A stretch of 57,768 nt of DNA from Betaproteobacteria bacterium (lineage in GTDB: Bacteria > Pseudomonadota > Gammaproteobacteria > Burkholderiales > Casimicrobiaceae), in contig JANMDS010000163.1 of the NCBI GenBank assembly GCA_031376405.1, positions 1 to 57,768 on the forward strand. The letters are read 5' to 3'. The notes beneath the pieces are model-generated. The model made no database searches, was not told the DNA's origin, and worked only from the letters and a program-made list of their open reading frames with translations. Within the stretch, counting starts at the first letter, position 1; every line of letters starts with the position of its first letter. This document shows positions 1-57,768 of the stretch, one piece after another. The position numbers and the translations under genes were made by a program.

Positions 1-179
1 TGTTAGTAGGCTTGGGGCTACGAGAATTTTCGATGCACCCGGCAAACATTCTGCGCGTAAAACAGCGCCTGCTCCAAACCGATGCCCAAGCGTGCACGCA
101 CATTGCCAGCCGCATGATGCGCACGGATGATCCGCTGAAGGTGGCCGCGCTGGCTAAGAAGTTGAATAGCAGCGCGTAG
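1..179 (+). CDS. 3' end of a PTS enzyme I family gene (PEP-protein phosphotransferase, PtsP/PtsI-like); the 5' part lies outside the window
   Basis: Frame 3 reads ...LVGLGLREFSMHPANILRVKQRLLQTDAQACTHIASRMMRTDDPLKVAALAKKLNSSA*, with the stop at 177-179. The GLxxFSMxP..I..VK block resembles the C-terminal end of enzyme I. It is absent from the ORF track because there is no start in the window. Confidence 0.5.
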   Translation, partial: LVGLGLREFSMHPANILRVKQRLLQTDAQACTHIASRMMRTDDPLKVAALAKKLNSSA

Positions 180-211
180 TTTTGCGCAAGCGAAAAAAAT
201 CGTGATTTTCC

Positions 212-253
212 GGGGAGATAATATTCAAAAATGGCTGGCTTTGCGCCGCAGGT
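212..253 (-). repeat. Repeat unit (42-nt family), reverse orientation; a degenerate partner arm lies upstream (about 180-211)
   Basis: ggggagataatattcaaaaatggctggctttgcgccgcaggt. Confidence 0.8.
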
Positions 254-277
254 TTAGAGCGGTCTTACCGCTTACCT

Positions 278-1774
278 TCACACCAACACGATATCGTATT
301 GCTCTTGGTTGTAGGCCGTCTCCACCTGCATGGAAATGCGTTTGCCCAATGATTTTTCGAGTTCGATGAGCGTGGGCGCCTCCTCATCTAAAAAGCAATC
401 AATCACCTGTTGGGATGCCATGATGCGAAACTCGATGGGGTTGAATTGTCGGGCTTCGCGGATGAGTTCGCGCATGATTTCGTAACACACAGTTTGCGCG
501 GTTTTGAGCTCGCCACGCCCAGCGCAGGTGGGGCAAGGTTCGCAGATCACATGCGCGAGCGATTCGCGCGTGCGTTTGCGCGTCATCTCTACCAAACCCA
601 ATTGCGTGAAGCCGTTTACCGTTACCCGCGTGCGGTCACGGTCAAGTGCGCGCTTCAATTCCGAGAGCACGGCATCGCGGTGGGGCACGTAATCCATGTC
701 GATGAAATCGAGAATGATCATGCCGCCTAAATTGCGTAGACACAGTTGCCGCGCGATGGCTTGCGCGGCTTCCAAGTTGGTTTTGAAAATAGTATCGTCG
801 AAATTGCGCAGCCCTACGAATCCGCCAGTGTTCACATCTACCGTAGTCAGCGCTTCGGTTTGGTCGATGATGAGATACCCACCGGACTTTAAATCCACGC
901 GCCGCTGCAGCGCTTTTTGGATTTCTTCCTCTACGTTATACAAATCAAAAAGCGGGCGCTCGCCGGCGTAGGCGTGGATGCGATCGACCATCGCCACCGA
1001 ATATTCCTGGGCAAACTCGCGCATGTGTTGGAACGTGGCTTGCGAATCGACGAGAATGCGCGAGGTGCTCTCCGAAACATAATCGCGCATGATCCGTTGG
1101 GCCAAAGTTAAATCTTGATGGACGCAGCTCGTAGCGGGCATCGTGCGCGCCCGCTCGCACACATCTTTCCAAAGCTTCGTTAAGTATTCAACGTCATGCT
1201 TCAACTCTTCTTCGCTGGCGATCTCCGCCATCGTGCGGATGATGAAGCCGCCTTTTATGTCTGGCGGCAGTAAATGCTGCAAGCGCTCGCGCAGCTCGGC
1301 GCGCTCGGCTTCATCTTCAATGCGTTGCGAAATGCCGATATGCGAATCTTGCGGCAGAAACACCAAAAAGCGCCCAGCGAGACTAATTTGCATCGTCAGC
1401 CGCGCGCCTTTGCTGCCAATGGGGTCTTTAATCACTTGCACAAGGATGGGTTGGCCCTCGTGCAGTATTTTTTCAATCGGTTTGTGGTCGGTTTGTGAGG
1501 AAGGCAGGCCGCTTTTTTTGCCGCCGTTACTTGGGTGCGGCAGGTTGTTGTCCCACACATCGGCGACGTGCAAAAAACCGGCGCGATCGAGCCCAATTTC
1601 AATAAAAGCCGATTGCATGCCCGGCAACACGCGCCCAACTTTCCCCAAATAAATATTGCTTACCAGGCCACGCGCCCGCGCCCGCTCTATGTGCAGCTCC
1701 TGCACTACAGCATGATCGAGCACCGCCACCCGCGTTTCGCGGGGGGTGACGTTGATGAGGATTTCTTCTGACAA
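278..1774 (-). CDS. rng: Ribonuclease G (RNase E/G family)
   Basis: 498 aa. It has an N-terminal S1-like segment (NIYLGKVGRVLPGMQSAFIEIG), an RNase E/G catalytic core (GGMIILDFIDM) and a CPxCxGxG zinc-link (CEPCPTCAGRG). The size fits RNase G rather than RNase E. Confidence 0.9.
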   Translation of the reverse strand: MSEEILINVTPRETRVAVLDHAVVQELHIERARARGLVSNIYLGKVGRVLPGMQSAFIEIGLDRAGFLHVADVWDNNLPHPSNGGKKSGLPSSQTDHKPIEKILHEGQPILVQVIKDPIGSKGARLTMQISLAGRFLVFLPQDSHIGISQRIEDEAERAELRERLQHLLPPDIKGGFIIRTMAEIASEEELKHDVEYLTKLWKDVCERARTMPATSCVHQDLTLAQRIMRDYVSESTSRILVDSQATFQHMREFAQEYSVAMVDRIHAYAGERPLFDLYNVEEEIQKALQRRVDLKSGGYLIIDQTEALTTVDVNTGGFVGLRNFDDTIFKTNLEAAQAIARQLCLRNLGGMIILDFIDMDYVPHRDAVLSELKRALDRDRTRVTVNGFTQLGLVEMTRKRTRESLAHVICEPCPTCAGRGELKTAQTVCYEIMRELIREARQFNPIEFRIMASQQVIDCFLDEEAPTLIELEKSLGKRISMQVETAYNQEQYDIVLV

Positions 1775-1820
1775 GTCGTGCGTCCTAGTGCAGGCATTGC
1801 GCTGCAGGTGATACCGAATA

Positions 1821-2435
1821 TTACGTCAGATCAATGCCCACACGACGCAACAGCTCAGCCGTTTCAAATAGCGGCAATCCCACCACCCCGGAATAGCTGC
1901 CCTCAATGCGCTCCACCCACATGGCCGCTTTGCCCTGTATGCCGTAGGAGCCCGCTTTGTCCATCGGCTCGCCGGAGGCTACGTAACTGGAAATTTCCAT
2001 ATCGTTGATGTCACGAAAACGCACGCGCGTGTTCGAAATATCGTGAAAAGTTTGAATGCCGTTGGTGACGGCCACGGCGGTAATCACGTCATGCACGCCC
2101 CCAGAAAGCGTGCGAAGCGTGGCCATCGCATCCATCGCTGTGGCCGGTTTGCCAATGATTTTGCCGTTGTGCACAACTATGGTGTCGGCAGTGAGCAACG
2201 GCTTGTTATGCAAACGGCGCTGCCCGATACGAAGCCAGCCGATTTCACATTTAATTTTCGCCATGCGCTCGACGTAGGTGAAAGGGGACTCGCCTGGACG
2301 CGGCGTTTCGTCGACATCGCGCGAACGGGTCGTGCCTTCGCGCAAATGCACCACGGACACCATGATGCCGATTTGTTGCAGGAGCTCCAGACGCCGCGGA
2401 CTTTTTGATGCAAGATAAATTTCGTTTTGAGCCAT
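1821..2435 (-). CDS. maf: Maf-like nucleoside triphosphate pyrophosphatase
   Basis: 204 aa. It has the N-terminal ASKSPRRLELL signature and the C-terminal DKAGSYGIQG motif, and sits between rng and rlmH as in many proteobacteria. Confidence 0.85.
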   Translation of the reverse strand: MAQNEIYLASKSPRRLELLQQIGIMVSVVHLREGTTRSRDVDETPRPGESPFTYVERMAKIKCEIGWLRIGQRRLHNKPLLTADTIVVHNGKIIGKPATAMDAMATLRTLSGGVHDVITAVAVTNGIQTFHDISNTRVRFRDINDMEISSYVASGEPMDKAGSYGIQGKAAMWVERIEGSYSGVVGLPLFETAELLRRVGIDLT

Positions 2436-2510
2436 GTGCTGTAAGCGCTACGTTGCATAAATCCCACCCGCGGCGCTACCCCGATGTCATTATATGGAGA
2501 CACTATACCG

Positions 2511-2981
2511 CTAATCCCGGTGATATGGATGCCCTTGCGCCAAGGAAATTGCACGGTAAAGTTGCTCTGTTGCCACGATGCGCGCCAAACCATGCGGCAA
2601 GGTGAGCGCGGAGAGCGACCACTGCCAGGTGGCGCTGCGTTTGAGCGCCGCGTCGAGGCCATCGGCGCTGCCAATCACAAACACCGTTTCGGCGTGTTCC
2701 TGGGCGGTGGCGGTGAGTTTTTCAGAAAGCGCGCGGGAGGTGAGGCTCAGGCCGCGCTCGTCTAAGGTCACCAACGCCGCCCCGCGCGGGATGTGTGCGC
2801 GAATTTTCTGGGCTTCTTCGGCGAGCAAAATTTCGGTGGCCCGGCCCTCGGTGCGCTTTTCCGGCTTCAGCTCCACCAACGTAAACGGCCACGCCCGTCC
2901 GAAACGCTTGCTGTACTCCTCGCCTGCCTCCACCACCCAGCGCGGCTGGTTGTAGCCTAGGCAAACAAGCGTAATACGCAC
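2511..2981 (-). CDS. rlmH: 23S rRNA (pseudouridine1915-N3)-methyltransferase RlmH (SPOUT)
   Basis: 156 aa with a GTG start. It has EYSKRF near the N-terminus and the C-terminal LPHGLARIVATEQLYRA..GHPYHR typical of RlmH. It lies directly downstream of rsfS. Confidence 0.88.
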   Translation of the reverse strand: MRITLVCLGYNQPRWVVEAGEEYSKRFGRAWPFTLVELKPEKRTEGRATEILLAEEAQKIRAHIPRGAALVTLDERGLSLTSRALSEKLTATAQEHAETVFVIGSADGLDAALKRSATWQWSLSALTLPHGLARIVATEQLYRAISLAQGHPYHRD

Positions 2982-3008
2982 GGCGTGGTTTGTTGCACGG
3001 GGGCGAGC

Positions 3009-3653
3009 TTACGCCTCTTTCAAGCGACGGCGCACTGCGGCAGGTGCGGCTTTTTTCGCAGCAGGTGCTTTCACCGCTGGCGCTTTAGTTGCCGGCGCTT
3101 TTTTCGCCACTACTTTCTTTGTTGCGGGCGTTTTCACAGCAGCGGCTTTCTCGGCAGGCTTTGTCGACGCGGGTGCTTTTGTGGCTGCCACTTTTTTAGC
3201 TAACGGTTTTTTCGTCGCTAGTTTTTTCGCAGCCTTTGGGGCGGGCGTGGCAGCAGGCGCAGCGGTCTTGGGCGGCTTAAGTTTTGTAACGGCTTTTTTC
3301 GCGGGCGCAGCGTTGGTCGCGCGCGTAGGCTCGGGCGGCGTCCACAGTTCTTCTAGGTTGTAGTACGTGCGCACGTTTGGCTGCATGATGTGGACCACAA
3401 AATCAGCGCAATCCACCAACACCCAATCACCGGACTCTTCGCCTTCGGTGCCCACGATCGTGCCGCCGTTGGCTTTCACCTCTTCGCGCACGTTGTTGGC
3501 CAGTGCCTTGGTTTGCCGCGCCGATTCGGCTGTGGCAATAATCAACGTGTCGTACAACGAAGTTTGTTTCCGCACATCAAGTACGAGAATGTCGCGCGCT
3601 TTAATATCTTCCAGAGCAGTTACCGCAATTTTGGTCAGTTTGTCGAGACGCAT
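3009..3653 (-). CDS. rsfS: Ribosome silencing factor RsfS with a ~100-aa Lys/Ala/Pro-rich C-terminal extension
   Basis: The first ~110 aa (LEDIKARDILVLDVRKQTSLYDTLIIATAESARQ...DWVLVDCADFVVHIMQP..R.YYNLEELW) match the RsfS/iojap fold. Residues ~111-214 are AKKA/KAPA-type low-complexity repeats. Confidence 0.85.
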   Translation of the reverse strand: MRLDKLTKIAVTALEDIKARDILVLDVRKQTSLYDTLIIATAESARQTKALANNVREEVKANGGTIVGTEGEESGDWVLVDCADFVVHIMQPNVRTYYNLEELWTPPEPTRATNAAPAKKAVTKLKPPKTAAPAATPAPKAAKKLATKKPLAKKVAATKAPASTKPAEKAAAVKTPATKKVVAKKAPATKAPAVKAPAAKKAAPAAVRRRLKEA

Positions 3654-3694
3654 GTTGTGTTCAAGCCTTAATCAGGCCTACAGTTTACTCGCCG

Positions 3695-3760
3695 ATACCG
3701 CGAAAACGCGCGCTTTTTGAGGAGATAAATCCTTAAAAATGCCGTTTTTGCGCCGCAGGT
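3695..3760. repeat. Head-to-head repeat pair with a degenerate left end
   Basis: ataccgcgaaaacgcgcgctttttgaggagataaatccttaaaaatgccgtttttgcgccgcaggt. Confidence 0.8.
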
Positions 3761-3762
3761 TT

Positions 3763-4119
3763 TTACTGTTTTAGTTCGACAGCCCAGCCGTTGACCGAGC
3801 CGATATACGCCCACATCGCGTCGAGCTCGCCTGGCTTTAAGCTACTTTCCCAAGCGGGCATCGCGCGTATTCCTTTGTTGACACTTTGGACGAAACGCTC
3901 TTTTGCATCCGCAGGAAACGCGCGCAGATCGCTGCCTAGGCCGTTGGAGACTAAATTTAGCCCGTGGCAGCGGGCACACATAAGCGTGTAGCGGCTGCGG
4001 CCTTGCCCAATGAGCTGCGCCGCGCCATCGTTCGCCGCCGGCGCAACAACCGTCGGCGCGGGCGAAGGCGTGCTAGGCGTTTGCGCGCAGCCGGTGACGG
4101 CAATGCACGCAAAGACCAT
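3763..4119 (-). CDS. Class I c-type cytochrome, predicted lipoprotein; likely electron acceptor of the adjacent PQQ dehydrogenase
   Basis: An internal ATG at 4119 gives MVFACIAVTGCAQ.. with a lipobox-like VTGC. There is a single CxxCH (CARCH) and a distal AMPAW Met ligand. The longer tracked ORF (to 4314) overlaps the upstream gene and was trimmed. Confidence 0.75.
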   Translation of the reverse strand: MVFACIAVTGCAQTPSTPSPAPTVVAPAANDGAAQLIGQGRSRYTLMCARCHGLNLVSNGLGSDLRAFPADAKERFVQSVNKGIRAMPAWESSLKPGELDAMWAYIGSVNGWAVELKQ

Positions 4120-4133
4120 TGCGACCGCGTATT

Positions 4134-5843
4134 TCAACGCTTCAGCGCAAACGTCCACAACGAGCCGCCAGCGGCCACGTTGGTCACATCTGGATCGCCG
4201 CCGAGCGCGGCATACACCGTGCCCGAGCCACTGGTGACGGTAATATATTGCACGCCGTTGCGCTCCCAGGCGATGGGCAAACCGGAAATGCCCGAGCCCG
4301 TTTGGAACCGCCAAAGCACTTTGCCGTCGCTGGCATCAAACGCCATGAGCGCGCCGGTTTGCGAGCCGCTGAACACCACGCCGCCCTTGGTTGAGAGTAC
4401 GCCGCTCCAATGCGGTGATTTTGTTGTGGCTTCCCAAACTTTACGGTTGCGAATCGGGTCCCACGCCATCAGCGCGCCACGGTTGCCATCGTCGGGGCCG
4501 ACGAAGCCGCCGAGCTCTAAGCCCAACCACCAATTCGGCCCGCCGGGGCGCTCTTGTTTAACGTACTTCACTTTCATGCCCACGTTTACGGTGTTCATGA
4601 ATACCAAATTGCGCGAAGGATCGAAGCTCATCGGCATCCAATTTTTTCCGCCAAACGCGCTCGGCCACGCCTCAATAAAATCCGCTCCCACTTCGGTTTT
4701 ACGCAGGCCCGCGGTCATCGGCGTGTCAATCGGGCGGCCCGTGTTTTGATCGATACCAGTGGCCCAATTTATTTTTTTGGCAAACGGCTGAGCAGAGATA
4801 AATTTGCCGTTGGTGCGGTTGATCACGTAGAAAAATCCATTGCGATTGGCTTGCATTAATACTTTGGCGGTGCCCCCGCTCATCGGCAAATCCGCGAGTA
4901 CGAGCTCATTGGTGCCATCGTAGTCAAACGGGTCGCCCGGCGAAAATTGAAAGTGCCACACAATTTCGCCCGAGCTGGGGCGAATGGCCAACACAGAATT
5001 GATGTAGAGCGAATCGCCGCCGCGCGTAGCCGGGTTCCACGGTGAGCCGTTGCCTGTGCCCCAATAGACCAAATCGAGCTCAGGGTCATACGTGCCGGTG
5101 AGCCACGTTGTCGCCCCGCCGTTGATCGCGATGCCAGGGTTCCACGTGTCGCCGCCTTTTTCACCTGGCAACGCGGTGGTAAAGCGCTTCCATTTTTCTT
5201 GGCCGGTTTTCAAATCCCAGCCCGTTAAAAATCCGCGCGCGCCATACTCGCCGCCGCTAATGCCCGTGATGAGCACGCCGCCCGCAATCAACGGCGCGTG
5301 GGTCAAGCTGTAGCCGCCTTTGTAGTCCGCCGCCTTCGAGCGCCAGAGCACTTTGCCATCCGTCGCGTTCATCGCCATCACATGGGCATCAATGCTCGTG
5401 CGGTAGAGCACGCCATCGAGCGCAGCCAACCCACGGGTGTGAATGCCGCAACACAAATAGGCGTTAATGTCAGAGGGAATCTCAAGCGCCGTTTTCCATT
5501 TCTGCCGCCCCGTGAGCGGGTCGAGCGCGATGGTGTGGGAGTGGGTGGTGATGTACATCGTGTCGCCGATTAAGAGCGGCTGGCTCGACGCATTGGCTGA
5601 ATTGTCCAAGCTCAAATTCCACGTTGGCACCAAATCTTTCACGTTCTGCGGCGTAATCTGGCCCCCGGTTGCGTGCCGTTGCTGGCTCCAGCCCATGCCG
5701 TAAGTGGTGATATCGCCCGCCGTTTGCGCATCTTGGCGCAAATCATTCATGGTTTGCGCTACGCACGCACTCGCAGCGAATAGAGAACCCAACACCAACG
5801 CCCATACACCGCGTTTAGAACCTAACTGCCTTTGCCGCCACAT
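4134..5843 (-). CDS. PQQ-dependent dehydrogenase, methanol/ethanol family (quinoprotein), secreted
   Basis: 569 aa with a signal peptide. It has the vicinal Cys pair (YLCCGIHTRG), GGEYGARGF, W-rich propeller repeats and a DPFDYDG catalytic-Asp region. A cytochrome c gene follows immediately. Confidence 0.85.
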   Translation of the reverse strand: MWRQRQLGSKRGVWALVLGSLFAASACVAQTMNDLRQDAQTAGDITTYGMGWSQQRHATGGQITPQNVKDLVPTWNLSLDNSANASSQPLLIGDTMYITTHSHTIALDPLTGRQKWKTALEIPSDINAYLCCGIHTRGLAALDGVLYRTSIDAHVMAMNATDGKVLWRSKAADYKGGYSLTHAPLIAGGVLITGISGGEYGARGFLTGWDLKTGQEKWKRFTTALPGEKGGDTWNPGIAINGGATTWLTGTYDPELDLVYWGTGNGSPWNPATRGGDSLYINSVLAIRPSSGEIVWHFQFSPGDPFDYDGTNELVLADLPMSGGTAKVLMQANRNGFFYVINRTNGKFISAQPFAKKINWATGIDQNTGRPIDTPMTAGLRKTEVGADFIEAWPSAFGGKNWMPMSFDPSRNLVFMNTVNVGMKVKYVKQERPGGPNWWLGLELGGFVGPDDGNRGALMAWDPIRNRKVWEATTKSPHWSGVLSTKGGVVFSGSQTGALMAFDASDGKVLWRFQTGSGISGLPIAWERNGVQYITVTSGSGTVYAALGGDPDVTNVAAGGSLWTFALKR

Positions 5844-5949
5844 GGAAAATCTCCTTAGGTTGATGTACTAAATACAAGCACTATCTCGCACTCGCGTCTC
5901 TGCAATATAGTGCGTTTTAATCACAAGCACAATACGCGGCGCGTCAAAA

Positions 5950-6017
5950 ACCTGCGGCGTAAAACCGGCACTTTTTGGACATTATCCCCGTAAAAAACCT
6001 GTTTTTTGGGATTCGCG
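5950..6017. repeat. Repeat unit (forward) plus a degenerate partner arm
   Basis: acctgcggcgtaaaaccggcactttttggacattatcccc, followed by gtaaaaaacctgttttttgggattcgcg. Confidence 0.8.
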
Positions 6018-6162
6018 ATGGCGCGCGCGCCGACCACTTACGCGCAAAAGCAAAGCCTTGGCGACGCCAGGGTGCGCTTCATCGCACGCGCCTAGAACGG
6101 CGATCGAATGCGCAATAAAAAGCGAACATTGCACTCAACATATACGAAAGCGCGGCACCCCC

Positions 6163-7269
6163 ATGAACGCATTTAATTTTTTCGCACCCCTACTCAAAAT
6201 CCACGCGACACGCGCACTATTGGCCGCCCTAGTTGTGCTGCCTGCGGGCGCGCACGCCCAAATTGGCTGGTCAGAATTTAAAACTGATGCGCTTAACGTA
6301 ACCCTCGTTTATCCAACCGATGTGGTGGGCCAAAAAACGCGCTTCAGCACCTTTGAGCTCGATGTGGCCGTGGACGCGCCGATTTCTGCGGGGGGGCCAC
6401 GCCGGTTAATCGTCATGTCCCACGGCGCGGGCGGAAGCGTTTTGTCGGATCACACACAAGCCGCCACGTTCGCCCGCGCGGGGTTCGTCGTTGCCCAGCC
6501 TCTGCACGCGGGCGACAACTTTCGCGATAGCGCCAAGAGCGGGCCTGGGAGTTGGGTTACGCGCCCCATGGAAATTTCCGCAGTCATTGATGCGCTGGCC
6601 GCGCATGCGCAATGGCGTTCGGCGTTGCAGCTAGATCGCGTGGGCGTACACGGCATGTCCGCTGGCGGGGCCACCGCGCTCATGCTCGCCGGTGCGCGCT
6701 GGCGCACGCTTGGGCTGCTGCAACATTGCAGCGCCAATCTCGATGCCGATGCTGGGTTTTGCTTCAACGGCATGACCGATCCCGCGCAACAAGCCCAACG
6801 CAAAGCGCAATATCTAAGCGTGAAAGGCGTTCCAGAAGCCTTTTTGCCTGCGAGCATTACAACGTGGAATGGCGGCAATGGCTTCGAAACCGACCCGCGC
6901 GCGGACAAGCGGATCGTCTCGGTGAGCGCAACCGTGCCGGTATCGGCGATTTTCTCCGTTGAAAGTTTGGCGCGAATAAACCTTCCGGTAGGCATCGTCG
7001 CCGCCGAAGCCGATACGATGCTAAAGCCCGCGTTTCACTCCGACTATGTGATGAAGCACTGCAAAGCCTGCATGCTTGTCGACAGCGTTCCAGGCGCGTC
7101 GCATTTGGACATGCTGCACCCGTGGCCCGCTAACGTAGCGGCGCAAACCGCGCGCACGCAGCCCATCGGAGCGGAGCTGAACGCGCAGTTCGACCCCGCC
7201 CGCCGCAGCGCTGCCTACACAAAAATTGCGCAATTCCATATGAAAAATTTGATCGACGCGAAACAGTAA
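6163..7269 (+). CDS. Secreted alpha/beta hydrolase (dienelactone hydrolase / PAF-acetylhydrolase-like)
   Basis: Start trimmed to the ATG at 6163 (MNAFNFFAPLLKIHATRALLAALVVLPAGAHAQ, a signal peptide). It has a GxSxG nucleophile elbow (GVHGMSAGG) and a late His (GASHLDM). Confidence 0.6.
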   Translation: MNAFNFFAPLLKIHATRALLAALVVLPAGAHAQIGWSEFKTDALNVTLVYPTDVVGQKTRFSTFELDVAVDAPISAGGPRRLIVMSHGAGGSVLSDHTQAATFARAGFVVAQPLHAGDNFRDSAKSGPGSWVTRPMEISAVIDALAAHAQWRSALQLDRVGVHGMSAGGATALMLAGARWRTLGLLQHCSANLDADAGFCFNGMTDPAQQAQRKAQYLSVKGVPEAFLPASITTWNGGNGFETDPRADKRIVSVSATVPVSAIFSVESLARINLPVGIVAAEADTMLKPAFHSDYVMKHCKACMLVDSVPGASHLDMLHPWPANVAAQTARTQPIGAELNAQFDPARRSAAYTKIAQFHMKNLIDAKQ

Positions 7270-7279
7270 ACCGCGAAAT

Positions 7280-7350
7280 ACCTGCGGCGAAAAAACAAGC
7301 ATTTTTGGAACGTATCTCCCTAAAAAAGGGTCACTTTTTGGCCTGCGTAT
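7280..7350. repeat. Repeat unit (forward) plus a degenerate partner arm
   Basis: acctgcggcgaaaaaacaagcatttttggaacgtatctccc, followed by taaaaaagggtcactttttggcctgcgtat. Confidence 0.8.
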
Positions 7351-7465
7351 GCGGCGCGAACCTGTCGCGATACGGGTACATCTTAATAAGAGCGTCAACG
7401 CCCCTCCCCGTTCTACGTTATCGTTACGTGTACGTCCGATTTAGGACGTTTGAAAGGCTCTGGCA

Positions 7466-9364
7466 ATGATGATGAACTCTGTGTTTTCCCGACTACTTCT
7501 GGGTGCGGCAGCTTTGGTGAGCGCTACGCTTAGCTGGGCAGATCCGCCCTCGCGCGTGGGCCGCTTGGCGGTGTATGGCGGTGAAGTCATGGTCGCCCTT
7601 GCTGGCGTTGTGGGGCGCGCGTTTACCAACAATTACCCCATTCCCGATCGCTACAATGTGTACGTGGGCCCACCGGGCCGCGCCGAGGTGGATTTCGGCT
7701 CCGGTTTGGCGTGGCTCTCCGGCGGCACTACGCTGTATTTTGAGCGGCTCGACGATCACCACTTGCGTGCGCGCATGGCCGACGGTGTACTGGTGGTGCG
7801 CTTGCGTGAGCTAGACCGTGGTGAAACCGCGCGCATCGATACCCGCAATGGCAGCATTGATCTGACTACGCCTGGCTTGTATCGCGTAGAAACCGGCCGC
7901 AATAACGATTCCCGTGGTGATTTAGTGCATGTGAAATATGGCAACGCCGAGCTGGCAACCGGCGCGAATTTTCAATCGTTGCGCGGTGGCGATGCAGCAG
8001 AATTTAGCGGCAATCGTCTCGGATTTCTAAATATTCGTGGCGATGATGCGTTTGGCGCATGGGTTGATTCCCGCGATCGTCGCTACGAAAATCAACGCTA
8101 TGCTTACGTGAGCCCCAACATGGTGGGTTGGCGTGATTTAGATGAGCACGGCATGTGGCGCGAAATGTCCAACTACGGTTGGGTGTGGTTCCCCCGTCGG
8201 GTTGCCAGCGATTGGGCGCCATACCGGTTCGGTAACTGGACCTTCGTCGCACCGTGGGGATGGACTTGGGTGGATGACGCGCCGTGGGGCTTTGCACCAT
8301 CGCACTACGGGCGTTGGGTCAACCTCAATGGTCGCTGGGGCTGGACGCCAGGGGCATTTGAGCGTCGCCCTGTGTACTCGCCAGCGTTGGTGGCGTGGCA
8401 AGGCAATGTCGGCGGCGCCTCGCTTTCGGTGAACATCGGTAACTCGCTGGTCTATTGGACGCCGCTTTCGTGGGGCGAAGCGTACTACCCGAGCTACACC
8501 GTGAGCGCCAATTACTGGCGCTTGGCGAACCGACCGTTCGTGCATCCATCGGTGGAGTACAGCGTTGCCCCGCCGCGCGGCAATGTGTACCGAAATTGGA
8601 ATGCACCGAATGGCGCAACCGCAGTGGAAGCGGCGGTCGTTGCCTCGGCGCGTCCGGTAGCGCCCGTAGCCCGTGCAATGGGGCCGTTGCCGACCACTTC
8701 GCAAGTGGAAGCGTACCCCATTATGGATCGCATTAAGCCTGCTTACGGTGGCGCGCCGACGCAGCAATATCGTGCGCCCGCACAGCAACCACAGCAGCCA
8801 GTGATGGTAAACGAAGCGGCAACAGTACGGGCAGTACCGGTCAACTCGGGCGCTCAGATTGTTACGCAACCCGCGCCAAATTCGGCACCCGCGCGCTCGC
8901 AACCCTTGCCACCGCTCGCGCCGCCCACGGTGATGACGCAGCCGCAAGTGGTGCGCGAGCAAGGCGCGCCGATGCAGCAAATGCCGCAGCAAGTGCAGCA
9001 GCAGATGCAGCAACAGATGCAGCAACAGATGCAACCGCCACCGCAGCCAGCCCAAAACGTGCAGCGCGTGCCGGGCCAGATGGCCCCACCGTCGCGCGCG
9101 ATGGCATCTGGTGCAGCCGCACCGGTGCCGGTGCAGCCGCAAATTCAACCGCAACCGCAACCAAGCGATAACCGCCGCGTTGCGCCCGCGCAAGGTCGGG
9201 GTGAAGCACCGGTGCAGCGTGTGGAGCAGCCGTATGTGGAGCCCATCCCGCGCGCGCCGCGCGCCATGCCTGCCATGCCCGCACGCACAATGCCCGCGCA
9301 AGTGCAAGCCGATCAAGCCCGCCGCGCCAGCGACGAAAAAGAGGGCGATAAGCCCAAGCGCTAG
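7466..9364 (+). CDS. Secreted protein with a FecR-like N-terminal region, a Trp-rich central repeat region and a Pro/Gln-rich tail (resembles the DUF6600-type family)
   Basis: 632 aa with a signal peptide ending SWADPP. It contains PSRVGRLAVYGGEV..., the W-rich block GWVWFPRRV..WAPYRFGNWTFVAPWGWTWVDDAPWGFAPSHYGRWV, and a low-complexity C-terminus (QQMQQQMQQQMQPPPQP, PQIQPQPQP). The family name is from memory only. Confidence 0.6.
   Translation: MMMNSVFSRLLLGAAALVSATLSWADPPSRVGRLAVYGGEVMVALAGVVGRAFTNNYPIPDRYNVYVGPPGRAEVDFGSGLAWLSGGTTLYFERLDDHHLRARMADGVLVVRLRELDRGETARIDTRNGSIDLTTPGLYRVETGRNNDSRGDLVHVKYGNAELATGANFQSLRGGDAAEFSGNRLGFLNIRGDDAFGAWVDSRDRRYENQRYAYVSPNMVGWRDLDEHGMWREMSNYGWVWFPRRVASDWAPYRFGNWTFVAPWGWTWVDDAPWGFAPSHYGRWVNLNGRWGWTPGAFERRPVYSPALVAWQGNVGGASLSVNIGNSLVYWTPLSWGEAYYPSYTVSANYWRLANRPFVHPSVEYSVAPPRGNVYRNWNAPNGATAVEAAVVASARPVAPVARAMGPLPTTSQVEAYPIMDRIKPAYGGAPTQQYRAPAQQPQQPVMVNEAATVRAVPVNSGAQIVTQPAPNSAPARSQPLPPLAPPTVMTQPQVVREQGAPMQQMPQQVQQQMQQQMQQQMQPPPQPAQNVQRVPGQMAPPSRAMASGAAAPVPVQPQIQPQPQPSDNRRVAPAQGRGEAPVQRVEQPYVEPIPRAPRAMPAMPARTMPAQVQADQARRASDEKEGDKPKR
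8996..9035 (+). repeat. Tandem 12-nt coding repeat (CAGCAACAGATG x3, encoding QQQM) inside 7466-9364
   Basis: The DNA reads cagcagcagatgcagcaacagatgcagcaacagatgcaa and translates to QQQMQQQMQQQMQ. Confidence 0.8.
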
Positions 9365-9380
9365 TCACATAGCAATGCCA

Positions 9381-9409
9381 AAAGCCCCGGCTACCCGGGG
9401 CTTTTTTTT
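9381..9409 (+). terminator. Intrinsic terminator downstream of 7466-9364, fused to a repeat unit
   Basis: AAAGCCCCGG-CTAC-CCGGGGCTTTTTTTTT: a GC-rich 7-8-bp stem followed by a T9 run. The T run continues directly into GGCAGATAAG of repeat unit 9410-9450. Confidence 0.8.
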
Positions 9410-9450
9410 GGCAGATAAGTTTGAAAATAGGCTTGTTTTACGCCGCAGGT
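9410..9450 (-). repeat. Repeat unit, reverse orientation, abutting a terminator
   Basis: ggcagataagtttgaaaataggcttgttttacgccgcaggt. Confidence 0.8.
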
Positions 9451-9483
9451 ATTGGGTTTACGCAATGGCGGTAACATGTACGC

Positions 9484-9942
9484 ATGAGCGCACATATCCA
9501 TCAATTCGTTTTACTTCTCCACTTGCTTGCCGCCATCTTCTGGCTCGGTGGTATGGCCACCATTTTGTTTTGTGTGCGCCCGGCTGCGTTGAGCGTTTTG
9601 GCCGCGCCGCAGCCCATTGCGCTACTCCACGCCACGCTCGCGCGATTTTTAAAATACGTCGCTCTTGCGATGGCGGTTTTGCTCATCACCGGCATTCATC
9701 TCTACGGCTTGCGCGGTGGCATGGGCGCGCGCTGGGGCGTGCACGTTATGGCGCTCGGCGGCATCGTGATGATGCTCATCTACGGCAACCTGCGCTTTTC
9801 GGCGTTTAAGAAATTAGACGCTGCGGTGAAAACCCAAACCTGGAGCGAAGGCAAAGCCGCGCTCGATCAAATTCGCAAGCTCGTGCTGGTGAATTTGGTG
9901 TTAGGCGTGGTGATTGTTGCGGCGGTGAAGCTGGGGGTTTAA
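9484..9942 (+). CDS. Small integral membrane protein, CopD-like family
   Basis: 152 aa with four predicted TM helices. The HLLAAIFWLGGM motif in TM1 is typical of CopD-domain proteins. Confidence 0.45.
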   Translation: MSAHIHQFVLLLHLLAAIFWLGGMATILFCVRPAALSVLAAPQPIALLHATLARFLKYVALAMAVLLITGIHLYGLRGGMGARWGVHVMALGGIVMMLIYGNLRFSAFKKLDAAVKTQTWSEGKAALDQIRKLVLVNLVLGVVIVAAVKLGV

Positions 9943-9950
9943 GTTAATAA

Positions 9951-9992
9951 ACCTGCGGCGTAAAAACAGCGTTTTTTAGGATTTATCTACCC
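9951..9992 (+). repeat. Repeat unit, forward; its degenerate partner arm runs into the moeB 3' end
   Basis: acctgcggcgtaaaaacagcgttttttaggatttatctaccc. Confidence 0.8.
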
Positions 9993-10005
9993 AAAAACGC
10001 AACGT

Positions 10006-10767
10006 TTACCGCGTCCCACACACCGCGCATTTCGCATCCCGCGGAATACGAATTTCTTGAAACTCCATACTGAGCACATCAATGGTGAGCAAGCGCCCGG
10101 TGAGCGGCTGACCGACATTGGCAATTACTTTTAGCGCTTCTGCAGCTTGGATCGTACCGACGATACCGGTGACGGGCGCGAACACGCCCATCACGGCGCA
10201 ACGCACTTCGTCCGGCGCATCTCCTTCTGGGAAAAGGCAGTGGTAACACGGGCTTTTTTCATCGCGCGGATCGTACACGCACACTTGCCCGTCGAAACGA
10301 ATCCCCGCACCGGAGATCAATGGTTTTTTGTGTTCAAAGCAGGCGCGGTTGACGGCGTGGCGCGTTACGAAATTGTCGCAGCAATCGAGCACGATATCGG
10401 CCTCGCGCACGAGCGCGGCCAGTTCATCGCCCAACACTCTTTTCTGAATCGTGCGCACGTTCACCAGCGGGTTCATCTCACCGATTCGGTTTTTTGCGGA
10501 GGTTACTTTCGGTGTGCCCACGCCGCGCATATCATGGATGATTTGGCGCTGCAAATTCGTTAAATCTACCTCATCGTGGTCGCAAATCGTAATCGTGCCC
10601 ACGCCTGCCGCAGCGAGATAAAGCGCCACCGGTGAGCCTAAACCGCCCGCGCCGACGATAAGCGCGTGCGCGTTCACAAACGCGGTTTGGGCTTCTACGC
10701 CCAACTCGGGCAGAAGAATGTGTCGCGAGTAGCGCAGCAGGGCTTCGTCGGAGAGTTCGGGGTTCAT
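10006..10767 (-). CDS. moeB: Molybdopterin-synthase adenylyltransferase (HesA/MoeB/ThiF family)
   Basis: 253 aa. It has RYSRHILLPELGVEAQ, a GAGGLGSP nucleotide loop and two CxxC pairs (CYHC, CAVC). Confidence 0.85.
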   Translation of the reverse strand: MNPELSDEALLRYSRHILLPELGVEAQTAFVNAHALIVGAGGLGSPVALYLAAAGVGTITICDHDEVDLTNLQRQIIHDMRGVGTPKVTSAKNRIGEMNPLVNVRTIQKRVLGDELAALVREADIVLDCCDNFVTRHAVNRACFEHKKPLISGAGIRFDGQVCVYDPRDEKSPCYHCLFPEGDAPDEVRCAVMGVFAPVTGIVGTIQAAEALKVIANVGQPLTGRLLTIDVLSMEFQEIRIPRDAKCAVCGTR

Positions 10768-10855
10768 GGGTGGTTGGTCAGTAAAAGGCTTTAACGCAAA
10801 GGCGCAGAGGGCGCTCCGCTTGCCGAAAAAAAATCAACGTGCTTCCATCAAAAAG

Positions 10856-10922
10856 TTACGGCGCAAAAACAGTGTTTTTCTAGGAGATAACGTCTAGAAA
10901 GCACTGTTTTTACGCCGCAGGT
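10856..10922. repeat. Head-to-head repeat pair with a truncated left outer end
   Basis: ttacggcgcaaaaacagtgtttttctaggagataacgtctagaaagcactgtttttacgccgcaggt. Confidence 0.85.
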
Positions 10923-10937
10923 ATTACGGAGTAGAAC

Positions 10938-12377
10938 CTATTTTTTCTCAGGCATGGCGGCTGCGGTTTTCTCTGCGGGTTTTTGGGTGGACGTGACCAC
11001 TGGCAAGCCTTTTAAGTGGTTCATGGCTTGCGTGAGTTGGTAGTCTTTTGTAGGCACGCCAGGCTCGAAATTTTCGAACGTGATTCGGCGGTTAACCTTT
11101 ACCGTCTCATCGTCGTCGTTGGGTTTGCCTTCAGCGGTTTTCTCCTCTTTCTTCTCATCTTTGCCCACGAGGTGGCGGTCGATATCGGCTTCGCGCAAGC
11201 GTTTGCCGTCGGTTTTTCCATCGAAGGTGAGCTGATCGATCAGGATGTCAGGCTCAATGCCTTTGGCTTGAATCGAGATGCCGTTAGGCGTGTAGTAGCG
11301 TTGCGTGGTGAGCTTTAAACCCGAGCCGTTTGAGAGCGTGAGAATGGTTTGTACCGAGCCTTTACCGAAGGTGGTTGTGCCGATCAAGGTTGCACGTTTG
11401 TGGTCTTTTAGTGCGCCCGCCACGATCTCGGAAGCAGATGCGGAGCCCGCGTTTACGAGCACGGTAATCGGTACGGTTTTCAAGCCTGCTGGCAGGCTGC
11501 GCAGTGGATCGTCGGGGCACACGCCAGGGCAATAATCTTCACGCCGCGCGGCGAAACGAAACTTGCTATCGGGCGTGCGGCCATCGGTGTACACCACCAA
11601 CACGTCGCGGGGCAATAGCGCCGCAGATAACCCAACGGAAGCATTTAACAAACCGCCCGGATCATCGCGCAAATCAATCACCAAGCCTTTCAATTCGCCA
11701 TCTTTGTAAAGCTCTTTCGCTGCTTTGGCGAAATCGCTCATCGTAGGGCCTTGAAAAGCCCGCACGCGGATGTAGCCAATGCCAGGCTCCAACATTTTCG
11801 AGCGCACCGACCAAATTTTGATTTCTTCGCGGATTAAATTGAAGGTCAGCGAAGCATTGTCGGCTTTGCGGAAGATATCGAGCGATACTTTCGTGCCCGG
11901 CTTGCCGCGCATTTTGGTCACGGCTTTATCTTGTGCCATGCCCTTGGTGGTTTCGTTGTTCACTTTAACGATCAAATCGCCCGCACGAATGCCTGCGCGC
12001 TGCGCAGGGGTATCGTCAATGGGCGACACAACCTTGATGAAACCTTCCTCGGCGCCAATTTCGATGCCCACGCCGCCGAATTTGCCTTCGGTGGTGGTGC
12101 GCAACTCTTTCATGCCTTCTTCATCGAAAAAGCTTGAGTGTGGATCTAAGCCTTGCACCATGCCGTTGATGGCTTCTTTGATGAGCTTTTTATCGGCTAC
12201 CGGCTCCACGTAATCGTTTTTAATACGCGTGTACACCTCGGAGAACATTTTTAAATCTTCTACCGGCACGGGCAGCGCAGGCTCGCGCAGCGCGTATGCC
12301 GTATACGTGACCGAAAGTGCTGCGCCCACCGCAACGCCTGCCCCGATCCAACCTAATTTCTTTGTAAATTCACTCAT
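10938..12377 (-). CDS. ctpA: Carboxy-terminal processing protease (S41A, PDZ-containing)
   Basis: Start trimmed to MSEFTKKLGWIGAGVAVG (TM anchor). It has a PDZ domain (GIRAGDLIVKVN), a catalytic GSASASEIVAGAL Ser motif and a TFGKGSVQ Lys motif. Confidence 0.88.
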   Translation of the reverse strand: MSEFTKKLGWIGAGVAVGAALSVTYTAYALREPALPVPVEDLKMFSEVYTRIKNDYVEPVADKKLIKEAINGMVQGLDPHSSFFDEEGMKELRTTTEGKFGGVGIEIGAEEGFIKVVSPIDDTPAQRAGIRAGDLIVKVNNETTKGMAQDKAVTKMRGKPGTKVSLDIFRKADNASLTFNLIREEIKIWSVRSKMLEPGIGYIRVRAFQGPTMSDFAKAAKELYKDGELKGLVIDLRDDPGGLLNASVGLSAALLPRDVLVVYTDGRTPDSKFRFAARREDYCPGVCPDDPLRSLPAGLKTVPITVLVNAGSASASEIVAGALKDHKRATLIGTTTFGKGSVQTILTLSNGSGLKLTTQRYYTPNGISIQAKGIEPDILIDQLTFDGKTDGKRLREADIDRHLVGKDEKKEEKTAEGKPNDDDETVKVNRRITFENFEPGVPTKDYQLTQAMNHLKGLPVVTSTQKPAEKTAAAMPEKK

Positions 12378-12561
12378 CGCTTTTCGTCCACATACGCAGT
12401 CGGTGTTCGACACCATAGTCGCCGACTAATTCCCAGCCACAATCTTACGCTTAAATGGGCGAGCGCCGCAGCGAAAGGGATGCAACGCGAAGCCCAGCGG
12501 CGCGGTCTGTTGCGTGAGCGGTATTTCTGCGGAACGAATTTTCTTACGCTAAGATGCGCGC

Positions 12562-13260
12562 ATGAATCGCAAAATGATCGTTGCAGCGGCGTTGGCCGCG
12601 TTTGGTTGGGGCGGTGTTTCGGCCACCACGGTGGAAGTGCTGGCCGTTGCTAAAGGCGGCGTTACGCTCAAGATCGACGGACGTGCCCCCAAAACGCTTT
12701 ATCCCGGCGACTTCACGCCCGAAGGCGTGTATGTGCAAGGGCTTACTCGCACGGGGGAGGCCATGCTGCGTATACGTGGCACGGAAGAAGTCATGCCAGC
12801 CGGTAGAACGGTGGTCGCCGCGCCGAACGTGGCCGGGCTGCCCGCACTCAATATTCCGAGAGATGTTGACGGAAAATTTATTGCGCAATTTTTGCTTCTA
12901 AACCAGCCGTTTCAAGTAGAAATCGACCCGAAATCCCCTGCCGGACTGCTTTTGCCCACCGCCGATGCCGAGCGGGTGCAGCTGCCTTATAAAGATCCGC
13001 CCCCGCCGAAGGGCGAAGAGAGCAAAAAGCGCAAAAGCGAATTTTCGCGTCCCAACAAGCGTTTTTTAAAGGGTAAGCCGTTTTACGATCACTACACCAC
13101 CGCTAAATCAGTGAAAGTGGGCGGGATTGAGCTTTTTGGGGTGAAAACTACCGTCAGTGAGCATCCCGAGCTCAAGCGGGCCGTAGCGGGGCGGGCATTT
13201 TTAATGCTGATGGATACAACCTGGGAAGGCTCCACGATGACGGTGCGGCGTTTGCCGTAG
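12562..13260 (+). CDS. Secreted retropepsin-like (clan AA, TIGR02281-like) domain protein with a degenerate active-site motif
   Basis: 232 aa with a signal peptide. NIPRDVDGKFIAQFLLLNQPFQVEIDPKSPAGLLLPTADAERVQL parallels IPRDxxGHF..ING....FLVDTGA..V.L....A.RLGL, but DTGA is replaced by DPKSPAG. The C-terminal VKVGGIELFGVK..AGRAFL matches the second retropepsin block. Confidence 0.45.
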   Translation: MNRKMIVAAALAAFGWGGVSATTVEVLAVAKGGVTLKIDGRAPKTLYPGDFTPEGVYVQGLTRTGEAMLRIRGTEEVMPAGRTVVAAPNVAGLPALNIPRDVDGKFIAQFLLLNQPFQVEIDPKSPAGLLLPTADAERVQLPYKDPPPPKGEESKKRKSEFSRPNKRFLKGKPFYDHYTTAKSVKVGGIELFGVKTTVSEHPELKRAVAGRAFLMLMDTTWEGSTMTVRRLP

Positions 13261-13299
13261 TTTTAAGAATAGGCCGCGCTCGCTACAATGCGTGCCATT

Positions 13300-13373
13300 G
13301 CGGGTGTAGTTCAATGGCAGAACGGAAGCTTCCCAAGCTTCATACGAGGGTTCGATTCCCTTCACCCGCTCCA
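13300..13373 (+). tRNA. tRNA-Gly (anticodon CCC)
   Basis: Hand-folded cloverleaf: acceptor GCGGGTG/CACCCGC, D arm GTTC..GAAC, anticodon stem GAAGC/GCTTC with loop TTCCCAA, T arm GAGGG-TTCGATT-CCCTT, and an encoded CCA. Confidence 0.9.
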
Positions 13374-13388
13374 AAACCCCCATTTTTC

Positions 13389-13429
13389 GGGTGATAATCC
13401 TGAAAACGCACCTAAAATGCGCCGCAGGT
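13389..13429 (-). repeat. Repeat unit, reverse orientation, 16 nt downstream of tRNA-Gly
   Basis: gggtgataatcctgaaaacgcacctaaaatgcgccgcaggt. Confidence 0.75.
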
Positions 13430-13553
13430 ATTCCATGTAGGTGCACTTCTGCGCACCGTCGCACGCCTGCAACACTGCGCGCACGCCCTACGCCTCCGCC
13501 CGAACCAAACCCACGATATCGGCTCTAAACTGAGTATTGAAAGGCGGGTTTGC

Positions 13554-14507
13554 GTGCGAAATCGTTTTGTTAGTAGGGCAATGCTGTGGATTGCCGGTGC
13601 TTTGTTTGCGCCGATGACGGCTATGGCAGGTCCTGTGATTGTCGGCGGGACGGACGCTGACGACCATGGCAACGCAACGGCCTCAACCAACCAAGATGGT
13701 TGGTTGTATCTACAAAAAGGCCTTGAAAGCGTGGCCGAGAAGGTCAAAAATGGGCAAAAGGTAGTGGTGTGCTTGGGGTGCAACAACCAAGTCGCCGCCA
13801 ACGCTTTTTTCTCCGCGTTTGATAAATCCAATTTGCCCGCCAAAGGTTGGGTACGCCGTGCTGTGTTAACCACGGCAGACTTCAATACGTTTTTTAGCGC
13901 TTCGTTGGTCGCAGGCACCACCAATATTTTCAGCTCCGGCGTGATTTACATGCCCTCCGATCGGGTGAATGCGCTGGGCGGACTCTCCGAAGCACAGCTC
14001 GATTTGATCAACGCCCAATCCGCCGCGATCGGCGAGCATGTGAAGAATGGTGGTGGTCTATTCGCGCAAACGCAAGCGGGTTTGCCCAACGGCTTTGGTT
14101 GGCTCAAAACGTTAGTGCCCGGACTCACTACGTCCACCGATCTCGCGCCCGATGCGCCAAACCTCACACTCACCGCCCGTTCGTTAGCCGATTTCCCCGC
14201 GCTCACCGCCGCCGTACTCGGTTCGGCCTCGCATTGGCATAATAATTTCGGTGGTGCGCAAGGCGGTTTAGCCCTGCTGGCCAGCGGTACGGTCACTTCT
14301 GGCGCCGCTGGTGGCGATGGACCGAAAGCCAGCGGTGATGTAGCGGCCATATTGGGCGGCGCTGACGTGAATTTTGCGCCCGCGCTGGGTCGGGACGAAG
14401 CCATTTTTAAGGTACCCGTCGGCGGTGTCCCTGCGCACGCGCTGTTAGTGGCAATGCTCGTACTGATTGTTGCGTTACGCTTAGCGTTCGTGCGCCGTAA
14501 CCGTTGA
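13554..14507 (+). CDS. Secreted hypothetical protein with a C-terminal motif-TM-basic tail (sorting-signal-like)
   Basis: 317 aa, starting at GTG 13554 or ATG 13581. It has a signal peptide (LFAPMTAMAG) and a Gly/Ala-rich region. The last ~30 aa are VPVGGVPAHALLVAMLVLIVALRLAFVRRNR. Confidence 0.5.
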   Translation: MRNRFVSRAMLWIAGALFAPMTAMAGPVIVGGTDADDHGNATASTNQDGWLYLQKGLESVAEKVKNGQKVVVCLGCNNQVAANAFFSAFDKSNLPAKGWVRRAVLTTADFNTFFSASLVAGTTNIFSSGVIYMPSDRVNALGGLSEAQLDLINAQSAAIGEHVKNGGGLFAQTQAGLPNGFGWLKTLVPGLTTSTDLAPDAPNLTLTARSLADFPALTAAVLGSASHWHNNFGGAQGGLALLASGTVTSGAAGGDGPKASGDVAAILGGADVNFAPALGRDEAIFKVPVGGVPAHALLVAMLVLIVALRLAFVRRNR

Positions 14508-14523
14508 TGCGCGGGCCGTAGCT

Positions 14524-15165
14524 ATGCGCGCAATCGTCGTACTGCTCCTCGCTGCCAATATCTGCATGGCAGCCTACGCCAGCCTTAACGAGTGGAGCAA
14601 TAGCCCAGACCCCAATTTCGCGCCCATTAAACCCGAACGGGTAAAGCTGTTGACCTCGCAGCAAGTGGCGGCGTTGGGCCCAAGCAAGGCGGCGCAACTG
14701 AACATATCGTGTGCGGAGTGGGGGCCTTTTACTGAGCGGGAACGAGAAAAGGTCGTTGCATTGCTCAACCCAATGCAGCTTGGCAAAACCCTTTCGGTGC
14801 AGCGCACCGAGTTAAAAGGGGTCTACCTAATCTCGATGCCGGTAAAAGCGGGTAAAGGCAATATCGACCGCGCGCTTGAAAAGCTGGCTCAGGCTGGTTT
14901 TGATGATGCCCGCGCCGACGCAGAGGAAAAAAATCTGGTCACGTTCGGCATTTACCGCACAGAAGAAATGGCCAATGCGCGCGTAAAGGCCTTAGAAGAA
15001 AAAGGCTATGAAAGCGCGCGCGTACGTTTAAGCGAGCAAGCCGCGCCAGGGGTTACGTTCATCATCCGTGAGCCCCAGCAGGCCACCGCCGCCGCACTCG
15101 AAACCGCCCGCGCCGCCGCGCCGAGCGCACCGCTGAGCTTCGCGAGTTGCCGCGATCGGGTTTAG
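14524..15165 (+). CDS. Membrane-anchored protein with a possible SPOR-like C-terminal domain
   Basis: 213 aa with an N-terminal TM segment (MRAIVVLLLAANICMAAYA). The C-terminal part (LVTFGIYRTEEMANARVKALEEKGYESARV) resembles SPOR repeats. The domain call is weak. Confidence 0.4.
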   Translation: MRAIVVLLLAANICMAAYASLNEWSNSPDPNFAPIKPERVKLLTSQQVAALGPSKAAQLNISCAEWGPFTEREREKVVALLNPMQLGKTLSVQRTELKGVYLISMPVKAGKGNIDRALEKLAQAGFDDARADAEEKNLVTFGIYRTEEMANARVKALEEKGYESARVRLSEQAAPGVTFIIREPQQATAAALETARAAAPSAPLSFASCRDRV

Positions 15166-15419
15166 AGCGCGCCATTTCACACGATCTATTTAGTCAACTG
15201 CCAGCCCTCGCACGCGGACGTTATCGGCATTACAAGGGTAACGAATACGATGTGATTGAGCTCGCTCGACACAGCGAAACCCACGAGTGGATGGTGGTGT
15301 ACCGCCCGCGCTATGGCGAGCGCGGGTTGTGGGTGCGCCCGTATGCAATGTTTGTTGAAGCGGTAATGGTTGATGGCCAATCGGTGCCACGATTTGCGTT
15401 CGTAGCGAACGAAAAATAG
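15147..15419 (+). CDS. DUF1653 domain protein
   Basis: GRYRHYKGNEYDVIELARHSETHEWMVVYRPRYGERGLWVRPYAMF matches the DUF1653 signature. The tracked start is TTG and overlaps the upstream gene by 19 nt, so the start is uncertain. Confidence 0.6.
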   Translation: MPRSGLERAISHDLFSQLPALARGRYRHYKGNEYDVIELARHSETHEWMVVYRPRYGERGLWVRPYAMFVEAVMVDGQSVPRFAFVANEK

Positions 15420-15424
15420 CCAAT

Positions 15425-15464
15425 GCCTGCGGCGCAAAAAGTGCCACTTTTGCCGAATATCTCC
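15425..15464 (+). repeat. Repeat unit, forward
   Basis: gcctgcggcgcaaaaagtgccacttttgccgaatatctcc. Confidence 0.8.
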
Positions 15465-15500
15465 TGCAAAATAGCGAAAATTCACTCCGGAAACCACGCC

Positions 15501-16166
15501 ATGAAACTAGAACTTTACTTCGCTCCCAGTGCCTGCTCGTTCGTTCCCCATTTCGGCCTTGAAGCCATTCAGGCTGCCACTGGGCAAACCTTTGAGCCCA
15601 AGATTATTAAGCTTCACAAAGGTGAGCAAAGCGCACCGGAATTCACCGCGCTGAACCCCTACGCACAAGTGCCGTTGCTAGTGGTCGATGGTAAGCCGCT
15701 CAATCAAATTGTGGCGCTGTGTGAATACCTCGACGTGTGCTTTCCGCAGGCCAAATTGCTACCGAGTGAGAGTTGGGCGCGTGCCCAGGCGCTGTCCAGG
15801 TTTGCGTGGTTTAACAATTCGGTTCATCCCACGTTTACGCACTTTTTCATGCCTTCTAGGTTCGCGCCGGATGAGGCCGCGCAAGCATCGATCAAGGCTA
15901 AGGCAACCACTGATTTTCGCGCCCACATTGAGCGGATTCAAGCGATGATTTCTGCCGCGGGCTCGCCATTTCTGGGCGGCGCACAACCCGATTTTCTCGA
16001 TGCGTACGCATTCACTCTTTATCGCTGGGGTGGGATTACCGGCATTGACCCCGCAACCATTCCCGCGCTACGCGAATATGTTGACAGGCTCGTTGCCACG
16101 CCACACATCGCCGCGGTAGTCGAGCGGGAGCGGATTCCTGTGCACACGTTTAAAGCGGCGGCTTAA
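15501..16166 (+). CDS. Glutathione S-transferase
   Basis: Start trimmed to the ATG at 15501 (MKLELYFAPSACSFVPH). It has a thioredoxin-like N-domain (QVPLLVVDGKPLNQIVALCEYL) and a helical C-domain. The upstream part of the tracked ORF is a repeat unit. Confidence 0.8.
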   Translation: MKLELYFAPSACSFVPHFGLEAIQAATGQTFEPKIIKLHKGEQSAPEFTALNPYAQVPLLVVDGKPLNQIVALCEYLDVCFPQAKLLPSESWARAQALSRFAWFNNSVHPTFTHFFMPSRFAPDEAAQASIKAKATTDFRAHIERIQAMISAAGSPFLGGAQPDFLDAYAFTLYRWGGITGIDPATIPALREYVDRLVATPHIAAVVERERIPVHTFKAAA

Positions 16167-16190
16167 ACCGACCGCGCGCTCCCTAAGCGG

Positions 16191-17015
16191 CTACTGATCG
16201 TAGGTGTGCTGCGGCTCCGGAAACGCGCCGCTTTTCACTGCCGCCACATAGGCCTTCACAGCATCGAGCGTTGAGGGTGCACCGAGCGCGAAATTTTTGA
16301 CGAAGCGTGGTAATTTGCCCGTCGTCAAGCCCAGCATATCGTGGAGCACGAGCACTTGCCCATCCACTGATAGGCCCGCGCCAATGCCGATCACCGGTAT
16401 GGTCAGGGCATCGGACAGCGCTTTTCCGACCGCGGAAGGCACGAGTTCCACTACCAACATTGAGGCCCCTGCTGCCTCCAATGCCCGCGCATTTGCAACG
16501 ATTTTTTCGACCCCCGCATCAGTACGGCCCTGAATGCGGTAGCCACCCAAGGCGTGCACAGTTTGTGGCGTGAGCCCCAAGTGCGCACACACGGGGATGC
16601 CCCGTTCCACCAAAAACTGTACAGCGCTCGTCGTCCAGCCGCCGCCTTCGAGCTTCACCATGTGCGCGCCCGCTTGCATGAGTGTGCGGGCGCTAGCATA
16701 GGCTTGCGCGGGGGATTCGTGATACGTGCCGTAGGGCAAATCACCCATCACCCAAGCGGTGCGATTGCCGGCTGCGACGCAACGGACGTGATACGCCATG
16801 GCCTCCAACGTAACCGGTACCGTGGTGGAGTGCCCTTGCACGGTCATCGCGAGCGAATCGCCGACCAACAGTAGCTCTACGCCCGCTTCGTCCAGCACCC
16901 GCGCGAATGTTGCGTCATAGCAGGTGAGCATTGTCAGCTTTTCGCCACGCGCGGCAATCTCGCGCAGGCGGTGCAAGGTCAAAGATTTACGTGTTTCTGG
17001 GGAGTTATTGCTCAT
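16191..17015 (-). CDS. panB: 3-methyl-2-oxobutanoate hydroxymethyltransferase
   Basis: 274 aa. [50 protein letters not shown] and VKLEGG are PanB hallmarks. Confidence 0.92.
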
Positions 17016-17040
17016 AAATAGCCGTTTTTACGCCGCAGGT
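16999..17040 (-). repeat. Repeat unit, reverse orientation, overlapping the panB start codon and first five codons
   Basis: ggggagttattgctcataaatagccgtttttacgccgcaggt. The cat at 17013-17015 is the panB ATG. Confidence 0.7.
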
Positions 17041-17083
17041 TTTTTAAAGGGATAGATGTTACAGAACCTTGGCGGCGGGCGCT

Positions 17084-17887
17084 TTAGGCGTTGTGCAAAT
17101 AAAACTCCACTAAGCGCTCGCATACAGAAGTAAACATATCGGCCCCAGTCATCGTTGCGCAGCCTAACGCATTTGCGGCTTCGATAAGCGGCGGTAACGC
17201 AGGTTTAGTCACCACATCACCCACAAACAGTCCCGCATCACAGCCGGAAAGATTGATCGGCAACCCATCGCCCGCGTTCATGCCCATTGGCGTTGCGTTG
17301 ATGGCCAAATCAAACCCGAGCGCGTTCGGCGTGCCCGTAGCACACGGTACGTTGCCATAGCGTTGCAATTTGTTCAAGAGCGCATCGAGCCGCGCGCCGT
17401 CGGCATCGTACACACTCAAGCGGGCTACGCCTGCATCCACAAGTCCATGCGCGATGGCACTGCCCGCGCCGCCCGCGCCCACGAGCAGTGCGGCTTTTCC
17501 GCGCGGCTCAAAGCCCAATTTGCGCAATCCAGCGACATAGCCTTCGCCATCGCACATATGGCCGTGCCAAGAGCCATCGGGGTTGCGGCGGATTGCGTTC
17601 ACCGCCCCAATCGAGCGGGCTTGCGCCGAAAGCGTGGCACAGCCTTTGAGTGCGGCGAACTTATGCGGAACGGTGATGCAATGCCCATCGCAATTGGGCA
17701 CGCGCTGGGTGAGTGCGAGGAACTGAGCCAGATCGTCTGGCCTAACATGCACCGGCACGACAATGCAATCTGCCCCCCGCGCGCGCAGCGCCTGCGTGAC
17801 CCCTGCGGGGGATTTCACCTGTGCAATCGGATCACCTGCGATAAATAGCACGCGGGTCGCGCCGCTGTAGTCTGTAAACATAGTCAT
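17084..17887 (-). CDS. Shikimate dehydrogenase family protein (AroE-like paralogue)
   Basis: 267 aa. It has VKSP..., TVPHK, DGEGYVAGL and a VGAGGAGSAIAHGL Rossmann loop. It is divergent from the ABC transporter operon. Confidence 0.7.
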   Translation of the reverse strand: MTMFTDYSGATRVLFIAGDPIAQVKSPAGVTQALRARGADCIVVPVHVRPDDLAQFLALTQRVPNCDGHCITVPHKFAALKGCATLSAQARSIGAVNAIRRNPDGSWHGHMCDGEGYVAGLRKLGFEPRGKAALLVGAGGAGSAIAHGLVDAGVARLSVYDADGARLDALLNKLQRYGNVPCATGTPNALGFDLAINATPMGMNAGDGLPINLSGCDAGLFVGDVVTKPALPPLIEAANALGCATMTGADMFTSVCERLVEFYLHNA

Positions 17888-17921
17888 TTCTCGTTGAATC
17901 GTGTGGGCCTAAAAGGAACGG

Positions 17922-17963
17922 TTATCGCCCTAAGTGTGCGTTAATCGTACACTTGTGCGATAA
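17922..17963. promoter_or_regulatory. Imperfect 42-bp palindrome in the divergent promoter region between the SDH-like gene and the ABC operon (operator candidate)
   Basis: TTATCGCCCTAAGTGTGCG-TTAATCG-TACACTTGTGCGATAA. The outer TTATCGC/GCGATAA and inner AAGTGT/ACACTT arms pair with one indel. Confidence 0.35.
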
Positions 17964-18086
17964 AGAACTTTTCTCTACAATTTAGCCTAATTCAAGTTCA
18001 GCCCACCAAAAAGTGTTCAATCAAGCATTGGGGCAGGCTTTCCGGCACACTACGCGCCGGTTCATTTTTTTAAAGGAGACACCCTC

Positions 18087-19226
18087 ATGCAGTTCCGCAC
18101 CCTCGCGCTCAGCGCGTTAAGCACCGCACTTTTCGCAACATCAGCGTTCTCGCAGGCAATCAAAATTTCTGGGCTCTATGAGCTCTCCGGTCCCGGCGCT
18201 TCCGCTGGCACGCAATTTAAAAACGGCGTTGAGCTGGCGGTTAAAGAAATCAACGCAGCGGGCGGCATTTTGGGCCGTAAGCTTGAGCACAACGCGGCAG
18301 ATACCCAGACCAATCCCGGTGTGGCCAAGGGGTTGGCCACCAAAGCAGTCGACGATGGCGCGGTCGCGGTATTCGGCCCCGTGTATTCCGGCTCCATCAT
18401 GGTAAGCATGACCGAGACCCGCCGTGTGGAAATCCCAAACTTCACCGGCGGTGAGGCCGCTTCCATCACCACCCAGGGCAACCCGTATATTTTCCGCACC
18501 AGCTTCACACAAGCCACCGCCATGCCGAAAGTTGCACGTTACATTGCGAACGACTTGAAAGCTAAAAACGTAGCCGTGTTATTCGTGAACAACGATTTCG
18601 GCAAAGGCGGTCGGGATGCAATTATCAAGGCGCTCGAGGCGTACGGCTCGAAGGTCTCGGCGGATATCTCGACCGAAGCGGCGCAGGTGGATTTCTCCGC
18701 TGCGGTGTTAAAAGCCAAGCAATCGAACGCCGATGCGTTGTTTGTTTATCTGAACGAAGAAGAGTCGGCGCGAGCATTGCGTGAATTGCGCAAGCAAGGC
18801 TGGAACAAACCCATCGTAGGCGAAACCACGCTGACCGGCCAAAAAGTAATTGAGCTTGCAGGTGAAGCGGCCAACGGTGCAGTAGCCCACGTAGGCTTAA
18901 CCGCCGATGCACCAGGCGCGTTAATGAAGAAATACAAAGATGCCTATCAGCGCGACTACAAAGCGGGCTCCGACCATAATGGCATTAAAGGCTATACCGG
19001 TGTCTACGTGTTGAAAGCTGCCATTGAAAAAGCAGGCAAAGTGGATAGCAAAGCCATCGCCACGGCACTCAAAGGGCTGGAAATCAAAGCCGCTAAAGAG
19101 CCAGGCGTATTGTTGGATGTGAGCTTTGATGCCAACGGTGATCTAGACCGCGAAAGCTTCATGGTGGAAGTGCGCAACGGTAAGCAAGAGGTAAAAGACA
19201 TTCTCCCGCCATTGGGTAAGAAGTAG
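18087..19226 (+). CDS. ABC transporter periplasmic substrate-binding protein, LivJ/LivK (branched-chain amino acid type) family
   Basis: 379 aa with a signal peptide and a type I PBP pattern (GPGASAGTQFKNGVELAVKEINAAGGILGRKL). A good RBS (AAAGGAGA) lies upstream and an intrinsic terminator-like hairpin lies downstream. Confidence 0.85.
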   Translation: MQFRTLALSALSTALFATSAFSQAIKISGLYELSGPGASAGTQFKNGVELAVKEINAAGGILGRKLEHNAADTQTNPGVAKGLATKAVDDGAVAVFGPVYSGSIMVSMTETRRVEIPNFTGGEAASITTQGNPYIFRTSFTQATAMPKVARYIANDLKAKNVAVLFVNNDFGKGGRDAIIKALEAYGSKVSADISTEAAQVDFSAAVLKAKQSNADALFVYLNEEESARALRELRKQGWNKPIVGETTLTGQKVIELAGEAANGAVAHVGLTADAPGALMKKYKDAYQRDYKAGSDHNGIKGYTGVYVLKAAIEKAGKVDSKAIATALKGLEIKAAKEPGVLLDVSFDANGDLDRESFMVEVRNGKQEVKDILPPLGKK

Positions 19227-19247
19227 CCTTAAAGCTGGTTGCAACGT

Positions 19248-19286
19248 AAACGCCCCGCCGCGCCAAGTGTGTGCCGGGGCGTTTTT
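19248..19286 (+). terminator. Hairpin plus T-run between the binding-protein gene and livH (attenuating terminator candidate)
   Basis: AAACGCCCCG...CGGGGCGTTTTT: a 9-10-bp stem with a long loop and a T5 run. This is the typical differential-expression arrangement for ABC operons. Confidence 0.6.
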
Positions 19287-19308
19287 ACTCCTCGATTGGG
19301 TTTAGTCA

Positions 19309-20184
19309 ATGGTTGATTTCTTTCAGCTCCTTTTCTCTGGACTCGCTACGGGGAGTATCTATGCCTTAGCCGCGCTTGGGTTCACCCTGCTTTGGCAAGC
19401 CAGCGGTACGATCAATTTTGCGCAAGGCGAGTTCGTTATGCTCCCCGCGTTTGCGATGGTGGGTTTTTTAGCGTGGGGCGCGCCATTGAGCGTGAGTTTC
19501 GTGCTTACTTGTATCGTTTCGATTGCGGTGCTCGGCTGGTGTTTCAAGCGTGGCCTGATTGATCCACTCTATCGCCACGGCATGATGCCGATTGTGGTGG
19601 CAACGATTGGTTTGGCCATCGCCATGCGCAGCGGCGTGCGCGCAGGCTATAGCGCAGAGGCACATCCGTTCCCCGCATTGTTTGCCGACAAGTTGTTTAA
19701 AGTGGCGGGCGTAACGGTCACGTTGGCCGACATCGGCACGCTTGTCATTGCGTTGGCGCTGGTGTTTGCTACCCAAATGTTTATTACCAAAACCGTCACG
19801 GGGCGGGCAATGCAAGCCGTAGCCCAAAACACCGAAAGTGCCACGGTGCTTGGTATCGATGTGCCCAAAATGGTTTTCTACACCTTTGCGATTAACGCCG
19901 TATTAGCCTGCACCGCAGCGCTGCTCGTCACGCCGGTATATCTTGCCAAATTCGATATGGGCGAATCGCTCGGCACGAAAGCGTTCTTCGCAGCCATCAT
20001 CGGTGGATTCAACAATAGTCGCGGGGCGCTGCTCGGCGGGCTCATTGTTGGGGTGGCAGAAAATTTGAGCGCCGCCTACATTTCCCCAACCTACAAGGAT
20101 GCGGTGGCCCTGGTGTTGTTCATGGCGGTGATTCTATTCAAACCGCAAGGGTTGCTCGGCAAAAAAGTAGAACGAAAAGTGTGA
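19309..20184 (+). CDS. livH: Branched-chain amino acid type ABC permease (LivH family)
   Basis: 291 aa, polytopic. It has the INFAQGEFVMLPAF motif typical of LivH. Confidence 0.85.
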   Translation: MVDFFQLLFSGLATGSIYALAALGFTLLWQASGTINFAQGEFVMLPAFAMVGFLAWGAPLSVSFVLTCIVSIAVLGWCFKRGLIDPLYRHGMMPIVVATIGLAIAMRSGVRAGYSAEAHPFPALFADKLFKVAGVTVTLADIGTLVIALALVFATQMFITKTVTGRAMQAVAQNTESATVLGIDVPKMVFYTFAINAVLACTAALLVTPVYLAKFDMGESLGTKAFFAAIIGGFNNSRGALLGGLIVGVAENLSAAYISPTYKDAVALVLFMAVILFKPQGLLGKKVERKV

Positions 20185-20194
20185 GGAAAAGACG

Positions 20195-21178
20195 ATGAAA
20201 AAATCCACACTTTTGCTCATAGCCGCTACTATTTTTATGCTGGCGGTGCCGCCGTTTTTAAAAAATTACGGCATCTATTTATTCACCTATTGGCTCGTGT
20301 TTATTTTGGCAACAATGGGGTTAAACCTCACGGTCGGTTACGCCGGACAAAAGTCACTCGGACACGCTGCTTTTTTTGGCATCGGCGCTTACACCGTCGC
20401 CATACTTATGAAAGCGGGGATCAGCTTTTGGATTGGGCTGCCGCTAGCGATGCTCGGTTGCTTTGCTATTGGAATCGCGGTGGGCTTTCCGGCGCTGCGC
20501 GTGCAAGCGATCTACCTAGCGTTCGCCACCCTAGGATTTAACACTGCCGTCTGGCTGGTGATGCGAAACGAAGAGTGGCTCACCGGCGGCACGTTTGGTA
20601 TTAACAACATTGCACGGCCCTCGCTATTTGGCTTTAGTCTCGAGAAAAACTTGCACTACTACTACTTTGTGTTCGCCGTCACGCTCATCTTCGCGTACAT
20701 CCTGCATCGATTGCTAAGTTCGCCCTGGGGAAAAGCCTTCACTGCGTTGCGGGACAACCCCATTCGTGCCGAGAGTTTGGGCGTTCGGATTCAATCCTAC
20801 ACGTTGCTCTCGTTCGCAATCGGCGCGGTGTATGCAGGCGTGGCAGGCGCGCTGTTCGCGCCGTTGGTGGGGTTTATCGAGCCGGCGCCGTTTGCGGTAA
20901 GCACCTCCATCATGATGTATCTAATGGTTGTTGTTGGTGGGCCCGGCTACTTCTTGGGTCCGGTCGTAGGCTCAGCCGTGGGCGTGTTGCTGCCGGAGTG
21001 GTTGCGCTTCGCTCAAGCCTGGTATTTGTTTGTATTTGGCACGGCAGTGGTACTGCTCATGCTCTGGTTGCCCGATGGGTTGTTGAGCATCCCAGATCGC
21101 ATTCGGGCTAAAAAATTGGCGCGCGTAGAGGCCCAGGCTCGGTCTGACGCCGCTGCAAAAATCGGAGGTGCAGCATGA
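20195..21178 (+). CDS. livM: Branched-chain amino acid type ABC permease (LivM family)
   Basis: 327 aa, polytopic. It has the GYAGQKSLGHAAFFGIGAY motif typical of LivM. Confidence 0.85.
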   Translation: MKKSTLLLIAATIFMLAVPPFLKNYGIYLFTYWLVFILATMGLNLTVGYAGQKSLGHAAFFGIGAYTVAILMKAGISFWIGLPLAMLGCFAIGIAVGFPALRVQAIYLAFATLGFNTAVWLVMRNEEWLTGGTFGINNIARPSLFGFSLEKNLHYYYFVFAVTLIFAYILHRLLSSPWGKAFTALRDNPIRAESLGVRIQSYTLLSFAIGAVYAGVAGALFAPLVGFIEPAPFAVSTSIMMYLMVVVGGPGYFLGPVVGSAVGVLLPEWLRFAQAWYLFVFGTAVVLLMLWLPDGLLSIPDRIRAKKLARVEAQARSDAAAKIGGAA

Positions 21179-21924
21179 GCGCGCAGCCGGTTTTAAAGGT
21201 GACTAATCTAAAGAAAGCGTACGGCGCGATTAAGGCGGTTGATGGCGTTTCGTTCGAGGTGATGCCCGGAGAGATTTTCGGCGTGATCGGGCCGAATGGT
21301 TCCGGTAAAACCACCATGTTCAATAGCGTGTTGGGGCAAATCGCTCCGGACTCGGGGCAAATCGAACTGAATGGCAAAGATATCGCAGGCTTATCGCCCG
21401 CCGAGCTCAATCGTCGTGGCGTGGGGCGTACGTTTCAAACTCTGCAAGTGTTCGGCAAGATGAGCGTGCGGGACAATCTACTCGTTGCGGCGCAAGAGCA
21501 TCAAGGCAGTATGGTCAAGCGGCTCTTCGCCCCGAGCGATTCGGGCTTGGGCGCAAAGGCCGATGAAATGATTCGGCGGTTTCGAATCGAACATGTTGCG
21601 CACAAAAAAGCCGGTGAGCTGAGCTATGGCCAACAAAAGCTGGTCGATATCGCCATGGCGTTCATGAGCGAGCCGGCGTTGGTGTTACTCGATGAGCCGT
21701 GCGCTGGCGTAAACCCAAGCTTGGTTTCTGGATTAAGCCGTTTGCTCAAAGAGCTAAACCAGTCGCGAAAAGGCTCGTTTGTGGTGATTGAGCACAATAT
21801 GGATTTCGTGATGGACCTGTGCCACCGTGTGATGGTAATGGTGGAGGGTCAGGTGATGGCGATTGGCACACCCGCAGAAATTCGCGCGAACAAGCAAGTG
21901 CTCGAAGCCTACTTGGGGAGCTAA
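21175..21924 (+). CDS. livG: ABC transporter ATP-binding protein (LivG family)
   Basis: Walker A GPNGSGKTT, signature LSYGQQK and Walker B LVLLDEP. There is a 4-nt overlap with livM. Confidence 0.88.
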   Translation: MSAQPVLKVTNLKKAYGAIKAVDGVSFEVMPGEIFGVIGPNGSGKTTMFNSVLGQIAPDSGQIELNGKDIAGLSPAELNRRGVGRTFQTLQVFGKMSVRDNLLVAAQEHQGSMVKRLFAPSDSGLGAKADEMIRRFRIEHVAHKKAGELSYGQQKLVDIAMAFMSEPALVLLDEPCAGVNPSLVSGLSRLLKELNQSRKGSFVVIEHNMDFVMDLCHRVMVMVEGQVMAIGTPAEIRANKQVLEAYLGS

Positions 21925-21927
21925 GTC

Positions 21928-22674
21928 ATGACCGATACGTGTATTGAATTTAAAAACGTCGTTGCGGGCTACGGCGAATTTATGATCCTGAACGACTTGA
22001 GCTTCGCGGCCAAATCGGGAAAGATTACGCTACTCATCGGCCCGAACGGCGCCGGTAAAAGCACAGTACTCAAAACGATTTTTGGTCTGCTCAAACTCAA
22101 GCAGGGCAGCATCACCCTTAACGGTGAAAACATCGCCGGGGTGAGCGCGCGCACGCTTTTGCAGCGCGGCATTGCCTTTGTGCCGCAAGGCCGCAATTTG
22201 TTTGGGCAATTGAGCGTATACGAAAATTTGGAGTTGGGCGGCATTACGCTGGGCGTGAAAACGGCTCGCGAGCGTATTCCCGAGGTGTTGGAGTTTTTCC
22301 CGCGCGTGAAGGAGCGGATCCATTCGCAAGCTTCTTCGCTTTCTGGCGGAGAGCAAAAGCAACTAGAAATCGGGCGGGCGCTTTTATTGCGCCCGAAAGT
22401 GTTGTTGATTGATGAGCCCTCAATTGGCCTATCGCCTCTACTCGTGCTGGATGTGTTTAAGTTGCTGCGCAAGCTGGCCGAACAAGGCGTAACTGTGTTG
22501 ATGGTTGAGCAAAATGTAAAAAGCGCGTTGAAGTATTCCGATGAGGTGATCGCGCTCGAATCGGGGCGGCGCGTGTTGCAGCGCCCTGCTGCCGAGCTTT
22601 TAGCGGATCCGAATATCGAGCGATTGTTTTTAGGCGGGGTTCACGCCCAAAGCGTAGCGGAGGCGACGCCCTAG
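21928..22674 (+). CDS. livF: ABC transporter ATP-binding protein (LivF family)
   Basis: Walker A GPNGAGKST, signature LSGGEQK and Walker B LLIDEPS. Confidence 0.88.
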   Translation: MTDTCIEFKNVVAGYGEFMILNDLSFAAKSGKITLLIGPNGAGKSTVLKTIFGLLKLKQGSITLNGENIAGVSARTLLQRGIAFVPQGRNLFGQLSVYENLELGGITLGVKTARERIPEVLEFFPRVKERIHSQASSLSGGEQKQLEIGRALLLRPKVLLIDEPSIGLSPLLVLDVFKLLRKLAEQGVTVLMVEQNVKSALKYSDEVIALESGRRVLQRPAAELLADPNIERLFLGGVHAQSVAEATP

Positions 22675-22675
22675 G

Positions 22676-24352
22676 GTGGAGTGCGATGTCGTCATCGTAG
22701 GTTCGGGAGCAGGCGGGCTCAGCGTCGCGGTGACGGCAGCCCATCTTGGGCTTGAGGTTATTGTGGTTGAGAAAGCCGACGTAATCGGTGGCACCACCGC
22801 GTGGTCCGGTGGATGGATGTGGTTGCCTTGCAACCCGTTGGCTCGCGCTGCCGGGATTCAAGAAGAAATTGCTGTACCCAAAGAGTACTTACGCCACATT
22901 TTGGGCGAACATTACAACGAATCCCGCGTTAGTGCCTTTCTCTTGCAGGCGGGCGCAATGGCGCAGTTTCATATTGACCACACCGCGCTTAAATTCATCG
23001 ATGGCAACGCGATTCCAGATTTTCACGGTAATGTGCCTGGCGCAGCAAAAGGCGGGCGCAGCCTTTGCGCAGCGCCGTTTGAAGCCAAGCGCCTAGGCGG
23101 GGCGATGAAGCTGCTGCGAGCGCCGCGCGATATCCTTTCTTTTCTCGGCATGAGCATCGGCGGCGATGTTCGGCACTTCGTGCGTGCGGCGCGTGCTTTG
23201 GATTCGTTTGCCTACGTTGGCAAGCGGCTGGTTAAGCACGCGCTTGATCTCGCCCGTTATGGTCAAGGCAGCACGCGCAAGGGCGGCAATGCTTTGGTCG
23301 CTGCCTTACTCAAATCCGCGCTAGAAAAAAACGTGCGTTTTCTCACTGATCACACAGTGGAAAAAGTATTATTAGAGCGCGGGCGTGCCGTTGGCATTGC
23401 GGCAGTTCACAACGGGGCCGCAACGACGATTCGCGCGCGCAAAGCGGTGGTGCTCGCGTGCGGCGGTTTCCCGCATGATGCTGCACGCCAGGCGCATCTC
23501 TTCCCGCATGTGCGCTCTGGTCAGGTCCATCGCAGTGCCGCGCCGCTTACCAACACAGGCGATGGTTTACGATTGGGCGAGGGCGTGGGTGGAGTCGTTG
23601 ACAGCACGCTTGCCGACGCGGGCGCATGGGCGCCTGTCTCGCTCGTTCCGCACCCCGATGGTGGCTTCCAACATTTCCCGCATCTGCTCGAGCGGGGCAA
23701 GCCTGGGCTCATCGCCGTGACTAAAAGTGGCCAGCGCTTTGCTAATGAAGCCGGGAACTACCACTCATTCATGCGCGGGCTATTTGCCGCTGGACACACA
23801 GAAGCGTGGCTCATTTGCGACCACCGTTTTCAGCGCCGGTATGGCTTGGGATTTTCCAAACCGTTTCCACTGCCGGTATCTGCCCTCGTGCGTAGTGGGT
23901 ATTTGCAGCGTGCGCCAACCATCGTAGCGCTTGCGGAGCGCTGCGGTATCACAGCGCAAGCGCTTGACGCCACGGTGGGGCGCTACAACTTACATGCCCG
24001 AACGGGCAATGACCCGGAATTTCATCGCGGCGAAATTTCGTATGACCGCATGCAAGGAGACGCTGAACACGCAGGCCCCAACCCCTGCATCGCGCCAATT
24101 GAGTGCGGCCCGTTTTACGCTGTGCGTATTGTGCCGGGAAGCCTGGGCACGTTCGCCGGTTTGCGGGTCAACGAACATGCGCAAGCGCTGGACGCACACG
24201 CCAACGTGATCGCTGGGCTTTACGTGGCAGGCAACGATATGGCCAGCGTCATGGGTGGGCATTACCCGAGCGGGGGCATTACGCTGGGCCCTGCGATGAC
24301 GTTTGGCTACATCGCCGGGCATCACATTGCGGGCGTTGCGCTACCAAAATAG
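22676..24352 (+). CDS. FAD-dependent oxidoreductase (3-ketosteroid dehydrogenase / fumarate reductase flavoprotein-like)
   Basis: 558 aa with a GTG start 1 nt after the livF stop. It has an N-terminal DVVIVGSGAGGLS dinucleotide fold and a C-terminal GLYVAGND FAD motif. Confidence 0.75.
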   Translation: MECDVVIVGSGAGGLSVAVTAAHLGLEVIVVEKADVIGGTTAWSGGWMWLPCNPLARAAGIQEEIAVPKEYLRHILGEHYNESRVSAFLLQAGAMAQFHIDHTALKFIDGNAIPDFHGNVPGAAKGGRSLCAAPFEAKRLGGAMKLLRAPRDILSFLGMSIGGDVRHFVRAARALDSFAYVGKRLVKHALDLARYGQGSTRKGGNALVAALLKSALEKNVRFLTDHTVEKVLLERGRAVGIAAVHNGAATTIRARKAVVLACGGFPHDAARQAHLFPHVRSGQVHRSAAPLTNTGDGLRLGEGVGGVVDSTLADAGAWAPVSLVPHPDGGFQHFPHLLERGKPGLIAVTKSGQRFANEAGNYHSFMRGLFAAGHTEAWLICDHRFQRRYGLGFSKPFPLPVSALVRSGYLQRAPTIVALAERCGITAQALDATVGRYNLHARTGNDPEFHRGEISYDRMQGDAEHAGPNPCIAPIECGPFYAVRIVPGSLGTFAGLRVNEHAQALDAHANVIAGLYVAGNDMASVMGGHYPSGGITLGPAMTFGYIAGHHIAGVALPK

Positions 24353-24358
24353 CCTAAA

Positions 24359-24418
24359 ACCTGCGGCGTAAAAGCAGCACTTTTTCAACCTTATCTCCCC
24401 AGAAAAGAGCGCTTGCGT
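24359..24418. repeat. Repeat unit (forward) plus a degenerate partner arm
   Basis: acctgcggcgtaaaagcagcactttttcaaccttatctcccc, followed by agaaaagagcgcttgcgt. Confidence 0.8.
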
Positions 24419-24430
24419 ACACTCTGAAGT

Positions 24431-25270
24431 ATGAACCGCACCTACTCGCTCGCCCACTTAACTGTCCTGGCGCTTACGCCGCCGGAAGTCATCCGTACCG
24501 CCGCTAAGCTAGGCTTCGCCAATTGTGGACTTCGCCTGCTGCCCGCCGCGCCCGGTGGACCGCACTTCCCCCTCATGAGCGATGCTGCCATGCAAGGGGA
24601 AACCATCGCCGCGCTGCGCGATAGCGAAATAAAAGTTCTTGATCTGGAAATCGTGCGGATTGACGAGCGTTTCGACCCCAGCGCGTATCGGGCATTTTTT
24701 GATATCGGCGCGGCCCTCGGCGCGAAACATATTTTGGTTGCAGGCGACGATGCCGATGAAGCCCGACTCACCGAAAACTTCAGCAAGCTCTGCGAAGCTG
24801 CACAGGTATTTAATCTCACCTGTGATCTTGAGTTCATGCCTTGGACTGCGGTGAAAGATGCCTCCACCGCCGTGCGCATCGTCTCCAGCGTCGGTCAGCC
24901 CAATGCTGGGGTATTGGTCGATGCGATTCACTTTTTTCGCTCCCGCAGCATGCTAGCCGACATCGCAGATTTACCCCGTCGCAGCGTCAATTATGTGCAG
25001 CTCTGTGATGGGAAGGTACCTGGCCCCGTCAACAACGCAGGGCTCATTCACGATGCACGCAGCGAGCGGCTGCTCCCCGGCGAAGGCGGCTTCGCGCTCG
25101 CCGCCATGCTCGCCGCCTTACCAGGCGATTTGCCGATCAGCGTAGAAGTGCCAAGCGAAACCCGCGCGGCCAAAATGGGCTATGAAGCGTGGGCTGCCGC
25201 CGCGCTCGAAGCCGCGAAAAAAGTGATTTCCCTGCCGACAAGTTCAGAATTTGATGATTTTGAGATTTAA
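24431..25270 (+). CDS. Sugar phosphate isomerase/epimerase (xylose isomerase-like TIM barrel) family protein
   Basis: 279 aa. The pattern GAKHILVAG...LEFMPW...VDAIHF...VQLCD matches AP endonuclease 2 / xylose-isomerase-like TIM barrels. Confidence 0.65.
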   Translation: MNRTYSLAHLTVLALTPPEVIRTAAKLGFANCGLRLLPAAPGGPHFPLMSDAAMQGETIAALRDSEIKVLDLEIVRIDERFDPSAYRAFFDIGAALGAKHILVAGDDADEARLTENFSKLCEAAQVFNLTCDLEFMPWTAVKDASTAVRIVSSVGQPNAGVLVDAIHFFRSRSMLADIADLPRRSVNYVQLCDGKVPGPVNNAGLIHDARSERLLPGEGGFALAAMLAALPGDLPISVEVPSETRAAKMGYEAWAAAALEAAKKVISLPTSSEFDDFEI

Positions 25271-25325
25271 TGCGTCATGACATCAGGCGATTGCCGGTTA
25301 GCGGCGCATTTAATTCAATAGCTAA

Positions 25326-27068
25326 CTAAGCATCCGCAGTTTTCGCCGGAGCGCTTCGAGTCAGCATATCCTTTACCGCAATGTACGCAAACACAATGCC
25401 CGGCCCGATGGTGATGCCGGGTGCGGGATAGGCCGAGCCCATCATGGAGCGCATATCATTGCCTGCGGCGTAGAGGCCGGGTATTAGTTGATGGTTGGCA
25501 TCGGTCACGCGTGCATGCTCGTCGGTCGCAAAGCCTGTGGCCGCACCGATGTCGCCGGGAAATAATTTCACCGCGTAAAACGGCGCTGTTGCCAATGCGC
25601 CCAAATTTGGGTTGAGATTGCCCGCCTTGGCATCGCCAATATTGCGCTGATAGTCGGTTTCGCCCCGATGAAAATCGGGGTCGAACCCGTGTGCGGCGTA
25701 GCGGTTCATTTGTTCGACGCTTTGCTGTAATTGAGGGCCATTTATTTGGAGATAATTGGCTAAATCGGTCAAATTTGCGCCGCAGGTAAGGTAGCCATCG
25801 GCAAGATAGGCACGTAGATTGCCCGCCCCTGGGCGCACCATACCCATGCCGTATTTCTTGAGCGCTACGGCATCGCAAATGAGGTAGGCGGGCACTGCGC
25901 CCTGCACTTGCATTGCTAATCCATAGCGGTGGTACGAGGTGCTTTCGTTTACAAAACGCTTACCTTCTTTATTCACGGTAATGAAGCCAGGCTTGGCTCT
26001 GTCCATCACAAAGTGTGGGAACGCAGCGGTGCTGCCATCTGCACGTTTTCGAATCGAAACGGGTGCCCAAAATGCGTGGCTTCCGCCAGCGTGTGCGTAC
26101 ACCGCGCCGATCTCTTCGGCCAGCGTGTGGGCCGCACCCGTGTGGCCCGGTGCGGCGGGGCACCATGCGCTATCAATGCCAAGCAGCATTGCTGCGCGCT
26201 TTTCAGGGTGACGATTAAACCCACCGCTCGCGAGCACAACACCGCAGCGCACTTTGACCGTTTTTTCGTAGCCGTTTTGAACAAGCGTTATCGCATGCAC
26301 ACCGCGCGCATCCTGATGCAGTTTGCTCGGCGCGGTGTTCACGCAAAGCGCCGCGCTTTCGTGCTGTGCCAGAGAATACAAAAGCCGCGCAACGTGGGCA
26401 TTTCCCATGACCAGCCGCGTACCGCGCGGGTTGCTCAGCCGATCCCGTGCATGCCGGGCCACGATTTTCAAACAATGGCTAAATGATTTCACCGAGCCAA
26501 ACATACTGAGCAAATGCGTGATGTCTTCTCGATTGACCATCATGCCGCCCAACACCGTGAACTCTGGTATCGGTGGCCGAATGAGGGCGAATAAGCGCCC
26601 TAGCTTTCGGCCATCGAAGGGCAACGGATCGAGCGCGCGCCCACGCAAGGTTGCGCCCGCTTGGTTTGATTCGTAGTCGGGGTGCAGCGCAAACGGGCGA
26701 TACTTCACCTCACTCTTAGTTTCGATTTGTGCCAGCGCGGCGGCGCACTCTGTGATGAAGGCTTGCCGCATCTCCTCTGCGCTTTGCGCACCAACGGTGG
26801 CATTGAGGTAGGTTTGCACTTGCGCAGCCGAGTCCTCAACGCCCACTTCGTTTGCATGCGTCGAAAGCGGAATCCATGCCGTCCCTGCGGATAGCGCGGT
26901 TGTGCCGCCCACGAAAGGCGTGCTTTCAACAACCAACACGCGTAAGCCTTCGAGCGCGGCAAACACGGCCGCTGCGAGGCCAGCACCGCCCGCGCCGAGC
27001 ACCACAACATCGTAAGTATCGGGAAGCTGTTCAAGCGTTGCGGGGATTGTGGCGGCGTGGGGCATCAC
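25326..27068 (-). CDS. FAD-dependent oxidoreductase (paralogue of 22676-24352)
   Basis: 580 aa. It has YDVVVLGAGGAGLAAA and GLYAAGND motifs and starts 9 nt after the stop of the S41 peptidase gene on the same strand. Confidence 0.75.
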   Translation of the reverse strand: MMPHAATIPATLEQLPDTYDVVVLGAGGAGLAAAVFAALEGLRVLVVESTPFVGGTTALSAGTAWIPLSTHANEVGVEDSAAQVQTYLNATVGAQSAEEMRQAFITECAAALAQIETKSEVKYRPFALHPDYESNQAGATLRGRALDPLPFDGRKLGRLFALIRPPIPEFTVLGGMMVNREDITHLLSMFGSVKSFSHCLKIVARHARDRLSNPRGTRLVMGNAHVARLLYSLAQHESAALCVNTAPSKLHQDARGVHAITLVQNGYEKTVKVRCGVVLASGGFNRHPEKRAAMLLGIDSAWCPAAPGHTGAAHTLAEEIGAVYAHAGGSHAFWAPVSIRKRADGSTAAFPHFVMDRAKPGFITVNKEGKRFVNESTSYHRYGLAMQVQGAVPAYLICDAVALKKYGMGMVRPGAGNLRAYLADGYLTCGANLTDLANYLQINGPQLQQSVEQMNRYAAHGFDPDFHRGETDYQRNIGDAKAGNLNPNLGALATAPFYAVKLFPGDIGAATGFATDEHARVTDANHQLIPGLYAAGNDMRSMMGSAYPAPGITIGPGIVFAYIAVKDMLTRSAPAKTADA

Positions 27069-27077
27069 TTTGTTTGC

Positions 27078-28355
27078 TTAATAGGCGATTTGACTTGCCA
27101 ACCACTTCTGCGCGCGAGTCAGTACGCAGTCTTCGCTTTTTTGCGCGTCGGCTAACGTGATGGGGCAAGTTTCGTCGGGTGTAACGCCCACGTTATCGAG
27201 CACGCGTTTGCTCGGGGAGAGGATGCCGATGCGCGATACATTGAGCCCGCCGCCATCGGGCATTTCAATGGGTTTGATACTGATACCCGCCACGATACCC
27301 GCGCTGGCATGCCCGAACACCCGCGCCCGCGCGCTTTCTTGCAGCGCAGCGGCGAATACTTCGCAGGCGCTGGCGCAGCGCGCATCAATCAGTACGGCAA
27401 TCGGCTCTTCTCGCATGCCCGGCTTGCCACCGGCCACCCACGAACGTTCACTACTTTCAGAAAATAAACCCGTCATGCCACCGTTGCGGGTCAGCTCGTG
27501 GGCGATGATAGTTGGGGCAACAAATAAGCGCTCCGCGATGCTCATTACCACTGCCAAATCACCGCCATCGTTGCCGCGCAAATCCAAGATAAAACCGCGC
27601 GGTGCGCGTGCTTGCAACGCTTCCGCGATCACCGGCATCACGTCGCTACGGAAGCGGCGCAGGGTGATACGGCTTACATCTACGCCCAACATTTCAACGC
27701 TAATCGGGGAGGGAGGCTCTACTAAATCGGGGGTAATGGCGATCAGTTCGGATACGCCCTCGCGCTCAATGGTAAGCACGAGCGAGCGCCCAGCACGCAC
27801 GCGTAGCACGGGGGCTAGTGAGGCTTCGTGCCGACGTGAGGCGATGAATCTATCGTTGGCATTGAACGCGCGCTGAAAACGCTCGATCGCGCTCTCACCG
27901 CCAGAGGTTTTCACCACATCGCCTGCGCGTAATCCCGCTTCCGCTGCAGCGCTCTCGGGCAACACTTCTCGAATAAAAATTACGCCCTCATGCTCACCCA
28001 AACGCACACCGCGCACGCCCACATTCACCGCCAATTGCGATTGTTGTTCGGCCACGATTTTCGGCACAACACGGGTATGACTATCGTTGAGTTCCGCTAA
28101 AAGCGTGTTGATATGTTGGTAAAACGCCCCTAGTGTTTTCTTTTCCGGCAATTTTTCTTTCGCGCGCGCGGCGAGCTCGCGCCAGGCGAGGCCCTTAAGC
28201 GACGGGTCGTAATATTGTTGGGCGACAGTGTTCACCACGAAATCAAACGTTTTTTCGCGCAATTGCTGCTGAGCGGCTGCGGCATCGGTTTGTGCGTGGG
28301 CTACGCCACAACTGTGCAGGCAGCTCAACAGCGCACAAAGTGCAAATTTAAACAT
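27078..28355 (-). CDS. S41 family peptidase paralogue with a PDZ-like domain, secreted
   Basis: Start trimmed to MFKFALCALLSCLHSCGVAHAQ (signal). It has a PDZ-like GLRAGDVVK, ILDLRGNDGG, and a Ser motif region DARCASACEVFAAAL. FGHASAG occupies the position where CtpA has FGKGS. Confidence 0.7.
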   Translation of the reverse strand: MFKFALCALLSCLHSCGVAHAQTDAAAAQQQLREKTFDFVVNTVAQQYYDPSLKGLAWRELAARAKEKLPEKKTLGAFYQHINTLLAELNDSHTRVVPKIVAEQQSQLAVNVGVRGVRLGEHEGVIFIREVLPESAAAEAGLRAGDVVKTSGGESAIERFQRAFNANDRFIASRRHEASLAPVLRVRAGRSLVLTIEREGVSELIAITPDLVEPPSPISVEMLGVDVSRITLRRFRSDVMPVIAEALQARAPRGFILDLRGNDGGDLAVVMSIAERLFVAPTIIAHELTRNGGMTGLFSESSERSWVAGGKPGMREEPIAVLIDARCASACEVFAAALQESARARVFGHASAGIVAGISIKPIEMPDGGGLNVSRIGILSPSKRVLDNVGVTPDETCPITLADAQKSEDCVLTRAQKWLASQIAY

Positions 28356-29091
28356 TTCGCAAAAAGCGCGCAGTGTAGAGGCCGCTGCGCGCACAGGCGC
28401 CCGCGAACGAGGTCGTCACCACGCCAATGCCGTATTGCACCGAGCGATTGAAATTAATCGAGCTGGCTTCTTCAAAATATTTGGTCGGACACGAAACTTC
28501 GCCAATCCGCTGCCCCCGCAATATCGCTTGCGCTAAAAATTGGTTGTCAAACACGAAATCATCAGAAAAATGCTCAAACGAAAGGGCCGTGAGCGCTTTG
28601 CGTGAATACGCTCGATAGCCGGTATGGTATTCGGAAAGCTTCGCGCCCAACATAATATTTTCAAACGCAGTGAGCGCGCGATTCGCTACATACTTCCATA
28701 ACGGCATCCCGCCTTTTAGTGCGCCGCCACCCAGAATGCGAGAGCCTAGCACCACATCGTACACCCCGCTGGCAATCATGCTTGCCATTGCGCCCACCAA
28801 GCGCGGCTCGTATTGATAATCAGGGTGCACCATCACGATAATATCGGCGTTAGATTTGAGCGCTTCGGCGTAGCAGGTTTTTTGGTTTCCGCCATAGCCT
28901 CGGTTGCGAGGGTGCACGACCACGCGCACGCCGATGCGCTTCGCTACTTCTACGGTTTCATCGCCACTGGCATCGTCTACGACCAAAATATCATCAACTA
29001 CTTCGCGGGACAATCCGGCCACGGTTTGCTCTAACGTTTTAGCGGCGCGAAAAGCTGGCATTACCACCAGCACACGGTTGTTATCAATCAT
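28348..29091 (-). CDS. Family 2 glycosyltransferase (polyprenyl-phosphate sugar synthase-like, DPM1/ArnC/GtrB type)
   Basis: Start trimmed to the ATG at 29091 ([20 protein letters not shown]). It has DDASGD and HPDYQYEP motifs. An ATGA overlap joins it to the upstream gene and 8 nt overlap the downstream S41 gene. The tracked N-terminal extension is an out-of-gene artefact. Confidence 0.8.
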   Translation of the reverse strand: MIDNNRVLVVMPAFRAAKTLEQTVAGLSREVVDDILVVDDASGDETVEVAKRIGVRVVVHPRNRGYGGNQKTCYAEALKSNADIIVMVHPDYQYEPRLVGAMASMIASGVYDVVLGSRILGGGALKGGMPLWKYVANRALTAFENIMLGAKLSEYHTGYRAYSRKALTALSFEHFSDDFVFDNQFLAQAILRGQRIGEVSCPTKYFEEASSINFNRSVQYGIGVVTTSFAGACARSGLYTARFLRNV

Positions 29092-30698
29092 GAGGCAGAT
29101 TTCATCTGGGAATACCGGGGCCGTAAATCGAACACTTGGATTACAGCATCCTCCATGATGGGTGGCCCAAAACGCATCGTTAAATTGGATGCGCACGCAG
29201 CCAAATCGGGCATGGGCACACCGGGCATGCGGCGCGGATGGTGGATGGGCTTTCGCAGCACCACGAGATCGATGTGTTTTGCGCGCAAATCGTCGTCGTT
29301 GGCGAGGTACGCAAAGTTGCGCAAGGCAAGTCCTTTGCCGGGCAAAGGGTGTCCTCCGTCCCACGTGGTGCACAAGCCTTCCCCGCTCGCGGGGATGAGC
29401 TTTTGCCGAGCGATCCGCTGCCAAAGCGGATGCTCGGCATCAAAAGAGTAGAGCGACCACGGCGCTGCCGCGATGGTGACGTTCCCGTTTTTTTCGGGAA
29501 CTAGCGCTTGCCACAGCGGTGAAATCGGAACCACGCTCATGTGCTCGCGGATTGGATTTTTGTGGCGGCGCATATCGAAATGAAACCAGCTGTGGCTCGC
29601 GTATTGTTGTGGCGCGCGCAATATTTCCTGCATCGGCGTGGTCACAATCGTCGCGGCGACGAGACTGGCTGTGAGCGCGGTTGTCGCCGCGTTTGCGTGC
29701 GACTTTTCAGAAAGTCGAACAATACCTGCGGCGCAAAACAGCAGCAAAACAGGAATTATCGGCAGCAAATAGCGGGCAAACGTGAGCGGTTGCTGGACCC
29801 ACGCTGGGCGCATGAGCAAAATGGCTGCGCAGGTGAGTGCCAAACCCAACGCATACACCTGCGCAAACGGGCCGCCCGCCCGCCACACGCGCGGCGCGCC
29901 ATAGCACGCGAGCCCAAGCATCACCACGAGAATAACGTGCGAGCCCACGCCTAACCACTGGTGCGCCGCACCCCATAGTGTGGTGAGCGTGGGTAGGTCC
30001 GTTGCAGCTTTTTCTGCCAGCGCGTTGGGGTTCATGAAAAAAGGAGGACCAACGACCAACACCAACGCCACCCCACTTGCAACCGCCAGCGCAAACCAAG
30101 GCAGTGCGTGAAGCCGCGTGCGCCACAGGTTCCACAATCCGTAAACCTGGGGCGCGAACACCATCGGGGCTACGATTAAGTGCAGCCACGTCGCCAACAC
30201 CGCCACAAAAACATAGGCCACTGCAAGCGCAGCGCTTCGCCGATCCCACCATTTCAAATACAGCCAGATGGCGAGCGGCACGAGCGCAACGGTAAGCCCG
30301 TAGGGGCGGGCAATGCGCGCGTAGGTGAATAGCAAGGGCGACGTGGCCAGCAACGCACCAAACGCCAAGGCCGTATTCGCGCCCAGGCGCTTCCAAGCAA
30401 AGCCCGTTGCCACGCCTGCAAAGAGTAAACCCGCGATGAATAACGGCGCACGCATGGCCAGTTCACTCAGGCCCATCGTAGCGGCAATTGCCTTGTAGTA
30501 AAGCGTAAGCGGGATGCTGTAGTCCGCCAAACCGAACGAGGTGGCGATTTGCGTAGGGGTGCTCATCATCACCTGGTGCGCGGCGTGCCACTCGTCATCA
30601 ATCAATACTTGATCGATAAGTTGATAGCCTCTATAAAAAAACGCGAGAAGTACGATGAGCGTGATACCGAGCCCGCGTGCGCGATTGTTATTTGCCAA
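29088..30698 (-). CDS. Polytopic GT-C-like membrane glycosyltransferase (ArnT/PMT family 39-like)
   Basis: It has more than 10 hydrophobic helices and a first-loop acidic motif (LIDDEWH). The proposed start is TTG at 30698, preceded by GGGAAG at 7-nt spacing, and it overlaps the mnmE stop by 11 nt. The start is uncertain; the next ATG is at 30569. Confidence 0.6.
29724..29760 (+). repeat. Diverged repeat unit inside the GT-C membrane protein gene
   Basis: acctgcggcgcaaaacagcagcaaaacaggaattatc. The outer 16 nt and the inner TTATC are conserved, and the T-run is replaced. Confidence 0.55.
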
Positions 30699-32070
30699 TG
30701 CAGAACTTCCCAAATATTTCACCCAGCAGATCGTCGGCGGTAAATTCACCCACAATTTCGCCCAGCGCGTGGTGGGCGAGCCGCAGCTCCTCTGCGAAAA
30801 GCTCGAGCGCGGGGAACGCGAGCTGCCCGAGCGCGGCTTCAATATGAACCCGTGCGCGTTTGAGTGCTTCAACGTGCCGCGCCCGGGCAGTGAACGTACC
30901 CTCGTGCGCGCTCGCGTAGCCTACGCTTTCGGTAATGCGGGCAATCAGCGCATCAATGCCCGCGCCCGTGAGCGCGGAGACGAACACTTCATCGGTTCGC
31001 GCAGCGGGCATTTCCACAAGCTGATCGGATTTGTTGCAAACATAAATATGGGGAACGTCCGCGGGCATGCGGGCCAAAACCTGCGGCGCAATTTCGGCAC
31101 TTTTCGAGGAATATCTCCCCAAAAAAGGTGCTTTCGAAGCCTCAGCTAAGATGAGCACTACGCTCGCCCGCTCCACCGCTTGCAAGGTGCGCTCGATGCC
31201 GATACGTTCCACGGCATCGGCGGTTTCGCGAATGCCTGCGGTGTCGATGATTTCGCAAGGCAAACCATTGAGCGCGATGCGTGCCCGGACAGTATCGCGC
31301 GTAGTGCCTGCGATGGGCGTAACGATCGCTACTTCCTCACCGGCCAGCCGATTTAACAGCGAGCTCTTGCCCACGTTCGGTGCGCCTACCAACACCACGC
31401 GAATGCCATCGTGAAGCAATTGCCCCTGCTGGGCTTGCTGGAGCACTGCTTCGAGCGCTGCACGCACATCCATCGCCTGCCCACGCGCGTTTTCCGCTTG
31501 AATAAATTCCACGCCTTCTTCTTCCGGAAAATCCAGCGTGGCCTCTGTAAACATGCGCAGGCGAATGAGCTTTTCTTGCAGCGTTTTGATATGCGCAGAA
31601 AAAGCGCCCGTCAGCGCGTTCATTGCCGCTCGGGCGGCTGCTTTGGAGCCCGCATCAATTACATCGGCTACAGCCTCGGCTTGGGCTAAATCTAGCTTGC
31701 CATTGAGAAACGCACGCTGGGTAAATTCCCCCGGATTTGCCATGCGCGTATTCCCACTTACATCCGCGGCGATACAGGCTTCAACGAGCACGTGCAACAA
31801 CAGCGGGCTGCCGTGCCCTTGCAGCTCTAACGTGTCTTCGCCGGTGTACGAATGCGGCGCTGGGAACCACAATGCCAGGCCTTCGTCGAGCGTTTCGTGT
31901 TGCGGGTTTTTGAAGTTGACGAAGGTGGCTACACGCGGCGCAAGTATTTTGTGTGTGAGTGCGAGCGCGATGCTTGCCGCACTCGCACCACTCAACCGTA
32001 CAACGCCCACGCCGCCTCGACCGGGGGGCGTGGCGATGGCGACAATAGTAGAGGGTGAAGCGCTTGGCAT
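30688..32070 (-). CDS. mnmE: tRNA uridine-5-carboxymethylaminomethyl modification GTPase MnmE
   Basis: 460 aa. It has [21 protein letters not shown] at the N-terminus, a G domain ([20 protein letters not shown]) and the C-terminal CIGK tetrapeptide. Confidence 0.93.
31079..31140 (+). repeat. Repeat unit plus part of the partner arm inside the mnmE coding sequence
   Basis: acctgcggcgcaatttcggcacttttcgaggaatatctccccaaaaaaggtgctttcgaagc. It aligns along ~60 nt with the intergenic copy at 24359-24418. Confidence 0.8.
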
Positions 32071-32106
32071 TGCGCTAGTTTATGCGGCGCACCAATTTGA
32101 GCCAAA

Positions 32107-32147
32107 ATCTGCGGCGTAAAAAGTGCCCTTTTTAGAATTTATCTCCC
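32107..32147 (+). repeat. Repeat unit, forward, overlapping the stop codon of the GST gene 32139-32765
   Basis: atctgcggcgtaaaaagtgccctttttagaatttatctccc. Confidence 0.8.
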
Positions 32148-32765
32148 ACGATTAAACGCACACCATGCCTTTACTGCCGGATGCGCCCATTGCCGTTTCA
32201 CGTAAATAGCTAGGCGTGCGGGCACGCTACCACCACTGTTCGTAATGCGCAACAACATGAGCGCGAGATCGGTATCGGCGATAGACCACGCGCCGAATAG
32301 GTTGTCTGCACCTTGCGGCAACAGCGCTTCGGCGAAGGCGATCAATTTGTCCGCCGCAGCCTGCGCATCGGACGAAAGTGGCGCAGTGGCGGGCGCGAAG
32401 AAAATAGTCTCGGTTGAGCGCTCGCTGCGCAACGCGGCCATGTCCGTGCGCACAAAGCCTTGCACTTGCCGGGCACGGGCGCGGGCGTGAATGTTTTCTG
32501 GAAGCACCCGTTTCGTATCGGGAAATTGTTCCTCCAAATATTCACAAATAGCGGTGGATTCGGAAAGTGAAAAATCGCCGTGCACAAGCGTGGGAATTCG
32601 GTGCGTGAGCGATTGCTTTACGAACGCCGGTGCGTGCTGCGCGCCCGTATTTAAATCTACGGTGAGCAGTTCAAAAGGGAGTTGTTTTTCTTTCAGTATC
32701 ACGTACACCGCCAACGCCCAGGGGCTCGCGTATTGGGCATCAACGTAGAGAGTCAAGCTGCTCAT
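32139..32765 (-). CDS. Glutathione S-transferase (YfcF-like)
   Basis: 208 aa. It has LYVDAQYASPWALAVYVILKEKQLPF.. and IPTLVHGDFSLSESTAICEYLEE. Confidence 0.75.
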   Translation of the reverse strand: MSSLTLYVDAQYASPWALAVYVILKEKQLPFELLTVDLNTGAQHAPAFVKQSLTHRIPTLVHGDFSLSESTAICEYLEEQFPDTKRVLPENIHARARARQVQGFVRTDMAALRSERSTETIFFAPATAPLSSDAQAAADKLIAFAEALLPQGADNLFGAWSIADTDLALMLLRITNSGGSVPARLAIYVKRQWAHPAVKAWCAFNRGR

Positions 32766-32777
32766 AAGATTCCTTTT

Positions 32778-33134
32778 TTAACAAGTAGAAATGGGTGAAC
32801 GCGGGATATCAATCCAATTGGCGGTTCGGCGCAATGCGTGAGCAGCGTAGGCGCGAAACGAAGGCCGCTGCGCGCGTTGAACACGTGGCGTGCGCAAGGT
32901 GTTGACGATACGTGCCCTCGCTGAGATGGCCTCTACCACGATGTGTCCGGTGTTCGGGGCAATTTCAAATCGCTCGCCTGCGCGAAGAAAGTAGTCGGTC
33001 ATCGTGCCCGGTTGTGTCACCCAAATCGTACCTAATTGCGATGTGATCGCGCCCACTTCGCGTCCGCTAAACGAGAGCGCAACGCCGCACTCAATTTGCC
33101 ATTGCTGCGATGGCTGCCGCAGTGCCGATTCCAT
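32778..33134 (-). CDS. DUF2917-like small protein (divergent from the LysR regulator)
   Basis: IWVTQPGTMTDYFLRAGERFEIAPNTGHIVVEAIS resembles the DUF2917 pattern often paired with LysR genes. The ATG at 33134 is preferred over the TTG at 33149. Confidence 0.45.
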   Translation of the reverse strand: MESALRQPSQQWQIECGVALSFSGREVGAITSQLGTIWVTQPGTMTDYFLRAGERFEIAPNTGHIVVEAISARARIVNTLRTPRVQRAQRPSFRAYAAHALRRTANWIDIPRSPISTC

Positions 33135-33219
33135 ATGCAAATCCTTCAATCAAAAGGCGCGGTGAGTTGCGCTAGGTTTAGTTTTTAACTGCATAATATG
33201 AAAATGTCGAACGAAACGT

Positions 33220-33237
33220 TTGCAATCACGACTGCAA
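33220..33237. promoter_or_regulatory. LysR-type box candidate (TTGCA-N8-TGCAA) in the LysR / DUF2917 divergent spacer
   Basis: TTGCAATCACGACTGCAA has dyad symmetry of the T-N11-A type and lies 18 nt upstream of the LysR start codon. Confidence 0.35.
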
Positions 33238-33254
33238 AAGCCGCATGCTAAATC

Positions 33255-34223
33255 ATGAGTGATTCCCGCCCGCTTTCCTTTGCTGGCCTGCGCGGCTTTG
33301 AGGCGGCCGCACGGCATTTGAGCTTGACCAAAGCCGCTCAAGAGTTGAGCCTCACGCAATCGGCCATTAGCAGGCAAGTCAAAGGGGTGGAAGAAGAGCT
33401 CGGTCTGGCGCTGTTCGTGCGCGGCGCACGCGAGATCGCACTCACCACCGCTGGCAGCGCCTTGCTCGGGCAAGTGCAGCGCAGCTTGGCCGAGCTCGAT
33501 GGCACGGTGGAGCAATTGCGCCGCGATGCCAAAGCCCCTCGCATCGCCATGACGACCTTCGCTTCGTTTGCTTCGCTGTGGCTAATTCCGCGGTTAGCCA
33601 AATTTCATGCAACCCATGCCAACGCCGACTTGTCTATTGGCGCTTCTGATCGGATTATCGATCTGGAAGGCGAAGGGTTCGATATCGCGGTGCGCATTCT
33701 TACCACTGAAAATGTGCCCGATGGTGCAGAGCTCTTGTTTCACGAGCTTTTGTTCCCCTTGGCTAGTCCTGAGTACTTGCGCACTGCACCCCGATTGCAA
33801 ACACTAGCAGATTTAGCGCAACACACGTTGATTGAATCCACCGCCCACGGCGCGGGGGAGCAGCGCACTACCTGGCGGGGCTACTTCGAAGCGCTCAATA
33901 TGAAGGAAATAAAGGGAAAATCGCGGCTGCACTTTGATTACATCGCTCAATCCCTACTCGCGGCACAAAGCGGCCAAGGCGTAACCCTCGCGCGCACCTA
34001 CGGCGCAGACTCGTACATGTCTGGCAATTTGGTGCGAGCGCTCGATGTCAGCGTTTCCCCCGATTCGGCCTGCTATTTAATCGTTTCGAAACGCACAAAA
34101 GCCCGTGCGGATGTGCGCGCCTTTACCGAATGGATTGTGAGCGAAGCGGCGCTTTTTAATAAGCGCTTGGAAGCGTGGCTCGTGCCAAAAAGTGAAAAGG
34201 AAAAAAAGCGGCGACGCAGGTAA
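33255..34223 (+). CDS. LysR family transcriptional regulator (GcvA-like)
   Basis: 322 aa. It has an N-terminal wHTH (FEAAARHLSLTKAAQELSLTQSAISRQVKGVEEELG) and a LysR substrate-binding domain. Confidence 0.88.
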   Translation: MSDSRPLSFAGLRGFEAAARHLSLTKAAQELSLTQSAISRQVKGVEEELGLALFVRGAREIALTTAGSALLGQVQRSLAELDGTVEQLRRDAKAPRIAMTTFASFASLWLIPRLAKFHATHANADLSIGASDRIIDLEGEGFDIAVRILTTENVPDGAELLFHELLFPLASPEYLRTAPRLQTLADLAQHTLIESTAHGAGEQRTTWRGYFEALNMKEIKGKSRLHFDYIAQSLLAAQSGQGVTLARTYGADSYMSGNLVRALDVSVSPDSACYLIVSKRTKARADVRAFTEWIVSEAALFNKRLEAWLVPKSEKEKKRRRR

Positions 34224-34259
34224 TTACAATCAGGTGAAGAAACTCAAGCAAAGCCCACC

Positions 34260-34910
34260 ATGCGCACGGACTCCCGCTTCCCGAACCTCACGATTGTCGA
34301 TCATCCGTTGGTGCAACATAAGCTTACGCACATGCGGGATCAAGAAACCTCCACACGCACATTTCGGCAGTTGTTGCGCGAACTCACAATGCTCATGGGC
34401 TACGAGCTCACGCGTGATTTGCCGCTCACCACCGAGAGAATATTAACGCCGCTCACAGAAATGGATGCGCCGGTGATCGCGGGCAAAAAAATTGCGGTAG
34501 TGCCCGTACTGCGCGCAGGGCTCGGCATGGCCGACGGCCTGATGGATTTGATTCCCTCCGCGCGGCAAGGCCACATTGGCCTCTATCGCGGTGAGGATAA
34601 GCGTCCCGTCGAGTATTACGTGCGCCTGCCAGAAATTGAAGGCCGGCTCTTCATCGTGTGCGACCCGATGCTCGCCACCGGCTACTCAGCAGAGCATGCC
34701 GTGAACACGCTGCTCAAGCGCGGTGTACCCGCAACCCATATCCGCTTTCTTGCGCTTGTGGCCGCGCCAGAGGGCGTGCAGGTCATGTTGAACGCGCACC
34801 CAACGGTAAAGGTGTTCACCGCCGCGCTGGATTCGCATTTGAATGAACAGGCGTACATCGTGCCCGGCCTAGGCGATGCGGGAGATCGGATTTTTGGAAC
34901 CAAGCATTAA
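34260..34910 (+). CDS. upp: Uracil phosphoribosyltransferase
   Basis: 216 aa. It has [23 protein letters not shown], a PRPP loop [10 protein letters not shown], and [16 protein letters not shown]. Confidence 0.93.
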
Positions 34911-34960
34911 CGTGTGCGGCACACGAGCTTCACGCGCCATTAAGTCAAAATAACGCCACC

Positions 34961-36022
34961 ATGTTTAATCTATTCCGTCGCAAACCCGTTCCCCCTTCAG
35001 CCCCCGAGTCCGAAATTATCGCTACACCCGACGGTCCGGCGTTGGTAGAACCTGAAAACGTGCTCACACCTGCGGCGCAAAATGAAGCGGTCGTGCAGGT
35101 TATCTCCGAAAAAACGAGCTGGTTGAACAAGCTGAAATCGGGCTTATCGAATACGCGCGAAAAATTGGGCGGTGGTTTCGCCAAAATTTTTGCTAATAAA
35201 AAATTAGACGAAGAAACGCTCGAAACGCTCGAAACCACGCTGCTCTTGGCCGACGTAGGCGTAACCGCGACTTCACATTTGATTGCCGATTTACGCCGCC
35301 GCTACAAAGCCCAAGGCGGCGAGGCGGGCGCGCAAGCCCCGAGAGAATTGCTCTCCGAGGCGATGACTGATTTGCTCACGCCGCTTGAAGGCCCGCTAAC
35401 GGTTGCCGACGCGAAGCCATACGTAATTATGGTGGCTGGCGTAAATGGCGCGGGTAAAACCACCACCATTGGCAAGCTCGCGAAACACTTTCAAACGAGC
35501 GGCTACAGCGTGCTCCTGGCCGCAGGCGACACTTTTCGCGCCGCCGCCCGCGAGCAACTCGTGGCCTGGGGGGATCGCAACAACGTGCAAGTCATCCAGC
35601 AGCAAGGGGGTGATCCGGCAGCAGTGATGTTCGATGCCGTGCAAGCAGCCAAGGCACGGGGCATTGATGTGGTCATAGCGGACACCGCAGGCCGCCTACC
35701 CACGCAGCTGCATTTGATGGAGGAAATTAAAAAAGCTAAGCGCGTACTGGCAAAAGCGGATGCTTCGTATCCCCATGAAACGCTTTTGGTGCTCGATGGG
35801 AACACCGGTCAAAACGCCGTCGCGCAAGTCAAAGCCTTCGATGATGCGCTGCAGCTCACCGGTTTGGTGATGACCAAGCTCGACGGCTCAGCCAAAGGCG
35901 GCGTGCTTTGCGCCATCGCCAAAGAGCGTCCTGTGCCACTCAAGTTCATCGGTGTCGGCGAAGGTATTGAAGACTTGCAGCCGTTTGTTGCGCGGGAGTT
36001 TGTTGAGGCCTTGGTGGGGTAG
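34961..36022 (+). CDS. ftsY: Signal recognition particle receptor FtsY
   Basis: 353 aa with a short acidic N-region followed by an NG domain (GVNGAGKTTTIGKLA, DTAGR, TKLDG..KGG). Confidence 0.93.
   Translation: MFNLFRRKPVPPSAPESEIIATPDGPALVEPENVLTPAAQNEAVVQVISEKTSWLNKLKSGLSNTREKLGGGFAKIFANKKLDEETLETLETTLLLADVGVTATSHLIADLRRRYKAQGGEAGAQAPRELLSEAMTDLLTPLEGPLTVADAKPYVIMVAGVNGAGKTTTIGKLAKHFQTSGYSVLLAAGDTFRAAAREQLVAWGDRNNVQVIQQQGGDPAAVMFDAVQAAKARGIDVVIADTAGRLPTQLHLMEEIKKAKRVLAKADASYPHETLLVLDGNTGQNAVAQVKAFDDALQLTGLVMTKLDGSAKGGVLCAIAKERPVPLKFIGVGEGIEDLQPFVAREFVEALVG
35068..35114 (+). repeat. Repeat unit inside the ftsY coding sequence (N-terminal variable region)
   Basis: acctgcggcgcaaaatgaagcggtcgtgcaggttatctccgaaaaaa. 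The outer end and the inner TTATCTCC...AAAA are conserved. Confidence 0.65.
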
Positions 36023-36035
36023 TTTTTTTGTAAAT

Positions 36036-36105
36036 ACCTGCGGCGTAAAACGGGCACTTTTTTAACTTTATCTCCCAGAAAAAGCCATTTTTTTAACTCT
36101 AATCG
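36036..36105. repeat. Repeat unit (forward) plus a degenerate partner arm, adjacent to a bidirectional terminator
   Basis: acctgcggcgtaaaacgggcacttttttaactttatctccc, followed by agaaaaagccatttttttaactctaatcg. Confidence 0.8.
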
Positions 36106-36111
36106 CCAGAC

Positions 36112-36140
36112 AAAAAAGCCGACGCGAACGTCGGCTTTTT
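36112..36140. terminator. Bidirectional intrinsic terminator between convergent ftsY and cytochrome c4
   Basis: AAAAAAGCCGACG-CGAA-CGTCGGCTTTTT: a perfect 7-bp GC stem flanked by A6 and T5 runs. Confidence 0.8.
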
Positions 36141-36162
36141 ACTTTTAGCGAAACAAAATCCC

Positions 36163-36807
36163 TTAGCGCAAACCGCTCGCGTATTCCGCTACGGCTTTCA
36201 TTTCGGCTTCGTTCATTTTCCCAGCGAACGCGGCCATCACGCGCCCGCCTGCATCCTTGTCGTTTGCGCCGCGCGTGCCGCCAGCGAAGCTCTTCAGCTG
36301 TGTGAGCGTGTATTCAGCGTGTTGCCCGCCCAAACGCGGGAATTGCGCTGGGATGCCTGCGCCTGCGGGGCCATGGCAGGCCGTGCAAGCAGGCACGCCT
36401 TTAGCGATGATGCCGTTGCGCCAAATGTTTTCACCCACTTTAGCGAGCATTACCTCTTTTACGCCCCCAACGCGGGCTTTTTGGCGGGAGAAATATTCGC
36501 CAAGCGCTTTCATGTCTTCATCGGAAAGCGCGGTGGCAAAGCCTTTCATGATCGCGTTTTCGCGCACGCCGGATTTGAAGTGCGTGAGCTGCCTAGCGAT
36601 ATAACCCGCGCTTTGGCCTGCGAGAGAAGGGTTGGCAGCGATGAGGCTGTTGCCGTCGGCACCGTGGCAGGCCGCGCAGGTGGCGGCGAGCTGCTGGCCT
36701 TTGGCAACGCGGGCGGCGCTATCCACAACGGGCGGGGCATCAGCTGCGAAGGCGGAAAGGGAAATTAGCGATGCGCAGAGTGCGAAAGCGCGCAGGGTAA
36801 AGCTCAT
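36163..36807 (-). CDS. Di-haem cytochrome c4
   Basis: Start trimmed to MSFTLRAFALCASLISLSAFA (signal). It has two CxxCH motifs (CAACH, CTACH) and is divergent from engB, as in many proteobacteria. Confidence 0.85.
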   Translation of the reverse strand: MSFTLRAFALCASLISLSAFAADAPPVVDSAARVAKGQQLAATCAACHGADGNSLIAANPSLAGQSAGYIARQLTHFKSGVRENAIMKGFATALSDEDMKALGEYFSRQKARVGGVKEVMLAKVGENIWRNGIIAKGVPACTACHGPAGAGIPAQFPRLGGQHAEYTLTQLKSFAGGTRGANDKDAGGRVMAAFAGKMNEAEMKAVAEYASGLR

Positions 36808-36897
36808 TGTGGTGTCCTTGTGGGCAAATACTGCGCCACGCATAAACTAACGCTGTGGCAAACCATCGATTATAGCTTTGAAAGTGGCCTCTTTTTA

Positions 36898-37527
36898 ATG
36901 AATTCATTGTGCTTTGAACGGGCTGTGTTTATCAAGTCTGTAGTGAGTTGGGGCGATTTGCCCCCTGCCAACGAGCCGGAGGTGGCGCTCGTGGGCCGTT
37001 CGAACGCGGGTAAATCAAGCGCGTTGAACGTGCTGGCCAACCGAACGCGGCTCGCGTATGTGAGCAAAATGCCGGGGCGCACCCAGGCGCTGAACTATTT
37101 TTCCCTGCCCAAGGGCGGCTTTATTGTGGATTTGCCGGGCTACGGCTACGCCAAAACACCGAAGGCCACGAAGATTGATTGGGGGCCACTACTCGGGCGC
37201 TATATTGCCGAGCGTACGCCGCTTGCGGGTGTGGTGATGCTGATGGACATTCGCCACCCGCTCACAGAGCTTGACTTGGGCTTTTTGGATTGGTACTCGC
37301 CTTCGAAAAAACCGCTTTTGGTGCTTCTTACCAAGAGCGATAAAGTTTCGAATCAGGTAAAGATTGAGACCCGCCGCGCAGTGCACATGCACTTAGAAAA
37401 GGCTGGTTGGGACATGGGAAATGTGCAGGTGCACACTTTTTCGGCGCTCAAACGCATTGGACTTCAGGAGGCGAGCGCGGTGATTGCGACGTGGTTGCCT
37501 TCTAATCCGGTGGAAAAACCGTCTTGA
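36898..37527 (+). CDS. engB: Ribosome biogenesis GTP-binding protein EngB/YihA
   Basis: Start trimmed to the ATG at 36898. It has G1 GRSNAGKSS, DLPGYGYA and G4 TKSDK. Confidence 0.88.
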   Translation: MNSLCFERAVFIKSVVSWGDLPPANEPEVALVGRSNAGKSSALNVLANRTRLAYVSKMPGRTQALNYFSLPKGGFIVDLPGYGYAKTPKATKIDWGPLLGRYIAERTPLAGVVMLMDIRHPLTELDLGFLDWYSPSKKPLLVLLTKSDKVSNQVKIETRRAVHMHLEKAGWDMGNVQVHTFSALKRIGLQEASAVIATWLPSNPVEKPS

Positions 37528-37528
37528 A

Positions 37529-37558
37529 CAAAAAGAAGCCCCTGAACAAGTCAGGGGC
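37529..37558 (-). terminator. Hairpin with a T-run on the minus strand, ~200 nt downstream of waaA
   Basis: GCCCCTGA-ACAAG-TCAGGGGC (37538-37558). On the minus strand it is followed by TTCTTTTTG. On the plus strand (engB side) no T-run follows. Confidence 0.55.
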
Positions 37559-37755
37559 GAAATGCCATATAAAACTGGCACCCGCACAGGGAGGAAAGCG
37601 GGAGATGATTACTCATCTACCAACAAATATACCCATTTCGTAGTGAATGAGCAAGTATTTATCGCTTTATTTCACATTGTCTAAGACGTTTTTAGTTCTA
37701 ATGAAATTTGTCTAACGCGAAAAATCCATTGCATGCATCAAAAACAATGACAATA

Positions 37756-39018
37756 TCATTTTGTGAAGTGACTCACGCAGTCAGATTCATCGAAGATCGC
37801 GATAAGGGTGCGAGCTGTGGCGCCTTGGTTGGTGCGGGCAAATTGCTGCGCTGCAATAGCTTGTGTTTCACGCAGCGCATTGTTTTGGAGCAGGTAAACG
37901 AGGGCGCCCAGCGCGGCCTCGGCGGACGCTACCTGCGTGACCGCGCCCGCAGCGATGCCCGCTTTGGCAGCGGCCTCAAAGTTAAACGTGGACGGCCCGA
38001 TCACAACTGGCACACCCATCGCGCAAGGCTCGATTAAATTTTGACTCCCCGTGGAGAACGAGCCCCCTATAAACGCGACTTGTGCGCAGGCGTAGTAGGC
38101 AAACATTTCGCCCATCGTGTCGCCAACAATCACCTCTGCATCTGAAGCAATTTTTTCGTTTGCACTTCGGCGCGCAACACGAAACCCCATGCTTTGGGCG
38201 AGCGCCACGACTTCATCAAAACGCCGAGGATGCCGGGGCACGATGAGCGCGCGGGCGGCGCGGCGAAGTGGGTGTGCACGCAGCGCGTTGAGCAGAAGCG
38301 CTTCATCGCCTTCGCGCGTAGAGCCCGCGATCCAGAGCGGTGCCATGCCAAATAGCGCGCGTAACGCATGCGCCTTCTCGGCCCAATCATTCGGTGGCGT
38401 TACGTCAAATTTCATATTGCCCAATACCGCTACGTTACCCGCGCCAAGCGAGGTAAAGCGGGCCGCATCTGCATCGGCGGCAGCGAGTACCTCGCGTAAA
38501 CGATTGAGCGTGGCACGGGTAAGTGTTGGGAATTTCGCATAGCCGCGGGCGCTTTTTTCTGACAAACGCGCGTTCACCAACCATACCGGGATCTCGCGCT
38601 GTGCGCATTGGGCAATCACCTCGGGCCACAGCTCGGTTTCCATTACAACGCTACGCGCGGGGCGTGTCGCGTTCAAAAATCTTATTACGCATGGTGCGAA
38701 ATCGTAGGGCAAATAGCACTGGGTAACGCTTTCGCCAAAAAGCTGCGCGCCCGTTGCGCGGCCGGTGGGCGTCATGTGTGTGAGTAAAATTTTCATCTGC
38801 GCGTTTCGTGAATGCAGCGCTTTGAGAAGCGGGTCCGCAGCACGGGTTTCGCCCACGCTCACCGCATGAATCCACACATCAAATGGGCCTCGCGGCAACC
38901 CAAAACCAAAGCGCTCGCGCCAATGCGCCCGATACGTTGGATCTATTGCGCCGCGCCACAAAAGACGCAACGCTGCAAGCGGCAGCGCGAGCAACCAGAG
39001 CGCGCGATAGCTTGTCAC
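37756..39018 (-). CDS. waaA: 3-deoxy-D-manno-octulosonic acid (Kdo) transferase
   Basis: 420 aa. It has an N-terminal anchor, WIHAVSVGE and SFxxxGGQNxxEP-like (GGSFSTGSQNLIEP) motifs. There is a 4-nt overlap with waaC. Confidence 0.88.
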   Translation of the reverse strand: MTSYRALWLLALPLAALRLLWRGAIDPTYRAHWRERFGFGLPRGPFDVWIHAVSVGETRAADPLLKALHSRNAQMKILLTHMTPTGRATGAQLFGESVTQCYLPYDFAPCVIRFLNATRPARSVVMETELWPEVIAQCAQREIPVWLVNARLSEKSARGYAKFPTLTRATLNRLREVLAAADADAARFTSLGAGNVAVLGNMKFDVTPPNDWAEKAHALRALFGMAPLWIAGSTREGDEALLLNALRAHPLRRAARALIVPRHPRRFDEVVALAQSMGFRVARRSANEKIASDAEVIVGDTMGEMFAYYACAQVAFIGGSFSTGSQNLIEPCAMGVPVVIGPSTFNFEAAAKAGIAAGAVTQVASAEAALGALVYLLQNNALRETQAIAAQQFARTNQGATARTLIAIFDESDCVSHFTK

Positions 39019-39971
39019 GGCGCGCTATTTGTTAAATGGGGCGACATCGCGCGTAAAACTTCATCCACGCTCGGCGGCCGCCCGATGCCGCCCAAGTTCA
39101 CCGCGCCCGCCTCGCCGCCCCACGCCCCCGATAAGCCCGGATCAGTGGCCACATACACGCCCACCACCGGCACGCCCACCGCCGCCGCGAGATGAAGCAA
39201 ACCCGTGTCTACACCCACCACGCAGGCTGCTGCGCTCAAATCATTGGCGAGCTGGGCGAAGGGGTCACGCGGCCACACGCGGGCATGGGCGAAGCCCGCG
39301 GCAAGCCGCTGTGCGCGGGCCTCTTCAGCGGGCGAGCCCCAGGGTAGGCCCACTTCGTAACCCTTTTCGCCGCACGCCGCGATCAGCGCGCGCCAGTTCG
39401 CTTCCGGCCACAATTTATCGTCACGCGACGTTGCGTGGCAACAGACCACAAGCCGCATTTTCTGGGAGATAAGTTGCAAACCATAGCTGTTTTGCGCCGC
39501 AGGTATTTTGTAGTGCAACGCCGCTGCAAGCAGCGCGCGGTTGCGCGTTACCGCGTGTTCCGCTTTGCTCACCGCAAATTTATGTTGATACGACATACTC
39601 GCCAACGGCTCGCGCGCGCTCGCCCAATCGTAGCCGCTGCGCGGCCCGCGCGCCCGGGAAGCCAACCATGCGCTTTTCGCCAAGCCTTGCAAATCCACAA
39701 TCGCATCGTAAGGCGTTTCGCGCACCTCGTTCTTGAACTTCGCAAACGCAGCTCGCACCGGCTGCGAAAACGGCGCTTTGCGCCACTTACGCAGCTCGCA
39801 CACAATCACCCGATCAATAGCCGGATGCAACCGCGCAATCCCCGCAAAACCCGCCTCCACCAACCAATCAACCTGCGTGTCCGGTTGCGCCCGCTTCAAA
39901 TCAGCAAGCGCCGGAAAGGCGTGGATCACATCGCCCATCGACGAGGTTTTAACAATCAAAATGCGTGGCAT
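39015..39971 (-). CDS. waaC: ADP-heptose:LPS heptosyltransferase I (GT9)
   Basis: 318 aa. It has MPRILIVKTSSMGDVIHAFPAL, HATSRDDKLWPE and VGVDTGLLHLAAA. Confidence 0.85.
   Translation of the reverse strand: MPRILIVKTSSMGDVIHAFPALADLKRAQPDTQVDWLVEAGFAGIARLHPAIDRVIVCELRKWRKAPFSQPVRAAFAKFKNEVRETPYDAIVDLQGLAKSAWLASRARGPRSGYDWASAREPLASMSYQHKFAVSKAEHAVTRNRALLAAALHYKIPAAQNSYGLQLISQKMRLVVCCHATSRDDKLWPEANWRALIAACGEKGYEVGLPWGSPAEEARAQRLAAGFAHARVWPRDPFAQLANDLSAAACVVGVDTGLLHLAAAVGVPVVGVYVATDPGLSGAWGGEAGAVNLGGIGRPPSVDEVLRAMSPHLTNSAP
39464..39504 (-). repeat. Repeat unit inside the waaC coding sequence
   Basis: gggagataagttgcaaaccatagctgttttgcgccgcaggt. Confidence 0.8.
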
Positions 39972-40004
39972 GGACGCATTATGCGGGGTTCACGGCACAG
40001 AGAA

Positions 40005-40072
40005 ACCTGCGGCATAGAAATGGAATTTTTTGGGAGATATCCCCTGAGAATGGCCGTTTTTGCGCCGCAGGT
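40005..40072. repeat. Complete head-to-head repeat pair (~68-nt palindrome)
   Basis: acctgcggcatagaaatggaattttttgggagatatcccctgagaatggccgtttttgcgccgcaggt. Confidence 0.9.
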
Positions 40073-40140
40073 TTTTTGATGAAAAGACAAACCTGTAGCC
40101 TGTATTAGCCGCAACGCGGCGTAATCCGGGAGCGATTCGG

Positions 40141-40185
40141 GTCAAATCAAAATTCAAACTGAGGGTGGGCACGGGGTGCCACCCT
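40141..40185 (+). repeat. Direct repeat A flanking the higBA cassette
   Basis: GTCAAATCAAAATTCAAACTGAGGGTGGGCACGGGGTGCCACCCT. It matches 40963-41007 at roughly 37 of 45 positions by eye. Confidence 0.6.
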
Positions 40186-40242
40186 ACGTCTATTCCGTGC
40201 GACTATGCTTATAGTCCGCACCTTATAAGGTACACTAATGTG

Positions 40243-40596
40243 ATGAAACCTCAACATAAACTGCCCGCAACGTTCTACCGTAGCGCCTCGGGCAGAGAGC
40301 CCGTGAGAGAGTGGTTACAGTCGCTTGCGCCTGATGAGCGAAAGCAGATTGGGGAAGATATTGCTTACGTGCAATACAAATGGCCCATCGGCAAGCCGCG
40401 CGTGGACCATTTGCGCGCTGGCGTTTGGGAAATCCGCTCGACTTTGGGCACGCGCATTGCACGCACGCTATTCGCGGTGGTTGACGCTGAAATTATTTTG
40501 TTGCATTGATTCATCAAGAAAACCCAGCAAACCCCAGCAAAAGAAATTGATACTGCCGCATCGCGGCTGAAGGAATGGAATCATGGCCAAAACTAA
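40243..40596 (+). pseudogene. higB: HigB/Gp49-like (RelE/ParE superfamily) toxin gene interrupted by an in-frame TGA at 40507-40509
   Basis: The ORF ends ...DAEIILLH*. The same frame continues FIKKTQQTPAKEIDTAASRLKEWNHGQN*, which is the conserved LH[C/G]F.KKTQKTP..EI..A..R tail of this family. The restored frame overlaps higA by 14 nt. Confidence 0.75.
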
Positions 40597-40894
40597 TCCC
40601 CATCGCGGCACGAGTTTCGATGATTTTTTGAAAGAAGAAAAACTCTACGACGAAGCCAATGCGAAAGCGCTCAAGCGCGCTATTTCAGAGCACTTACTCG
40701 ATCAAATGCAGGCAGCGCAGATGACCAAATCTTCGATGGCGCAGCGCATGGCAACCAGTCGCTCACAGCTTGATCGCGTGCTCGACCCGAGCAACACTTC
40801 CGTGCAGCTCGACACGCTTTTGCGCGCGGCTCGCGCGCTCGGCCGTGAGGTGGAGATTCGATTCAAAAAAGCGCCGCGCTCGCAAGCAACTTGA
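40583..40894 (+). CDS. higA: HigA-like XRE-family HTH antitoxin
   Basis: 103 aa. It has NPHRGTSFDDFLKEEKLYDE.. followed by an HTH (MTKSSMAQRMATSRSQLDRVLDPSNTSVQLDTLLRAARALG). Confidence 0.8.
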   Translation: MAKTNPHRGTSFDDFLKEEKLYDEANAKALKRAISEHLLDQMQAAQMTKSSMAQRMATSRSQLDRVLDPSNTSVQLDTLLRAARALGREVEIRFKKAPRSQAT

Positions 40895-40911
40895 TTTGAT
40901 TGCGCTCTTGT

Positions 40912-40921
40912 ACCTGCGGCG
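40912..40921 (+). repeat. Isolated outer-end fragment of the repeat unit downstream of higA
   Basis: Only acctgcggcg is present. A similar split fragment (acctg..gcggcgtaa) lies at 40091-40123, upstream of higB. Confidence 0.4.
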
Positions 40922-40962
40922 CTGATTGGGCAGGCACTCAGTCCGTACGATGGGCAGACTCT

Positions 40963-41007
40963 GTCAAATTGAAATTCAAACAGAGACGTGGGGACGGGGT
41001 GGGTACC
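40963..41007 (+). repeat. Direct repeat B flanking the higBA cassette
   Basis: GTCAAATTGAAATTCAAACAGAGACGTGGGGACGGGGTGGGTACC. A partial third copy, TTCAAATGAGAGTTCAAAC, follows at 41011-41029. Confidence 0.6.
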
Positions 41008-41034
41008 ATCTTCAAATGAGAGTTCAAACAAATG

Positions 41035-41598
41035 CTACCGCAACCTAACCAAACTTGTGGGGGAATCAACACCATACACTTTTTTATTCACACCAAAGAT
41101 ATACGACAACCGCTTTGTGGTTTTGCCTGAAATCTTGCTCGTGTAAATGCTTTCAACCGGAAAAACTCTTATCTCAGGTTTAGCTCCAAATCGTAATGTA
41201 ATTGAGCAATCTGAGTTAAGAACTGCGCGTGTCACAGTCTTCCCCGCCACAGGATAATCATGAAGTCGCTCAATTAACTCCAACTTGCTCGAAAAATATT
41301 CGTACGACGGTGAATCGATTAAGACTTCTGCGGTTCTAATACTCAGACTAGCACGCACTCGTTTTCGAGAAAATCTCTCGGATCTAGAATTGCGCTCACA
41401 AAACGCAAGAAGCATGAATGTCGGAACATCCGAGTCGAACGGCTCAACACTCGAAACATTCATTCCAATTAACCGATTCACAGTTCGACTTGCTCGTCGG
41501 AATGCTTTTAGTTTTCGTAGGGTGCTTGGAGTGCTGGTCATCGCCCGAGCTGACGCTTCGTAAACTTCGCCTCGGAAACTCTCATTAGTACTTCCCAA
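41035..41598 (-). CDS. Hypothetical protein, no recognisable domain (orphan on a lower-GC segment)
   Basis: 187-aa ORF with a TTG start at 41598 (an alternative ATG at 41541 gives MTSTPST..). It is basic and Ser/Arg-rich in the N-terminal half. A sample 60-nt line hand-counts at ~45% GC, against ~60% or more in the flanks. Confidence 0.4.
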   Translation of the reverse strand: MGSTNESFRGEVYEASARAMTSTPSTLRKLKAFRRASRTVNRLIGMNVSSVEPFDSDVPTFMLLAFCERNSRSERFSRKRVRASLSIRTAEVLIDSPSYEYFSSKLELIERLHDYPVAGKTVTRAVLNSDCSITLRFGAKPEIRVFPVESIYTSKISGKTTKRLSYIFGVNKKVYGVDSPTSLVRLR

Positions 41599-41654
41599 AA
41601 ACGCAAAAACCTAAAGTAAGTGCACAGAAACTCGCCTACACACTTCACCAAAAT

Positions 41655-41721
41655 ACCTGCGGCGCAGAATTGACAATTTCTCAGAGAATTCTCCAAAAAC
41701 CGACCATTCTGCTCCCCAGGT
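41655..41721. repeat. Head-to-head repeat pair with a diverged right arm
   Basis: acctgcggcgcagaattgacaatttctcagagaattctccaaaaaccgaccattctgctccccaggt. Confidence 0.7.
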
Positions 41722-41737
41722 ATTACGCGCTTTTTAA

Positions 41738-42706
41738 CTACTCTTTCTCAATCTTCGCCTGCTTAGTCAACTGCGCCCAGCGTTTAGATTCGCTGTCGAT
41801 CAGTTTCGCTAAACCTGCTGCGTCGGTGGAGTCGATATCAATGCCGGCGTTGCTTAATTTCGTTTTCACGTCCGCTTTTTGCAGTACGGTTTGCAGCATG
41901 GTGGTGAGTTTGGCTTGCACTTCTTTCGGCACGTTCGCTGGGGCCATGAGCGCGAACCACGCGACGAGTTCGTAGCCGGGGAGGGCTTCGGAGATGGCGG
42001 GCACGTCGGCGATTTGGCTGGCGCGTTTGGCGGAGGTAACGCCGAAGGCTTTTACTTTGCCGCCTTTCATTTGGGCCATGGCGTTGCCCAAATCAGCGAA
42101 TACGATTTGCAGGTTTCCCCCTAACAAATCAGTAATCGCGGGCGGGATGCCTTTGTAGGGCACCATCAAAATATCTGTTTCCGACATGGAGCCAAAGAGC
42201 GAGCCGCTCACCCACGAGCCGGAGGAGCCTTGGCCGAAGGCGAGCTTACCAGGGTTGGCTTTGGCGTTGGCAATTAGGCCTTTCAAATCGTTGGCGGGGA
42301 AGTTGGCGTTGGTGATGAGAACGAACGGGGTGGTGCCGATTTTGCCAATCGGGGTGAAATCTTTTACGGGATCGTAGGGCACGGTTTTTAGCAAGCTCGT
42401 AACGGCGGCTTGCGTGGTGCTCGTGGTGACCAATAAAGTGTAGCCATCGCCTGCAGCGTCCTTTACGTCTTTTGCGCCGATGGTGCCTTGCGCGCCCGCT
42501 TTGTTTTCTACGGTGATGGGCTGGCCGAGGGCTTCGCTCATGGCTTGGCCTACGATGCGGCCTACGGCGTCCGTGGCGCTGCCTGCGGGGAAGGGCACGA
42601 CAAAGCGCAAGGGTTTGGCAGGGTAGGTTTGCGCTTGGACAATCGCACTAAAAAAGGCCAATATTGCGCCGCAGGTATTTACGTACATTTGAGTCGAGCG
42701 TTTCAT
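41738..42706 (-). CDS. Bug/TctC-family tripartite tricarboxylate transporter substrate-binding protein
   Basis: 322 aa. It has a signal peptide, then YPAKPLRFVVPFPAGSATDAVGRIV, and VPYKG and GGKVKAF motifs typical of Bug proteins. Confidence 0.85.
   Translation of the reverse strand: MKRSTQMYVNTCGAILAFFSAIVQAQTYPAKPLRFVVPFPAGSATDAVGRIVGQAMSEALGQPITVENKAGAQGTIGAKDVKDAAGDGYTLLVTTSTTQAAVTSLLKTVPYDPVKDFTPIGKIGTTPFVLITNANFPANDLKGLIANAKANPGKLAFGQGSSGSWVSGSLFGSMSETDILMVPYKGIPPAITDLLGGNLQIVFADLGNAMAQMKGGKVKAFGVTSAKRASQIADVPAISEALPGYELVAWFALMAPANVPKEVQAKLTTMLQTVLQKADVKTKLSNAGIDIDSTDAAGLAKLIDSESKRWAQLTKQAKIEKE
42648..42676 (-). repeat. Outer half of a repeat unit inside the signal-peptide codons of the TctC-like gene
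   Basis: ctaaaaaaggccaatattgcgccgcaggt. On the minus strand it encodes ..NTCGAILAFFS.. Confidence 0.55.
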
Positions 42707-42763
42707 AGGATTCCGTTCGTTGCGGGATGCGCAGATTGTAAGAACATTTTTGCTTTTTTGTAT

Positions 42764-43567
42764 TTACGCTTTTGCGCTTTGCTTCGCGCGCAACACGGCC
42801 TGGGCCATTTCGATGAAGCCTTCGCCCTCGCGCGCGTGGGTTACGTAGCGCGGGGGCGTGGGTAAATCGGGCACGACGTTGGCTACGCCGACGGTGTGGG
42901 TGAAGCGATCAAACATCGGCGCATCGTTATGAGAATCGCCAATGAAAATTGAGCGCGCGTTGATGGCCTCGAACGATTCGCCGAACGCGGTTTCGATAAA
43001 GGCGCAGGTCATCGTGAATTTATTGCGCGTGCCGAACGCGCCGTGGGCGTGGATGCTGCTCACGGCGGTGGTGAGCGATTTTGATTTCAAGAAATCTACC
43101 AGCGCTTGAATCTGCGCCGCGGGCACTGGCGGCTGGGTGTTCTCCGCGTGGTCAAACGCGATATCGCCCACGCGCATGAATTGATCTTGCGAAGCGTTGA
43201 ATAGTGGGAAGCTTGCTAACGCTTCGGATTGAATCGCGGAGAGCGCGGCCCGCTGTTGGGCGCGCGCGAAAGCATCCGTTTTCCAAAACATTTCTTGCTG
43301 CTTAGCTTGCGCATCGAGCCAATACGCCGCCGCGCCATTTTCCGCCACGATGCCCGCGATCGGCCACGCCCGCGCCAGCCCATGACACCACCCCGCAGGC
43401 CGCCCCGTAACGGGCACGATTTTTACGCCCGCCGCGCCGAGCGCCTCCATCGCGGCGAGCACGCGCGAGGTGACGCGTGCGTGCGTGGTGATCGTGTCGT
43501 CTACGTCAGAAAAAATGTATTCGATGTTCGCTAAATCGTTAGCAGGGAATGCGGAGAGTGGGCTCAT
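42764..43567 (-). CDS. HAD-IIB (Cof-like) family hydrolase/phosphatase
   Basis: 267 aa. It has motif I FSDVDDTIT, VPVTGRP and motif IV IGDSHNDAPMF. Confidence 0.75.
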   Translation of the reverse strand: MSPLSAFPANDLANIEYIFSDVDDTITTHARVTSRVLAAMEALGAAGVKIVPVTGRPAGWCHGLARAWPIAGIVAENGAAAYWLDAQAKQQEMFWKTDAFARAQQRAALSAIQSEALASFPLFNASQDQFMRVGDIAFDHAENTQPPVPAAQIQALVDFLKSKSLTTAVSSIHAHGAFGTRNKFTMTCAFIETAFGESFEAINARSIFIGDSHNDAPMFDRFTHTVGVANVVPDLPTPPRYVTHAREGEGFIEMAQAVLRAKQSAKA

Positions 43568-43640
43568 GCCTGCGGCGCAGATTTTGAAGTCACGAGTTTG
43601 TCATGCGTGAGTTAGGCGAACGTGAAAGCGGTGCTTTTTT

Positions 43641-43678
43641 GGGAGATAAGTTCTAAAAAGTGCCTGTTTTACGCCGCA
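43641..43678 (-). repeat. Repeat unit, reverse orientation, interrupted by the MITE; its last 7 nt resume at 43837-43844
   Basis: gggagataagttctaaaaagtgcctgttttacgccgca | MITE | ccgcaggt. Confidence 0.8.
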
Positions 43679-43836
43679 GAGACCTCTGCACAACTGCCAT
43701 TTTTCCAAATTGAAAAGGTTTTAGGGGATGCTTTTCATCATCTGATCGAATTTGAATCGCACTCAAACGTTTCTACGCGATCAACTCCAGTTCAATTTCT
43801 GTGAAAAGTTTAGAAACCCGGTTGTGCAGAGGTCTC
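43679..43836. mobile_element. 158-bp MITE-like insertion with perfect 16-bp terminal inverted repeats and a 5-bp target duplication, inserted into a repeat unit
   Basis: The TIRs are GAGACCTCTGCACAAC (43679-43694) and GTTGTGCAGAGGTCTC (43821-43836). The flanks are ...ACGCCGCA | element | CCGCAGGTATTTT. Removing the element and one CCGCA copy restores the repeat consensus ACGCCGCAGGTATTT. Confidence 0.75.
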
Positions 43837-44073
43837 CCGCAGGTATTTTGCTTCTTTTGTCGATGGGACGTTATGAGTAAGTTGGTAAAGCTGGGCGCGA
43901 GGTTGTCCGTTCTCGGTAGTCCGCAAGAACCCCAATCGTATCGCGCTACGTTCCTGAAAACACCTTAGTTGAACATCGCTCAGAAATAGCTGCTGCGCAG
44001 ATATACGCGCAGGAAAGAGCCTTGGTTTGTCGGAATACGCTATGCTTCTTCTGATCTCCTCTTGCTGAAACAA
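43810..44073 (-). CDS. Doubtful 87-aa ORF divergent from the methyltransferase gene
   Basis: No recognisable motif. Its last ~12 codons read through the repeat-unit remnant and the right TIR of the MITE (..KYLRETSAQPGF*), so at least the 3' end is fortuitous. Confidence 0.2.
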   Translation of the reverse strand: MFQQEEIRRSIAYSDKPRLFPARISAQQLFLSDVQLRCFQERSAIRLGFLRTTENGQPRAQLYQLTHNVPSTKEAKYLRETSAQPGF

Positions 44074-44189
44074 ATGAGATCTATGCGTTTTTCAGGTAAT
44101 TACAATTCGTATCAAACACAAAACTGGTAATATATACATGTAATTGTTTCACGTTTTTTACCAACACGAATTAGGGAATTTGACGAGTC

Positions 44190-45266
44190 ATGAACAATGG
44201 GGCAATTGATTTATTCGCTGGTGCTGGGGGTCTGTCGCTCGGGCTAAAAATGTCTGATTGGGACATCAAAGCAGCGCTAGAAATCGACACTAACGCAATC
44301 AATACACATAGATTTAATATGCCCGAAGTTCGCCACATCTGTGACGATATTCGCGATGTAGATTTTGATGCTCTTAGAGGGCTTGGGCTAATCGCGGGTG
44401 GTCCTCCTTGCCAGCCCTTTTCCGTTAGCGGAAAGCGTCTTGGTACCGACGATATTCGCGACATGGTTCCTCAGTTTGTTCGTGCAATTAGAGAAGCTAG
44501 ACCGACCTCATTTTTGATGGAAAATGTAGCTGGACTTACCAGCGCAAAATTCAAGCCTTATTTAGAAGCGCAAGTAAATGAGCTTCGCGCGTTGGGCTAC
44601 TCAGTACAGTGGCAGGTGTTGAACGCAGCCGAGTACGGCGTACCGCAAAATCGTCTCCGACTCTTTGTCGTCGGGATGCCTGAGGGCGTAAAGTTTCGGT
44701 TCCCAGCACCAAGTCATGGTTTGCTAAGTAAAAAAAAGACTCCCCTCGTGTCTGTTCGACAAGCGCTTGAAGGCGTGCCGAATGATTTGCCGAATCTCGC
44801 AAAAGTGGTTTATGCAAAAAGTCCGATTCTCCGAAAAAGTCCTTTCGCAGGCATGCTACTCAACGGGCAGGGAAGACCATTGAATTTAGATGGTCAAAGT
44901 CACACAATCCCCGCTTCCGCTGGGGGCAATCGAACTCATGTTGTTGATTTATTCGGCGAGTTGACTTCCTATCATCGCAGTCTTTTAGATGGCGGAGCTC
45001 CTCGAACTGGAGAAGTACCACGTTGCCGTCGGCTGACGGTAAGAGAGTCAGCGCGGTTACAGGCGTTCCCCGACTGGTTTGAATTTAAGGGAGAACGAAG
45101 CCGTCAATACAGCCAAATCGGAAACGCCGTCCCTCCGCTGTTGGCGATGGCGGTCGGTGCGGCGATTTATCAGGCTCTTTGCACGCATCGCGGCAAAAAA
45201 TTGGATACCCGCATGTCAGCAGTCAATCTTGAAAGTGCGCTGAAAAAAACTACCTCACTTTTTTGA
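44190..45266 (+). CDS. DNA (cytosine-5)-methyltransferase
   Basis: 358 aa with all the classical motifs: I DLFAGAGGLSLG, IV GGPPCQPFS, VI ENV, VIII QNRLRLF and X QIGNAVPP. Confidence 0.92.
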   Translation: MNNGAIDLFAGAGGLSLGLKMSDWDIKAALEIDTNAINTHRFNMPEVRHICDDIRDVDFDALRGLGLIAGGPPCQPFSVSGKRLGTDDIRDMVPQFVRAIREARPTSFLMENVAGLTSAKFKPYLEAQVNELRALGYSVQWQVLNAAEYGVPQNRLRLFVVGMPEGVKFRFPAPSHGLLSKKKTPLVSVRQALEGVPNDLPNLAKVVYAKSPILRKSPFAGMLLNGQGRPLNLDGQSHTIPASAGGNRTHVVDLFGELTSYHRSLLDGGAPRTGEVPRCRRLTVRESARLQAFPDWFEFKGERSRQYSQIGNAVPPLLAMAVGAAIYQALCTHRGKKLDTRMSAVNLESALKKTTSLF

Positions 45267-45311
45267 CCACGCATAAGAAACTTGTGCCTCAGTCAATGCT
45301 CAGTTCGACGA

Positions 45312-46475
45312 CTAGGCTGTGCCAATATTCCCGACCGCAGTGCTCCAATCCCATCTATGCTTTGGATCTGCCCGTTGGGTATCAAGCGCCTCACCCACGG
45401 AAACAAGCAATGATTTCCTTCCTTCTTCCCCAAGTAGGACGCAGCAATGCTCTAGGAGTTCGAGGGCACCAACAATATAGATATTTAGTCCGAGCGAGAA
45501 TTGATTATTTACTATTTTTTGAATTGCCTCGATATCAGAATATAGCGGGCTAGTTCGCGTGGGGCGGTGGACAAAAAAAAGCAGCTCTGTCACGTTTGAG
45601 AGCCGCGCTTTCCGAACGCTACTCTCCATTTCGGCCGATGTCAATTCTCGATCTTTAACCTCCAAAGTGAGAAGATTTTTTCCATCGAGAACGCACTCGA
45701 TGTCACCTGCGCTAAGCGAGGCGGAGTCCGCCGCATTTACGTGACCCGAAGCAATTTCGCCGAGACTAAGCCCCCGCTTTTTGAGTGCAATAAGCAATCC
45801 GTATGCGACCGCCTGTAATCGTGCTCCGCCGGAAGACTTTTTAAGATATTCCTCGATACAACCAACAGTATTTATCAAACTTACTCTTTGTGGAATCGCG
45901 TAATCGAACTTTTTCCCAACCAGATAGATCCTTAGCTGCGCCAACACAATTTTTAGACTTTCCGTAACGTCTTCCGTGGAGGTAGCCGCCTGCGCATGCT
46001 CTAGTACCGTCAATACCGCATCAAAGACTACCGGCTTCCTTCGACCTTTTCGCATCGATGCATCGAATCTAGGATTGCGAAAGATATTATTGACATAAGG
46101 GTCTTCAGAGTCGCCGAGCGGCGCGCCAATGCTCTTGTTCCAAACTACTACGACCCGTTTCGCAAACTCTCTCGGTTCCCAGCTGCCGGTCTGACCAGCC
46201 CCTTTTTGCAAGCAAAGTGCGTCTAGGTTAAAGTTCGCGACTTTTCCTGCAATTTGGTTGACGATGGTGTATTTCCACCCAATTTCGCTTTGGTCAAACA
46301 CACTGCGAATCGTTTCCGAAAGTTCATTAGTCGGTAGCCGATCAATAGGCGTTGCCTCTATTTCGGACCAAGCAGAATATAGAATCGACAGCGCATTTTG
46401 TTCGAAGGACTGCTTGTCCGAAGGTGAATCTGAACTCTTGCTCTTCGCCATACCTGTTTTCTTCCACGTTGACAT
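45312..46475 (-). CDS. Putative type II restriction endonuclease (PD-(D/E)xK candidate), convergent with the methyltransferase
   Basis: 387 aa on AT-rich DNA. A candidate catalytic motif is GD-IECVLDGKNLLTL-EVK (D..ExK). It lies tail-to-tail with the m5C MTase across a 45-nt gap. The family was not identified. Confidence 0.55.
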   Translation of the reverse strand: MSTWKKTGMAKSKSSDSPSDKQSFEQNALSILYSAWSEIEATPIDRLPTNELSETIRSVFDQSEIGWKYTIVNQIAGKVANFNLDALCLQKGAGQTGSWEPREFAKRVVVVWNKSIGAPLGDSEDPYVNNIFRNPRFDASMRKGRRKPVVFDAVLTVLEHAQAATSTEDVTESLKIVLAQLRIYLVGKKFDYAIPQRVSLINTVGCIEEYLKKSSGGARLQAVAYGLLIALKKRGLSLGEIASGHVNAADSASLSAGDIECVLDGKNLLTLEVKDRELTSAEMESSVRKARLSNVTELLFFVHRPTRTSPLYSDIEAIQKIVNNQFSLGLNIYIVGALELLEHCCVLLGEEGRKSLLVSVGEALDTQRADPKHRWDWSTAVGNIGTA

Positions 46476-46628
46476 TCAAATCCGTCAAGCAACAACAAAC
46501 TCGACCAGTGTAGCCGGAAGCAGCGAAGCGTTTTCCGAGTCTTACTACTTCCGAGCTTCGCTGACTAATACCGATGGCGCAGCCTGGAGAATTACATGTG
46601 TGCCATGCAGTGGTTTTAAGGGAAATTC

Positions 46629-46693
46629 AGGGTCTAAAAAATGCGGTTTTTGAGGAGATAAGTTTTAAAAAGTGCCGTTTTTACGCCGCAGGT
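46629..46693. repeat. Head-to-head repeat pair with a degenerate left outer end, at the right edge of the R-M islet
   Basis: agggtctaaaaaatgcggtttttgaggagataagttttaaaaagtgccgtttttacgccgcaggt. Confidence 0.85.
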
Positions 46694-46778
46694 TTTTTCG
46701 CTTTTTGTGCATCGCGCACAATCAAATGTGTTCCCGTGTACAGTGTGCGTTGGTAGCAAATCGTTTTAGGAGCACATC

Positions 46779-47417
46779 ATGTTTTCTACATTTCGTCGCC
46801 GCGTATTGCAAACGCTCTCGCTTGTGCCCGCGCTCGCGAGCCGCGCGGCGTGGTCGCAGCCGGCACCGCTTACGCCCACGCCACAAGATACCGAAGGCCC
46901 TTACTATCCTATCGAGTGGTCGAACGATATTGATTTCGATCTCACAAGCTTTCGCGGCAAAACCTATGTACGGGGCACGCCAATGGAAATCGTAGGCGTG
47001 GTGCGCGCAACCAATGGCGCGGCAATTGCCAACGCTACTGTTGAGATTTGGCAGACCGACGAGATCGGGAAATATCGGCACCCAGGCGACGATGGCGAAG
47101 GCCCAGCAACCCGCGGCTTTCAAGGCTTTGGCCGCACGACGAGTGACAGCGAGGGGCGCTACCGCTTTCTCACCATTAAGCCGGTGATTTACGGCGGCCG
47201 CCCAGCGCACGTTCACTTTCGGGTGAAAGCTAGCGCACACAAAACGCTCACCACACAAATGTATTTTGCGGGCGAGAATAAAGAAGGCGGCGCGGGCGGA
47301 TTTTTTGGTGGATTTTCGAAGGAGCGGGATAAGTTAACCGTTTCGCCACAGCAAGTGCGAGCAGGCGAGAGAGCATTGTTGCGGGCGCAATTTGAGTTAG
47401 TGCTTGCAGTGGGGTAG
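46779..47417 (+). CDS. Intradiol ring-cleavage dioxygenase family protein, Tat/Sec-exported
   Basis: 212 aa. It has MFSTFRRRVLQTLSLVPALASRAAWS (RR signal), DTEGPYYP, VEIWQTDEIGKYRHP, GRYRFLTIKP and RPAHVHFRV. Confidence 0.8.
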   Translation: MFSTFRRRVLQTLSLVPALASRAAWSQPAPLTPTPQDTEGPYYPIEWSNDIDFDLTSFRGKTYVRGTPMEIVGVVRATNGAAIANATVEIWQTDEIGKYRHPGDDGEGPATRGFQGFGRTTSDSEGRYRFLTIKPVIYGGRPAHVHFRVKASAHKTLTTQMYFAGENKEGGAGGFFGGFSKERDKLTVSPQQVRAGERALLRAQFELVLAVG

Positions 47418-47435
47418 TCGCTTAGTTTCAAGCGT

Positions 47436-47463
47436 AAAAAAACCCGCTCGCGCGGGTTTTTTA
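47436..47463. terminator. Bidirectional intrinsic terminator between the dioxygenase gene and atpC
   Basis: AAAAAAACCCGC-TCGC-GCGGGTTTTTT: a GC stem flanked by A7 and T6 runs. Confidence 0.85.
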
Positions 47464-47487
47464 GTGCGTGCACAAAAGGCTTTTGAT

Positions 47488-47901
47488 TTACTTCCTGCCG
47501 CGCAACTTCCGAATCGCTGCCAACTGCGCAGTGGCTTGAATCAACTCGATCTGCGCTTGCGCGTGGTCGATGGAGGCTTCGCGGTTTTTGAGTGCGTCTT
47601 CTGCGTTTTTTAGCGCGGCGTTGGCGCGGGCTTCATCTAAATCTGCGCCGCGCTCTGCGGAGTCAGACAAGATGGTGATTTTGTCGGGCTGCACTTCTAA
47701 GATGCCGCCGGAGACGTAAATCAACTCTTCCGTGCCGCCATTGACTACGCGCACGGAGCCGGGCTTGAGGCGTGTAAGCATCGGTACGTGCTTAGGCAAA
47801 ATGCCCAGCTCGCCCGACTCGCCCGGGGCGATTACCATTTCAGCAGGGCCGGAGAAGAGAGACTTCTCGGCGCTGACGATATCGACGTGTACGGTTGCCA
47901 T
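47488..47901 (-). CDS. atpC: F1 ATP synthase epsilon subunit
   Basis: 137 aa, starting [18 protein letters not shown]. It is the last gene of the atp operon. Confidence 0.92.
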
Positions 47902-47918
47902 GTTTGTGTCTTAATAAA

Positions 47919-48001
47919 TTGTGATTCGTGATTTGTGAATCGTGATTTTTAGGTGCTCGTTTATCGCGGATTTACTCACGAATCACGTCTCACAATTCAC
48001 G
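47919..48001. repeat. Four copies (two direct, two inverted) of a 12-nt motif TGTGAWTCGTGA, forming a long imperfect hairpin in the atpD-atpC spacer
   Basis: TGTGATTCGTGA (47920-47931) and TGTGAATCGTGA (47934-47945) face TCACGAATCACG (47976-47987) and TCACAATTCACG (47990-48001). Confidence 0.7.
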
Positions 48002-48008
48002 CATCAAA

Positions 48009-49472
<1,464 letters not shown>

Positions 49473-49526
49473 CTACAAATACGTTTTGATAAATTTTGTT
49501 TTTCAAACCTGCGTTGCCGCTCCGAT

Positions 49527-50408
49527 TTACACCGCAGCCGCACCACTCACAATTTCTGAAAGCTCTTTGGTAATCGCGGCTTGCCGTGACTTGTTGTATT
49601 GCAAGGTCAAGTCGCCAATCACTTCTTTTGCGTTATCAGAGGCGGACTTCATCGCCACCATCCGCGCGCTTTGCTCCGAAGCCATATTTTCCGCAACGCC
49701 TTGGAACACGATTTGCTCCACATAGCGCTTTAGCAATTCATCGAGCACCGCTTTTGGATCAGGCTCGTAGGTGTAATCCCACGAGCCGCGGTTGGCTGCC
49801 GACGCATCGGATTTCTCTAAGCGCTCTTTCGGCAACGGCAACAATTGCTCCAACACCGGCTCTTGCTTCATCGTGTTGATGAACTTTGTGTACACGATGT
49901 AAATGCGATCAATCTCACCTTTTTCATAGGCATCGAGCTGCACTTTGAGCGGGCCGATCAACTTATCCATCGTAGGCGCATCGCCCAAACCCACTACGTG
50001 TGAAACCACTTTTGCGCCAACGCGCTGGTAAAAGCCATTTGCTTTATTACCAATGGCGGTGATGCGTACATCTTCGCCTTCGGCTTGCAGTTCTTTTAAC
50101 TTGTTGTACGACATGCGTAACACATTGGTGTTCAAGCCGCCGCATAAACCTTTATCCGTGCTCACTACTACCAAGCCTGCGGCTTTTACGTGGTCGTGCA
50201 TCACCAGATACGGGTGTTTGTATTCGGAATTAGCGAACGCCAAGTGTGCAGCGATCTGGCGAATCTTGTCGCCATAGGGCCGCGCCGCGCGCATGCGCTC
50301 TTGAGCCTTGCGCATCTTCGATGCGGCAACCATTTCCATCGCCTTGGTGATCTTGCGCGTGTTTTGTACGCTCTTGATCTTGGTGCGAATCTCTTTTGAA
50401 CCAGCCAC
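49527..50408 (-). CDS. atpG: F1 ATP synthase gamma subunit
   Basis: 293 aa. It has [36 protein letters not shown] and the C-terminal [15 protein letters not shown]. Confidence 0.95.
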
Positions 50409-50496
50409 TTGATTTCTTCCTTAAGCGCTCATTAACTAACGTGTTGATGAACAATGCTGCGGCACAGCGCTGTTACCAGCGCTGTTGCCAAACCCG

Positions 50497-52038
50497 TTAG
50501 TAGCTGCCGTTCTTGGTGAAGTCTTTCATCGCTTCGTGCAAATTGGCTTCGTCGTCTTTCGACAAATCCTTGGTGCTCTCGATGCGATCTACCAAATCTT
50601 TGTATTTGCTGCCGATGTAGCCGTGCATCGCTTTTTCTGCAGCGAGGGCTTTTTTCACATCCACTGCGTCGAAGTAGCCGTTGTTTACGCCAAAAAGCGT
50701 AAGCGCCATTTCCGACACTTGCATTGGCTTGTATTGCGCTTGCTTCATAAGCTCGGTCACCAAACGACCGCGCTCCAACTGCTTGCGGGTGGCTTCGTCC
50801 AAATCAGAGGCGAACTGCGCGAACGCGGCCAACTCACGATATTGCGCTAGGGCCAAGCGAACACCGCCGCCCAGCTTTTTGATGACTTTAGTTTGCGCGG
50901 CACCGCCTACGCGAGACACCGAAATACCGGCGTTAATCGCGGGACGAATGCCAGCATTAAACAAATCGGTTTCCAAGAAAATCTGGCCGTCAGTAATTGA
51001 AATGACGTTGGTTGGAACGAAGGCGGACACGTCGCCCGCCTGCGTTTCAATGACAGGCAACGCGGTTAGCGAGCCCGTTTTGCCTTTTACAGCGCCCTTG
51101 GTGAAGGCTTCTACATATTCTTCGTTTACACGGGCAGAGCGCTCAAGCAAGCGGCTGTGTAGGTAGAACACGTCGCCTGGATACGCTTCGCGGCCCGGTG
51201 GGCGGCGCAGCAACAACGAAACTTGGCGGTAGGCAACAGCTTGTTTGGAAAGATCGTCGTACACGATCAACGCATCTTCGCCACGGTCACGGAAATATTC
51301 GCCCATCGTGCAGCCGGAGTAGGCGGCGATGTATTGCATCGCAGCGGATTCCGATGCCGTTGCGGCCACCACAATCGTGAACTCCAACGCGCCGGTTTCA
51401 GCGAGCTTACGCACCACGTTAGCAACCGTCGAGGCTTTTTGACCAATCGCGACGTAGACGCAGAAGACGCCCTTGCCTTTTTGGTTGATGATGGCATCAA
51501 TCGCAACAGCCGTTTTACCAGTTTGACGATCACCAATGATGAGCTCGCGCTGACCACGGCCGACAGGCACCATCGAGTCAATGGATTTCAAACCCGTTTG
51601 CACTGGCTGTGAAACCGATTTACGGGCAATCACACCCGGCGCTACTTTTTCGATTACATCGAACTCTTTGGCGTTGATCGGGCCTTTGCCGTCGATCGGC
51701 TCGCCGAGCGAATTCACTACGCGGCCAAGCAGCTCGCGGCCTACTGGCACCGACAAAATCTTGCCGGTCGATTTCACTACGTCGCCCTCGGTGATGTGCT
51801 CGTAAGCACCCAACACCACGGCGCCCACGGAGTCGCGCTCCAAATTCAAGGCCAGGCCGAAAGTATTGCCGGGGAACTCAAGCATTTCGCCTTGCATAAC
51901 GTCTTGCAAACCGTGTACGCGGCAAATACCGTCGGTCACGGATACAACCGTGCCCTGCGTACGGGTTTGCGATTGCGTATCTAAATTAGCAATCTTGCTC
52001 TTGATGAGTTCGCTGATTTCCGATGGATTCAGGTTCAT
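50497..52038 (-). CDS. atpA: F1 ATP synthase alpha subunit
   Basis: 513 aa. It has a Walker A GDRQTGKT and typical alpha-subunit blocks. Confidence 0.95.
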
Positions 52039-52076
52039 AGCAGTTCTCTATTTCTCTACAACACTTCGATTAGGAA

Positions 52077-52613
52077 TCAGGCGCGCACGCCCACCGACAT
52101 AGCGGCGAGCCGACCTTTTGCTGAGCCGTCGATCACCCGATCGCCGACCGTAATAATTGCACCAGCGATGAGGCTCTCATCAACCGTTTCTTTAATTTCA
52201 ATGGTTTTGCCGAACTTCTTTTTCAGGCTTTCCGCGAATTCAGTTTTCTGCTCGGTGGTCAGCGGCATCGCGGTACGAATCGTTGCCACCGCGGTGTTTT
52301 CTGCGATATTTTTCAGCGCATCAAATTGCGCAGAAATTTGCGGCAACAATGAGGCCCGCCCTGCTTCGACTACCGTGCGCACAAAGCTTTTGCCCGCATC
52401 GGAGAGCGTATCGCCGCACACACCCGTGAAGAGCGCAACCTTTTGGGCAACGCTTACTTTCGGGCTGGCAATCGCCACCTTCATTTGGGCATCTTGCGCA
52501 ACCTGGGAAAGCGCGCGCAACATTTCTGCCCATTTCGGCAGCATATTGCCCTCTTTCGCCAGCGAAAAAGCCGCTTCTGCATAAGGACGGGCGACAGTGG
52601 CGAGCTCAGCCAT
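52077..52613 (-). CDS. atpH: F1 ATP synthase delta subunit
   Basis: 178 aa. It starts LATVARPYAEAAF, the OSCP/delta signature, and its position in the operon fits. Confidence 0.9.
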   Translation of the reverse strand: MAELATVARPYAEAAFSLAKEGNMLPKWAEMLRALSQVAQDAQMKVAIASPKVSVAQKVALFTGVCGDTLSDAGKSFVRTVVEAGRASLLPQISAQFDALKNIAENTAVATIRTAMPLTTEQKTEFAESLKKKFGKTIEIKETVDESLIAGAIITVGDRVIDGSAKGRLAAMSVGVRA

Positions 52614-52616
52614 GTT

Positions 52617-53087
52617 TTATAGCTCCGCTTGCAATTGCTTGAGCAAATCGGAGTGAACCTGTGGGTTCACCTCGCGGCGCAAAATCTTCGACGCGCCCGC
52701 CACAGCCAAATCGGAAACTTGATTGCGCAAGCCCTCTTTCGCTTTGAACACGAGCTGATCCATCTCCGATTTAGCAGCAGCCAATTGCTTTTCGCCTTCG
52801 GCTACGGCTTCGCCTTTAGAAGCTTCAATGCGCGTTGCCGCTTGCTTTTCAGCATTGGCAATTATTTCGCCGGCCTTGACTTTGGCTTCGGCAATCATCT
52901 TGTCGCCTTCGCGCTGGGCGGTGACGAGCGATGCTTTGCCTTTTTCAGCTTCAGCCAAGCCGTCAGCGATTTGCTTACGACGTGCCTCGATGGCGTTTGC
53001 AAGCGGCGGCATCACGAACTTCACAGTGAAGAACATGAAAAGGAAGAAGCCGATGGCTTGCAGGATCAACGTGCCGTTGATATCCAT
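52617..53087 (-). CDS. atpF: F0 ATP synthase subunit b
   Basis: 156 aa with a single N-terminal TM segment followed by a long charged helix. Its position in the operon fits. Confidence 0.9.
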
Positions 53088-53159
53088 GACTTTGGTCTTT
53101 TCAAAAAATTAAACGAACAGTGCGGGAAAGCATCGCGGCGCAATGCGCCGCGAGCGCAT

Positions 53160-53471
<312 letters not shown>

Positions 53472-53495
53472 TTAAAAACAAAAAAATAAAAACGA

Positions 53496-54317
53496 TTAGT
53501 GCGACTCTTTTGCAAGCGACAAATACACCGCTGTGAGCATCATAAAAATGAACGCTTGCAGAGGCACAACAAGGATGTGGAAGATGGCCCATGCGGCGTG
53601 CAGGAGGCCCCCAAAAAAGATGCCGGTAACACCCGCAGCGCTCATCAAGGCAATCAACAAGAAAATGATTTCGCCTGCGTACATGTTGCCGTAGAGACGC
53701 AATGCGAGGGAGAGCGGCTTAGAAACGAGCTCAATTAACTGGAACAGGAAGTTAAAGGGCGCGAGGATAATCGTGCTGATCGGGCCTGAACCATGAAATG
53801 GCGTGCAGAAGAGCTCGTGAATGTAGCCACCAATGCCTTTGAATTTCACGCTAAATACAATCGTCAAAGCGATTACGGAAAGCGCGAGCGCTAGCGTGGT
53901 GTTGATGTCTGCTGTGGCGACGGGCTTCCAGTGCTTAATTCCAACAAACTTCAAACCCTCGGCGAGCCAATCTACCGGTATGAACTTCATGGCGTTCATG
54001 AAAAATACCCAAATAAATACGGTCATGCAAATGCCGACGACAAACTTACGATCACCGTGGAAAATATCTTTAACTTGCGTGTCTACGAAGTCGTAGAGTA
54101 ATTCGATAAACGTTTGCTTTTTGTTCGGCACACCGTTGGAAGTCAGGCCACGAGTAAGCATGAATAAAAGGCCAAACACCAAAGCGCCTAAGCCCCACGC
54201 CATCAACACCGAGTCGAGGTGAACTTGGCCCAGACCACCCCACGTCACCTTCATGTTGGAGAGGTGATGGTCGATGTATTCGCCTGAGTTCGCGTAACCT
54301 TTTGCGCCGTCTGCCAT
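53496..54317 (-). CDS. atpB: F0 ATP synthase subunit a
   Basis: 273 aa, polytopic. It has the LSLALRLYGNMYAGE motif containing the essential Arg. Confidence 0.92.
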   Translation of the reverse strand: MADGAKGYANSGEYIDHHLSNMKVTWGGLGQVHLDSVLMAWGLGALVFGLLFMLTRGLTSNGVPNKKQTFIELLYDFVDTQVKDIFHGDRKFVVGICMTVFIWVFFMNAMKFIPVDWLAEGLKFVGIKHWKPVATADINTTLALALSVIALTIVFSVKFKGIGGYIHELFCTPFHGSGPISTIILAPFNFLFQLIELVSKPLSLALRLYGNMYAGEIIFLLIALMSAAGVTGIFFGGLLHAAWAIFHILVVPLQAFIFMMLTAVYLSLAKESH

Positions 54318-54342
54318 GTTCGTACCGAAACCTAAATTGAAC

Positions 54343-54777
54343 TTATTTGCTTACTACTTCTGAGTCGGTGCGGACAAAAAACGATGCCCGCCACGCCAAC
54401 AATGTGACTAAAAATGCTACGAGAAACGCTGGGTGGTGTAGTTGGGCATAAGTTTTGAACACAATCACAATTTGCACCACTACGCATACGATCTTCACGA
54501 TCTCAGCGCGTAACAACGGCCACAAACCCGTTCCAACTCCAGCAACACGGCTTTTATTGAGGCCTAGGTTCGCAACAAACCAATACACCCCGACCGCACT
54601 TGCATTGACCACTCCACCTAACAGCGCCGAAAGCGCGCCGTGCTGACCGACCCAAAAGTACGCAACGAGCGCACATAAAAGAGTGAGTATCGCCTGCCAC
54701 TTCAATACGGCCCGGATGGGGGCACTCGACAAAGCTTGCGAAGCAGCAGCCACAGCGTTCTTTCGTTCATACTGCAT
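54343..54777 (-). CDS. atpI: ATP synthase protein I
   Basis: It is a 144-aa small hydrophobic protein at the head of the atp operon. Confidence 0.7.
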   Translation of the reverse strand: MQYERKNAVAAASQALSSAPIRAVLKWQAILTLLCALVAYFWVGQHGALSALLGGVVNASAVGVYWFVANLGLNKSRVAGVGTGLWPLLRAEIVKIVCVVVQIVIVFKTYAQLHHPAFLVAFLVTLLAWRASFFVRTDSEVVSK

Positions 54778-54959
54778 GCTTGGGATGCCGTAGGCGTTAA
54801 CCTAAAGTACACCAAAGCAAACCCAAGATTGTAGCGGGAGGCCGCCCGTCGGGTCAATGCGACGGTTCGTTTTCTTCAAACTTTATGCCAGATTGGCATT
54901 GACTCGGAGCGAAACATTAAAGGCAAATTGCACCAAAACAAGGCAGATTACTGATTTTC

Positions 54960-55001
54960 GGGGAGATAATGCCGAAAAAGTGCTCCGTTTACGCCGCAGG
55001 T
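54960..55001 (-). repeat. Repeat unit, reverse orientation
   Basis: ggggagataatgccgaaaaagtgctccgtttacgccgcaggt. Confidence 0.85.
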
Positions 55002-55155
55002 TGTGCGTTTTGGTGAGCGCTTAAAGCTTCGAGACGTGAGTCTTCGTAAACTGTTGGCAATACGGCAGGTTTGGGAACGCCACGCTCTTCGGTACGCGTG
55101 AATCCGCGCCAGCGCCGAGGCGAAACCGAACACGAATCACGGGGATTTCAATTAC

Positions 55156-56277
55156 ATGCAGCGATGGCTAAGAAAAACGTTTGAGTTCGACGATGAGAAC
55201 GCGCGCCTCATTTCTATGGAAGGGCTGCGTGGTTTAGCCGTAACGCTTGTGTTTCTCGTGCACTACACCACGCTCGCCCGACCCTGGGTGGCGGCAAACT
55301 CATTGAGCGGGCAGATTATTGATTTGTTGCACAGCGTGGGCAACACCGGTGTTGATTTGTTTTTTGTGCTGAGCGGTTACCTCATTTACGGCACCCTCAT
55401 TGAGCGGCACAAGCCGTTTGGGCGCTATTTTTTAAGACGCGTCGAGCGCATTTACCCAACGTTTTTAGCCGTCACGCTGGTGTATTTGGTGTTGTCGTTC
55501 GCGTTCCCTTCGGAGAGCAAAATCCCCAAAGGTGCCGCCGCAGGCGGGCTGTTCGTTTTGCAAAATATGTTGTTCATGCCTGGCTTATTTGATATCCAAG
55601 CGCTCAACACCGTCACCTGGTCGCTCTCGTATGAGATGTTTTACTACCTCATCATTCCGGCGATCATCCCGCTTTTGGGCCTGCGCAGCTGGAGCCGAGC
55701 GCGGCGCATTCAGTTTTTTGTTGTGGCGCTGTTGGTGCTGGCGGTTTTGTTTTGGAAATTTGGCGGGCCCGCGCGGATGATGATGTTCATCGCCGGTATT
55801 GTCCTCTACGAGCTGGTGACTAAAGGCGTGCGCCTGAAGCAAGAAAACGGCTTGGGGCTTGTAGCCATCGCGCTTGGCATCATGACTGTATGGGTGCTGC
55901 ACGGCAAAGGCGTTTCGCTTCAAGTCGTGTTGCTCTGCCTATTTTTTGGCTACGGCTGCTTTGCCTGCTTTTGCGTGGCCGACGGCGCGCGCGGTGTAAC
56001 CCGAGCGGTATTTTGCTGGCGCCCGCTGCGCTGGCTGGGCAACATGAGCTATTCGTACTACCTCATTCACGGGCTCACCATCAAATTCTTCTTTTTGGTG
56101 CTGGGCAAAGTATTTCCCCCGCGCGCAGACCAAGCCGGCGCCATTTGGGCGCTATTGCCGCTTGCGTTTGTGATGACGCTCATTACCTCCGCCGTATTGT
56201 TTATCGCAGTGGAAAAGCCGTATTCGCTCACGCCAGGCGCGTTAATGGGTCGTTTCAAAAAGCGCGCGACAACGTAA
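55156..56277 (+). CDS. Acyltransferase family 3 membrane protein (O-acyl/acetyltransferase, OafA-like)
   Basis: 373 aa with about 10 TM segments. It has the N-terminal GLRGLAVTLVFLVHY and DLFFVLSGYLI motifs. Confidence 0.8.
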   Translation: MQRWLRKTFEFDDENARLISMEGLRGLAVTLVFLVHYTTLARPWVAANSLSGQIIDLLHSVGNTGVDLFFVLSGYLIYGTLIERHKPFGRYFLRRVERIYPTFLAVTLVYLVLSFAFPSESKIPKGAAAGGLFVLQNMLFMPGLFDIQALNTVTWSLSYEMFYYLIIPAIIPLLGLRSWSRARRIQFFVVALLVLAVLFWKFGGPARMMMFIAGIVLYELVTKGVRLKQENGLGLVAIALGIMTVWVLHGKGVSLQVVLLCLFFGYGCFACFCVADGARGVTRAVFCWRPLRWLGNMSYSYYLIHGLTIKFFFLVLGKVFPPRADQAGAIWALLPLAFVMTLITSAVLFIAVEKPYSLTPGALMGRFKKRATT

Positions 56278-56287
56278 TTCTCAAAAT

Positions 56288-56355
56288 ACCTGCGGCGCAA
56301 AACCCGCATTTTTTGGGAGATATCATCCAGAAACTGTCTTTTTTACGCCGCAGGT
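56288..56355. repeat. Complete head-to-head repeat pair
   Basis: acctgcggcgcaaaacccgcattttttgggagatatcatccagaaactgtcttttttacgccgcaggt. Confidence 0.9.
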
Positions 56356-56373
56356 ATTGGGCGCAAAACGCGC

Positions 56374-57141
56374 CTACGCCAACACCGCTAATGCCTGCGC
56401 GAGCAAAGCCGCGCCGGTGGCGGCGAGCACTTTTCCTTCCGATGTGATCGAAAGCGGCGCACCCGCCCAATCTGAAATCGCCCCGCCCGCGCCTTGTACG
56501 ATGGGTACGAGCGCCATGAAATCGTAGGGCTTTAAGTCCGCTTCGGCGATAACGTCTACAAAACCACACGCCAACATCCCGTAGCTGTAGCAATCGCCGC
56601 CGTAAATCATGGACTTCACTTTTTGCGTGAACCTTTGGTGCGCGGGCCAGTCGTGCGTCCATTGTGCGGGCGTGGTGGTGGCGGCAATCGCCTCGTCGAT
56701 CGCCACTTGCGCACGCACGTTGCATGGCGTGTTGTTAAACGTAGTGAACTTGCCTGCGCAACCTACCCAGCGCTCTTCGGTAATAGGTTGATCGATGATG
56801 CCAAGCACAGGCTGTCCCCAGTGGGCAAGGGCGATGAGCGTGCCAAACGTGGCCCGTCCGGTTATAAAGCTTTTAGTACCATCAATCGGGTCGAGCACCC
56901 ACACCCACTCGGCGTGCACGTTTACGTCTCCATGCTCTTCGCCCAAGATGCCGTGTTCGGGCAGATTACGCCGCAAATACGCCACCATCGCCGCTTCGAT
57001 TTCCTGATCGGCGATAGTCACCGGCGAGGCATCGCCTTTGCGCTCCACCGTGAGTGGCTGGCGAAAATATTTTTTTGCAATCGGGCGCGCGATGTCGGCT
57101 AAATCGTGGGCGGCGACAAGAAAATCGGAGGACTCAGACAT
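56374..57141 (-). CDS. Inositol monophosphatase family protein (possibly a HisN-type histidinol-phosphatase)
   Basis: 255 aa. It has GEE, WVLDPIDGTKSF and GGDCYSYG motifs of the IMPase/FBPase fold. Confidence 0.8.
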   Translation of the reverse strand: MSESSDFLVAAHDLADIARPIAKKYFRQPLTVERKGDASPVTIADQEIEAAMVAYLRRNLPEHGILGEEHGDVNVHAEWVWVLDPIDGTKSFITGRATFGTLIALAHWGQPVLGIIDQPITEERWVGCAGKFTTFNNTPCNVRAQVAIDEAIAATTTPAQWTHDWPAHQRFTQKVKSMIYGGDCYSYGMLACGFVDVIAEADLKPYDFMALVPIVQGAGGAISDWAGAPLSITSEGKVLAATGAALLAQALAVLA

Positions 57142-57208
57142 TGCAATAGATTATTATGGAGGGTTAAATGATTTACGCAACTACGCAACCATTGTAAGGA
57201 GCTTCAAA

Positions 57209-57712
57209 ATGATTTCAGCAGGCGAAAGACTTCCCGCAGGCACGCTTTACGAATCGCCCGGCCACGACGATGGCAAAAACTGCCCGATGCCGCCCCAGCC
57301 GGTGGACATGGCCGCTGCCGCAGCAGGGCGCAAGATTGTGATTTTTGGCTTGCCCGGCGCCTACACACCAACGTGTTCAGCGCAGCACGTACCGAGCTAT
57401 CTTAAAAATTTAGATGCATTAAAAGCCAAAGGCGTAGCCGAAGTGTTTTGTATGTCGGTTAACGACGGCTTCGTAATGGGCGCCTGGGGCCGCTCGCAAG
57501 GCACAGACGGCAAAGTGCGCATGGTGGGCGACGGCAGCGCGGCGTTTACCAAAGCATTGGGTTTGGAGCTCGATCTTACGGCGCGTGGCATGGGCGTGCG
57601 TTGCGACCGCTTCGCGATGATTGTGGACAATGGTGTGGTCACACACATCGCCAAAGAAGCGCCGGGGAAATTTGAAGTATCTTCAGGCGACGCGATTTTG
57701 GCGAAGCTGTAA
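57209..57712 (+). CDS. Peroxiredoxin (Prx5/type II subfamily)
   Basis: Start trimmed to the ATG at 57209 with an AAGGA RBS. It has FGLPGAYTPTCSAQHVP with the peroxidatic Cys. The upstream part of the tracked ORF is antisense to the IMPase gene. Confidence 0.85.
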   Translation: MISAGERLPAGTLYESPGHDDGKNCPMPPQPVDMAAAAAGRKIVIFGLPGAYTPTCSAQHVPSYLKNLDALKAKGVAEVFCMSVNDGFVMGAWGRSQGTDGKVRMVGDGSAAFTKALGLELDLTARGMGVRCDRFAMIVDNGVVTHIAKEAPGKFEVSSGDAILAKL

Positions 57713-57729
57713 ATAAATAAACCCTCGAT

Positions 57730-57768
57730 ACCTGCGGCGCAAAAAGGCCGTTTTTTAGGAGATATCTC
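57730..57768 (+). repeat. Repeat unit, forward, cut by the window end
   Basis: acctgcggcgcaaaaaggccgttttttaggagatatctc. Confidence 0.85.

Follow-up and report, generated by a model that had tools for sequence, protein, structure and literature searches.

DNA-uptake-enhancing sequences are, to our knowledge, confined to the Neisseriaceae and Pasteurellaceae. The repeat family described here was found in a window of 57,768 nt (the whole stretch of DNA analysed), whose host is an uncultured freshwater betaproteobacterium of a Burkholderiales-like lineage and belongs to neither family. Among the described systems, the Haemophilus influenzae USS has the critical inner core GCGG (PMC3458573) and the DUS core is CTG (bioRxiv 10.1101/2025.10.24.684340). 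The CTGCGG of the window family contains both. By analogy with USS and DUS, we propose, at a probability of roughly 55%, that the family is a DNA-uptake-enhancing sequence and represents a third such system, with ATACCTGCGGCGCA taken as the form of the candidate word.

Abundance and architecture of the repeat

The commonest 10-mer in the window is ACCTGCGGCG, with 25-26 exact copies, and the remaining top 10-mers all overlap it. With at most one mismatch it has 42 matches, where dinucleotide shuffles give 9.5 +/- 2.8 and none of 100 reaches 42; the abundance is real. An nhmmer profile of the ~50-nt unit (positions -3..+48; the source of all E-values below) gives 27 strong matches (E < 1e-5), which fall at some 25 loci or about one per 2.3 kb, and 20 random Markov-1 windows give 0-1 matches each at E <= 10. 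The head (the first ten positions) is also the top 10-mer of MAG GCA_031430575.1, with 53 copies in 71 kb (0.75 per kb) spread over four separate contigs, and stands among three near-tied, overlapping top 10-mers (30-32 copies) in the related loci L003, L007 and L012; unrelated contigs totalling 836 kb carry it at a background density of about 0.01 per kb. The preliminary description of one dispersed, hyper-abundant family is borne out, but its placing of a unit in almost every intergenic spacer was too generous: of the 37 spacers that are 45 nt or longer, 18 carry one.

In the window's lineage the motif covers about 47 bp, comprising the head (1-10), an A-tract (12-15), a T-tract (24-27), TTATCTCC (33-40) and a further A-tract (44-47), and the core of the word is (A)ATACCTGCGGCG(CA), with TGCGGC as its least variable stretch. 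Conservation spans -3 to +47, more than the ~42 nt first assigned to the unit; the A-tract at 45-47 is invariant and a T-tract at 55-57 weaker. In 23 units the offset of TTATCTCC (<=2 mismatches) from the head is exactly 32, and there are zero indels. The A/T tracts recur about every 10.7 nt and therefore lie on one face of the helix; the H. influenzae USS likewise has a core and then helically phased A/T tracts. Against the uptake reading we count the size of the motif, since 47 bp in two parts with a rigid 22-bp spacer is far longer than any described uptake sequence. The GC-rich outer end, rightly picked out at the start as the recognised and best-conserved part, is the sole part common to all related lineages, but it is not far better conserved than the rest, as the inner motif and A/T tracts are about equally conserved. 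Nor is the small hairpin ascribed to the unit supported, because single units fold no better than shuffled sequence (z mostly -1.5 to +0.8). Variable positions are nearly independent between copies (the best pair is identical at 22/31, versus 18.8 +/- 1.1 in column shuffles), and no near-identical copies or recent bursts occur among the window copies.

Spacer units and inverted pairs

In the window, 12 of 19 intergenic heads lie just 3' of the stop codon of a co-oriented gene, a clustering that a drive model alone does not predict and that we count against the uptake reading. Single units near a stop codon have their head 25 nt 3' of the rng stop (207..255, -, E = 2.6e-13), 11 nt 3' of the ORF403 stop (7277..7326, +, E = 6.9e-12) and, in a convergent spacer, 9 nt 3' of the copD-like stop (9949..9997, +, E = 1.4e-13); others lie directly 3' of the stop of a small cytochrome c ORF, where the unit precedes a second arm that has decayed (3714..3763, -, E = 1.8e-14), 7 nt 3' of the FAD_binding_2 gene stop (24356..24405, +, E = 7.5e-14), 14 nt 3' of the ftsY stop in a convergent spacer (36033..36082, +, E = 2e-14) and 18 nt 3' of the redoxin gene stop, cut off by the window edge (57728..57768, +, E = 9.6e-11). 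A head alone, without tail, lies 18 nt 3' of the higA-like ORF stop (40912..40921, +, exact head match), a diverged unit with a CAGAATT... tail downstream of tctC (41652..41685, +, E = 5.4e-6), and a single unit 10 nt downstream of tRNA-Gly(CCC) (13383..13432, -, E = 1.3e-10). Divergent (promoter) spacers carry units as often as other spacers do, as between the PQQ dehydrogenase gene and ORF403 (5947..5996, +, E = 1.3e-14) and upstream of the atp operon (54955..55002, -, E = 3.4e-13). Further single units lie between the DUF6600 and copD-like genes, in opposite orientation to both (9404..9453, -, E = 1.5e-12), upstream of or at the 5' end of a GST-like ORF (head GCCTGCGGCG; 15422..15471, +, E = 1.7e-11), between aroE and panB, the tail overlapping the annotated panB start codon (16994..17043, -, E = 4.2e-12), and between mnmE and a GST gene (head ATCTGCGGCG; 32104..32151, +, E = 2.6e-12).

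Both strands are used equally (12/13, 8/8 and 8/9), and no polarity switch occurs around dnaA in L013. A low-GC restriction-modification island holds zero units, and at its edge lies a single unit whose tail is perfect and whose head has decayed to CTCTGCGGCG (43635..43679, -, E = 2.6e-13); recently acquired genes have similarly been reported to be without uptake sequences (PMC2817400).

Three of the four head-to-head palindromes initially described fold strongly. They are the 68-nt palindrome at 40005-40072 (pair 40003..40075; -43.4 kcal/mol, z = -8.5), with centre GGGAGATATCCCC and A-run and T-run flanks, in the divergent spacer between rfaC and higB; the 68-nt palindrome at 56288-56355 (pair 56285..56358; -35.2 kcal/mol, z = -6.0), in the convergent spacer between an acyltransferase gene and an IMPase gene; and the 67-nt palindrome at 10856-10922 (pair 10856..10925; -31.9 kcal/mol, z = -6.7), between ctpA and moeB, whose left head has decayed to GTTACGGCG. 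The fourth, at 46629-46693, is a unit with a decayed left arm (46629..46696, -, E = 9.4e-15; left end GGGTCT...), and its fold is insignificant (z = -0.5). Pairs are configured +- in 18 cases versus -+ in 2, and their lengths are fixed, at 68-70 nt or, in the short dialect, 47-50 nt, because facing units overlap so as to give both extended motifs their best fit. As the head is preceded by A or AT, each pair has an A-tail on one side and a T-tail on the other, the arrangement described for USS and DUS terminators by Kingsford et al. (PMC1852404).

These features also bear on a reading in which the motif is the site of an abundant intracellular DNA-binding factor, nucleoid-structuring or termination-associated, whose copies are kept by local function with no role in uptake, the pairs being intrinsic terminators. 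The rigid, indel-free bipartite geometry with A/T tracts on one face suggests that a protein covers ~4.5 turns, heads 3-25 nt 3' of stop codons are numerous, the strongly folding pairs are flanked by A and T runs, and several units are kept at orthologous positions. We nevertheless consider such a factor rather unlikely: a quarter to half of the copies lie within coding sequences, 3' spacers are occupied no more often than divergent promoter spacers, the strongest hairpin (40005-40072) sits in a divergent spacer, and single units are unstructured. We also know of no intracellular factor that maintains thousands of near-invariant 10-18-mers.

Units within genes and lineage dialects

Complete units lie inside the conserved genes rfaC, mnmE, an FAD oxidoreductase gene and tctC and in an ORF for a PMT_2-family glycosyltransferase, and orthologue alignments of the genes that bear units contain no unit-sized (14-codon) insertion. 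The rfaC unit (39458..39507, -, sense strand, encoding IPAAQNSYGLQLISQ; E = 5.2e-12) aligns codon for codon, bar one extra codon, with orthologues from lineages without the family. In mnmE (31076..31125, +, antisense; E = 1.7e-13) the head, encoding APQV, occupies identical codons in L012 and in the window but is missing in L013; an insertion of 8 codons (24 nt) in the window's lineage means that not every step was a point substitution, and we count it against the uptake reading. The FAD-dependent oxidoreductase, with its sense-strand unit (25741..25788, -, encoding TCGANLTDLANYLQ; E = 6.1e-10), is collinear with NF009477 (14-573 versus 12-573 of 578). Antisense in the glycosyltransferase ORF is a unit with a good head and a weak tail (29721..29769, +, E = 1e-5), orthologous to L012 12323(-), and another lies in the 5' part of the ftsY ORF, whose start codon is uncertain (35067..35114, +, encoding TPAAQNEAVVQVISE; E = 1e-9). 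In tctC, the head and A/T tracts fall in the part coding for the signal peptide (42648..42679, -, E = 9.8e-7) and encode TCGAILAFF, where a tctC-family gene of L008 has TCGAVLAIF. The word thus arises and persists in situ, chiefly through point substitutions and small local indels and without block insertion, which speaks against the initial view of a REP/BIME- or MITE-like element moved as a block. Intragenic units fall in variable loops, as reported for USS and DUS (PMC2817400).

These intragenic copies were overlooked in the preliminary description. In the window 6 of 25 exact heads lie inside protein-coding genes, four with a clear tail (TTATCTCC, <=1 mismatch), and in the MAG 23 of 47 heads do; the comparison figure for known uptake sequences is 34.5-65% (PMC2817400). 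Reading frames are biased (TCGA 8, PAAQ 8, APQV 6, CAAG 2, LRRK 1, RRR 0; chi-square p = 0.008, or p = 0.02 without orthologous duplicates).

Every sub-lineage has its own extended dialect. The head aATACCTGCGGCGCA is common to related uncultured genomes at orthologous sites, and at intergenic orthologous units it is kept while the tail is each lineage's own. By alignment, the 24356..24405 unit corresponds to L012 15926(-), with a different tail; the 41652..41685 unit is orthologous to the L007 pair 9358-9425; L003 and L005 have pairs at the place of the 10856..10925 pair; and in L007 a full pair occupies the position that corresponds to the cytochrome c gene (compare 36033..36082). The dialect of the MAG is an 18-mer only, with half of its copies intragenic. 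Two related loci, L006 and L010, lack the family, and comparison of orthologous sites showed no clean presence or absence of a whole unit.

A block-mobilised element is unsupported on several further grounds: lineage-own tails on shared heads, near-independence of copies, the lack of a REP-type hairpin in single units, no target-site duplications by eye at pair flanks (an informal inspection), and units equally frequent in divergent spacers. Units could still be REPs and pairs REPINs, mobilised in trans by a RAYT (an IS200/IS605-like Y1 transposase) elsewhere in the genome, given that the family is high-copy and mainly intergenic, that its inverted doublets fold as hairpins, that its copies persist vertically at orthologous sites, a behaviour reported for REPINs, and that a single-copy RAYT could easily sit outside the sequence at hand. 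This is improbable in view of single units that are neither palindromic nor folding, heads and whole units within genes without unit-sized insertion, a lineage with the 18-mer alone, and the absence of clusters of near-identical copies; as stated at the outset for the window, no RAYT or other transposase, Y1 or otherwise, appears among its annotated ORFs, nor in the Pfam lists of genes called in related loci. Hardly credible, and already largely refuted, is a MITE in which the 68-nt palindrome has terminal inverted repeats ACCTGCGGCGYAAAA and single units are decayed halves. It would account for the terminal inverted repeats and uniform 68-70 nt of the pairs and for the decayed second arm after many single units, but not for copies that arose in place within genes, for the lack of target-site duplications, clean empty sites (the orthologous spacer of a family-less lineage is 17 nt of unrelated sequence) and recent copy bursts, or for a pair length that depends on dialect, as expected from two overlapping extended motifs.

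The concerted change of tails in each lineage, orthologous sites included, could instead reflect a drive other than uptake that homogenises loci to one template, either short-patch gene conversion seeded by the head or a repair bias linked to a DNA-modifying enzyme recognising ACCTGC, which we take to be the site of the type IIS enzyme BspMI. Copying of another unit would also explain why the mnmE tail arrives with a 24-nt insertion. We give this little chance of being right: the near-independence of variable positions argues against whole-tract copying, no linked enzyme was seen, and repair biases are known to us only for short words of 4-8 nt (HIP1 in cyanobacteria), not for asymmetric motifs of 18-47 nt.

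A candidate DNA-uptake word

Judged from the sequence, the family behaves like a short DNA word that accumulates in situ, in genes and spacers alike, unlike a jumping element. Origin in place, dialects, strand and frame use, pair geometry, phased A/T tracts, near-independent copies and single units without a fold are hallmarks of uptake sequences, which makes a third uptake system the best explanation; uptake sequences are the sole documented cases known to us with this combination of features. Against it, neither a receptor nor a dedicated competence gene turned up in the loci examined. The only hints there are a type IV pilus ATPase, an ATPase of the YifB/ComM family and a TfoX_C-domain ORF, all three widespread in bacteria that are not competent, and about 205 kb of clade sequence contains no pilin-like ORF. 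Separately, a phage head-module contig bears the motif at host density, an observation counted against the uptake reading.

If the family is an uptake sequence, competent cells of the lineage would bind and import DNA bearing the word, probably through a receptor associated with type IV pili, and the phased A/T tracts would make that DNA easier to bend. Biased uptake followed by homologous recombination would then act as a molecular drive, fixing mutations that bring a site closer to the word wherever constraint on coding or regulation permits, and some inverted pairs 3' of genes would have been recruited as intrinsic terminators working in both directions, as in Neisseria and Haemophilus.

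Abundance, build and dialects of the repeat

The commonest 10-mer of the window is the GC-rich outer end of the repeat, its head (ACCTGCGGCG), and the next-ranked 10-mers are overlapping frames of it. The head is present in 26 exact copies in 57.8 kb, and allowing one mismatch raises the count to 42, against 9.5 +/- 2.8 in dinucleotide-preserving shuffles. A nhmmer profile of the unit yielded 27 matches at E < 1e-5, distributed over about 25 loci, versus 0-1 matches at E <= 10 in a control of 20 random windows. With the shuffled and random controls this far below it, the dispersed, hyper-abundant repeat of the preliminary description stands, although not in 'almost every' spacer as proposed there, units being found in 18 of the 37 spacers of at least 45 nt. 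A literature search for the head 10-mer returned primers and constructs only, and an Rfam scan of the window matched tRNA and the anti-hemB small RNA, with zero matches at the units. A GTPase-like ORF and waaA flank the anti-hemB match (Burkholderia, RF02837; 37530-37605, minus strand), which scores 57 bits with the gathering threshold at 49.5.

A position table of 23 copies delineates a conserved span from -3 to +47, aA(a/t)-ACCTGCGGCG-y-AAAA-(n)ggc(n)-TTTTT-n5-TTATCTCC-n3-AAAAA, in which the second block TTATCTCC stands at an exact offset of 32 from the head start, with zero indels. A or AT stands before the head, and 3' of the main motif follow a weaker T-tract at 55-57 and faint remnants of an inverted second head at 61-64. 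The A/T tracts begin at about 12, 24, 33, 44 and 55, a period of ~10.7 nt. Among the clear family members with one mismatch, a small sample, changes fall mainly at positions 1-3 and 10 of the head, and TGCGGC is its least variable stretch.

Related loci, gathered around moeB, rfaC and mnmE orthologues, extend the family to several lineages, which have the head form aATACCTGCGGCGCA in common and use at least three dialects, the tails being lineage-specific. Specifically, a tail centred on GGAGATATCTCC characterizes the window, the related locus L007 and a phage contig (L001), loci L003 and L012 carry a tail of the ..AAATC.. type, and the metagenome-assembled genome (MAG) GCA_031430575.1 has only the 18-mer ATACCTGCGGCGCAGATT. 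Head density ranges from 0.43 to 0.81 per kb across lineages, and the MAG holds 53 exact heads in 71 kb (0.75 per kb). In over-representation rankings on fragments of ~60-70 kb per lineage, the top 10-mer of the window is also that of the MAG, and in L003, L007 and L012 it shares the first rank with 10-mers that overlap it. The family was not found in the related loci L006 (MoeB 80% identical) and L010 (RfaC 62%).

That the copies might be confined to one region, an outcome raised in the preliminary description, is excluded for the MAG, in which they lie on four different contigs (L002, L005, L008 and L013) and which was among the matches listed in a full-unit pattern scan of genome contigs. 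For the window's own genome, the evidence is indirect and comes from Logan contigs of the source run, which either end at a unit or pass from one unit to another, 12 of them diverging just behind position 3764; that sample therefore contains many more copies. Background frequencies are far lower. Unrelated metagenome contigs totalling 836 kb, each chosen for one chance 15-mer copy, contained seven further heads (~0.01 per kb), none with the extended motif, and metagenome and second viral scans with a 14-15-nt head returned nearly exclusively isolated chance matches, with no contig of the clade besides L001.

Protein searches point to a small uncultured clade with distant next relatives, the nearest named ones being Casimicrobium/Casimicrobiaceae and Burkholderiales MAGs at ~59% MnmE identity. 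The host, from a freshwater-sediment metagenome, does not belong to the Neisseriaceae, no exact protein record was found for the RNase G and AtpA of the window, and a search for RNA-seq runs with this sequence gave none. The phage contig (L001, IMGVR_UViG_3300043409_002969) encodes at 1-9782 a head module with small and large terminase, portal, protease and major head protein; six exact heads are spread over its 9.8 kb, a part of them within ORFs, and a 69-nt inverted pair stands at 5881-5949, ~265 nt 3' of the major head gene. Among the matches listed in two viral scans, no other viral contig carries several copies. Downstream of tctC in L007, a 108-nt unit is repeated 3.2 times in tandem at 95% identity (9028-9374), each copy opening with the head GCGATACCTGCGGCGCAG and holding a degenerate inverted head; this array is a pair-containing segment amplified in tandem.

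Copies within genes and at orthologous sites

A dense repeat with the appearance of a REP or MITE family should be checked at its in-gene copies and orthologous sites before it is called mobile. The unit in rfaC encodes IPAAQNSYGLQLISQ, a stretch that aligns with residues of E. coli WaaC, the window protein being six residues shorter there, and that aligns with relatives without the family (VPPQRD-YGLRFSD and similar) save for one extra codon. At the DNA level, L010 has CTGCCCCTCGGGCAGAAC at the place of ATACCTGCGGCGCAAAAC in the window, and the MAG contig L008 carries its own dialect (...CAGAATT) at those same codons. In mnmE, the head, read antisense, yields APQV at codons that correspond between the window, P0241 (a relative's MnmE protein, 90% identical to that of the window) and L012, the last with a tail in its own dialect and of unchanged length; the MAG contig L013 has APLV there and no head. 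In the window lineage, mnmE is longer by eight codons at the unit tail (31100-31150, codons about 313-322); this insertion, which the window and P0241 have relative to the 83% relatives, may represent a local 24-nt duplication. The protein of an FAD oxidoreductase gene holding a unit is collinear with its NCBIfam model. At two orthologous intergenic places, one in the ctpA-moeB spacer and one 5' of the AP-endonuclease gene, the head is retained and the tail is that of each lineage; across the orthologous sites, tails diverge gradually and no empty sites were found. The copies are nearly independent at 31 poorly conserved positions, with no sign of recent copying there: the two most alike agree at 22 of the 31, against 18.8 +/- 1.1 in column shuffles.

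Judged by these sequence comparisons, the copies are not inserted blocks and the repeat is not a mobile element; the REP/MITE-type element suggested in the preliminary description is contradicted by origin in place, unstructured single units and the lack of bursts of copies. There is much that recalls the REP/REPIN sequences of RAYT systems and the BIMEs of E. coli, namely short, very abundant and mostly intergenic units, inverted doublets forming hairpins, and long vertical inheritance. REPs, however, are individually palindromic, strictly extragenic and linked to a RAYT gene, whereas the single units described here are unfolded and many copies lie in genes, having arisen in place. Neither the window nor the Pfam lists of related loci, which cover a small part of each genome, revealed a RAYT/Y1 transposase. 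Mobilization of a REP/REPIN family by a RAYT is, given the in-place origin, the unstructured single units and the lack of bursts, quite improbable. The same three observations make a MITE extremely unlikely. The likeness to Correia elements and other MITEs extends to terminal inverted repeats, a uniform short length, intergenic position and possible effects on transcription; conversely, the terminal inverted repeats are found in pairs only, half-units and bare heads are far commoner than full elements, and there are neither target-site duplications (by eye, at the pair flanks) nor empty-site polymorphisms nor bursts of near-identical copies. We also assign little probability to a different drive, for instance a repair bias or gene conversion among the copies.

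Genomic placement and inverted pairs

The window is an ordinary stretch of betaproteobacterial chromosome from a lineage of 56% GC, with rng, maf, rlmH, rsfS, moeB, ctpA, panB, aroE, a liv-type ABC operon, mnmE, upp, ftsY, waaA, rfaC and the atp operon. RsfS (3009-3653, minus strand) has a C-terminal extension of ~100 residues that weakly matches Burkholderia histone H1-like proteins. At 12674-14007, contig depth in three metagenome runs is 20-100 times that elsewhere, because the segment includes a tRNA-Gly(CCC) gene, which is conserved and common to many community members. Around mnmE (30688-32765), the relatives L012 and L013 have dnaA-rnpA-yidC, the origin region, followed by mnmE, and the window has a GST gene upstream instead; synteny is kept on the other side (PMT_2-family, GT2 and S41 peptidase genes, liv and aroE). 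Gene order here indicates a rearrangement beside the origin. The PMT_2-like ORF (29088-30872) overlaps the 3' end of mnmE (30688-32070) by 185 nt, compared with 83 nt in L012, and because of this overlap its true start is probably further downstream. Upstream of rfaC, a Gp49/HigB-like ORF and then a HTH (HigA-like) ORF at 40165-40894, where L007 has an acetyltransferase gene, form a probable toxin-antitoxin pair. At 44190-46475, a gene for a Dcm-type C5 cytosine methylase adjoins one for a SacI-family restriction endonuclease; at ~48% GC, the lowest of the window, this looks like an acquired restriction-modification island, and there are no repeat units between 43679 and 46629.

Units are thus missing from the low-GC island (~43.7-46.6 kb), as they are from inside the liv and atp operons. 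Six of 25 exact heads (24%) in the window lie inside protein-coding genes, a clear tail (TTATCTCC at no more than one mismatch) accompanying four of the six, and in the MAG 23 of 47 (49%) are inside called genes. The in-gene copies use reading frames unequally, with eight encoding TCGA, eight PAAQ, six APQV (antisense), two CAAG, one LRRK and none the arginine-rich frame (chi-square p = 0.008; p = 0.02 without orthologous duplicates). Both orientations are equally used within every contig, with strand counts of 12/13, 8/8, 8/9, 8/6 and 4/6. On one side of dnaA in L013, the well-sampled one, the two orientations occur intermingled; the other side has two copies only. A polar oligomer of the Chi or KOPS type was rejected on the equal strand counts within single contigs, and a sigma-54 promoter (GGCAC...), IHF site, DnaA box, dif/Xer site, attC and CRISPR, compared by eye, did not fit in motif or geometry.

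Inverted pairs are overwhelmingly of the +- configuration, with heads outward (18, versus 2 of -+). Their length is fixed, at 68-70 nt where the dialect is long and 47-50 nt where it is short. A length of 68 nt is the overlap that best preserves both 47-nt motifs: the pair centre GGAGATATCTCC fits TTATCTCC on both strands, sacrificing position 33, which is A in paired copies. As A or AT precedes each head, A- and T-runs flank the pairs. The pairs fold with z-scores of -6 to -15. Of four head-to-head palindromes in the preliminary description, those at 40005-40072, 56288-56355 and 10856-10922 form long hairpins (z = -8.5, -6.0 and -6.7), and the fourth, at 46629-46693, is missing an arm and shows no significant fold. 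The small hairpin also ascribed to the single unit found no support, single units folding no better than shuffled sequence (z ~0); the candidate pairings, head positions 4-8 with 17-21 and A-tract with T-tract, are incomplete, with energies equal to those of shuffles. A terminator scan detected only a few of the copies.

The footprint-like geometry of the repeat would be accounted for if an intracellular factor bound the DNA at thousands of sites kept by selection. The abundance of copies in genes is hard to explain by such a factor, which would also be without precedent, and we consider it unlikely.

A candidate DNA uptake signal

The repeat has much in common with the uptake sequences of transformable bacteria (USS and DUS). 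In Pasteurellaceae, Hin-type USS consist of aAAGTGCGGT followed by two helically phased A/T-rich tracts, the inner GCGG being critical (PMC3458573). The family described here likewise has As, a GC-rich core with GCGG (TGCGG being common to both) and helically phased A/T tracts, occurs at ~0.5-0.8 per kb equally on both strands, places its in-gene copies at variable residues with a reading-frame bias, and has inverted pairs, in terminator-like hairpins, at preferred spacings that keep the extended motif. Known uptake sequences have a core of 9-12 nt that recurs about once per kb on both strands. In USS and DUS, ORFs hold 34.5-65% of the copies, which favour certain reading frames and weakly conserved residues and are lacking from recently acquired genes (PMC2817400); their extended motifs open with As, +- pairs are favoured, and fixed pair spacings keep the motif in terminator hairpins (PMC1852404). 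Unlike USS, the repeat belongs to a betaproteobacterial host of 56% GC outside Pasteurellaceae, differs in core sequence and, in the window lineage, extends over ~47 bp, with TTATCTCC as a further specific block at a rigid spacing.

Neisseriaceae DUS (AT-GCCGTCTGAA, AG-eikDUS AGGCTACCTGAA) come from the same class, Betaproteobacteria, and are similar in being a 10-12-nt word with CTG and an A-rich 5' flank, in dialects that differ between related lineages, in the strong preference for +- pairs in terminator-like hairpins and in having about a quarter to half of their copies in genes. In contrast to DUS, conservation runs 3' of CTG (CGGCGCA) rather than 5', two dialects have long A/T-phased tails, and the host's nearest named relatives are not Neisseriaceae. 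Dialects exist among the relatives of both DUS and USS (PMC3630211; bioRxiv 10.1101/2025.10.24.684340), CTG is conserved in all DUS dialects, and uptake sequences are known only from Neisseriaceae and Pasteurellaceae, both associated with animal hosts (bioRxiv 10.1101/2025.10.24.684340). Our literature search on uptake sequences in Burkholderiales-type bacteria outside Neisseriaceae found nothing. The core CTGCGG holds both the GCGG of USS and the CTG of DUS, and is followed by phased A/T tracts in the style of Haemophilus, with the 47-bp bipartite form in one sub-lineage. Since only CTG and GCGG are shared with known dialects and the host lies outside both families, we do not file the repeat as a dialect of DUS or USS.

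On this feature-for-feature match to uptake-enhancing sequences, we propose the repeat as a candidate uptake signal of the uncultured freshwater clade, with a probability of roughly 0.55. The repeat would accumulate by molecular drive, through biased uptake and recombination, and inverted pairs behind genes may have been co-opted as bidirectional terminators; abundance, in-place origin, dialects and geometry are what the sequence shows, and uptake, a receptor and termination are what we infer from these features. The receptor is ComP in Neisseriaceae, and ComN is predicted to have this role in Pasteurellaceae. Several observations count against an uptake signal. No pilin- or ComP-like ORFs were found in ~205 kb of clade sequence and no competence-specific gene in the loci, where the candidates are limited to an ATPase of the TfpB/PilB type, another of the YifB/ComM family and an unconfirmed TfoX_C-domain ORF; the last, in L007, has no NCBIfam match and was rejected as evidence for a Sxy/TfoX regulator. 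On the phage head-module contig the motif is as dense as in the host, 12 of 19 intergenic heads lie directly 3' of the stop codon of a co-oriented gene, one strong hairpin sits in a promoter spacer, and, to our knowledge, a rigid 47-bp bipartite signal is without precedent among uptake sequences.

The repeat is best read as an uptake-signal-like family, with clear dialects and an extended motif that is unusually long and helically phased, in a lineage from which no such family had been known. More tentatively, and with some doubt, it might be a third uptake-sequence system, in a Burkholderiales-like clade, possibly intermediate between DUS and USS and served by a related minor-pilin receptor, in which case uptake specificity would reach further among environmental bacteria than the two host-associated families imply. 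The motif offers a ready marker for binning and strain tracking in the clade and, should a member be cultured and transformed, an addition to donor DNA. Its dialects, ranging from an 18-mer to a 47-bp phased motif, would be natural experiments on the co-evolution of receptor specificity with genome-wide motifs, and with CTG and GCGG shared, a common origin of DUS and USS becomes a question that can be asked. If the uptake signal is real, a third, free-living and uncultured lineage would have one, and self-preferring transformation would also shape environmental genomes.

Follow-up and report, generated by a model that had tools for sequence, protein, structure and literature searches.

A repeat-family motif within mnmE of an uncultured betaproteobacterium: an in-place core, a 24-nt addition and likeness to DNA uptake sequences

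The mnmE gene of the DNA studied here encodes a conserved housekeeping protein, a tRNA-modification GTPase, and its reading frame contains a copy of a repeat family whose other copies in the window (the whole stretch of DNA analyzed, 57,768 nt) lie mostly between genes. How does such a sequence come to be part of this gene? The first-pass annotation proposed that a selfish palindromic repeat had been inserted in frame, in the manner of the Rickettsia palindromic elements (RPEs). The features that bear on this question are collected in Table 1.

Table 1. Features of the window that bear on the origin of the mnmE copy (scores are nhmmer bits)
Feature	Position	Strand	Basis and remarks
mnmE (tRNA-modification GTPase)	30688..32070	(-)	460-aa intact ORF, from ORF list
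Repeat-family copy in mnmE	31076..31147	(+)	nhmmer; family orientation, antisense to mnmE
Core ACCTGCGGCG in mnmE copy	31079..31088	(+)	
Lineage-specific 24-nt (8-codon) addition CTCCCCAAAAAAGGTGCTTTCGAA	31115..31138	(+)	boundaries good to a few nt
In-frame extended copy in waaC (heptosyltransferase I)	39441..39508	(-)	37.9 bits; encodes IPAAQNSYGLQLISQKMR
In-frame copy in FAD-dependent oxidoreductase gene	25736..25788	(-)	18.6 bits; encodes LTCGANLTDLANYLQING
Core and A tract in PMT_2-type membrane glycosyltransferase gene	29721..29739	(+)	FCAAGI
Copy in N-terminal region of ftsY	35068..35124	(+)	22.6 bits
Core and first arm in signal-peptide codons of TctC-family gene	42648..42680	(-)	24.2 bits
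Copy between mnmE and upstream GST gene	32104..32166	(+)	44.2 bits
Typical single-arm intergenic copy, used for comparison in the first-pass annotation	24356..24424	(+)	56.7 bits
Two-arm palindromic unit between convergent genes	56282..56359	both	63.5 + 57.5 bits
Two-arm palindromic unit in divergent intergenic region	40001..40078		nhmmer

The family copy in the G domain of MnmE

The protein matches the E. coli MnmE structure 9hip with E = 4e-132, and TrmE_N, MMR_HSR1 and MnmE_helical domains were found in its homologues. The mnmE copy was excluded from the nhmmer profile, which was made from 19 intergenic copies and matches 31076-31142(+) with 51.7 bits (E = 2.9e-15) over model positions 2-68 of 80. 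This score falls inside the range of ordinary intergenic copies, and in mnmE of L081, the closest relative, the corresponding copy reaches 55.8 bits. The copy quoted in the first-pass annotation from the plus strand at 31079-31140 is therefore real. The ORF list also bears out that the gene is intact, and the copy does lie in frame in a variable loop of the G domain, as had been proposed.

The layout of the copy is core, A/T tract, spacer, T tract, TATCTCCCC, A tract, spacer, T tract and a degenerate second core, AGCCTCAGCT, and this degenerate second arm runs to ~31147. On the coding strand, 31078-31089 reads GCG CCG CAG GTT and encodes A-P-Q-V, entering the short helix before G4; the segment as a whole encodes 24 residues just upstream of NKSD. 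The palindromic nature ascribed to the element did not hold for this copy, which is not appreciably palindromic and folds as a single strand no better than shuffled sequence (z = -0.28). A promoter and terminator scan gave no signal at the mnmE copy, and Rfam gave no RNA family at any copy.

A core that arose in place and a 24-nt addition

Alignment of MnmE orthologues, which had been suggested as a check for a lineage-specific insertion, gave a divided answer: the 24 nt listed in Table 1 are lineage-specific, but the core and first arm are shared in place. The core ACCTGCGGCG and first arm (~45 nt) occupy the same mnmE codons in five orthologues of ~85% identity, whose loop is as long as in outgroups without a copy. 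At this site the scores are 25-33 bits for L082, L084 and L086, over model positions 2-51/57, and 17 bits for L085. The outgroups L087, L213 and L088 are without a copy, and their loop is equally long (within 3 residues). An orthologue of 70% identity has, at the codons in question, the core in the dialect of its own genome. The GCG CCG CAG codons are identical in 5 mnmE orthologues, whereas gene-wide only 17.8% of the amino-acid-identical columns are also codon-identical; for the core codons of the FAD-oxidoreductase gene the figures are 4/4 identical versus 28.9% gene-wide. We conclude that the mnmE core and first arm arose in place, with no change in length, at the A-P-x-V codons before G4, that this origin dates to or before the common ancestor of the ~85%-identity clade, and that the sequence has been maintained at the DNA level, synonymous sites included.

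The 24-nt addition, which encodes roughly SKAPFLGR and matches the family consensus, is found in the window and P0001/L081 only. It is absent from the five ~85%-identity orthologues and from outgroups L087, L213 and L088; the loop of L212 contains a 9-residue insertion of its own, unrelated to this one. When the 24 nt are removed from the mnmE copy, its family score falls from 51.7 to 27.7 bits. In a neighbor-joining tree the pair (window, P0001) stands beside two short-loop lineages; given this placement and the short outgroups, with the L212 insertion being unrelated, a single insertion is the most parsimonious history. A T at one position, as in the family consensus, would give an in-frame TAA, and the mnmE copy has A there (TAT). 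The best candidate donor of the 24 nt in the window is only 75% identical. Tandem duplication of neighboring sequence was considered and rejected as a source, the only similarity being a short TCGAAA-GC stretch that is explained by the symmetry of the family arms.

The structural check was positive: in an AF2 model the added residues fall within the loop at 311-328, a surface loop of low confidence (pLDDT <50 at 316-325). The window/P0001 sublineage has gained 24 nt of family consensus in a strand-to-helix surface loop, which completed the extended unit. Of the in-frame element insertion first proposed, what stands is that family-derived DNA lengthened MnmE by 8 codons. The insertion of a whole palindromic element of the RPE kind is not supported, because short-loop orthologues already have the core with its first arm and only 24 nt are extra. 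The same segment in orthologues from genomes that lack the family had been named as evidence against insertion, and here the outcome is intermediate: the family-free L088 does not have the segment, and family-bearing genomes carry it at the site without an insertion.

The motif family and its dialects

The family core is ~15 nt long, (A/T)ACCTGCGGCGCA, with A/T tracts ~10.5 nt apart on one side, centered near +14, +25, +35, +45 and +55. In the window sublineage a TTATCTCCCC motif is added at the center, and a second, inverted arm is frequent, which brings the unit to ~70 nt; the conserved unit in this lineage spans 50-70 nt. The ACCTGCGGCG core occurs 25 times in the 57.8-kb window, against ~0.1 expected, and is split between strands without bias (12 plus, 13 minus). 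A longer family pattern has 13 matches in the window versus 0 in 100 shuffles. Core density is 0.28-0.81 per kb in 9 related loci, parts of each genome having been sampled, and 2 cores in 870 kb of other mnmE loci, which served as the control, is the chance level. A metagenome scan for ATACCTGCGGCGCA gave 120 loci with chance singletons, which were used as background; the 7 two-core loci proved to be unrelated high-GC sequences. Saturation of whole genomes is an extrapolation, since 12-58 kb per genome were sampled, much of it near the replication origin. A low-GC3 restriction-modification island at 44190-46475 has 0 cores, though most genes of the window lineage also have none. A polar motif of the Chi or KOPS kind was ruled out by the lack of strand skew. 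A literature search on the core string returned nothing relevant. The nearest named AtpD and MnmE homologues are from MAGs labeled 'Rhodocyclaceae', 'Burkholderiales', 'Casimicrobiaceae' and 'Betaproteobacteria bacterium', and a scan of genome contigs with MnmE gave relatives of at most 56% identity among the matches listed.

About 7 of the 25 cores in the window are genic, as are 16 of the 31 in the L087/L210 assembly (two contigs), and relatives have many bare 15-nt cores in genes. The waaC product has Pfam Glyco_transf_9 at residues 77-295, and its copy involves no insertion relative to homologues down to 50% identity, a few of which are one residue shorter there. The FAD-oxidoreductase copy has no indel relative to the L084 and L086 orthologues, and its residues track the central motif of each genome. 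No indel accompanies the PMT_2-type copy either; its core lies at the same codons in L082, L084 and L086, and L085 has the same peptide without the core, an instance of sites being gained or lost between close relatives at the same peptide. The ftsY copy belongs to a product in which Pfam SRP54_N begins at residue 69, and an apparent orthologue of the TctC-family gene in L210 carries its own dialect at about the same N-terminal place. Upstream of mnmE, the central motif of the intergenic copy provides the last two codons and stop of the GST gene (GGG AGA TAA).

The typical intergenic copy at 24356..24424 lies 7 nt past a stop codon, forms no hairpin (z = 0.06) and has orthologous copies in L082, L084 and L086. 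The two-arm units at 56282..56359 and 40001..40078 form hairpins of -19.3 kcal/mol (z = -5.7) and -17.5 kcal/mol (z = -4.9), respectively. Inverted pairs were found in L085 (4387/4426), L209 (6979/7037, -39.9 kcal/mol), L213 (9932/9955) and the window (56282-56359), and inverted pairs directly after genes form hairpins with z from -10 to -14.

There are three core dialects, ACCTGCGGCG, ACCTTCGGCG and ACCTACGCCG, one per genome, the others being present only as chance singletons. The first occurs 25, 16, 14, 17 and so on times in the window clade and L087/L210, the second 10 times and in L212 only, and the third 7 times in L213 and elsewhere only as chance singletons (L084, L088). In L088, a genome without the family, neither the ACCTGCGGCG nor the ACCTTCGGCG core occurs. 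At orthologous sites the codons change with the dialect. The focal site in mnmE encodes APQV or APKV (in L212, of the ACCTTCGGCG dialect, GCG CCG AAG GTA), an N-terminal site in the same gene CAAGI or CAEGT, and a third site (I/L)PAAQ or VPTPQ. In yidC the corresponding codons read VPAAQ, VPSAQ or VPTPQ, and in waaC a Gln codon varies likewise, being CAA where the dialect has CAAAA and CAG where it has CAG. When matrices of different genomes are applied to the flanks of the mnmE copy, the best score comes from the matrix of their own genome. This dialect tracking covers few independent lineages, with 3 core dialects and ~3 flank dialects.

Origin of the mnmE copy and likeness to known systems

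Transposition in frame of a ~70-nt palindromic mobile element into mnmE, as in an RPE- or MITE-style event with the added peptide tolerated, has very little probability and is already largely refuted by the comparison of orthologues. It would explain the fit of the mnmE copy to 67 positions of the family model, its degenerate second arm, the intergenic two-arm units with terminal inverted repeats and strong hairpins, and the 8 additional residues in a surface loop of MnmE in the window lineage; in-frame MITE fusions have also been documented for RPEs (PMC10969869). However, the extra DNA amounts to 24 nt, not ~70, and the gene is not longer by a whole element. The core and first arm are common to short-loop orthologues at the same codons, in another dialect in L212 too; the copy has neither a recognizable target-site duplication nor a hairpin; the waaC, FAD-oxidoreductase and PMT_2-type copies are without indels, and bare cores are numerous in genes of relatives. 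At the other extreme, the resemblance might be due to chance, or be purely ancestral and follow from the amino-acid sequence. A-P-x-V is ancestral in the loop and helix (APLV, APKV and APNV in outgroups), so that part of the core was cheap to reach, but this reading is already refuted by the statistics: the match has E = 3e-15 against an independent profile, synonymous sites are conserved, the inserted 24 nt match the consensus, and the mnmE site tracks the genome dialect.

The strong conservation of the core, the A/T-tract phasing typical of bent DNA and the frequent positions at gene ends would suit binding sites for a nucleoid-associated or regulatory protein, or a self-marking system, with each site selected and the mnmE site included. 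We consider this improbable: the motif occurs ~1 per 1.3-3 kb in both orientations, in unrelated housekeeping genes and in every reading frame, close relatives with the same peptide have gained or lost the site, and there is neither strand skew of the Chi/KOPS kind nor a promoter or terminator signal at the mnmE copy. A REP/REPIN-like family, kept by a dedicated transposase or by ectopic gene conversion and with no role in DNA uptake, is also unlikely. Its genic copies would come from intergenic ones, by short conversion tracts that replace coding sequence of partial similarity, and genome-specific master sequences would explain the dialects. The units of the window lineage are indeed long (50-70 nt), mostly intergenic and in some cases perfect palindromes, orthologous intergenic and genic copies are homogenized to the consensus of each genome, and the 24-nt addition appears templated. 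Single units are not palindromic, however (z = 0.06), and about half of the L087/L210 cores are bare 15-20-nt motifs in genes, unlike extragenic REPs; homology-dependent conversion is disfavored because these motifs are too short for it. The DNA sampled, only part of each genome, showed no Y1-transposase (RAYT) gene, a weak argument given that coverage. Point-dialects of the core, with matching amino-acid changes at many unrelated sites, fit motif-specific drive better.

On balance we favor an interpretation in which the segment in mnmE is no transposed element but belongs, as a genic copy, to a lineage-specific motif family that saturates the genome and behaves in the manner of DNA uptake (enhancing) sequences. 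Only two bacterial families are known to take up DNA in a sequence-specific way (10.1101/2025.10.24.684340). The H. influenzae USS joins a 9-bp core, in which GCGG is critical, to a pair of T tracts in helical phase (PMC3458573). Of the uptake sequences, 34-65% fall within ORFs, where poorly conserved positions are preferred (PMC2817400), and dialects and terminator pairs have been described (PMC3630211; 10.1101/2025.10.24.684340). In the present family we find an over-represented short core with no strand bias, a large genic share without indels (the waaC, FAD-oxidoreductase, PMT_2-type and mnmE-core sites), inverted hairpin pairs downstream of genes, and dialects exclusive to each genome. 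Several observations count against this interpretation: no competence genes lie in the window, the copies of the window lineage are mostly intergenic and their conserved unit exceeds every known uptake sequence by far in length, the dialect tracking covers few independent lineages, and saturation is extrapolated from the portions sampled.

More tentatively, we suggest that this uncultured betaproteobacterial clade may possess an unrecognized DNA-uptake-sequence system, outside the two families known to have one. Such a system would combine a USS-like core with GCGG and phased A/T tracts, at least three dialects that rewrite the same codons of the essential genes mnmE, yidC and waaC in each genome, and a ~70-nt unit that added codons in one sublineage. 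Under the favored interpretation, copies would be made, kept and homogenized, in essential genes included, by a motif-specific drive. Its most likely form would be a competence machinery that prefers motif-bearing DNA, followed by homologous recombination, with purifying selection on the protein filtering the copies so made. As for the 24-nt addition, a full-length unit may have served as the template for a short patch made by recombination or template switching; drive by point mutation would not predict a templated addition, and this extra step would be needed.

Debate continues over whether the signals of the two uptake families are convergent or related. A third lineage with clear dialects would, if confirmed, offer an independent test of signal-receptor co-evolution, and also a computational handle, a pilin or receptor co-varying with ACCTGCGGCG, ACCTTCGGCG and ACCTACGCCG in complete genomes. 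It would mean that, at orthologous sites, a drive at the DNA level exchanges amino acids of housekeeping proteins (Q/K, A/E, AA/SA/TP), and that in one case it lengthened the protein by 8 residues. For annotation, the locus is a warning that a repeat within a gene need not be a transposed element.

RPEs are elements of ~100-150 bp, and their insertion adds the whole element. Like them, the mnmE copy brings repeat-family sequence into the translated frame of a conserved housekeeping protein, at a variable segment exposed on the surface. Unlike them, it has only 24 of ~70 nt as extra DNA; short-loop orthologues have the remainder in the same place, and the other genic copies add nothing. The family is like REP/REPIN families, with their RAYTs, in its abundant short repeats beside gene ends, in occurring both singly and as inverted doublets, and in having master sequences specific to each genome. 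It is unlike them in that its single unit is not a palindrome, many copies are in genes, and no RAYT was seen in the sampled part of the DNA.

The Pasteurellaceae USS (AAGTGCGGT and two phased T tracts in H. influenzae) is likewise a short GC-rich core with T-GCGG, has A/T tracts about one helical turn apart on one side of the core (PMC3458573), occurs about once per 1-3 kb on both strands and frequently in ORFs at variable positions (PMC2817400), and forms terminator-like hairpin pairs and variants between related taxa. It differs in host, the present one being an uncultured betaproteobacterial clade, and in sequence: the family core is longer (~15 nt) and of another sequence, two dialects alter the GCGG positions (TCGG, ACGC), and the unit, with its TTATCTCCCC center, reaches 50-70 nt, far longer in the window lineage than any known uptake sequence, and has added 8 codons to a gene.

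In the 10-mer DUS of the Neisseriaceae, positions 6-8 (CTG) and 10 (A) do not vary (PMC3630211); the main dialect of the family contains CTG, whereas ACCTTCGGCG and ACCTACGCCG are without it. Apart from CCTG the family sequence is unrelated to DUS, its flanks are extended A/T tracts, and the nearest named homologues do not place the host lineage in Neisseriaceae. The core resembles TACCTG, the Eikenella dialect. As with DUS, the dialects are genome-specific, differ by single core bases and track phylogeny, inverted pairs lie just past genes, and genic copies constrain residues (PMC3630211; 10.1101/2025.10.24.684340).

The repeat family and its copy in mnmE

The 10-mer core ACCTGCGGCG occurs 25 times in the window (55% G+C; ~0.1 expected), split 12 to 13 between plus and minus strand, and longer family patterns had zero matches in shuffled sequence. 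The consensus of 17 intergenic copies, aAAaACCTGCGGCGtAAAAaCgGCa.TTTTT.ga..TTATCTCCC.AAAAA..cc..tTTTt, has A/T tracts centred near +14, +25, +35, +45 and +55, a spacing of about one helical turn. Most copies are single arms without a hairpin; a few, which fold strongly, also carry an inverted second core. Intergenic regions of all three arrangements (convergent, divergent and tandem) contain copies, several of them 7-16 nt past a stop codon, and no copy matches an Rfam family. The final two codons and stop of a GST gene, GGG AGA TAA, correspond to the central TTATCTCCC motif read in reverse complement. A type II restriction-modification pair has a GC3 of 0.44-0.48 versus ~0.65 elsewhere and no internal repeat core, with copies on both flanks, and is therefore probably recently acquired DNA.

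The first-pass annotation placed a family copy inside mnmE, and its plus-strand quote for 31079-31140 matches the window exactly. An independent nhmmer profile, built from 19 clearly intergenic copies with the mnmE copy excluded, confirms this assignment, with a score in the range of ordinary intergenic copies. The copy sits in a 460-aa ORF that matches the E. coli MnmE structure 9hip (E = 4e-132). Its second arm is degenerate (AGCCTCAGCT versus CGCCGCAGGT), it shows no more folding potential than shuffled sequence (z = -0.28), and no promoter- or terminator-like sites were found at the copy. The central motif reads GGG AGA TAT in mnmE, the consensus T being replaced as the sole departure, which removes a would-be in-frame stop. 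This is not the only genic copy in the window, and those in waaC, the FAD-dependent oxidoreductase and the PMT_2-type gene do not change protein length relative to orthologues. At its 3' end, mnmE runs for up to 185 nt into the longest ORF of the PMT_2-type glycosyltransferase gene that lies downstream; because called overlaps in relatives are only 10-83 nt, the true start of that gene is probably further downstream.

Features of the window and of the MnmE model
Feature	Position	Strand	Score	Remark
mnmE ORF	30688..32070	-
mnmE copy	31076-31142	+	51.7 bits, E = 2.9e-15	model positions 2-68 of 80
Extra 24 nt of mnmE copy	31115-31138			CTCCCCAAAAAAGGTGCTTTCGAA
mnmE/PMT_2-type overlap	30688-30872
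waaC copy	39441-39508	-	37.9 bits	encodes IPAAQNSYGLQLISQKMR
TctC-family gene copy	42648-42680	-	24.2 bits	signal peptide
ftsY copy	35068-35124	+	22.6 bits	N-terminal region
FAD-dependent oxidoreductase copy	25736-25788	-	18.6 bits	encodes TCGANLTDLANYLQING
PMT_2-type glycosyltransferase copy	29721-29739	+	14.5 bits	encodes FCAAGI
GST gene	32139-32765	-		ends inside copy 32104-32166
Single-arm copy	24355-24430		z = 0.06
Two-arm copy	56284-56360		z = -5.7
Two-arm copy	40001-40078		z = -4.9
tRNA-Gly(CCC)	13300-13373			3' end overlapped by copy 13368-13432(-)
Burkholderia anti-hemB sRNA	37530-37605	-	57 bits (gathering threshold 49.5)	Rfam match, between engB and kdtA
Restriction-modification pair	44190-46475			C5 cytosine methylase, SacI-like endonuclease; flanking copies 43622-43679, 46626-46696
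MnmE model strand	residues 304-310			VVLILAE
MnmE model irregular segment	residues 311-328		pLDDT <50 at 316-325
MnmE model helix	residues 329-334			PQVLAR
MnmE model strand	residues 341-346			HIYVCN, immediately N-terminal of NKSD

In an AlphaFold2 model of MnmE from a 19-sequence alignment (mean pLDDT 72.5), the surface loop that the first-pass annotation had proposed looking for corresponds to a predicted irregular segment. The window loop is 5 residues longer than in E. coli MnmE, and the window segment differs from that of its closest relative, P0001, at 5 of 22 residues, with the DNA motif elements conserved. Within this strand-to-helix loop, the MnmE of a more distant locus, L212 (10001-11392, 70% identity), has independently gained 9 unrelated residues (about DAVDPSNAS), so that the loop is a general indel hot spot.

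Origin of the mnmE copy

A protein search yielded MnmE relatives at 90% identity (P0001, 460 aa), 82-84% (P0002-P0007; ~85% with the loop masked; 451-454 aa) and 67-69% (P0008-P0012). Eight extra residues (about SKAPFLGR) occur only in the window protein and P0001, and the core-encoded peptide APQVLAR(M/V/L)P is common to all of P0001-P0007. In the DNA of four relatives' loci (L082, L084, L085 and L086), (A/T)ACCTGCGGCGCA is encoded at the same mnmE codons, GCG CCG CAG GT(T/A), and the loop is within 3 residues of its length in the outgroup loci L087, L213 and L088, which have no family copy at this site. Scored with the window intergenic profile, the short-loop genes of L082, L084 and L086 reach 33.0, 32.6 and 25.3 bits (model positions 2-51/57) and that of L085 17.2 bits; the long-loop gene of L081, the locus of P0001, reaches 55.8 bits. 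The extra 24 nt are themselves family sequence, and their in silico deletion lowers the family score from 51.7 to 27.7 bits. A loop-masked NJ tree resolves (window, P0001), (P0007, (P0005, (P0006, (P0002, P0004)))) and P0003, with P0008-P0012 outside these three lineages, so that a single 24-nt gain on the window/P0001 branch is the most parsimonious history.

Comparison of the aligned orthologues shows that the copy formed in two steps: about 45 nt originated at the site itself or replaced what stood there, and the 24 nt are a later addition. The earlier proposal of an in-frame element in the manner of the Rickettsia palindromic elements, to be recognized as a lineage-specific insertion among orthologues, therefore survives for the 8 added codons of family DNA and is not supported for the remainder, which the short-loop orthologues share. 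Insertion of a whole element into mnmE would require a simultaneous 45-nt deletion and is contradicted by the shared short-loop copies. The 24-nt addition may represent a short recombination patch or a template switch from a full-length unit.

Dialects and constraint on the DNA

When the window, L082, L084, L085 and L086 are compared, the codon is the same in only 17.8% of the mnmE columns that agree in amino acid, versus five of five sequences for the three core codons; in the FAD gene, 4 of 4 core codons are identical against a background of 28.9%. The motif is not forced by the peptide, because the L085 PMT_2-type gene encodes CAAGI without the core and window MnmE has MPAAR where L085 and L087 have (I/L)PAAQ with it.

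The core differs in more distant relatives, and apart from chance singletons a genome uses just one of three versions: ACCTGCGGCG in the window clade and L087/L210 (25 in the window, 3-17 per locus of 12-21 kb), GTACCTTCGGCGCA in L212 (10 in 16.4 kb) and GTACCTACGCCGCAA in L213 (7 in 18.7 kb). L088 has no over-represented 10-mer of any kind. The flank reads GCGCAAAA...TTTTT in the window, L082, L084 and L086 and GCGCAG(A/T)TTT in L085 and L087, and mnmE-copy flanks score best on matrices of their own dialect group, from which the focal copy was excluded (window, 40 bits on its own matrix versus 4-26 on others; L085, positive only with L087-type matrices). At the mnmE focal site, GCG CCG CAG GT (APQV) of the ACCTGCGGCG genomes corresponds to GCG CCG AAG GTA (APKV) in L212; at the N-terminus, TGC GCC GCA GGT AT (CAAGI) of L085 and L087 corresponds to TGC GCC GAA GGT ACA (CAEGT) in L212. 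The third mnmE site, (I/L)PAAQ in L085 and L087, is VPTPQ in L213; the yidC site is VPAAQ in L087, VPSAQ in L212 and VPTPQ in L213; and a waaC Gln codon is CAA in CAAAA-dialect genomes and CAG in L210 (CAG flank dialect). Each genome carries its own dialect at orthologous codons, and the encoded protein follows.

Locus L209 contains a tandem array (9033-9416, period ~108 nt) whose units begin GCGATACCTGCGGCGCAGTTTG, a CAG-type flank. Other copies in that genome have the CAAAA flank, so two flank dialects coexist there. L209, which samples one genome together with L086, also has a gene (3402-4118) whose product has a predicted TfoX_C domain (Pfam); TfoX/Sxy proteins are competence regulators.

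Probable uptake sequences and the REPIN-like alternative

In the assembly with L087 on one contig and L210 on another, genic copies make up 16 of the 31 cores; the genes include dnaA, yidC, mnmE (twice), waaC, kdtA and those for an acyl-CoA dehydrogenase and a MarR regulator. Perfect inverted pairs immediately 3' of genes are frequent among the intergenic copies of L085, L087, L209, L212 and L213 (for example L085 4383-4442, z = -10.6; L209 6975-7052, -39.9 kcal/mol, z = -13.8). The sample comprises fragments of each genome, several near the replication origin, from a small number of independent lineages. As a control, 80 mnmE loci of other bacteria (870 kb) contained 2 cores, the chance expectation.

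At the sequence level, the evolutionary pattern is established: in-place origin, maintenance at the DNA level, dialect tracking and a partial 24-nt addition. Taken as a set, the features most likely mark a family of DNA uptake sequences, whose established hallmarks they share: a strand-symmetric short core at ~1 per 1-3 kb with phased A/T tracts on one flank, many genic copies formed with no indel where the protein is tolerant, inverted pairs that resemble terminators, and dialects exclusive to a genome that change the same codons in orthologues. Biased DNA uptake and recombination would then be the driving force behind the copies. For the window sublineage, a REPIN-like family homogenized by gene conversion is a serious rival, but it leaves unexplained why relatives have bare 15-nt cores inside genes.

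The nearest named homologues of window AtpD and MnmE come from MAGs labelled Rhodocyclaceae, Burkholderiales, Casimicrobiaceae or Betaproteobacteria. Outside Neisseriaceae and Pasteurellaceae, no uptake sequences are known (10.1101/2025.10.24.684340). In the H. influenzae USS, a 9-bp core with critical bases GCGG is combined with two T tracts in helical phase (PMC3458573). ORFs contain 34-65% of uptake sequences, with a preference for poorly conserved positions (PMC2817400), and both dialects and terminator pairs are described in Neisseriaceae (PMC3630211; 10.1101/2025.10.24.684340). In the window lineage the conserved unit, at 50-70 nt, exceeds every known uptake signal in length.

What the first reader, a model, noticed from the sequence alone, without database searches (positions are those of the whole stretch)
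39464..39504. Repeat unit embedded in waaC (heptosyltransferase I) and translated as ..KIPAAQNSYGLQLISQKM..
The plus-strand sequence gggagataagttgcaaaccatagctgttttgcgccgcaggt is a typical unit. It lies inside the 318-aa waaC ORF, just upstream of the conserved HATSRDDKLWPE block. I infer this region is the variable linker between the two Rossmann-like halves of GT9 enzymes. The gene length is normal and the frame is open. The ftsY copy is read in the same orientation and frame.
Basis: partly seen in the sequence, partly recalled or inferred. Interest (0 to 1): 0.62.

Follow-up and report, generated by a model that had tools for sequence, protein, structure and literature searches.

The report
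Uptake-signal-like repeat written into waaC
A real copy of a very abundant, lineage-specific DNA motif sits inside an intact LPS heptosyltransferase gene; it was not inserted but arose in place by rewriting the enzyme's least-conserved linker, which is how DNA uptake sequences of naturally transformable bacteria behave.

Summary
Window 39464-39504 is a genuine member of a repeat family. The family has about 26 copies in 57.8 kb, built as GGAGATA-N23-CGCCGCAGGT with phased A/T tracts. The copy lies inside an intact 318-aa waaC on the minus strand. It covers the coil between the two GT9 domains, which is the least conserved stretch of the protein. The ftsY copy is read in the same orientation and frame (PAAQN...IS.K).

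It is not an inserted element. Orthologues have the same length there, give or take one codon, and WaaC from taxa without the repeat keeps the Y..P...[D/N]YGL scaffold. The 15-nt core sits at the same codons in relatives of 63-68% identity. The GGAGATA block and one extra codon, which sets the invariant 30-nt spacing, appear only in the closest clade. Synonymous sites in the segment are unusually conserved (0.86-0.89 against about 0.60).

In a more distant relative the motif is only a 19-mer (AAATCTGCGCCGCAGGTAT). It occurs at about 0.8 per kb, half the copies are in coding sequence, and they fall into a few reading-frame classes.

My best reading is a DNA-uptake-sequence-like motif (about 0.45), here grown into an unusual bipartite 45-nt form. 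Competence is untested. The rivals are a selected protein-binding site and a REP-like repeat.

The parts
39015..39971 (-). waaC (ADP-heptose:LPS heptosyltransferase I, GT9), 318 aa, intact
   Evidence: phmmer against PDB WaaC 2gt1/2h1h/6dfe gives E 3e-80. Pfam PF01075 in all homologues. AF2 model pLDDT 93.
39443..39512 (+). Repeat unit inside waaC. It lies antisense to the gene, so the mRNA carries ACCUGCGGCGCAAAAC...UUAUCUCCC. It encodes codons 154-177, YKIPAAQNSYGLQLISQKMRLVVC.
   Evidence: nhmmer 41.6 bits, E 3.6e-12, with a profile that did not include this copy. Exact bipartite match.
39465..39471 (+). GGAGATA block of the waaC unit (codons L-I-S on the gene strand)
   Evidence: It lies exactly 30 nt upstream of the core, as in all 23 copies measured.
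39490..39507 (+). Core TTTTGCGCCGCAGGTATT of the waaC unit (codons K-I-P-A-A-Q-N on the gene strand)
   Evidence: The same core is at the same codons in L002 and L008 waaC (63-68% identity).
39486..39488 (-). Clade-specific extra codon AGC (Ser162), which brings the block-to-core spacing to the canonical 30 nt
   Evidence: Absent from all 14 more distant WaaC sequences in alignment A1. Spacing.
34961..36022 (+). ftsY, 353 aa
   Evidence: Pfam SRP54 and SRP54_N. PDB FtsY E 9e-97.
35068..35122 (-). Repeat unit inside ftsY, in the variable N-terminal A region. Same orientation and frame as the waaC copy (TPAAQNEAVVQVISEK).
   Evidence: nhmmer 25.7 bits. Exact bipartite match. PAAQN/PAAQI is present only in the 86-88% relatives.
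30688..32070 (-). mnmE, 460 aa
   Evidence: Pfam TrmE_N, MnmE_helical and MMR_HSR1. PDB 9hip E 4e-132.
31071..31141 (-). Full-scoring repeat unit inside mnmE, read in the opposite orientation ([18 protein letters not shown]). There are 8 extra codons compared with the 83%-identical relatives.
   Evidence: nhmmer 58.3 bits. Alignment A2. Codon comparison.
25735..25788 (+). Repeat unit inside an FAD_binding_2 gene (25326-27068, -), read in a third frame (TCGANLTDLANYLQ)
   Evidence: nhmmer 25.0 bits. Exact bipartite match. Pfam.
29719..29739 (-). Core-only copy inside a PMT_2-like membrane protein gene (LLFCAAGIV)
   Evidence: The orthologous core is in L079 at 12308-12331.
40003..40081 (.). Palindromic double unit (two cores head to head around GGGAGATATCCCC), immediately upstream of waaC
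   Evidence: RNA fold z -5.2.
41649..41729 (.). Degenerate palindromic double next to the 3' end of the TctC gene
56279..56364 (.). Palindromic double between two convergent genes
57726..57768 (.). Palindromic double, cut by the window end
190..262 (+). Intergenic unit
   Evidence: 56.5 bits
3698..3769 (+). Intergenic unit
   Evidence: 60.8 bits
5943..6010 (-). Intergenic unit
   Evidence: 60.5 bits
7270..7344 (-). Intergenic unit
   Evidence: 55.2 bits
9398..9459 (+). Intergenic unit whose T-tract is also the tail of a GC-rich terminator-like hairpin
   Evidence: 51.4 bits. Fold.
9945..10013 (-). Intergenic unit
   Evidence: 56.0 bits
10860..10929 (+). Intergenic unit (hairpin-forming)
   Evidence: 57.6 bits. 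z -6.6.
13367..13438 (+). Intergenic unit abutting a tRNA gene (13300-13370)
   Evidence: 45.1 bits. tRNA.
15416..15485 (-). Intergenic or gene-start unit
   Evidence: 46.4 bits
16979..17046 (+). Intergenic unit
   Evidence: 50.6 bits
24350..24416 (-). Intergenic unit. A unit sits at the orthologous position in L079 (15897-15935).
   Evidence: 58.7 bits..
32098..32159 (-). Intergenic unit
   Evidence: 48.8 bits
36030..36096 (-). Intergenic unit between ftsY and cytochrome c. A unit follows the cytochrome c gene in L001, L004 and L002 as well.
   Evidence: 60.5 bits..
42648..42682 (+). Half unit (A-tract plus core) at the start of the TctC gene
   Evidence: 24.8 bits
43624..43679 (+). Intergenic unit flanking the restriction-modification island
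   Evidence: 48.8 bits
46629..46700 (+). Intergenic unit flanking the restriction-modification island
   Evidence: 63.1 bits
54943..55010 (+). Intergenic unit upstream of the atp operon
   Evidence: 54.6 bits

Best explanation
What is shown (confidence about 0.9). The waaC segment is a true coding-region copy of a hyper-abundant, lineage-specific DNA motif. It was produced in place rather than by insertion. The core (ATACCTGCGGCGCAAAA on the gene strand, read I-P-A-A-Q-N) already occupied these codons in relatives of 63-68% identity. In the closest clade, the neighbouring linker codons were then substituted until they spelled the second block (CTT ATC TCC, which is GGAGATA on the other strand). 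One codon (AGC) was added, and this gives exactly the family's invariant 30-nt spacing. The conserved residues Y-G-L were kept under the variable part of the unit. The protein tolerates this because the unit lies in the interdomain coil, its least constrained stretch. The DNA itself is held constant at synonymous sites in three lineages, and it has decayed by synonymous changes in a fourth.

What is inferred (confidence about 0.45). The force that writes and keeps the motif is that of a DNA uptake sequence. On this reading, competent cells of the lineage preferentially take up DNA that carries the motif. Any mutation that improves a match is then over-transmitted by transformation and homologous recombination (molecular drive). 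Copies accumulate wherever the protein or the intergenic sequence allows.

In a more distant relative the signal is a plain 19-mer, AAATCTGCGCCGCAGGTAT. In this lineage it has lengthened, through core plus phased A/T tracts (L079), to a bipartite signal of about 45 nt. That form would suggest a receptor or DNA bending that contacts two sites about three helical turns apart.
For: 1. Real family member: 41.6 bits, E 3.6e-12, from a profile built without this copy. The bipartite pattern occurs 22 times against 0.01 expected.

2. No insertion: the codon alignment of 8 waaC orthologues shows equal length apart from one codon. The core is at identical codons in L002 and L008 and absent in L007 and L009. 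S162 is absent from 14 other WaaC sequences. E. coli WaaC is 6 aa longer there.

3. DNA-level constraint: identical-codon fraction at conserved residues is 0.86-0.89 in the segment against 0.58-0.62 in the rest of the gene for the win/L004/L001 pairs, in the top 1-4% of sliding windows. In L006 the copy is broken, mostly by synonymous changes.

4. Uptake-sequence-like statistics:
- The 10-mer core occurs at 0.43 per kb in the window and 0.66-0.81 per kb in L001, L002 and L081. It is absent from L007 and L009, and occurs at 0.009 per kb in 1.14 Mb from 69 other betaproteobacterial loci.
- There is no strand bias.
- In GCA_031430575.1 the information is confined to about 19 nt, and 16 of 31 copies are in genes. 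These fall into a few frame classes: PAAQ 8, APQV 3, CAAG 3, TCGA 2. waaC and ftsY belong to the PAAQ class.
- Coding copies replace aligned residues without indels, for example mnmE GNCAAGIA.

5. Dialects: short core (L002, L081, L008), core plus A/T tracts (L079), and the full bipartite unit (window, L001, L004, L080).

6. Copies are kept at orthologous sites across genomes even where neighbouring genes differ.

7. Published uptake sequences behave the same way. They sit at poorly conserved residues, 34-65% are in ORFs, they show reading-frame bias (PMC2817400), and they arise by recombination in permissive regions (PMC2397512).

8. Rigid geometry: the block-to-core distance is exactly 30 nt in 23 of 23 copies, including all four coding copies. 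This fits recognition of the DNA itself. It does not fit a decaying mobile element.
Against: - No competence, type IV pilus, ComEA, ComEC or DprA gene is visible in the window or the fetched flanks, and the rest of the genome could not be examined. A TfoX_C-domain gene near waaC in L001 and L006 is only a hint.
- Nothing shows that DNA with the motif is taken up.
- No known uptake sequence is 45 nt long and bipartite with a second conserved block.
- In this window only 7 of 29 cores are in coding sequence although 89% of the window is coding. Long operons (atp, the ABC transporter) have none. The distribution therefore also looks like operon-boundary punctuation.
- The short-dialect core contains an 11-bp palindrome (CTGCG-C-CGCAG), which is more typical of a dimeric DNA-binding protein site.
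- mnmE gained 8 codons together with the unit, so not every copy is free of indels.
Confidence: 0.5

Rival explanations
1. The unit is a cis-acting site for a chromosomal DNA-binding protein, such as a nucleoid-structuring, gyrase/IHF-type or operon-boundary factor, and is kept by ordinary selection at each locus. It would have nothing to do with DNA uptake. The waaC copy would be one more selected site that happens to fit into a tolerant linker.
For: - Two sequence blocks at an invariant 30-nt distance, with phased A/T tracts.
- Strong intergenic preference: 22 of 29 cores lie in the 11% of the window that is non-coding.
- Copies sit at most operon boundaries and are absent from the atp and ABC operons.
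- Positions are conserved between genomes.
- The core contains a palindrome, and the double units have a palindromic centre, GGAGATATCTCC.
Against: - In the relative with the short dialect, half of the copies are in coding sequence, in a few frame classes, at about 0.8 per kb. That is unusual for a regulatory or architectural site.
- Building a roughly 20-position match inside waaC by point substitutions, plus a spacing-correcting codon, is easier with a drive acting on every partial improvement.
- No candidate binding protein is encoded nearby.
- Promoter-like and terminator-like sites are not enriched.
Confidence: 0.25
2. The family is a REP/REPIN-like selfish repeat, spread by a RAYT-type enzyme or by gene conversion between copies. 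On this reading the single units are decayed halves of the palindromic doubles, and the waaC copy was pasted in by ectopic conversion seeded on a pre-existing core.
For: - Palindromic doubles of about 70 nt with complementary 'variable' arms exist beside singles that look like doubles lacking one core.
- In mnmE, 24 extra nucleotides create the missing left arm of a palindrome. That looks like template switching or conversion.
- Most copies are extragenic and sit at gene 3' ends.
Against: - The variable part of the waaC unit encodes the conserved Y-G-L and differs from every other copy. The best pairwise match is 76-78%, so nothing was pasted in.
- No length gain in waaC.
- No RAYT or Y1 transposase in the window.
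- REPs are extragenic, whereas the short dialect is 52% coding.
- Most singles, including the waaC copy, have no significant hairpin.
- There are no indels at all in the 30-nt spacer of 23 copies.
Confidence: 0.12
3. A small mobile element inserted in frame into waaC, as Rickettsia palindromic elements do in rickettsial genes, and is now translated as extra peptide.
For: Part of the unit is read as peptide in waaC, ftsY and mnmE. mnmE is 8 codons longer than in the 83% relatives.
Against: - waaC is not longer than orthologues that lack the unit. It has +1 codon against a unit of about 60-70 nt, and E. coli is 6 aa longer there.
- The residues under the unit align to ancestral residues (Y154 is invariant; P157, Y163, G164 and L165 are conserved).
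- The core predates the rest of the unit.
- No terminal repeats or target duplications are present.
Confidence: 0.03
4. The match is a chance resemblance or a metagenome assembly artefact at a repeat.
For: The window is a metagenome contig.
Against: - E 3.6e-12.
- An exact bipartite match against 0.01 expected.
- The same unit is at the same codons in three independent assemblies: L001, L004 and L005.
- The ORF is colinear with orthologues on both sides.
Confidence: 0.01

Closest known systems
Pasteurellaceae uptake signal sequences (USS; Hin-type AAAGTGCGGT plus two phased AT-rich tracts)
   Same: - Density near 0.4-0.8 per kb, with both orientations used equally.
- Found in genes as well as between them, with a few preferred reading frames.
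- Located at poorly conserved residues and created in place without indels.
- The core is followed by helically phased A/T tracts.
- Sub-clade 'dialects' exist.
(PMC2817400.)
   Different: - Unrelated sequence and an unrelated host (an uncultured Burkholderiales-type betaproteobacterium).
- The unit here has a second conserved block, GGAGATA, at a rigid 30 nt, giving about 45 nt in total.
- Only about 24% of the window's cores are in coding sequence.
- Uptake has never been tested.
Neisseriaceae DNA uptake sequences (DUS, 12-mer AT-GCCGTCTGAA, and its dialects)
   Same: - Betaproteobacterial host.
- Biased to intergenic regions.
- Often found as inverted pairs after genes.
- Family-level dialects.
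- Arise through recombination in permissive regions (PMC2397512).
- Variable gene cassettes between conserved flanks resemble neisserial 'minimal mobile elements' (from my own knowledge).
   Different: - Different sequence.
- The inverted pairs here have a fixed distance and a conserved palindromic centre.
- No ComP-like receptor has been identified.
Rickettsia palindromic elements (RPE) inserted in frame in protein genes
   Same: Repeat DNA that is translated as part of housekeeping proteins, located in surface or linker regions.
   Different: RPEs add 30-50 residues by insertion. The waaC unit adds one codon and overlies ancestral residues.
REP / REPIN elements with RAYT transposases
   Same: Abundant units of 35-70 nt, singles and inverted doublets, mostly at gene 3' ends.
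   Different: - REPs are extragenic hairpins tied to a RAYT gene.
- Here coding copies exist and many singles do not fold.
- The spacer never carries indels.
- No RAYT was seen.
Cyanobacterial highly iterated palindrome HIP1 (GCGATCGC)
   Same: A short, partly palindromic motif that is enormously over-represented in both coding and non-coding DNA of one lineage, with no mobile-element features.
   Different: HIP1 is 8 nt and fully palindromic, and it has no extended architecture. Its cause is itself unresolved (from my own knowledge).

Membership tests
DNA uptake sequences (USS/DUS) | DNA carrying the motif is preferentially taken up or transformed by competent cells of the species | not testable with these tools
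   Uncultured organism from a freshwater-sediment metagenome.
DNA uptake sequences (USS/DUS) | Hundreds to thousands of copies, about one per kb, far above chance and lineage-specific | tested here: met
   0.43-0.81 cores per kb in the window, L001, L002 and L081, against 0.009 per kb in 1.14 Mb of other Betaproteobacteria. 27 observed against 0.46 expected. Only sampled regions were examined, not whole genomes.
DNA uptake sequences (USS/DUS) | Both orientations equally frequent, with no replication-strand skew | tested here: met
   About 11 + and 11 - in the window. Beside dnaA in L081 the counts are 5 + and 7 -. The sample is small.
DNA uptake sequences (USS/DUS) | Copies in coding regions arise in place at poorly conserved residues, without indels, in preferred reading frames | tested here: met
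   waaC codon alignment. The segment is the least conserved window of the protein. Frame classes are PAAQ, APQV, CAAG and TCGA. One exception: mnmE gained 8 codons.
DNA uptake sequences (USS/DUS) | The host encodes the competence machinery (type IV pilus with secretin, ComEA, ComEC/Rec2, DprA) and a motif receptor | not tested
   None of these lies in the 57.8-kb window or in about 150 kb of relatives' flanks. There is only a TfoX_C-domain gene in L001 and L006.
DNA uptake sequences (USS/DUS) | Related lineages carry diverged versions (dialects) of one core | tested here: met
   AAATCTGCGCCGCAGGTAT (L002, L081). TTTGCGCCGCAGGTAT (L008). A/T tracts plus core (L079). The bipartite unit (window, L001, L004).
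In-frame inserted palindromic elements (RPE-type) / MITEs | The host gene is longer than empty-site orthologues by the element's length | tested here: not met
   +1 codon only, and the same length as orthologues of 62-68% identity that lack the unit.
In-frame inserted palindromic elements (RPE-type) / MITEs | Terminal inverted repeats and/or target-site duplication at the borders | tested here: not met
   None at the waaC unit. Single units have only one core.
REP / REPIN | Extragenic location only | tested here: not met
   7 of 29 cores in the window and 16 of 31 in L002 plus L081 are inside genes.
REP / REPIN | Each REP is an imperfect palindrome that folds into a hairpin | tested here: inconclusive
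   Doubles and some singles fold (z -3 to -6.6). Many singles, including waaC (z +1.8), do not.
REP / REPIN | An associated RAYT (Y1 transposase) gene in the genome | tested here: inconclusive
   No Y1_Tnp hit among the 40 window proteins scanned. The rest of the genome is unseen.
GT9 heptosyltransferase I (WaaC), the host gene | Full-length similarity to solved WaaC, two Rossmann-like domains, and the conserved family residues present | tested here: met
   E 3e-80 to 2gt1/2h1h. AF2 pLDDT 93 with two alpha/beta domains. All 57 invariant columns of alignment A1 are kept.

The most novel reading that the evidence does not exclude
An uncultured freshwater Burkholderiales-type lineage has a third, independently evolved DNA-uptake-sequence system, outside Neisseriaceae and Pasteurellaceae. 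Its evolution can be followed step by step across relatives. It starts as a 19-nt core used freely in coding sequence. It then gains phased A/T tracts. It ends as a bipartite signal of about 45 nt (GGAGATA-N23-CGCCGCAGGT) with invariant spacing, implying a receptor or bend that reads two sites three helical turns apart. The lengthened signal is strong enough to overwrite enzyme linkers (waaC, mnmE, ftsY) and even to fix spacing-correcting codon insertions.
Probability: 0.35. Interest if true: 0.8.

Novelty: new variant of a known kind. Interest (0 to 1): 0.6.

Why it matters
As far as I know and as far as my literature searches show, sequence-specific DNA uptake signals are established in only two bacterial families. 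Their origin is still debated: molecular drive against selection.

This lineage offers a natural series of dialects in which the signal lengthens. It also offers coding copies, with waaC the clearest, in which the order of events can be read codon by codon. The core came first. The second block and a spacing-correcting codon came later. One branch then shows synonymous decay. That makes the question of how such motifs are written into genes directly testable.

If the motif turns out not to be an uptake signal, it is still notable. It would be a bipartite, rigidly spaced genomic signal of unknown reader that sits at most operon boundaries and is strong enough to shape protein sequences.

For annotation, the practical message is that the waaC, ftsY and mnmE copies are not insertions or pseudogenising events. 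These genes are intact.

Tried and rejected
- Rfam at gathering thresholds found only a tRNA and the anti-hemB sRNA. No family covers the repeat.
- RNA or terminator role: folding of 23 copies shows no general hairpin, and the waaC copy has z +1.8. Terminator-like and sigma-70-like sites in 30-48 kb are no more frequent than in shuffles.
- Transposase or RAYT search: Pfam scans of 40 window proteins gave none.
- Organism identification: the genome-contig scan with WaaC returned no relative above 49% identity, and cluster look-ups gave no names. The nearest named MnmE and FtsY hits are Casimicrobium or Casimicrobiaceae and 'Burkholderiales bacterium' MAGs, at 57-59% (MnmE) and 64-71% (FtsY) identity.
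- The metagenome-contig scan for the bipartite pattern gave a single hit, so no larger sample of the family could be gathered.
- The viral-contig scan for the 18-mer core gave 4 single hits, about what chance gives.
- A literature search for the core string found only unrelated primers. Searches for uptake sequences in other Betaproteobacteria found nothing relevant.
- No RNA-seq run holds the locus, so transcript ends could not be examined.
- Apparent avoidance of GGAGATA outside units was dropped, because only 1.7 chance copies are expected.
- The ftsY copy could not be used to separate insertion from in-place origin, because the FtsY A region is full of indels.
Full report
**The observation**

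They belong to a repeat family that fills the window.

The 15-mer TTTTGCGCCGCAGGT occurs 27 times with at most 2 mismatches, against 0.46 expected. The bipartite pattern GGAGATA-N23-CGCCGCAGG occurs 22 times with at most 1 mismatch, against 0.01 expected, and the waaC copy matches it exactly.

I built an nhmmer profile from 19 intergenic copies and left the waaC copy out. It matches 39443-39512 over nearly its whole length at 41.6 bits, E 3.6e-12. Intergenic copies score 45-63 bits.

**The host gene**

The copy lies in ORF 39015-39971 on the minus strand, 318 aa. This ORF matches the solved E. coli WaaC structures at E 3e-80. It keeps every invariant column of an 18-sequence alignment.

The unit is antisense to the gene and is translated as YKIPAAQNSYGLQLISQKMRLVVC (codons 154-177). 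It comes directly before HATSRDDKLWPE.

An AlphaFold2 model (pLDDT 93.1) shows residues 153-173 as coil between helix 140-152 and strand 174-178. That places the segment in the connection between the two Rossmann-like domains. It is the least conserved 21-residue window of the protein.

ftsY is 34961-36022, with SRP54 and SRP54_N domains. It carries a copy at 35068-35122 in the same orientation and frame (TPAAQNEAVVQVISEK). This copy is in the variable A region upstream of the N domain.

**Anatomy of the family**

Anchoring all copies on the core gives this consensus:

TTTTT..GGAGATAa.....AAAAA..gcc..TTTT[G/A]CGCCGCAGGT.TT

- The distance from GGAGATA to the core is exactly 30 nt in 23 of 23 copies, including the four coding copies.
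- All 17 assessable GGAGATA heptamers in the window are followed by a core at +30.
- Some copies are head-to-head doubles of about 70 nt around GGAGATATCTCC: 40003-40081, 56279-64, 57726-end and 41649-729.
- Orientation is unbiased, with about 11 copies on each strand.
- Many single units, including the waaC copy, have no significant secondary structure.
- Terminator-like and promoter-like sites are not enriched.
- Rfam has no family for the unit.
- No transposase is present.

**Inserted or made in place?**

WaaC homologues form a graded series: 90, 86 and 85% (metagenomes), then 68, 65, 63 and 62%. I fetched their DNA and aligned codons.

| Source (WaaC identity to the window) | State of the site in waaC |
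|---|---|
| Window, L004 (86%), L001 (85%) | Whole unit at the same codons |
| L006 (90%) | Same peptide (PAAQNSYGLQLSSQK), but core and block broken, mostly by synonymous changes |
| L002 (68%), L008 (63%) | Only the core, ATACCTGCGGCGCA(A/G)AAT, at the same codons (PAAQN) |
| L009 (65%), L007 (62%) | Nothing (PERRS, PLGQN) |

All of these have the same length here. The only exception is one extra codon, AGC (Ser162), in the clade that has the full unit. That residue is absent from all 14 more distant WaaC sequences examined.

Without that codon the GGAGATA block would lie 27 nt from the core. With it the distance is the canonical 30 nt.

The variable middle of the unit encodes the conserved Y-G-L. 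E. coli WaaC, which has no repeat, reads GYSKPQTQGDYAI there and is 6 residues longer.

An element of 60-70 nt was therefore not inserted. The ancestral linker was rewritten, core first and extension later.

At residues that are identical between the win, L004 and L001 pairs, codons are identical in 0.86-0.89 of cases inside the segment. The figure is 0.58-0.62 elsewhere in the gene, which puts the segment in the top 1-4% of sliding windows. The DNA is thus constrained beyond the protein. In L006 this excess is gone.

**Other coding copies**

mnmE (30688-32070) contains a full-scoring unit (58.3 bits), read in the other orientation as [18 protein letters not shown].

The core (GCG CCG CAG GTT, read APQV) is already present in the 83% relatives, which also have a weaker unit with correct spacing. 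The window and its 90% relative have 8 extra codons that create the left arm of a palindrome. Small indels can therefore accompany extension of the unit.

An FAD-binding gene (25735-25788) and a PMT_2-like gene (29719-29739) carry copies in other frames.

**The wider family**

| Source | 10-mer CGCCGCAGGT per kb |
|---|---|
| Window | 0.43 |
| L001 | 0.67 |
| L002 | 0.81 |
| L081 | 0.66 |
| L008 | 0.39 |
| L007, L009 | 0 |
| 69 other betaproteobacterial loci (1.14 Mb) | 0.009 |

In the 68-72% relative (GCA_031430575.1; L002 and L081) all information is confined to aAAtCTGCGCCGCAGGTAT, with no GGAGATA block and no tracts. There, 16 of 31 copies are inside genes. They fall into four frame classes: PAAQ 8, APQV 3, CAAG 3 and TCGA 2. 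The waaC and ftsY peptides belong to the commonest class.

L079 (83% MnmE) has core plus A/T tracts but no GGAGATA. L001, L004 and the window have the full unit. The motif therefore has dialects, and it appears to have lengthened along this lineage.

Copies are retained at orthologous places, for example after the cytochrome c gene and before the AP-endonuclease gene, even where the neighbouring genes differ.

**Interpretation**

The family has the following features:

- High, lineage-specific density.
- No strand bias.
- Sharp motif boundaries in the short dialect.
- Free use in coding sequence in a few frames.
- Placement at poorly conserved residues.
- In-place origin.
- Dialects between relatives.
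- Inverted pairs after genes.
- Helically phased A/T tracts.

These are the signature of the DNA uptake sequences of Pasteurellaceae and Neisseriaceae (PMC2817400; PMC2397512). I therefore favour a DNA-uptake-sequence-like motif spread by biased uptake plus recombination.

I rate this at only about 0.45, for four reasons:

- No competence gene could be examined.
- No known uptake signal is bipartite over 45 nt.
- In this window the copies are strongly intergenic (22 of 29 cores) and are missing from long operons.
- The short core contains an 11-bp palindrome.

A selected protein-binding or operon-boundary site is the main rival (0.25). A REP/REPIN-like repeat is less likely (0.12), given the coding copies, the indel-free spacer, and singles that do not fold. 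An RPE-like in-frame insertion is excluded for waaC. Chance and misassembly are excluded by the statistics and by three independent assemblies that carry the same unit.

**Origin of the sequence**

The window comes from a freshwater sediment metagenome. The nearest named relatives of MnmE and FtsY are Casimicrobium or Casimicrobiaceae and 'Burkholderiales bacterium' MAGs, at 57-59% (MnmE) and 64-71% (FtsY) identity. A Burkholderia-type sRNA (anti-hemB) is present. A scan of species-representative genomes found no WaaC above 49% identity.

**Verdict**

- The linker inference is confirmed.
- The reading of the unit as embedded foreign DNA is replaced by in-place writing of a genomic signal into a tolerant linker.
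- Novelty: a new variant of a known kind (uptake-sequence-like), with an unusual bipartite architecture.
- Interest: 0.6.

Noticed in passing
window 31071-31141 (mnmE 30688-32070, -); L080 1256-1327; L079 10920-10974: mnmE carries a full-strength unit. Compared with the 83%-identical relatives, which already have the core (APQV) and a weaker unit, the window and its 90% relative have 8 extra codons. These create the missing left arm of a palindrome (AAAGCACCTTTTTTGGGGA opposite TCCTCGAAAAGTGCC). This looks like template switching or quasipalindrome completion.
   Followed up: partly
window 40003-41729, compared with L001 9018-10000 and L006 3252-4771: The space between the TctC gene and waaC holds different cargo in each genome. 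The window has a Gp49/HigB-like plus HTH toxin-antitoxin pair (40165-40894) and a low-GC3 ORF (41035-41598). L001 has an acetyltransferase. L006 has a PLD/NgoFVII-like nuclease. In the window the cargo is bounded by palindromic double units, which resembles cassette exchange between conserved flanks.
   Followed up: partly
window 43624-46700: A low-GC3 restriction-modification island lies between two repeat units (43624-43679 and 46629-46700). It holds a C-5 cytosine methylase (44190-45266) and a SacI-like endonuclease (45312-46475). Relatives have other genes at this place (DUF5343, TfoX_C, Ada and others in L001).
   Followed up: partly
L001 3402-4118; L006 564-1211: A gene with a TfoX_C domain lies a few kb from waaC in two close relatives. 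TfoX/Sxy proteins regulate competence in other bacteria. It is not present in the window.
   Followed up: no
L001 9042-9367: A tandem array of four units of about 108 nt, each ending in the short-dialect core AAACTGCGCCGCAGGTATCGCC, lies between the TctC and acetyltransferase genes.
   Followed up: no
window 37530-37605 (-): Rfam match to anti-hemB (Burkholderia RNA 7, RF02837) at 57 bits, above the gathering score, between the engB-like GTPase gene and waaA.
   Followed up: no
window 13300-13438: A tRNA gene (13300-13370, +) is directly abutted by a repeat unit (13367-13438).
   Followed up: no
window 9385-9459: In this copy the unit's T-tract doubles as the U-tail of a GC-rich hairpin (CCCCGGCTACCCGGGG-T8) after gene 7466-9364. 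Some units are therefore fused to intrinsic-terminator-like structures, although most are not.
   Followed up: partly
window 22676-24352 and 25326-27068, compared with L079 13693-16059: Two FAD_binding_2 oxidoreductase genes present in the window are absent from the syntenic stretch of L079. The repeat unit next to the AP-endonuclease-family gene is kept in both.
   Followed up: no
window 30688-32070, compared with L079 and L081: In the relatives mnmE sits in the usual origin-region block, yidC-rnpA-rpmH-dnaA-dnaN-gyrB. In the window it is followed instead by a GST gene, a LysR regulator, upp and ftsY, so the region has been rearranged.
   Followed up: no
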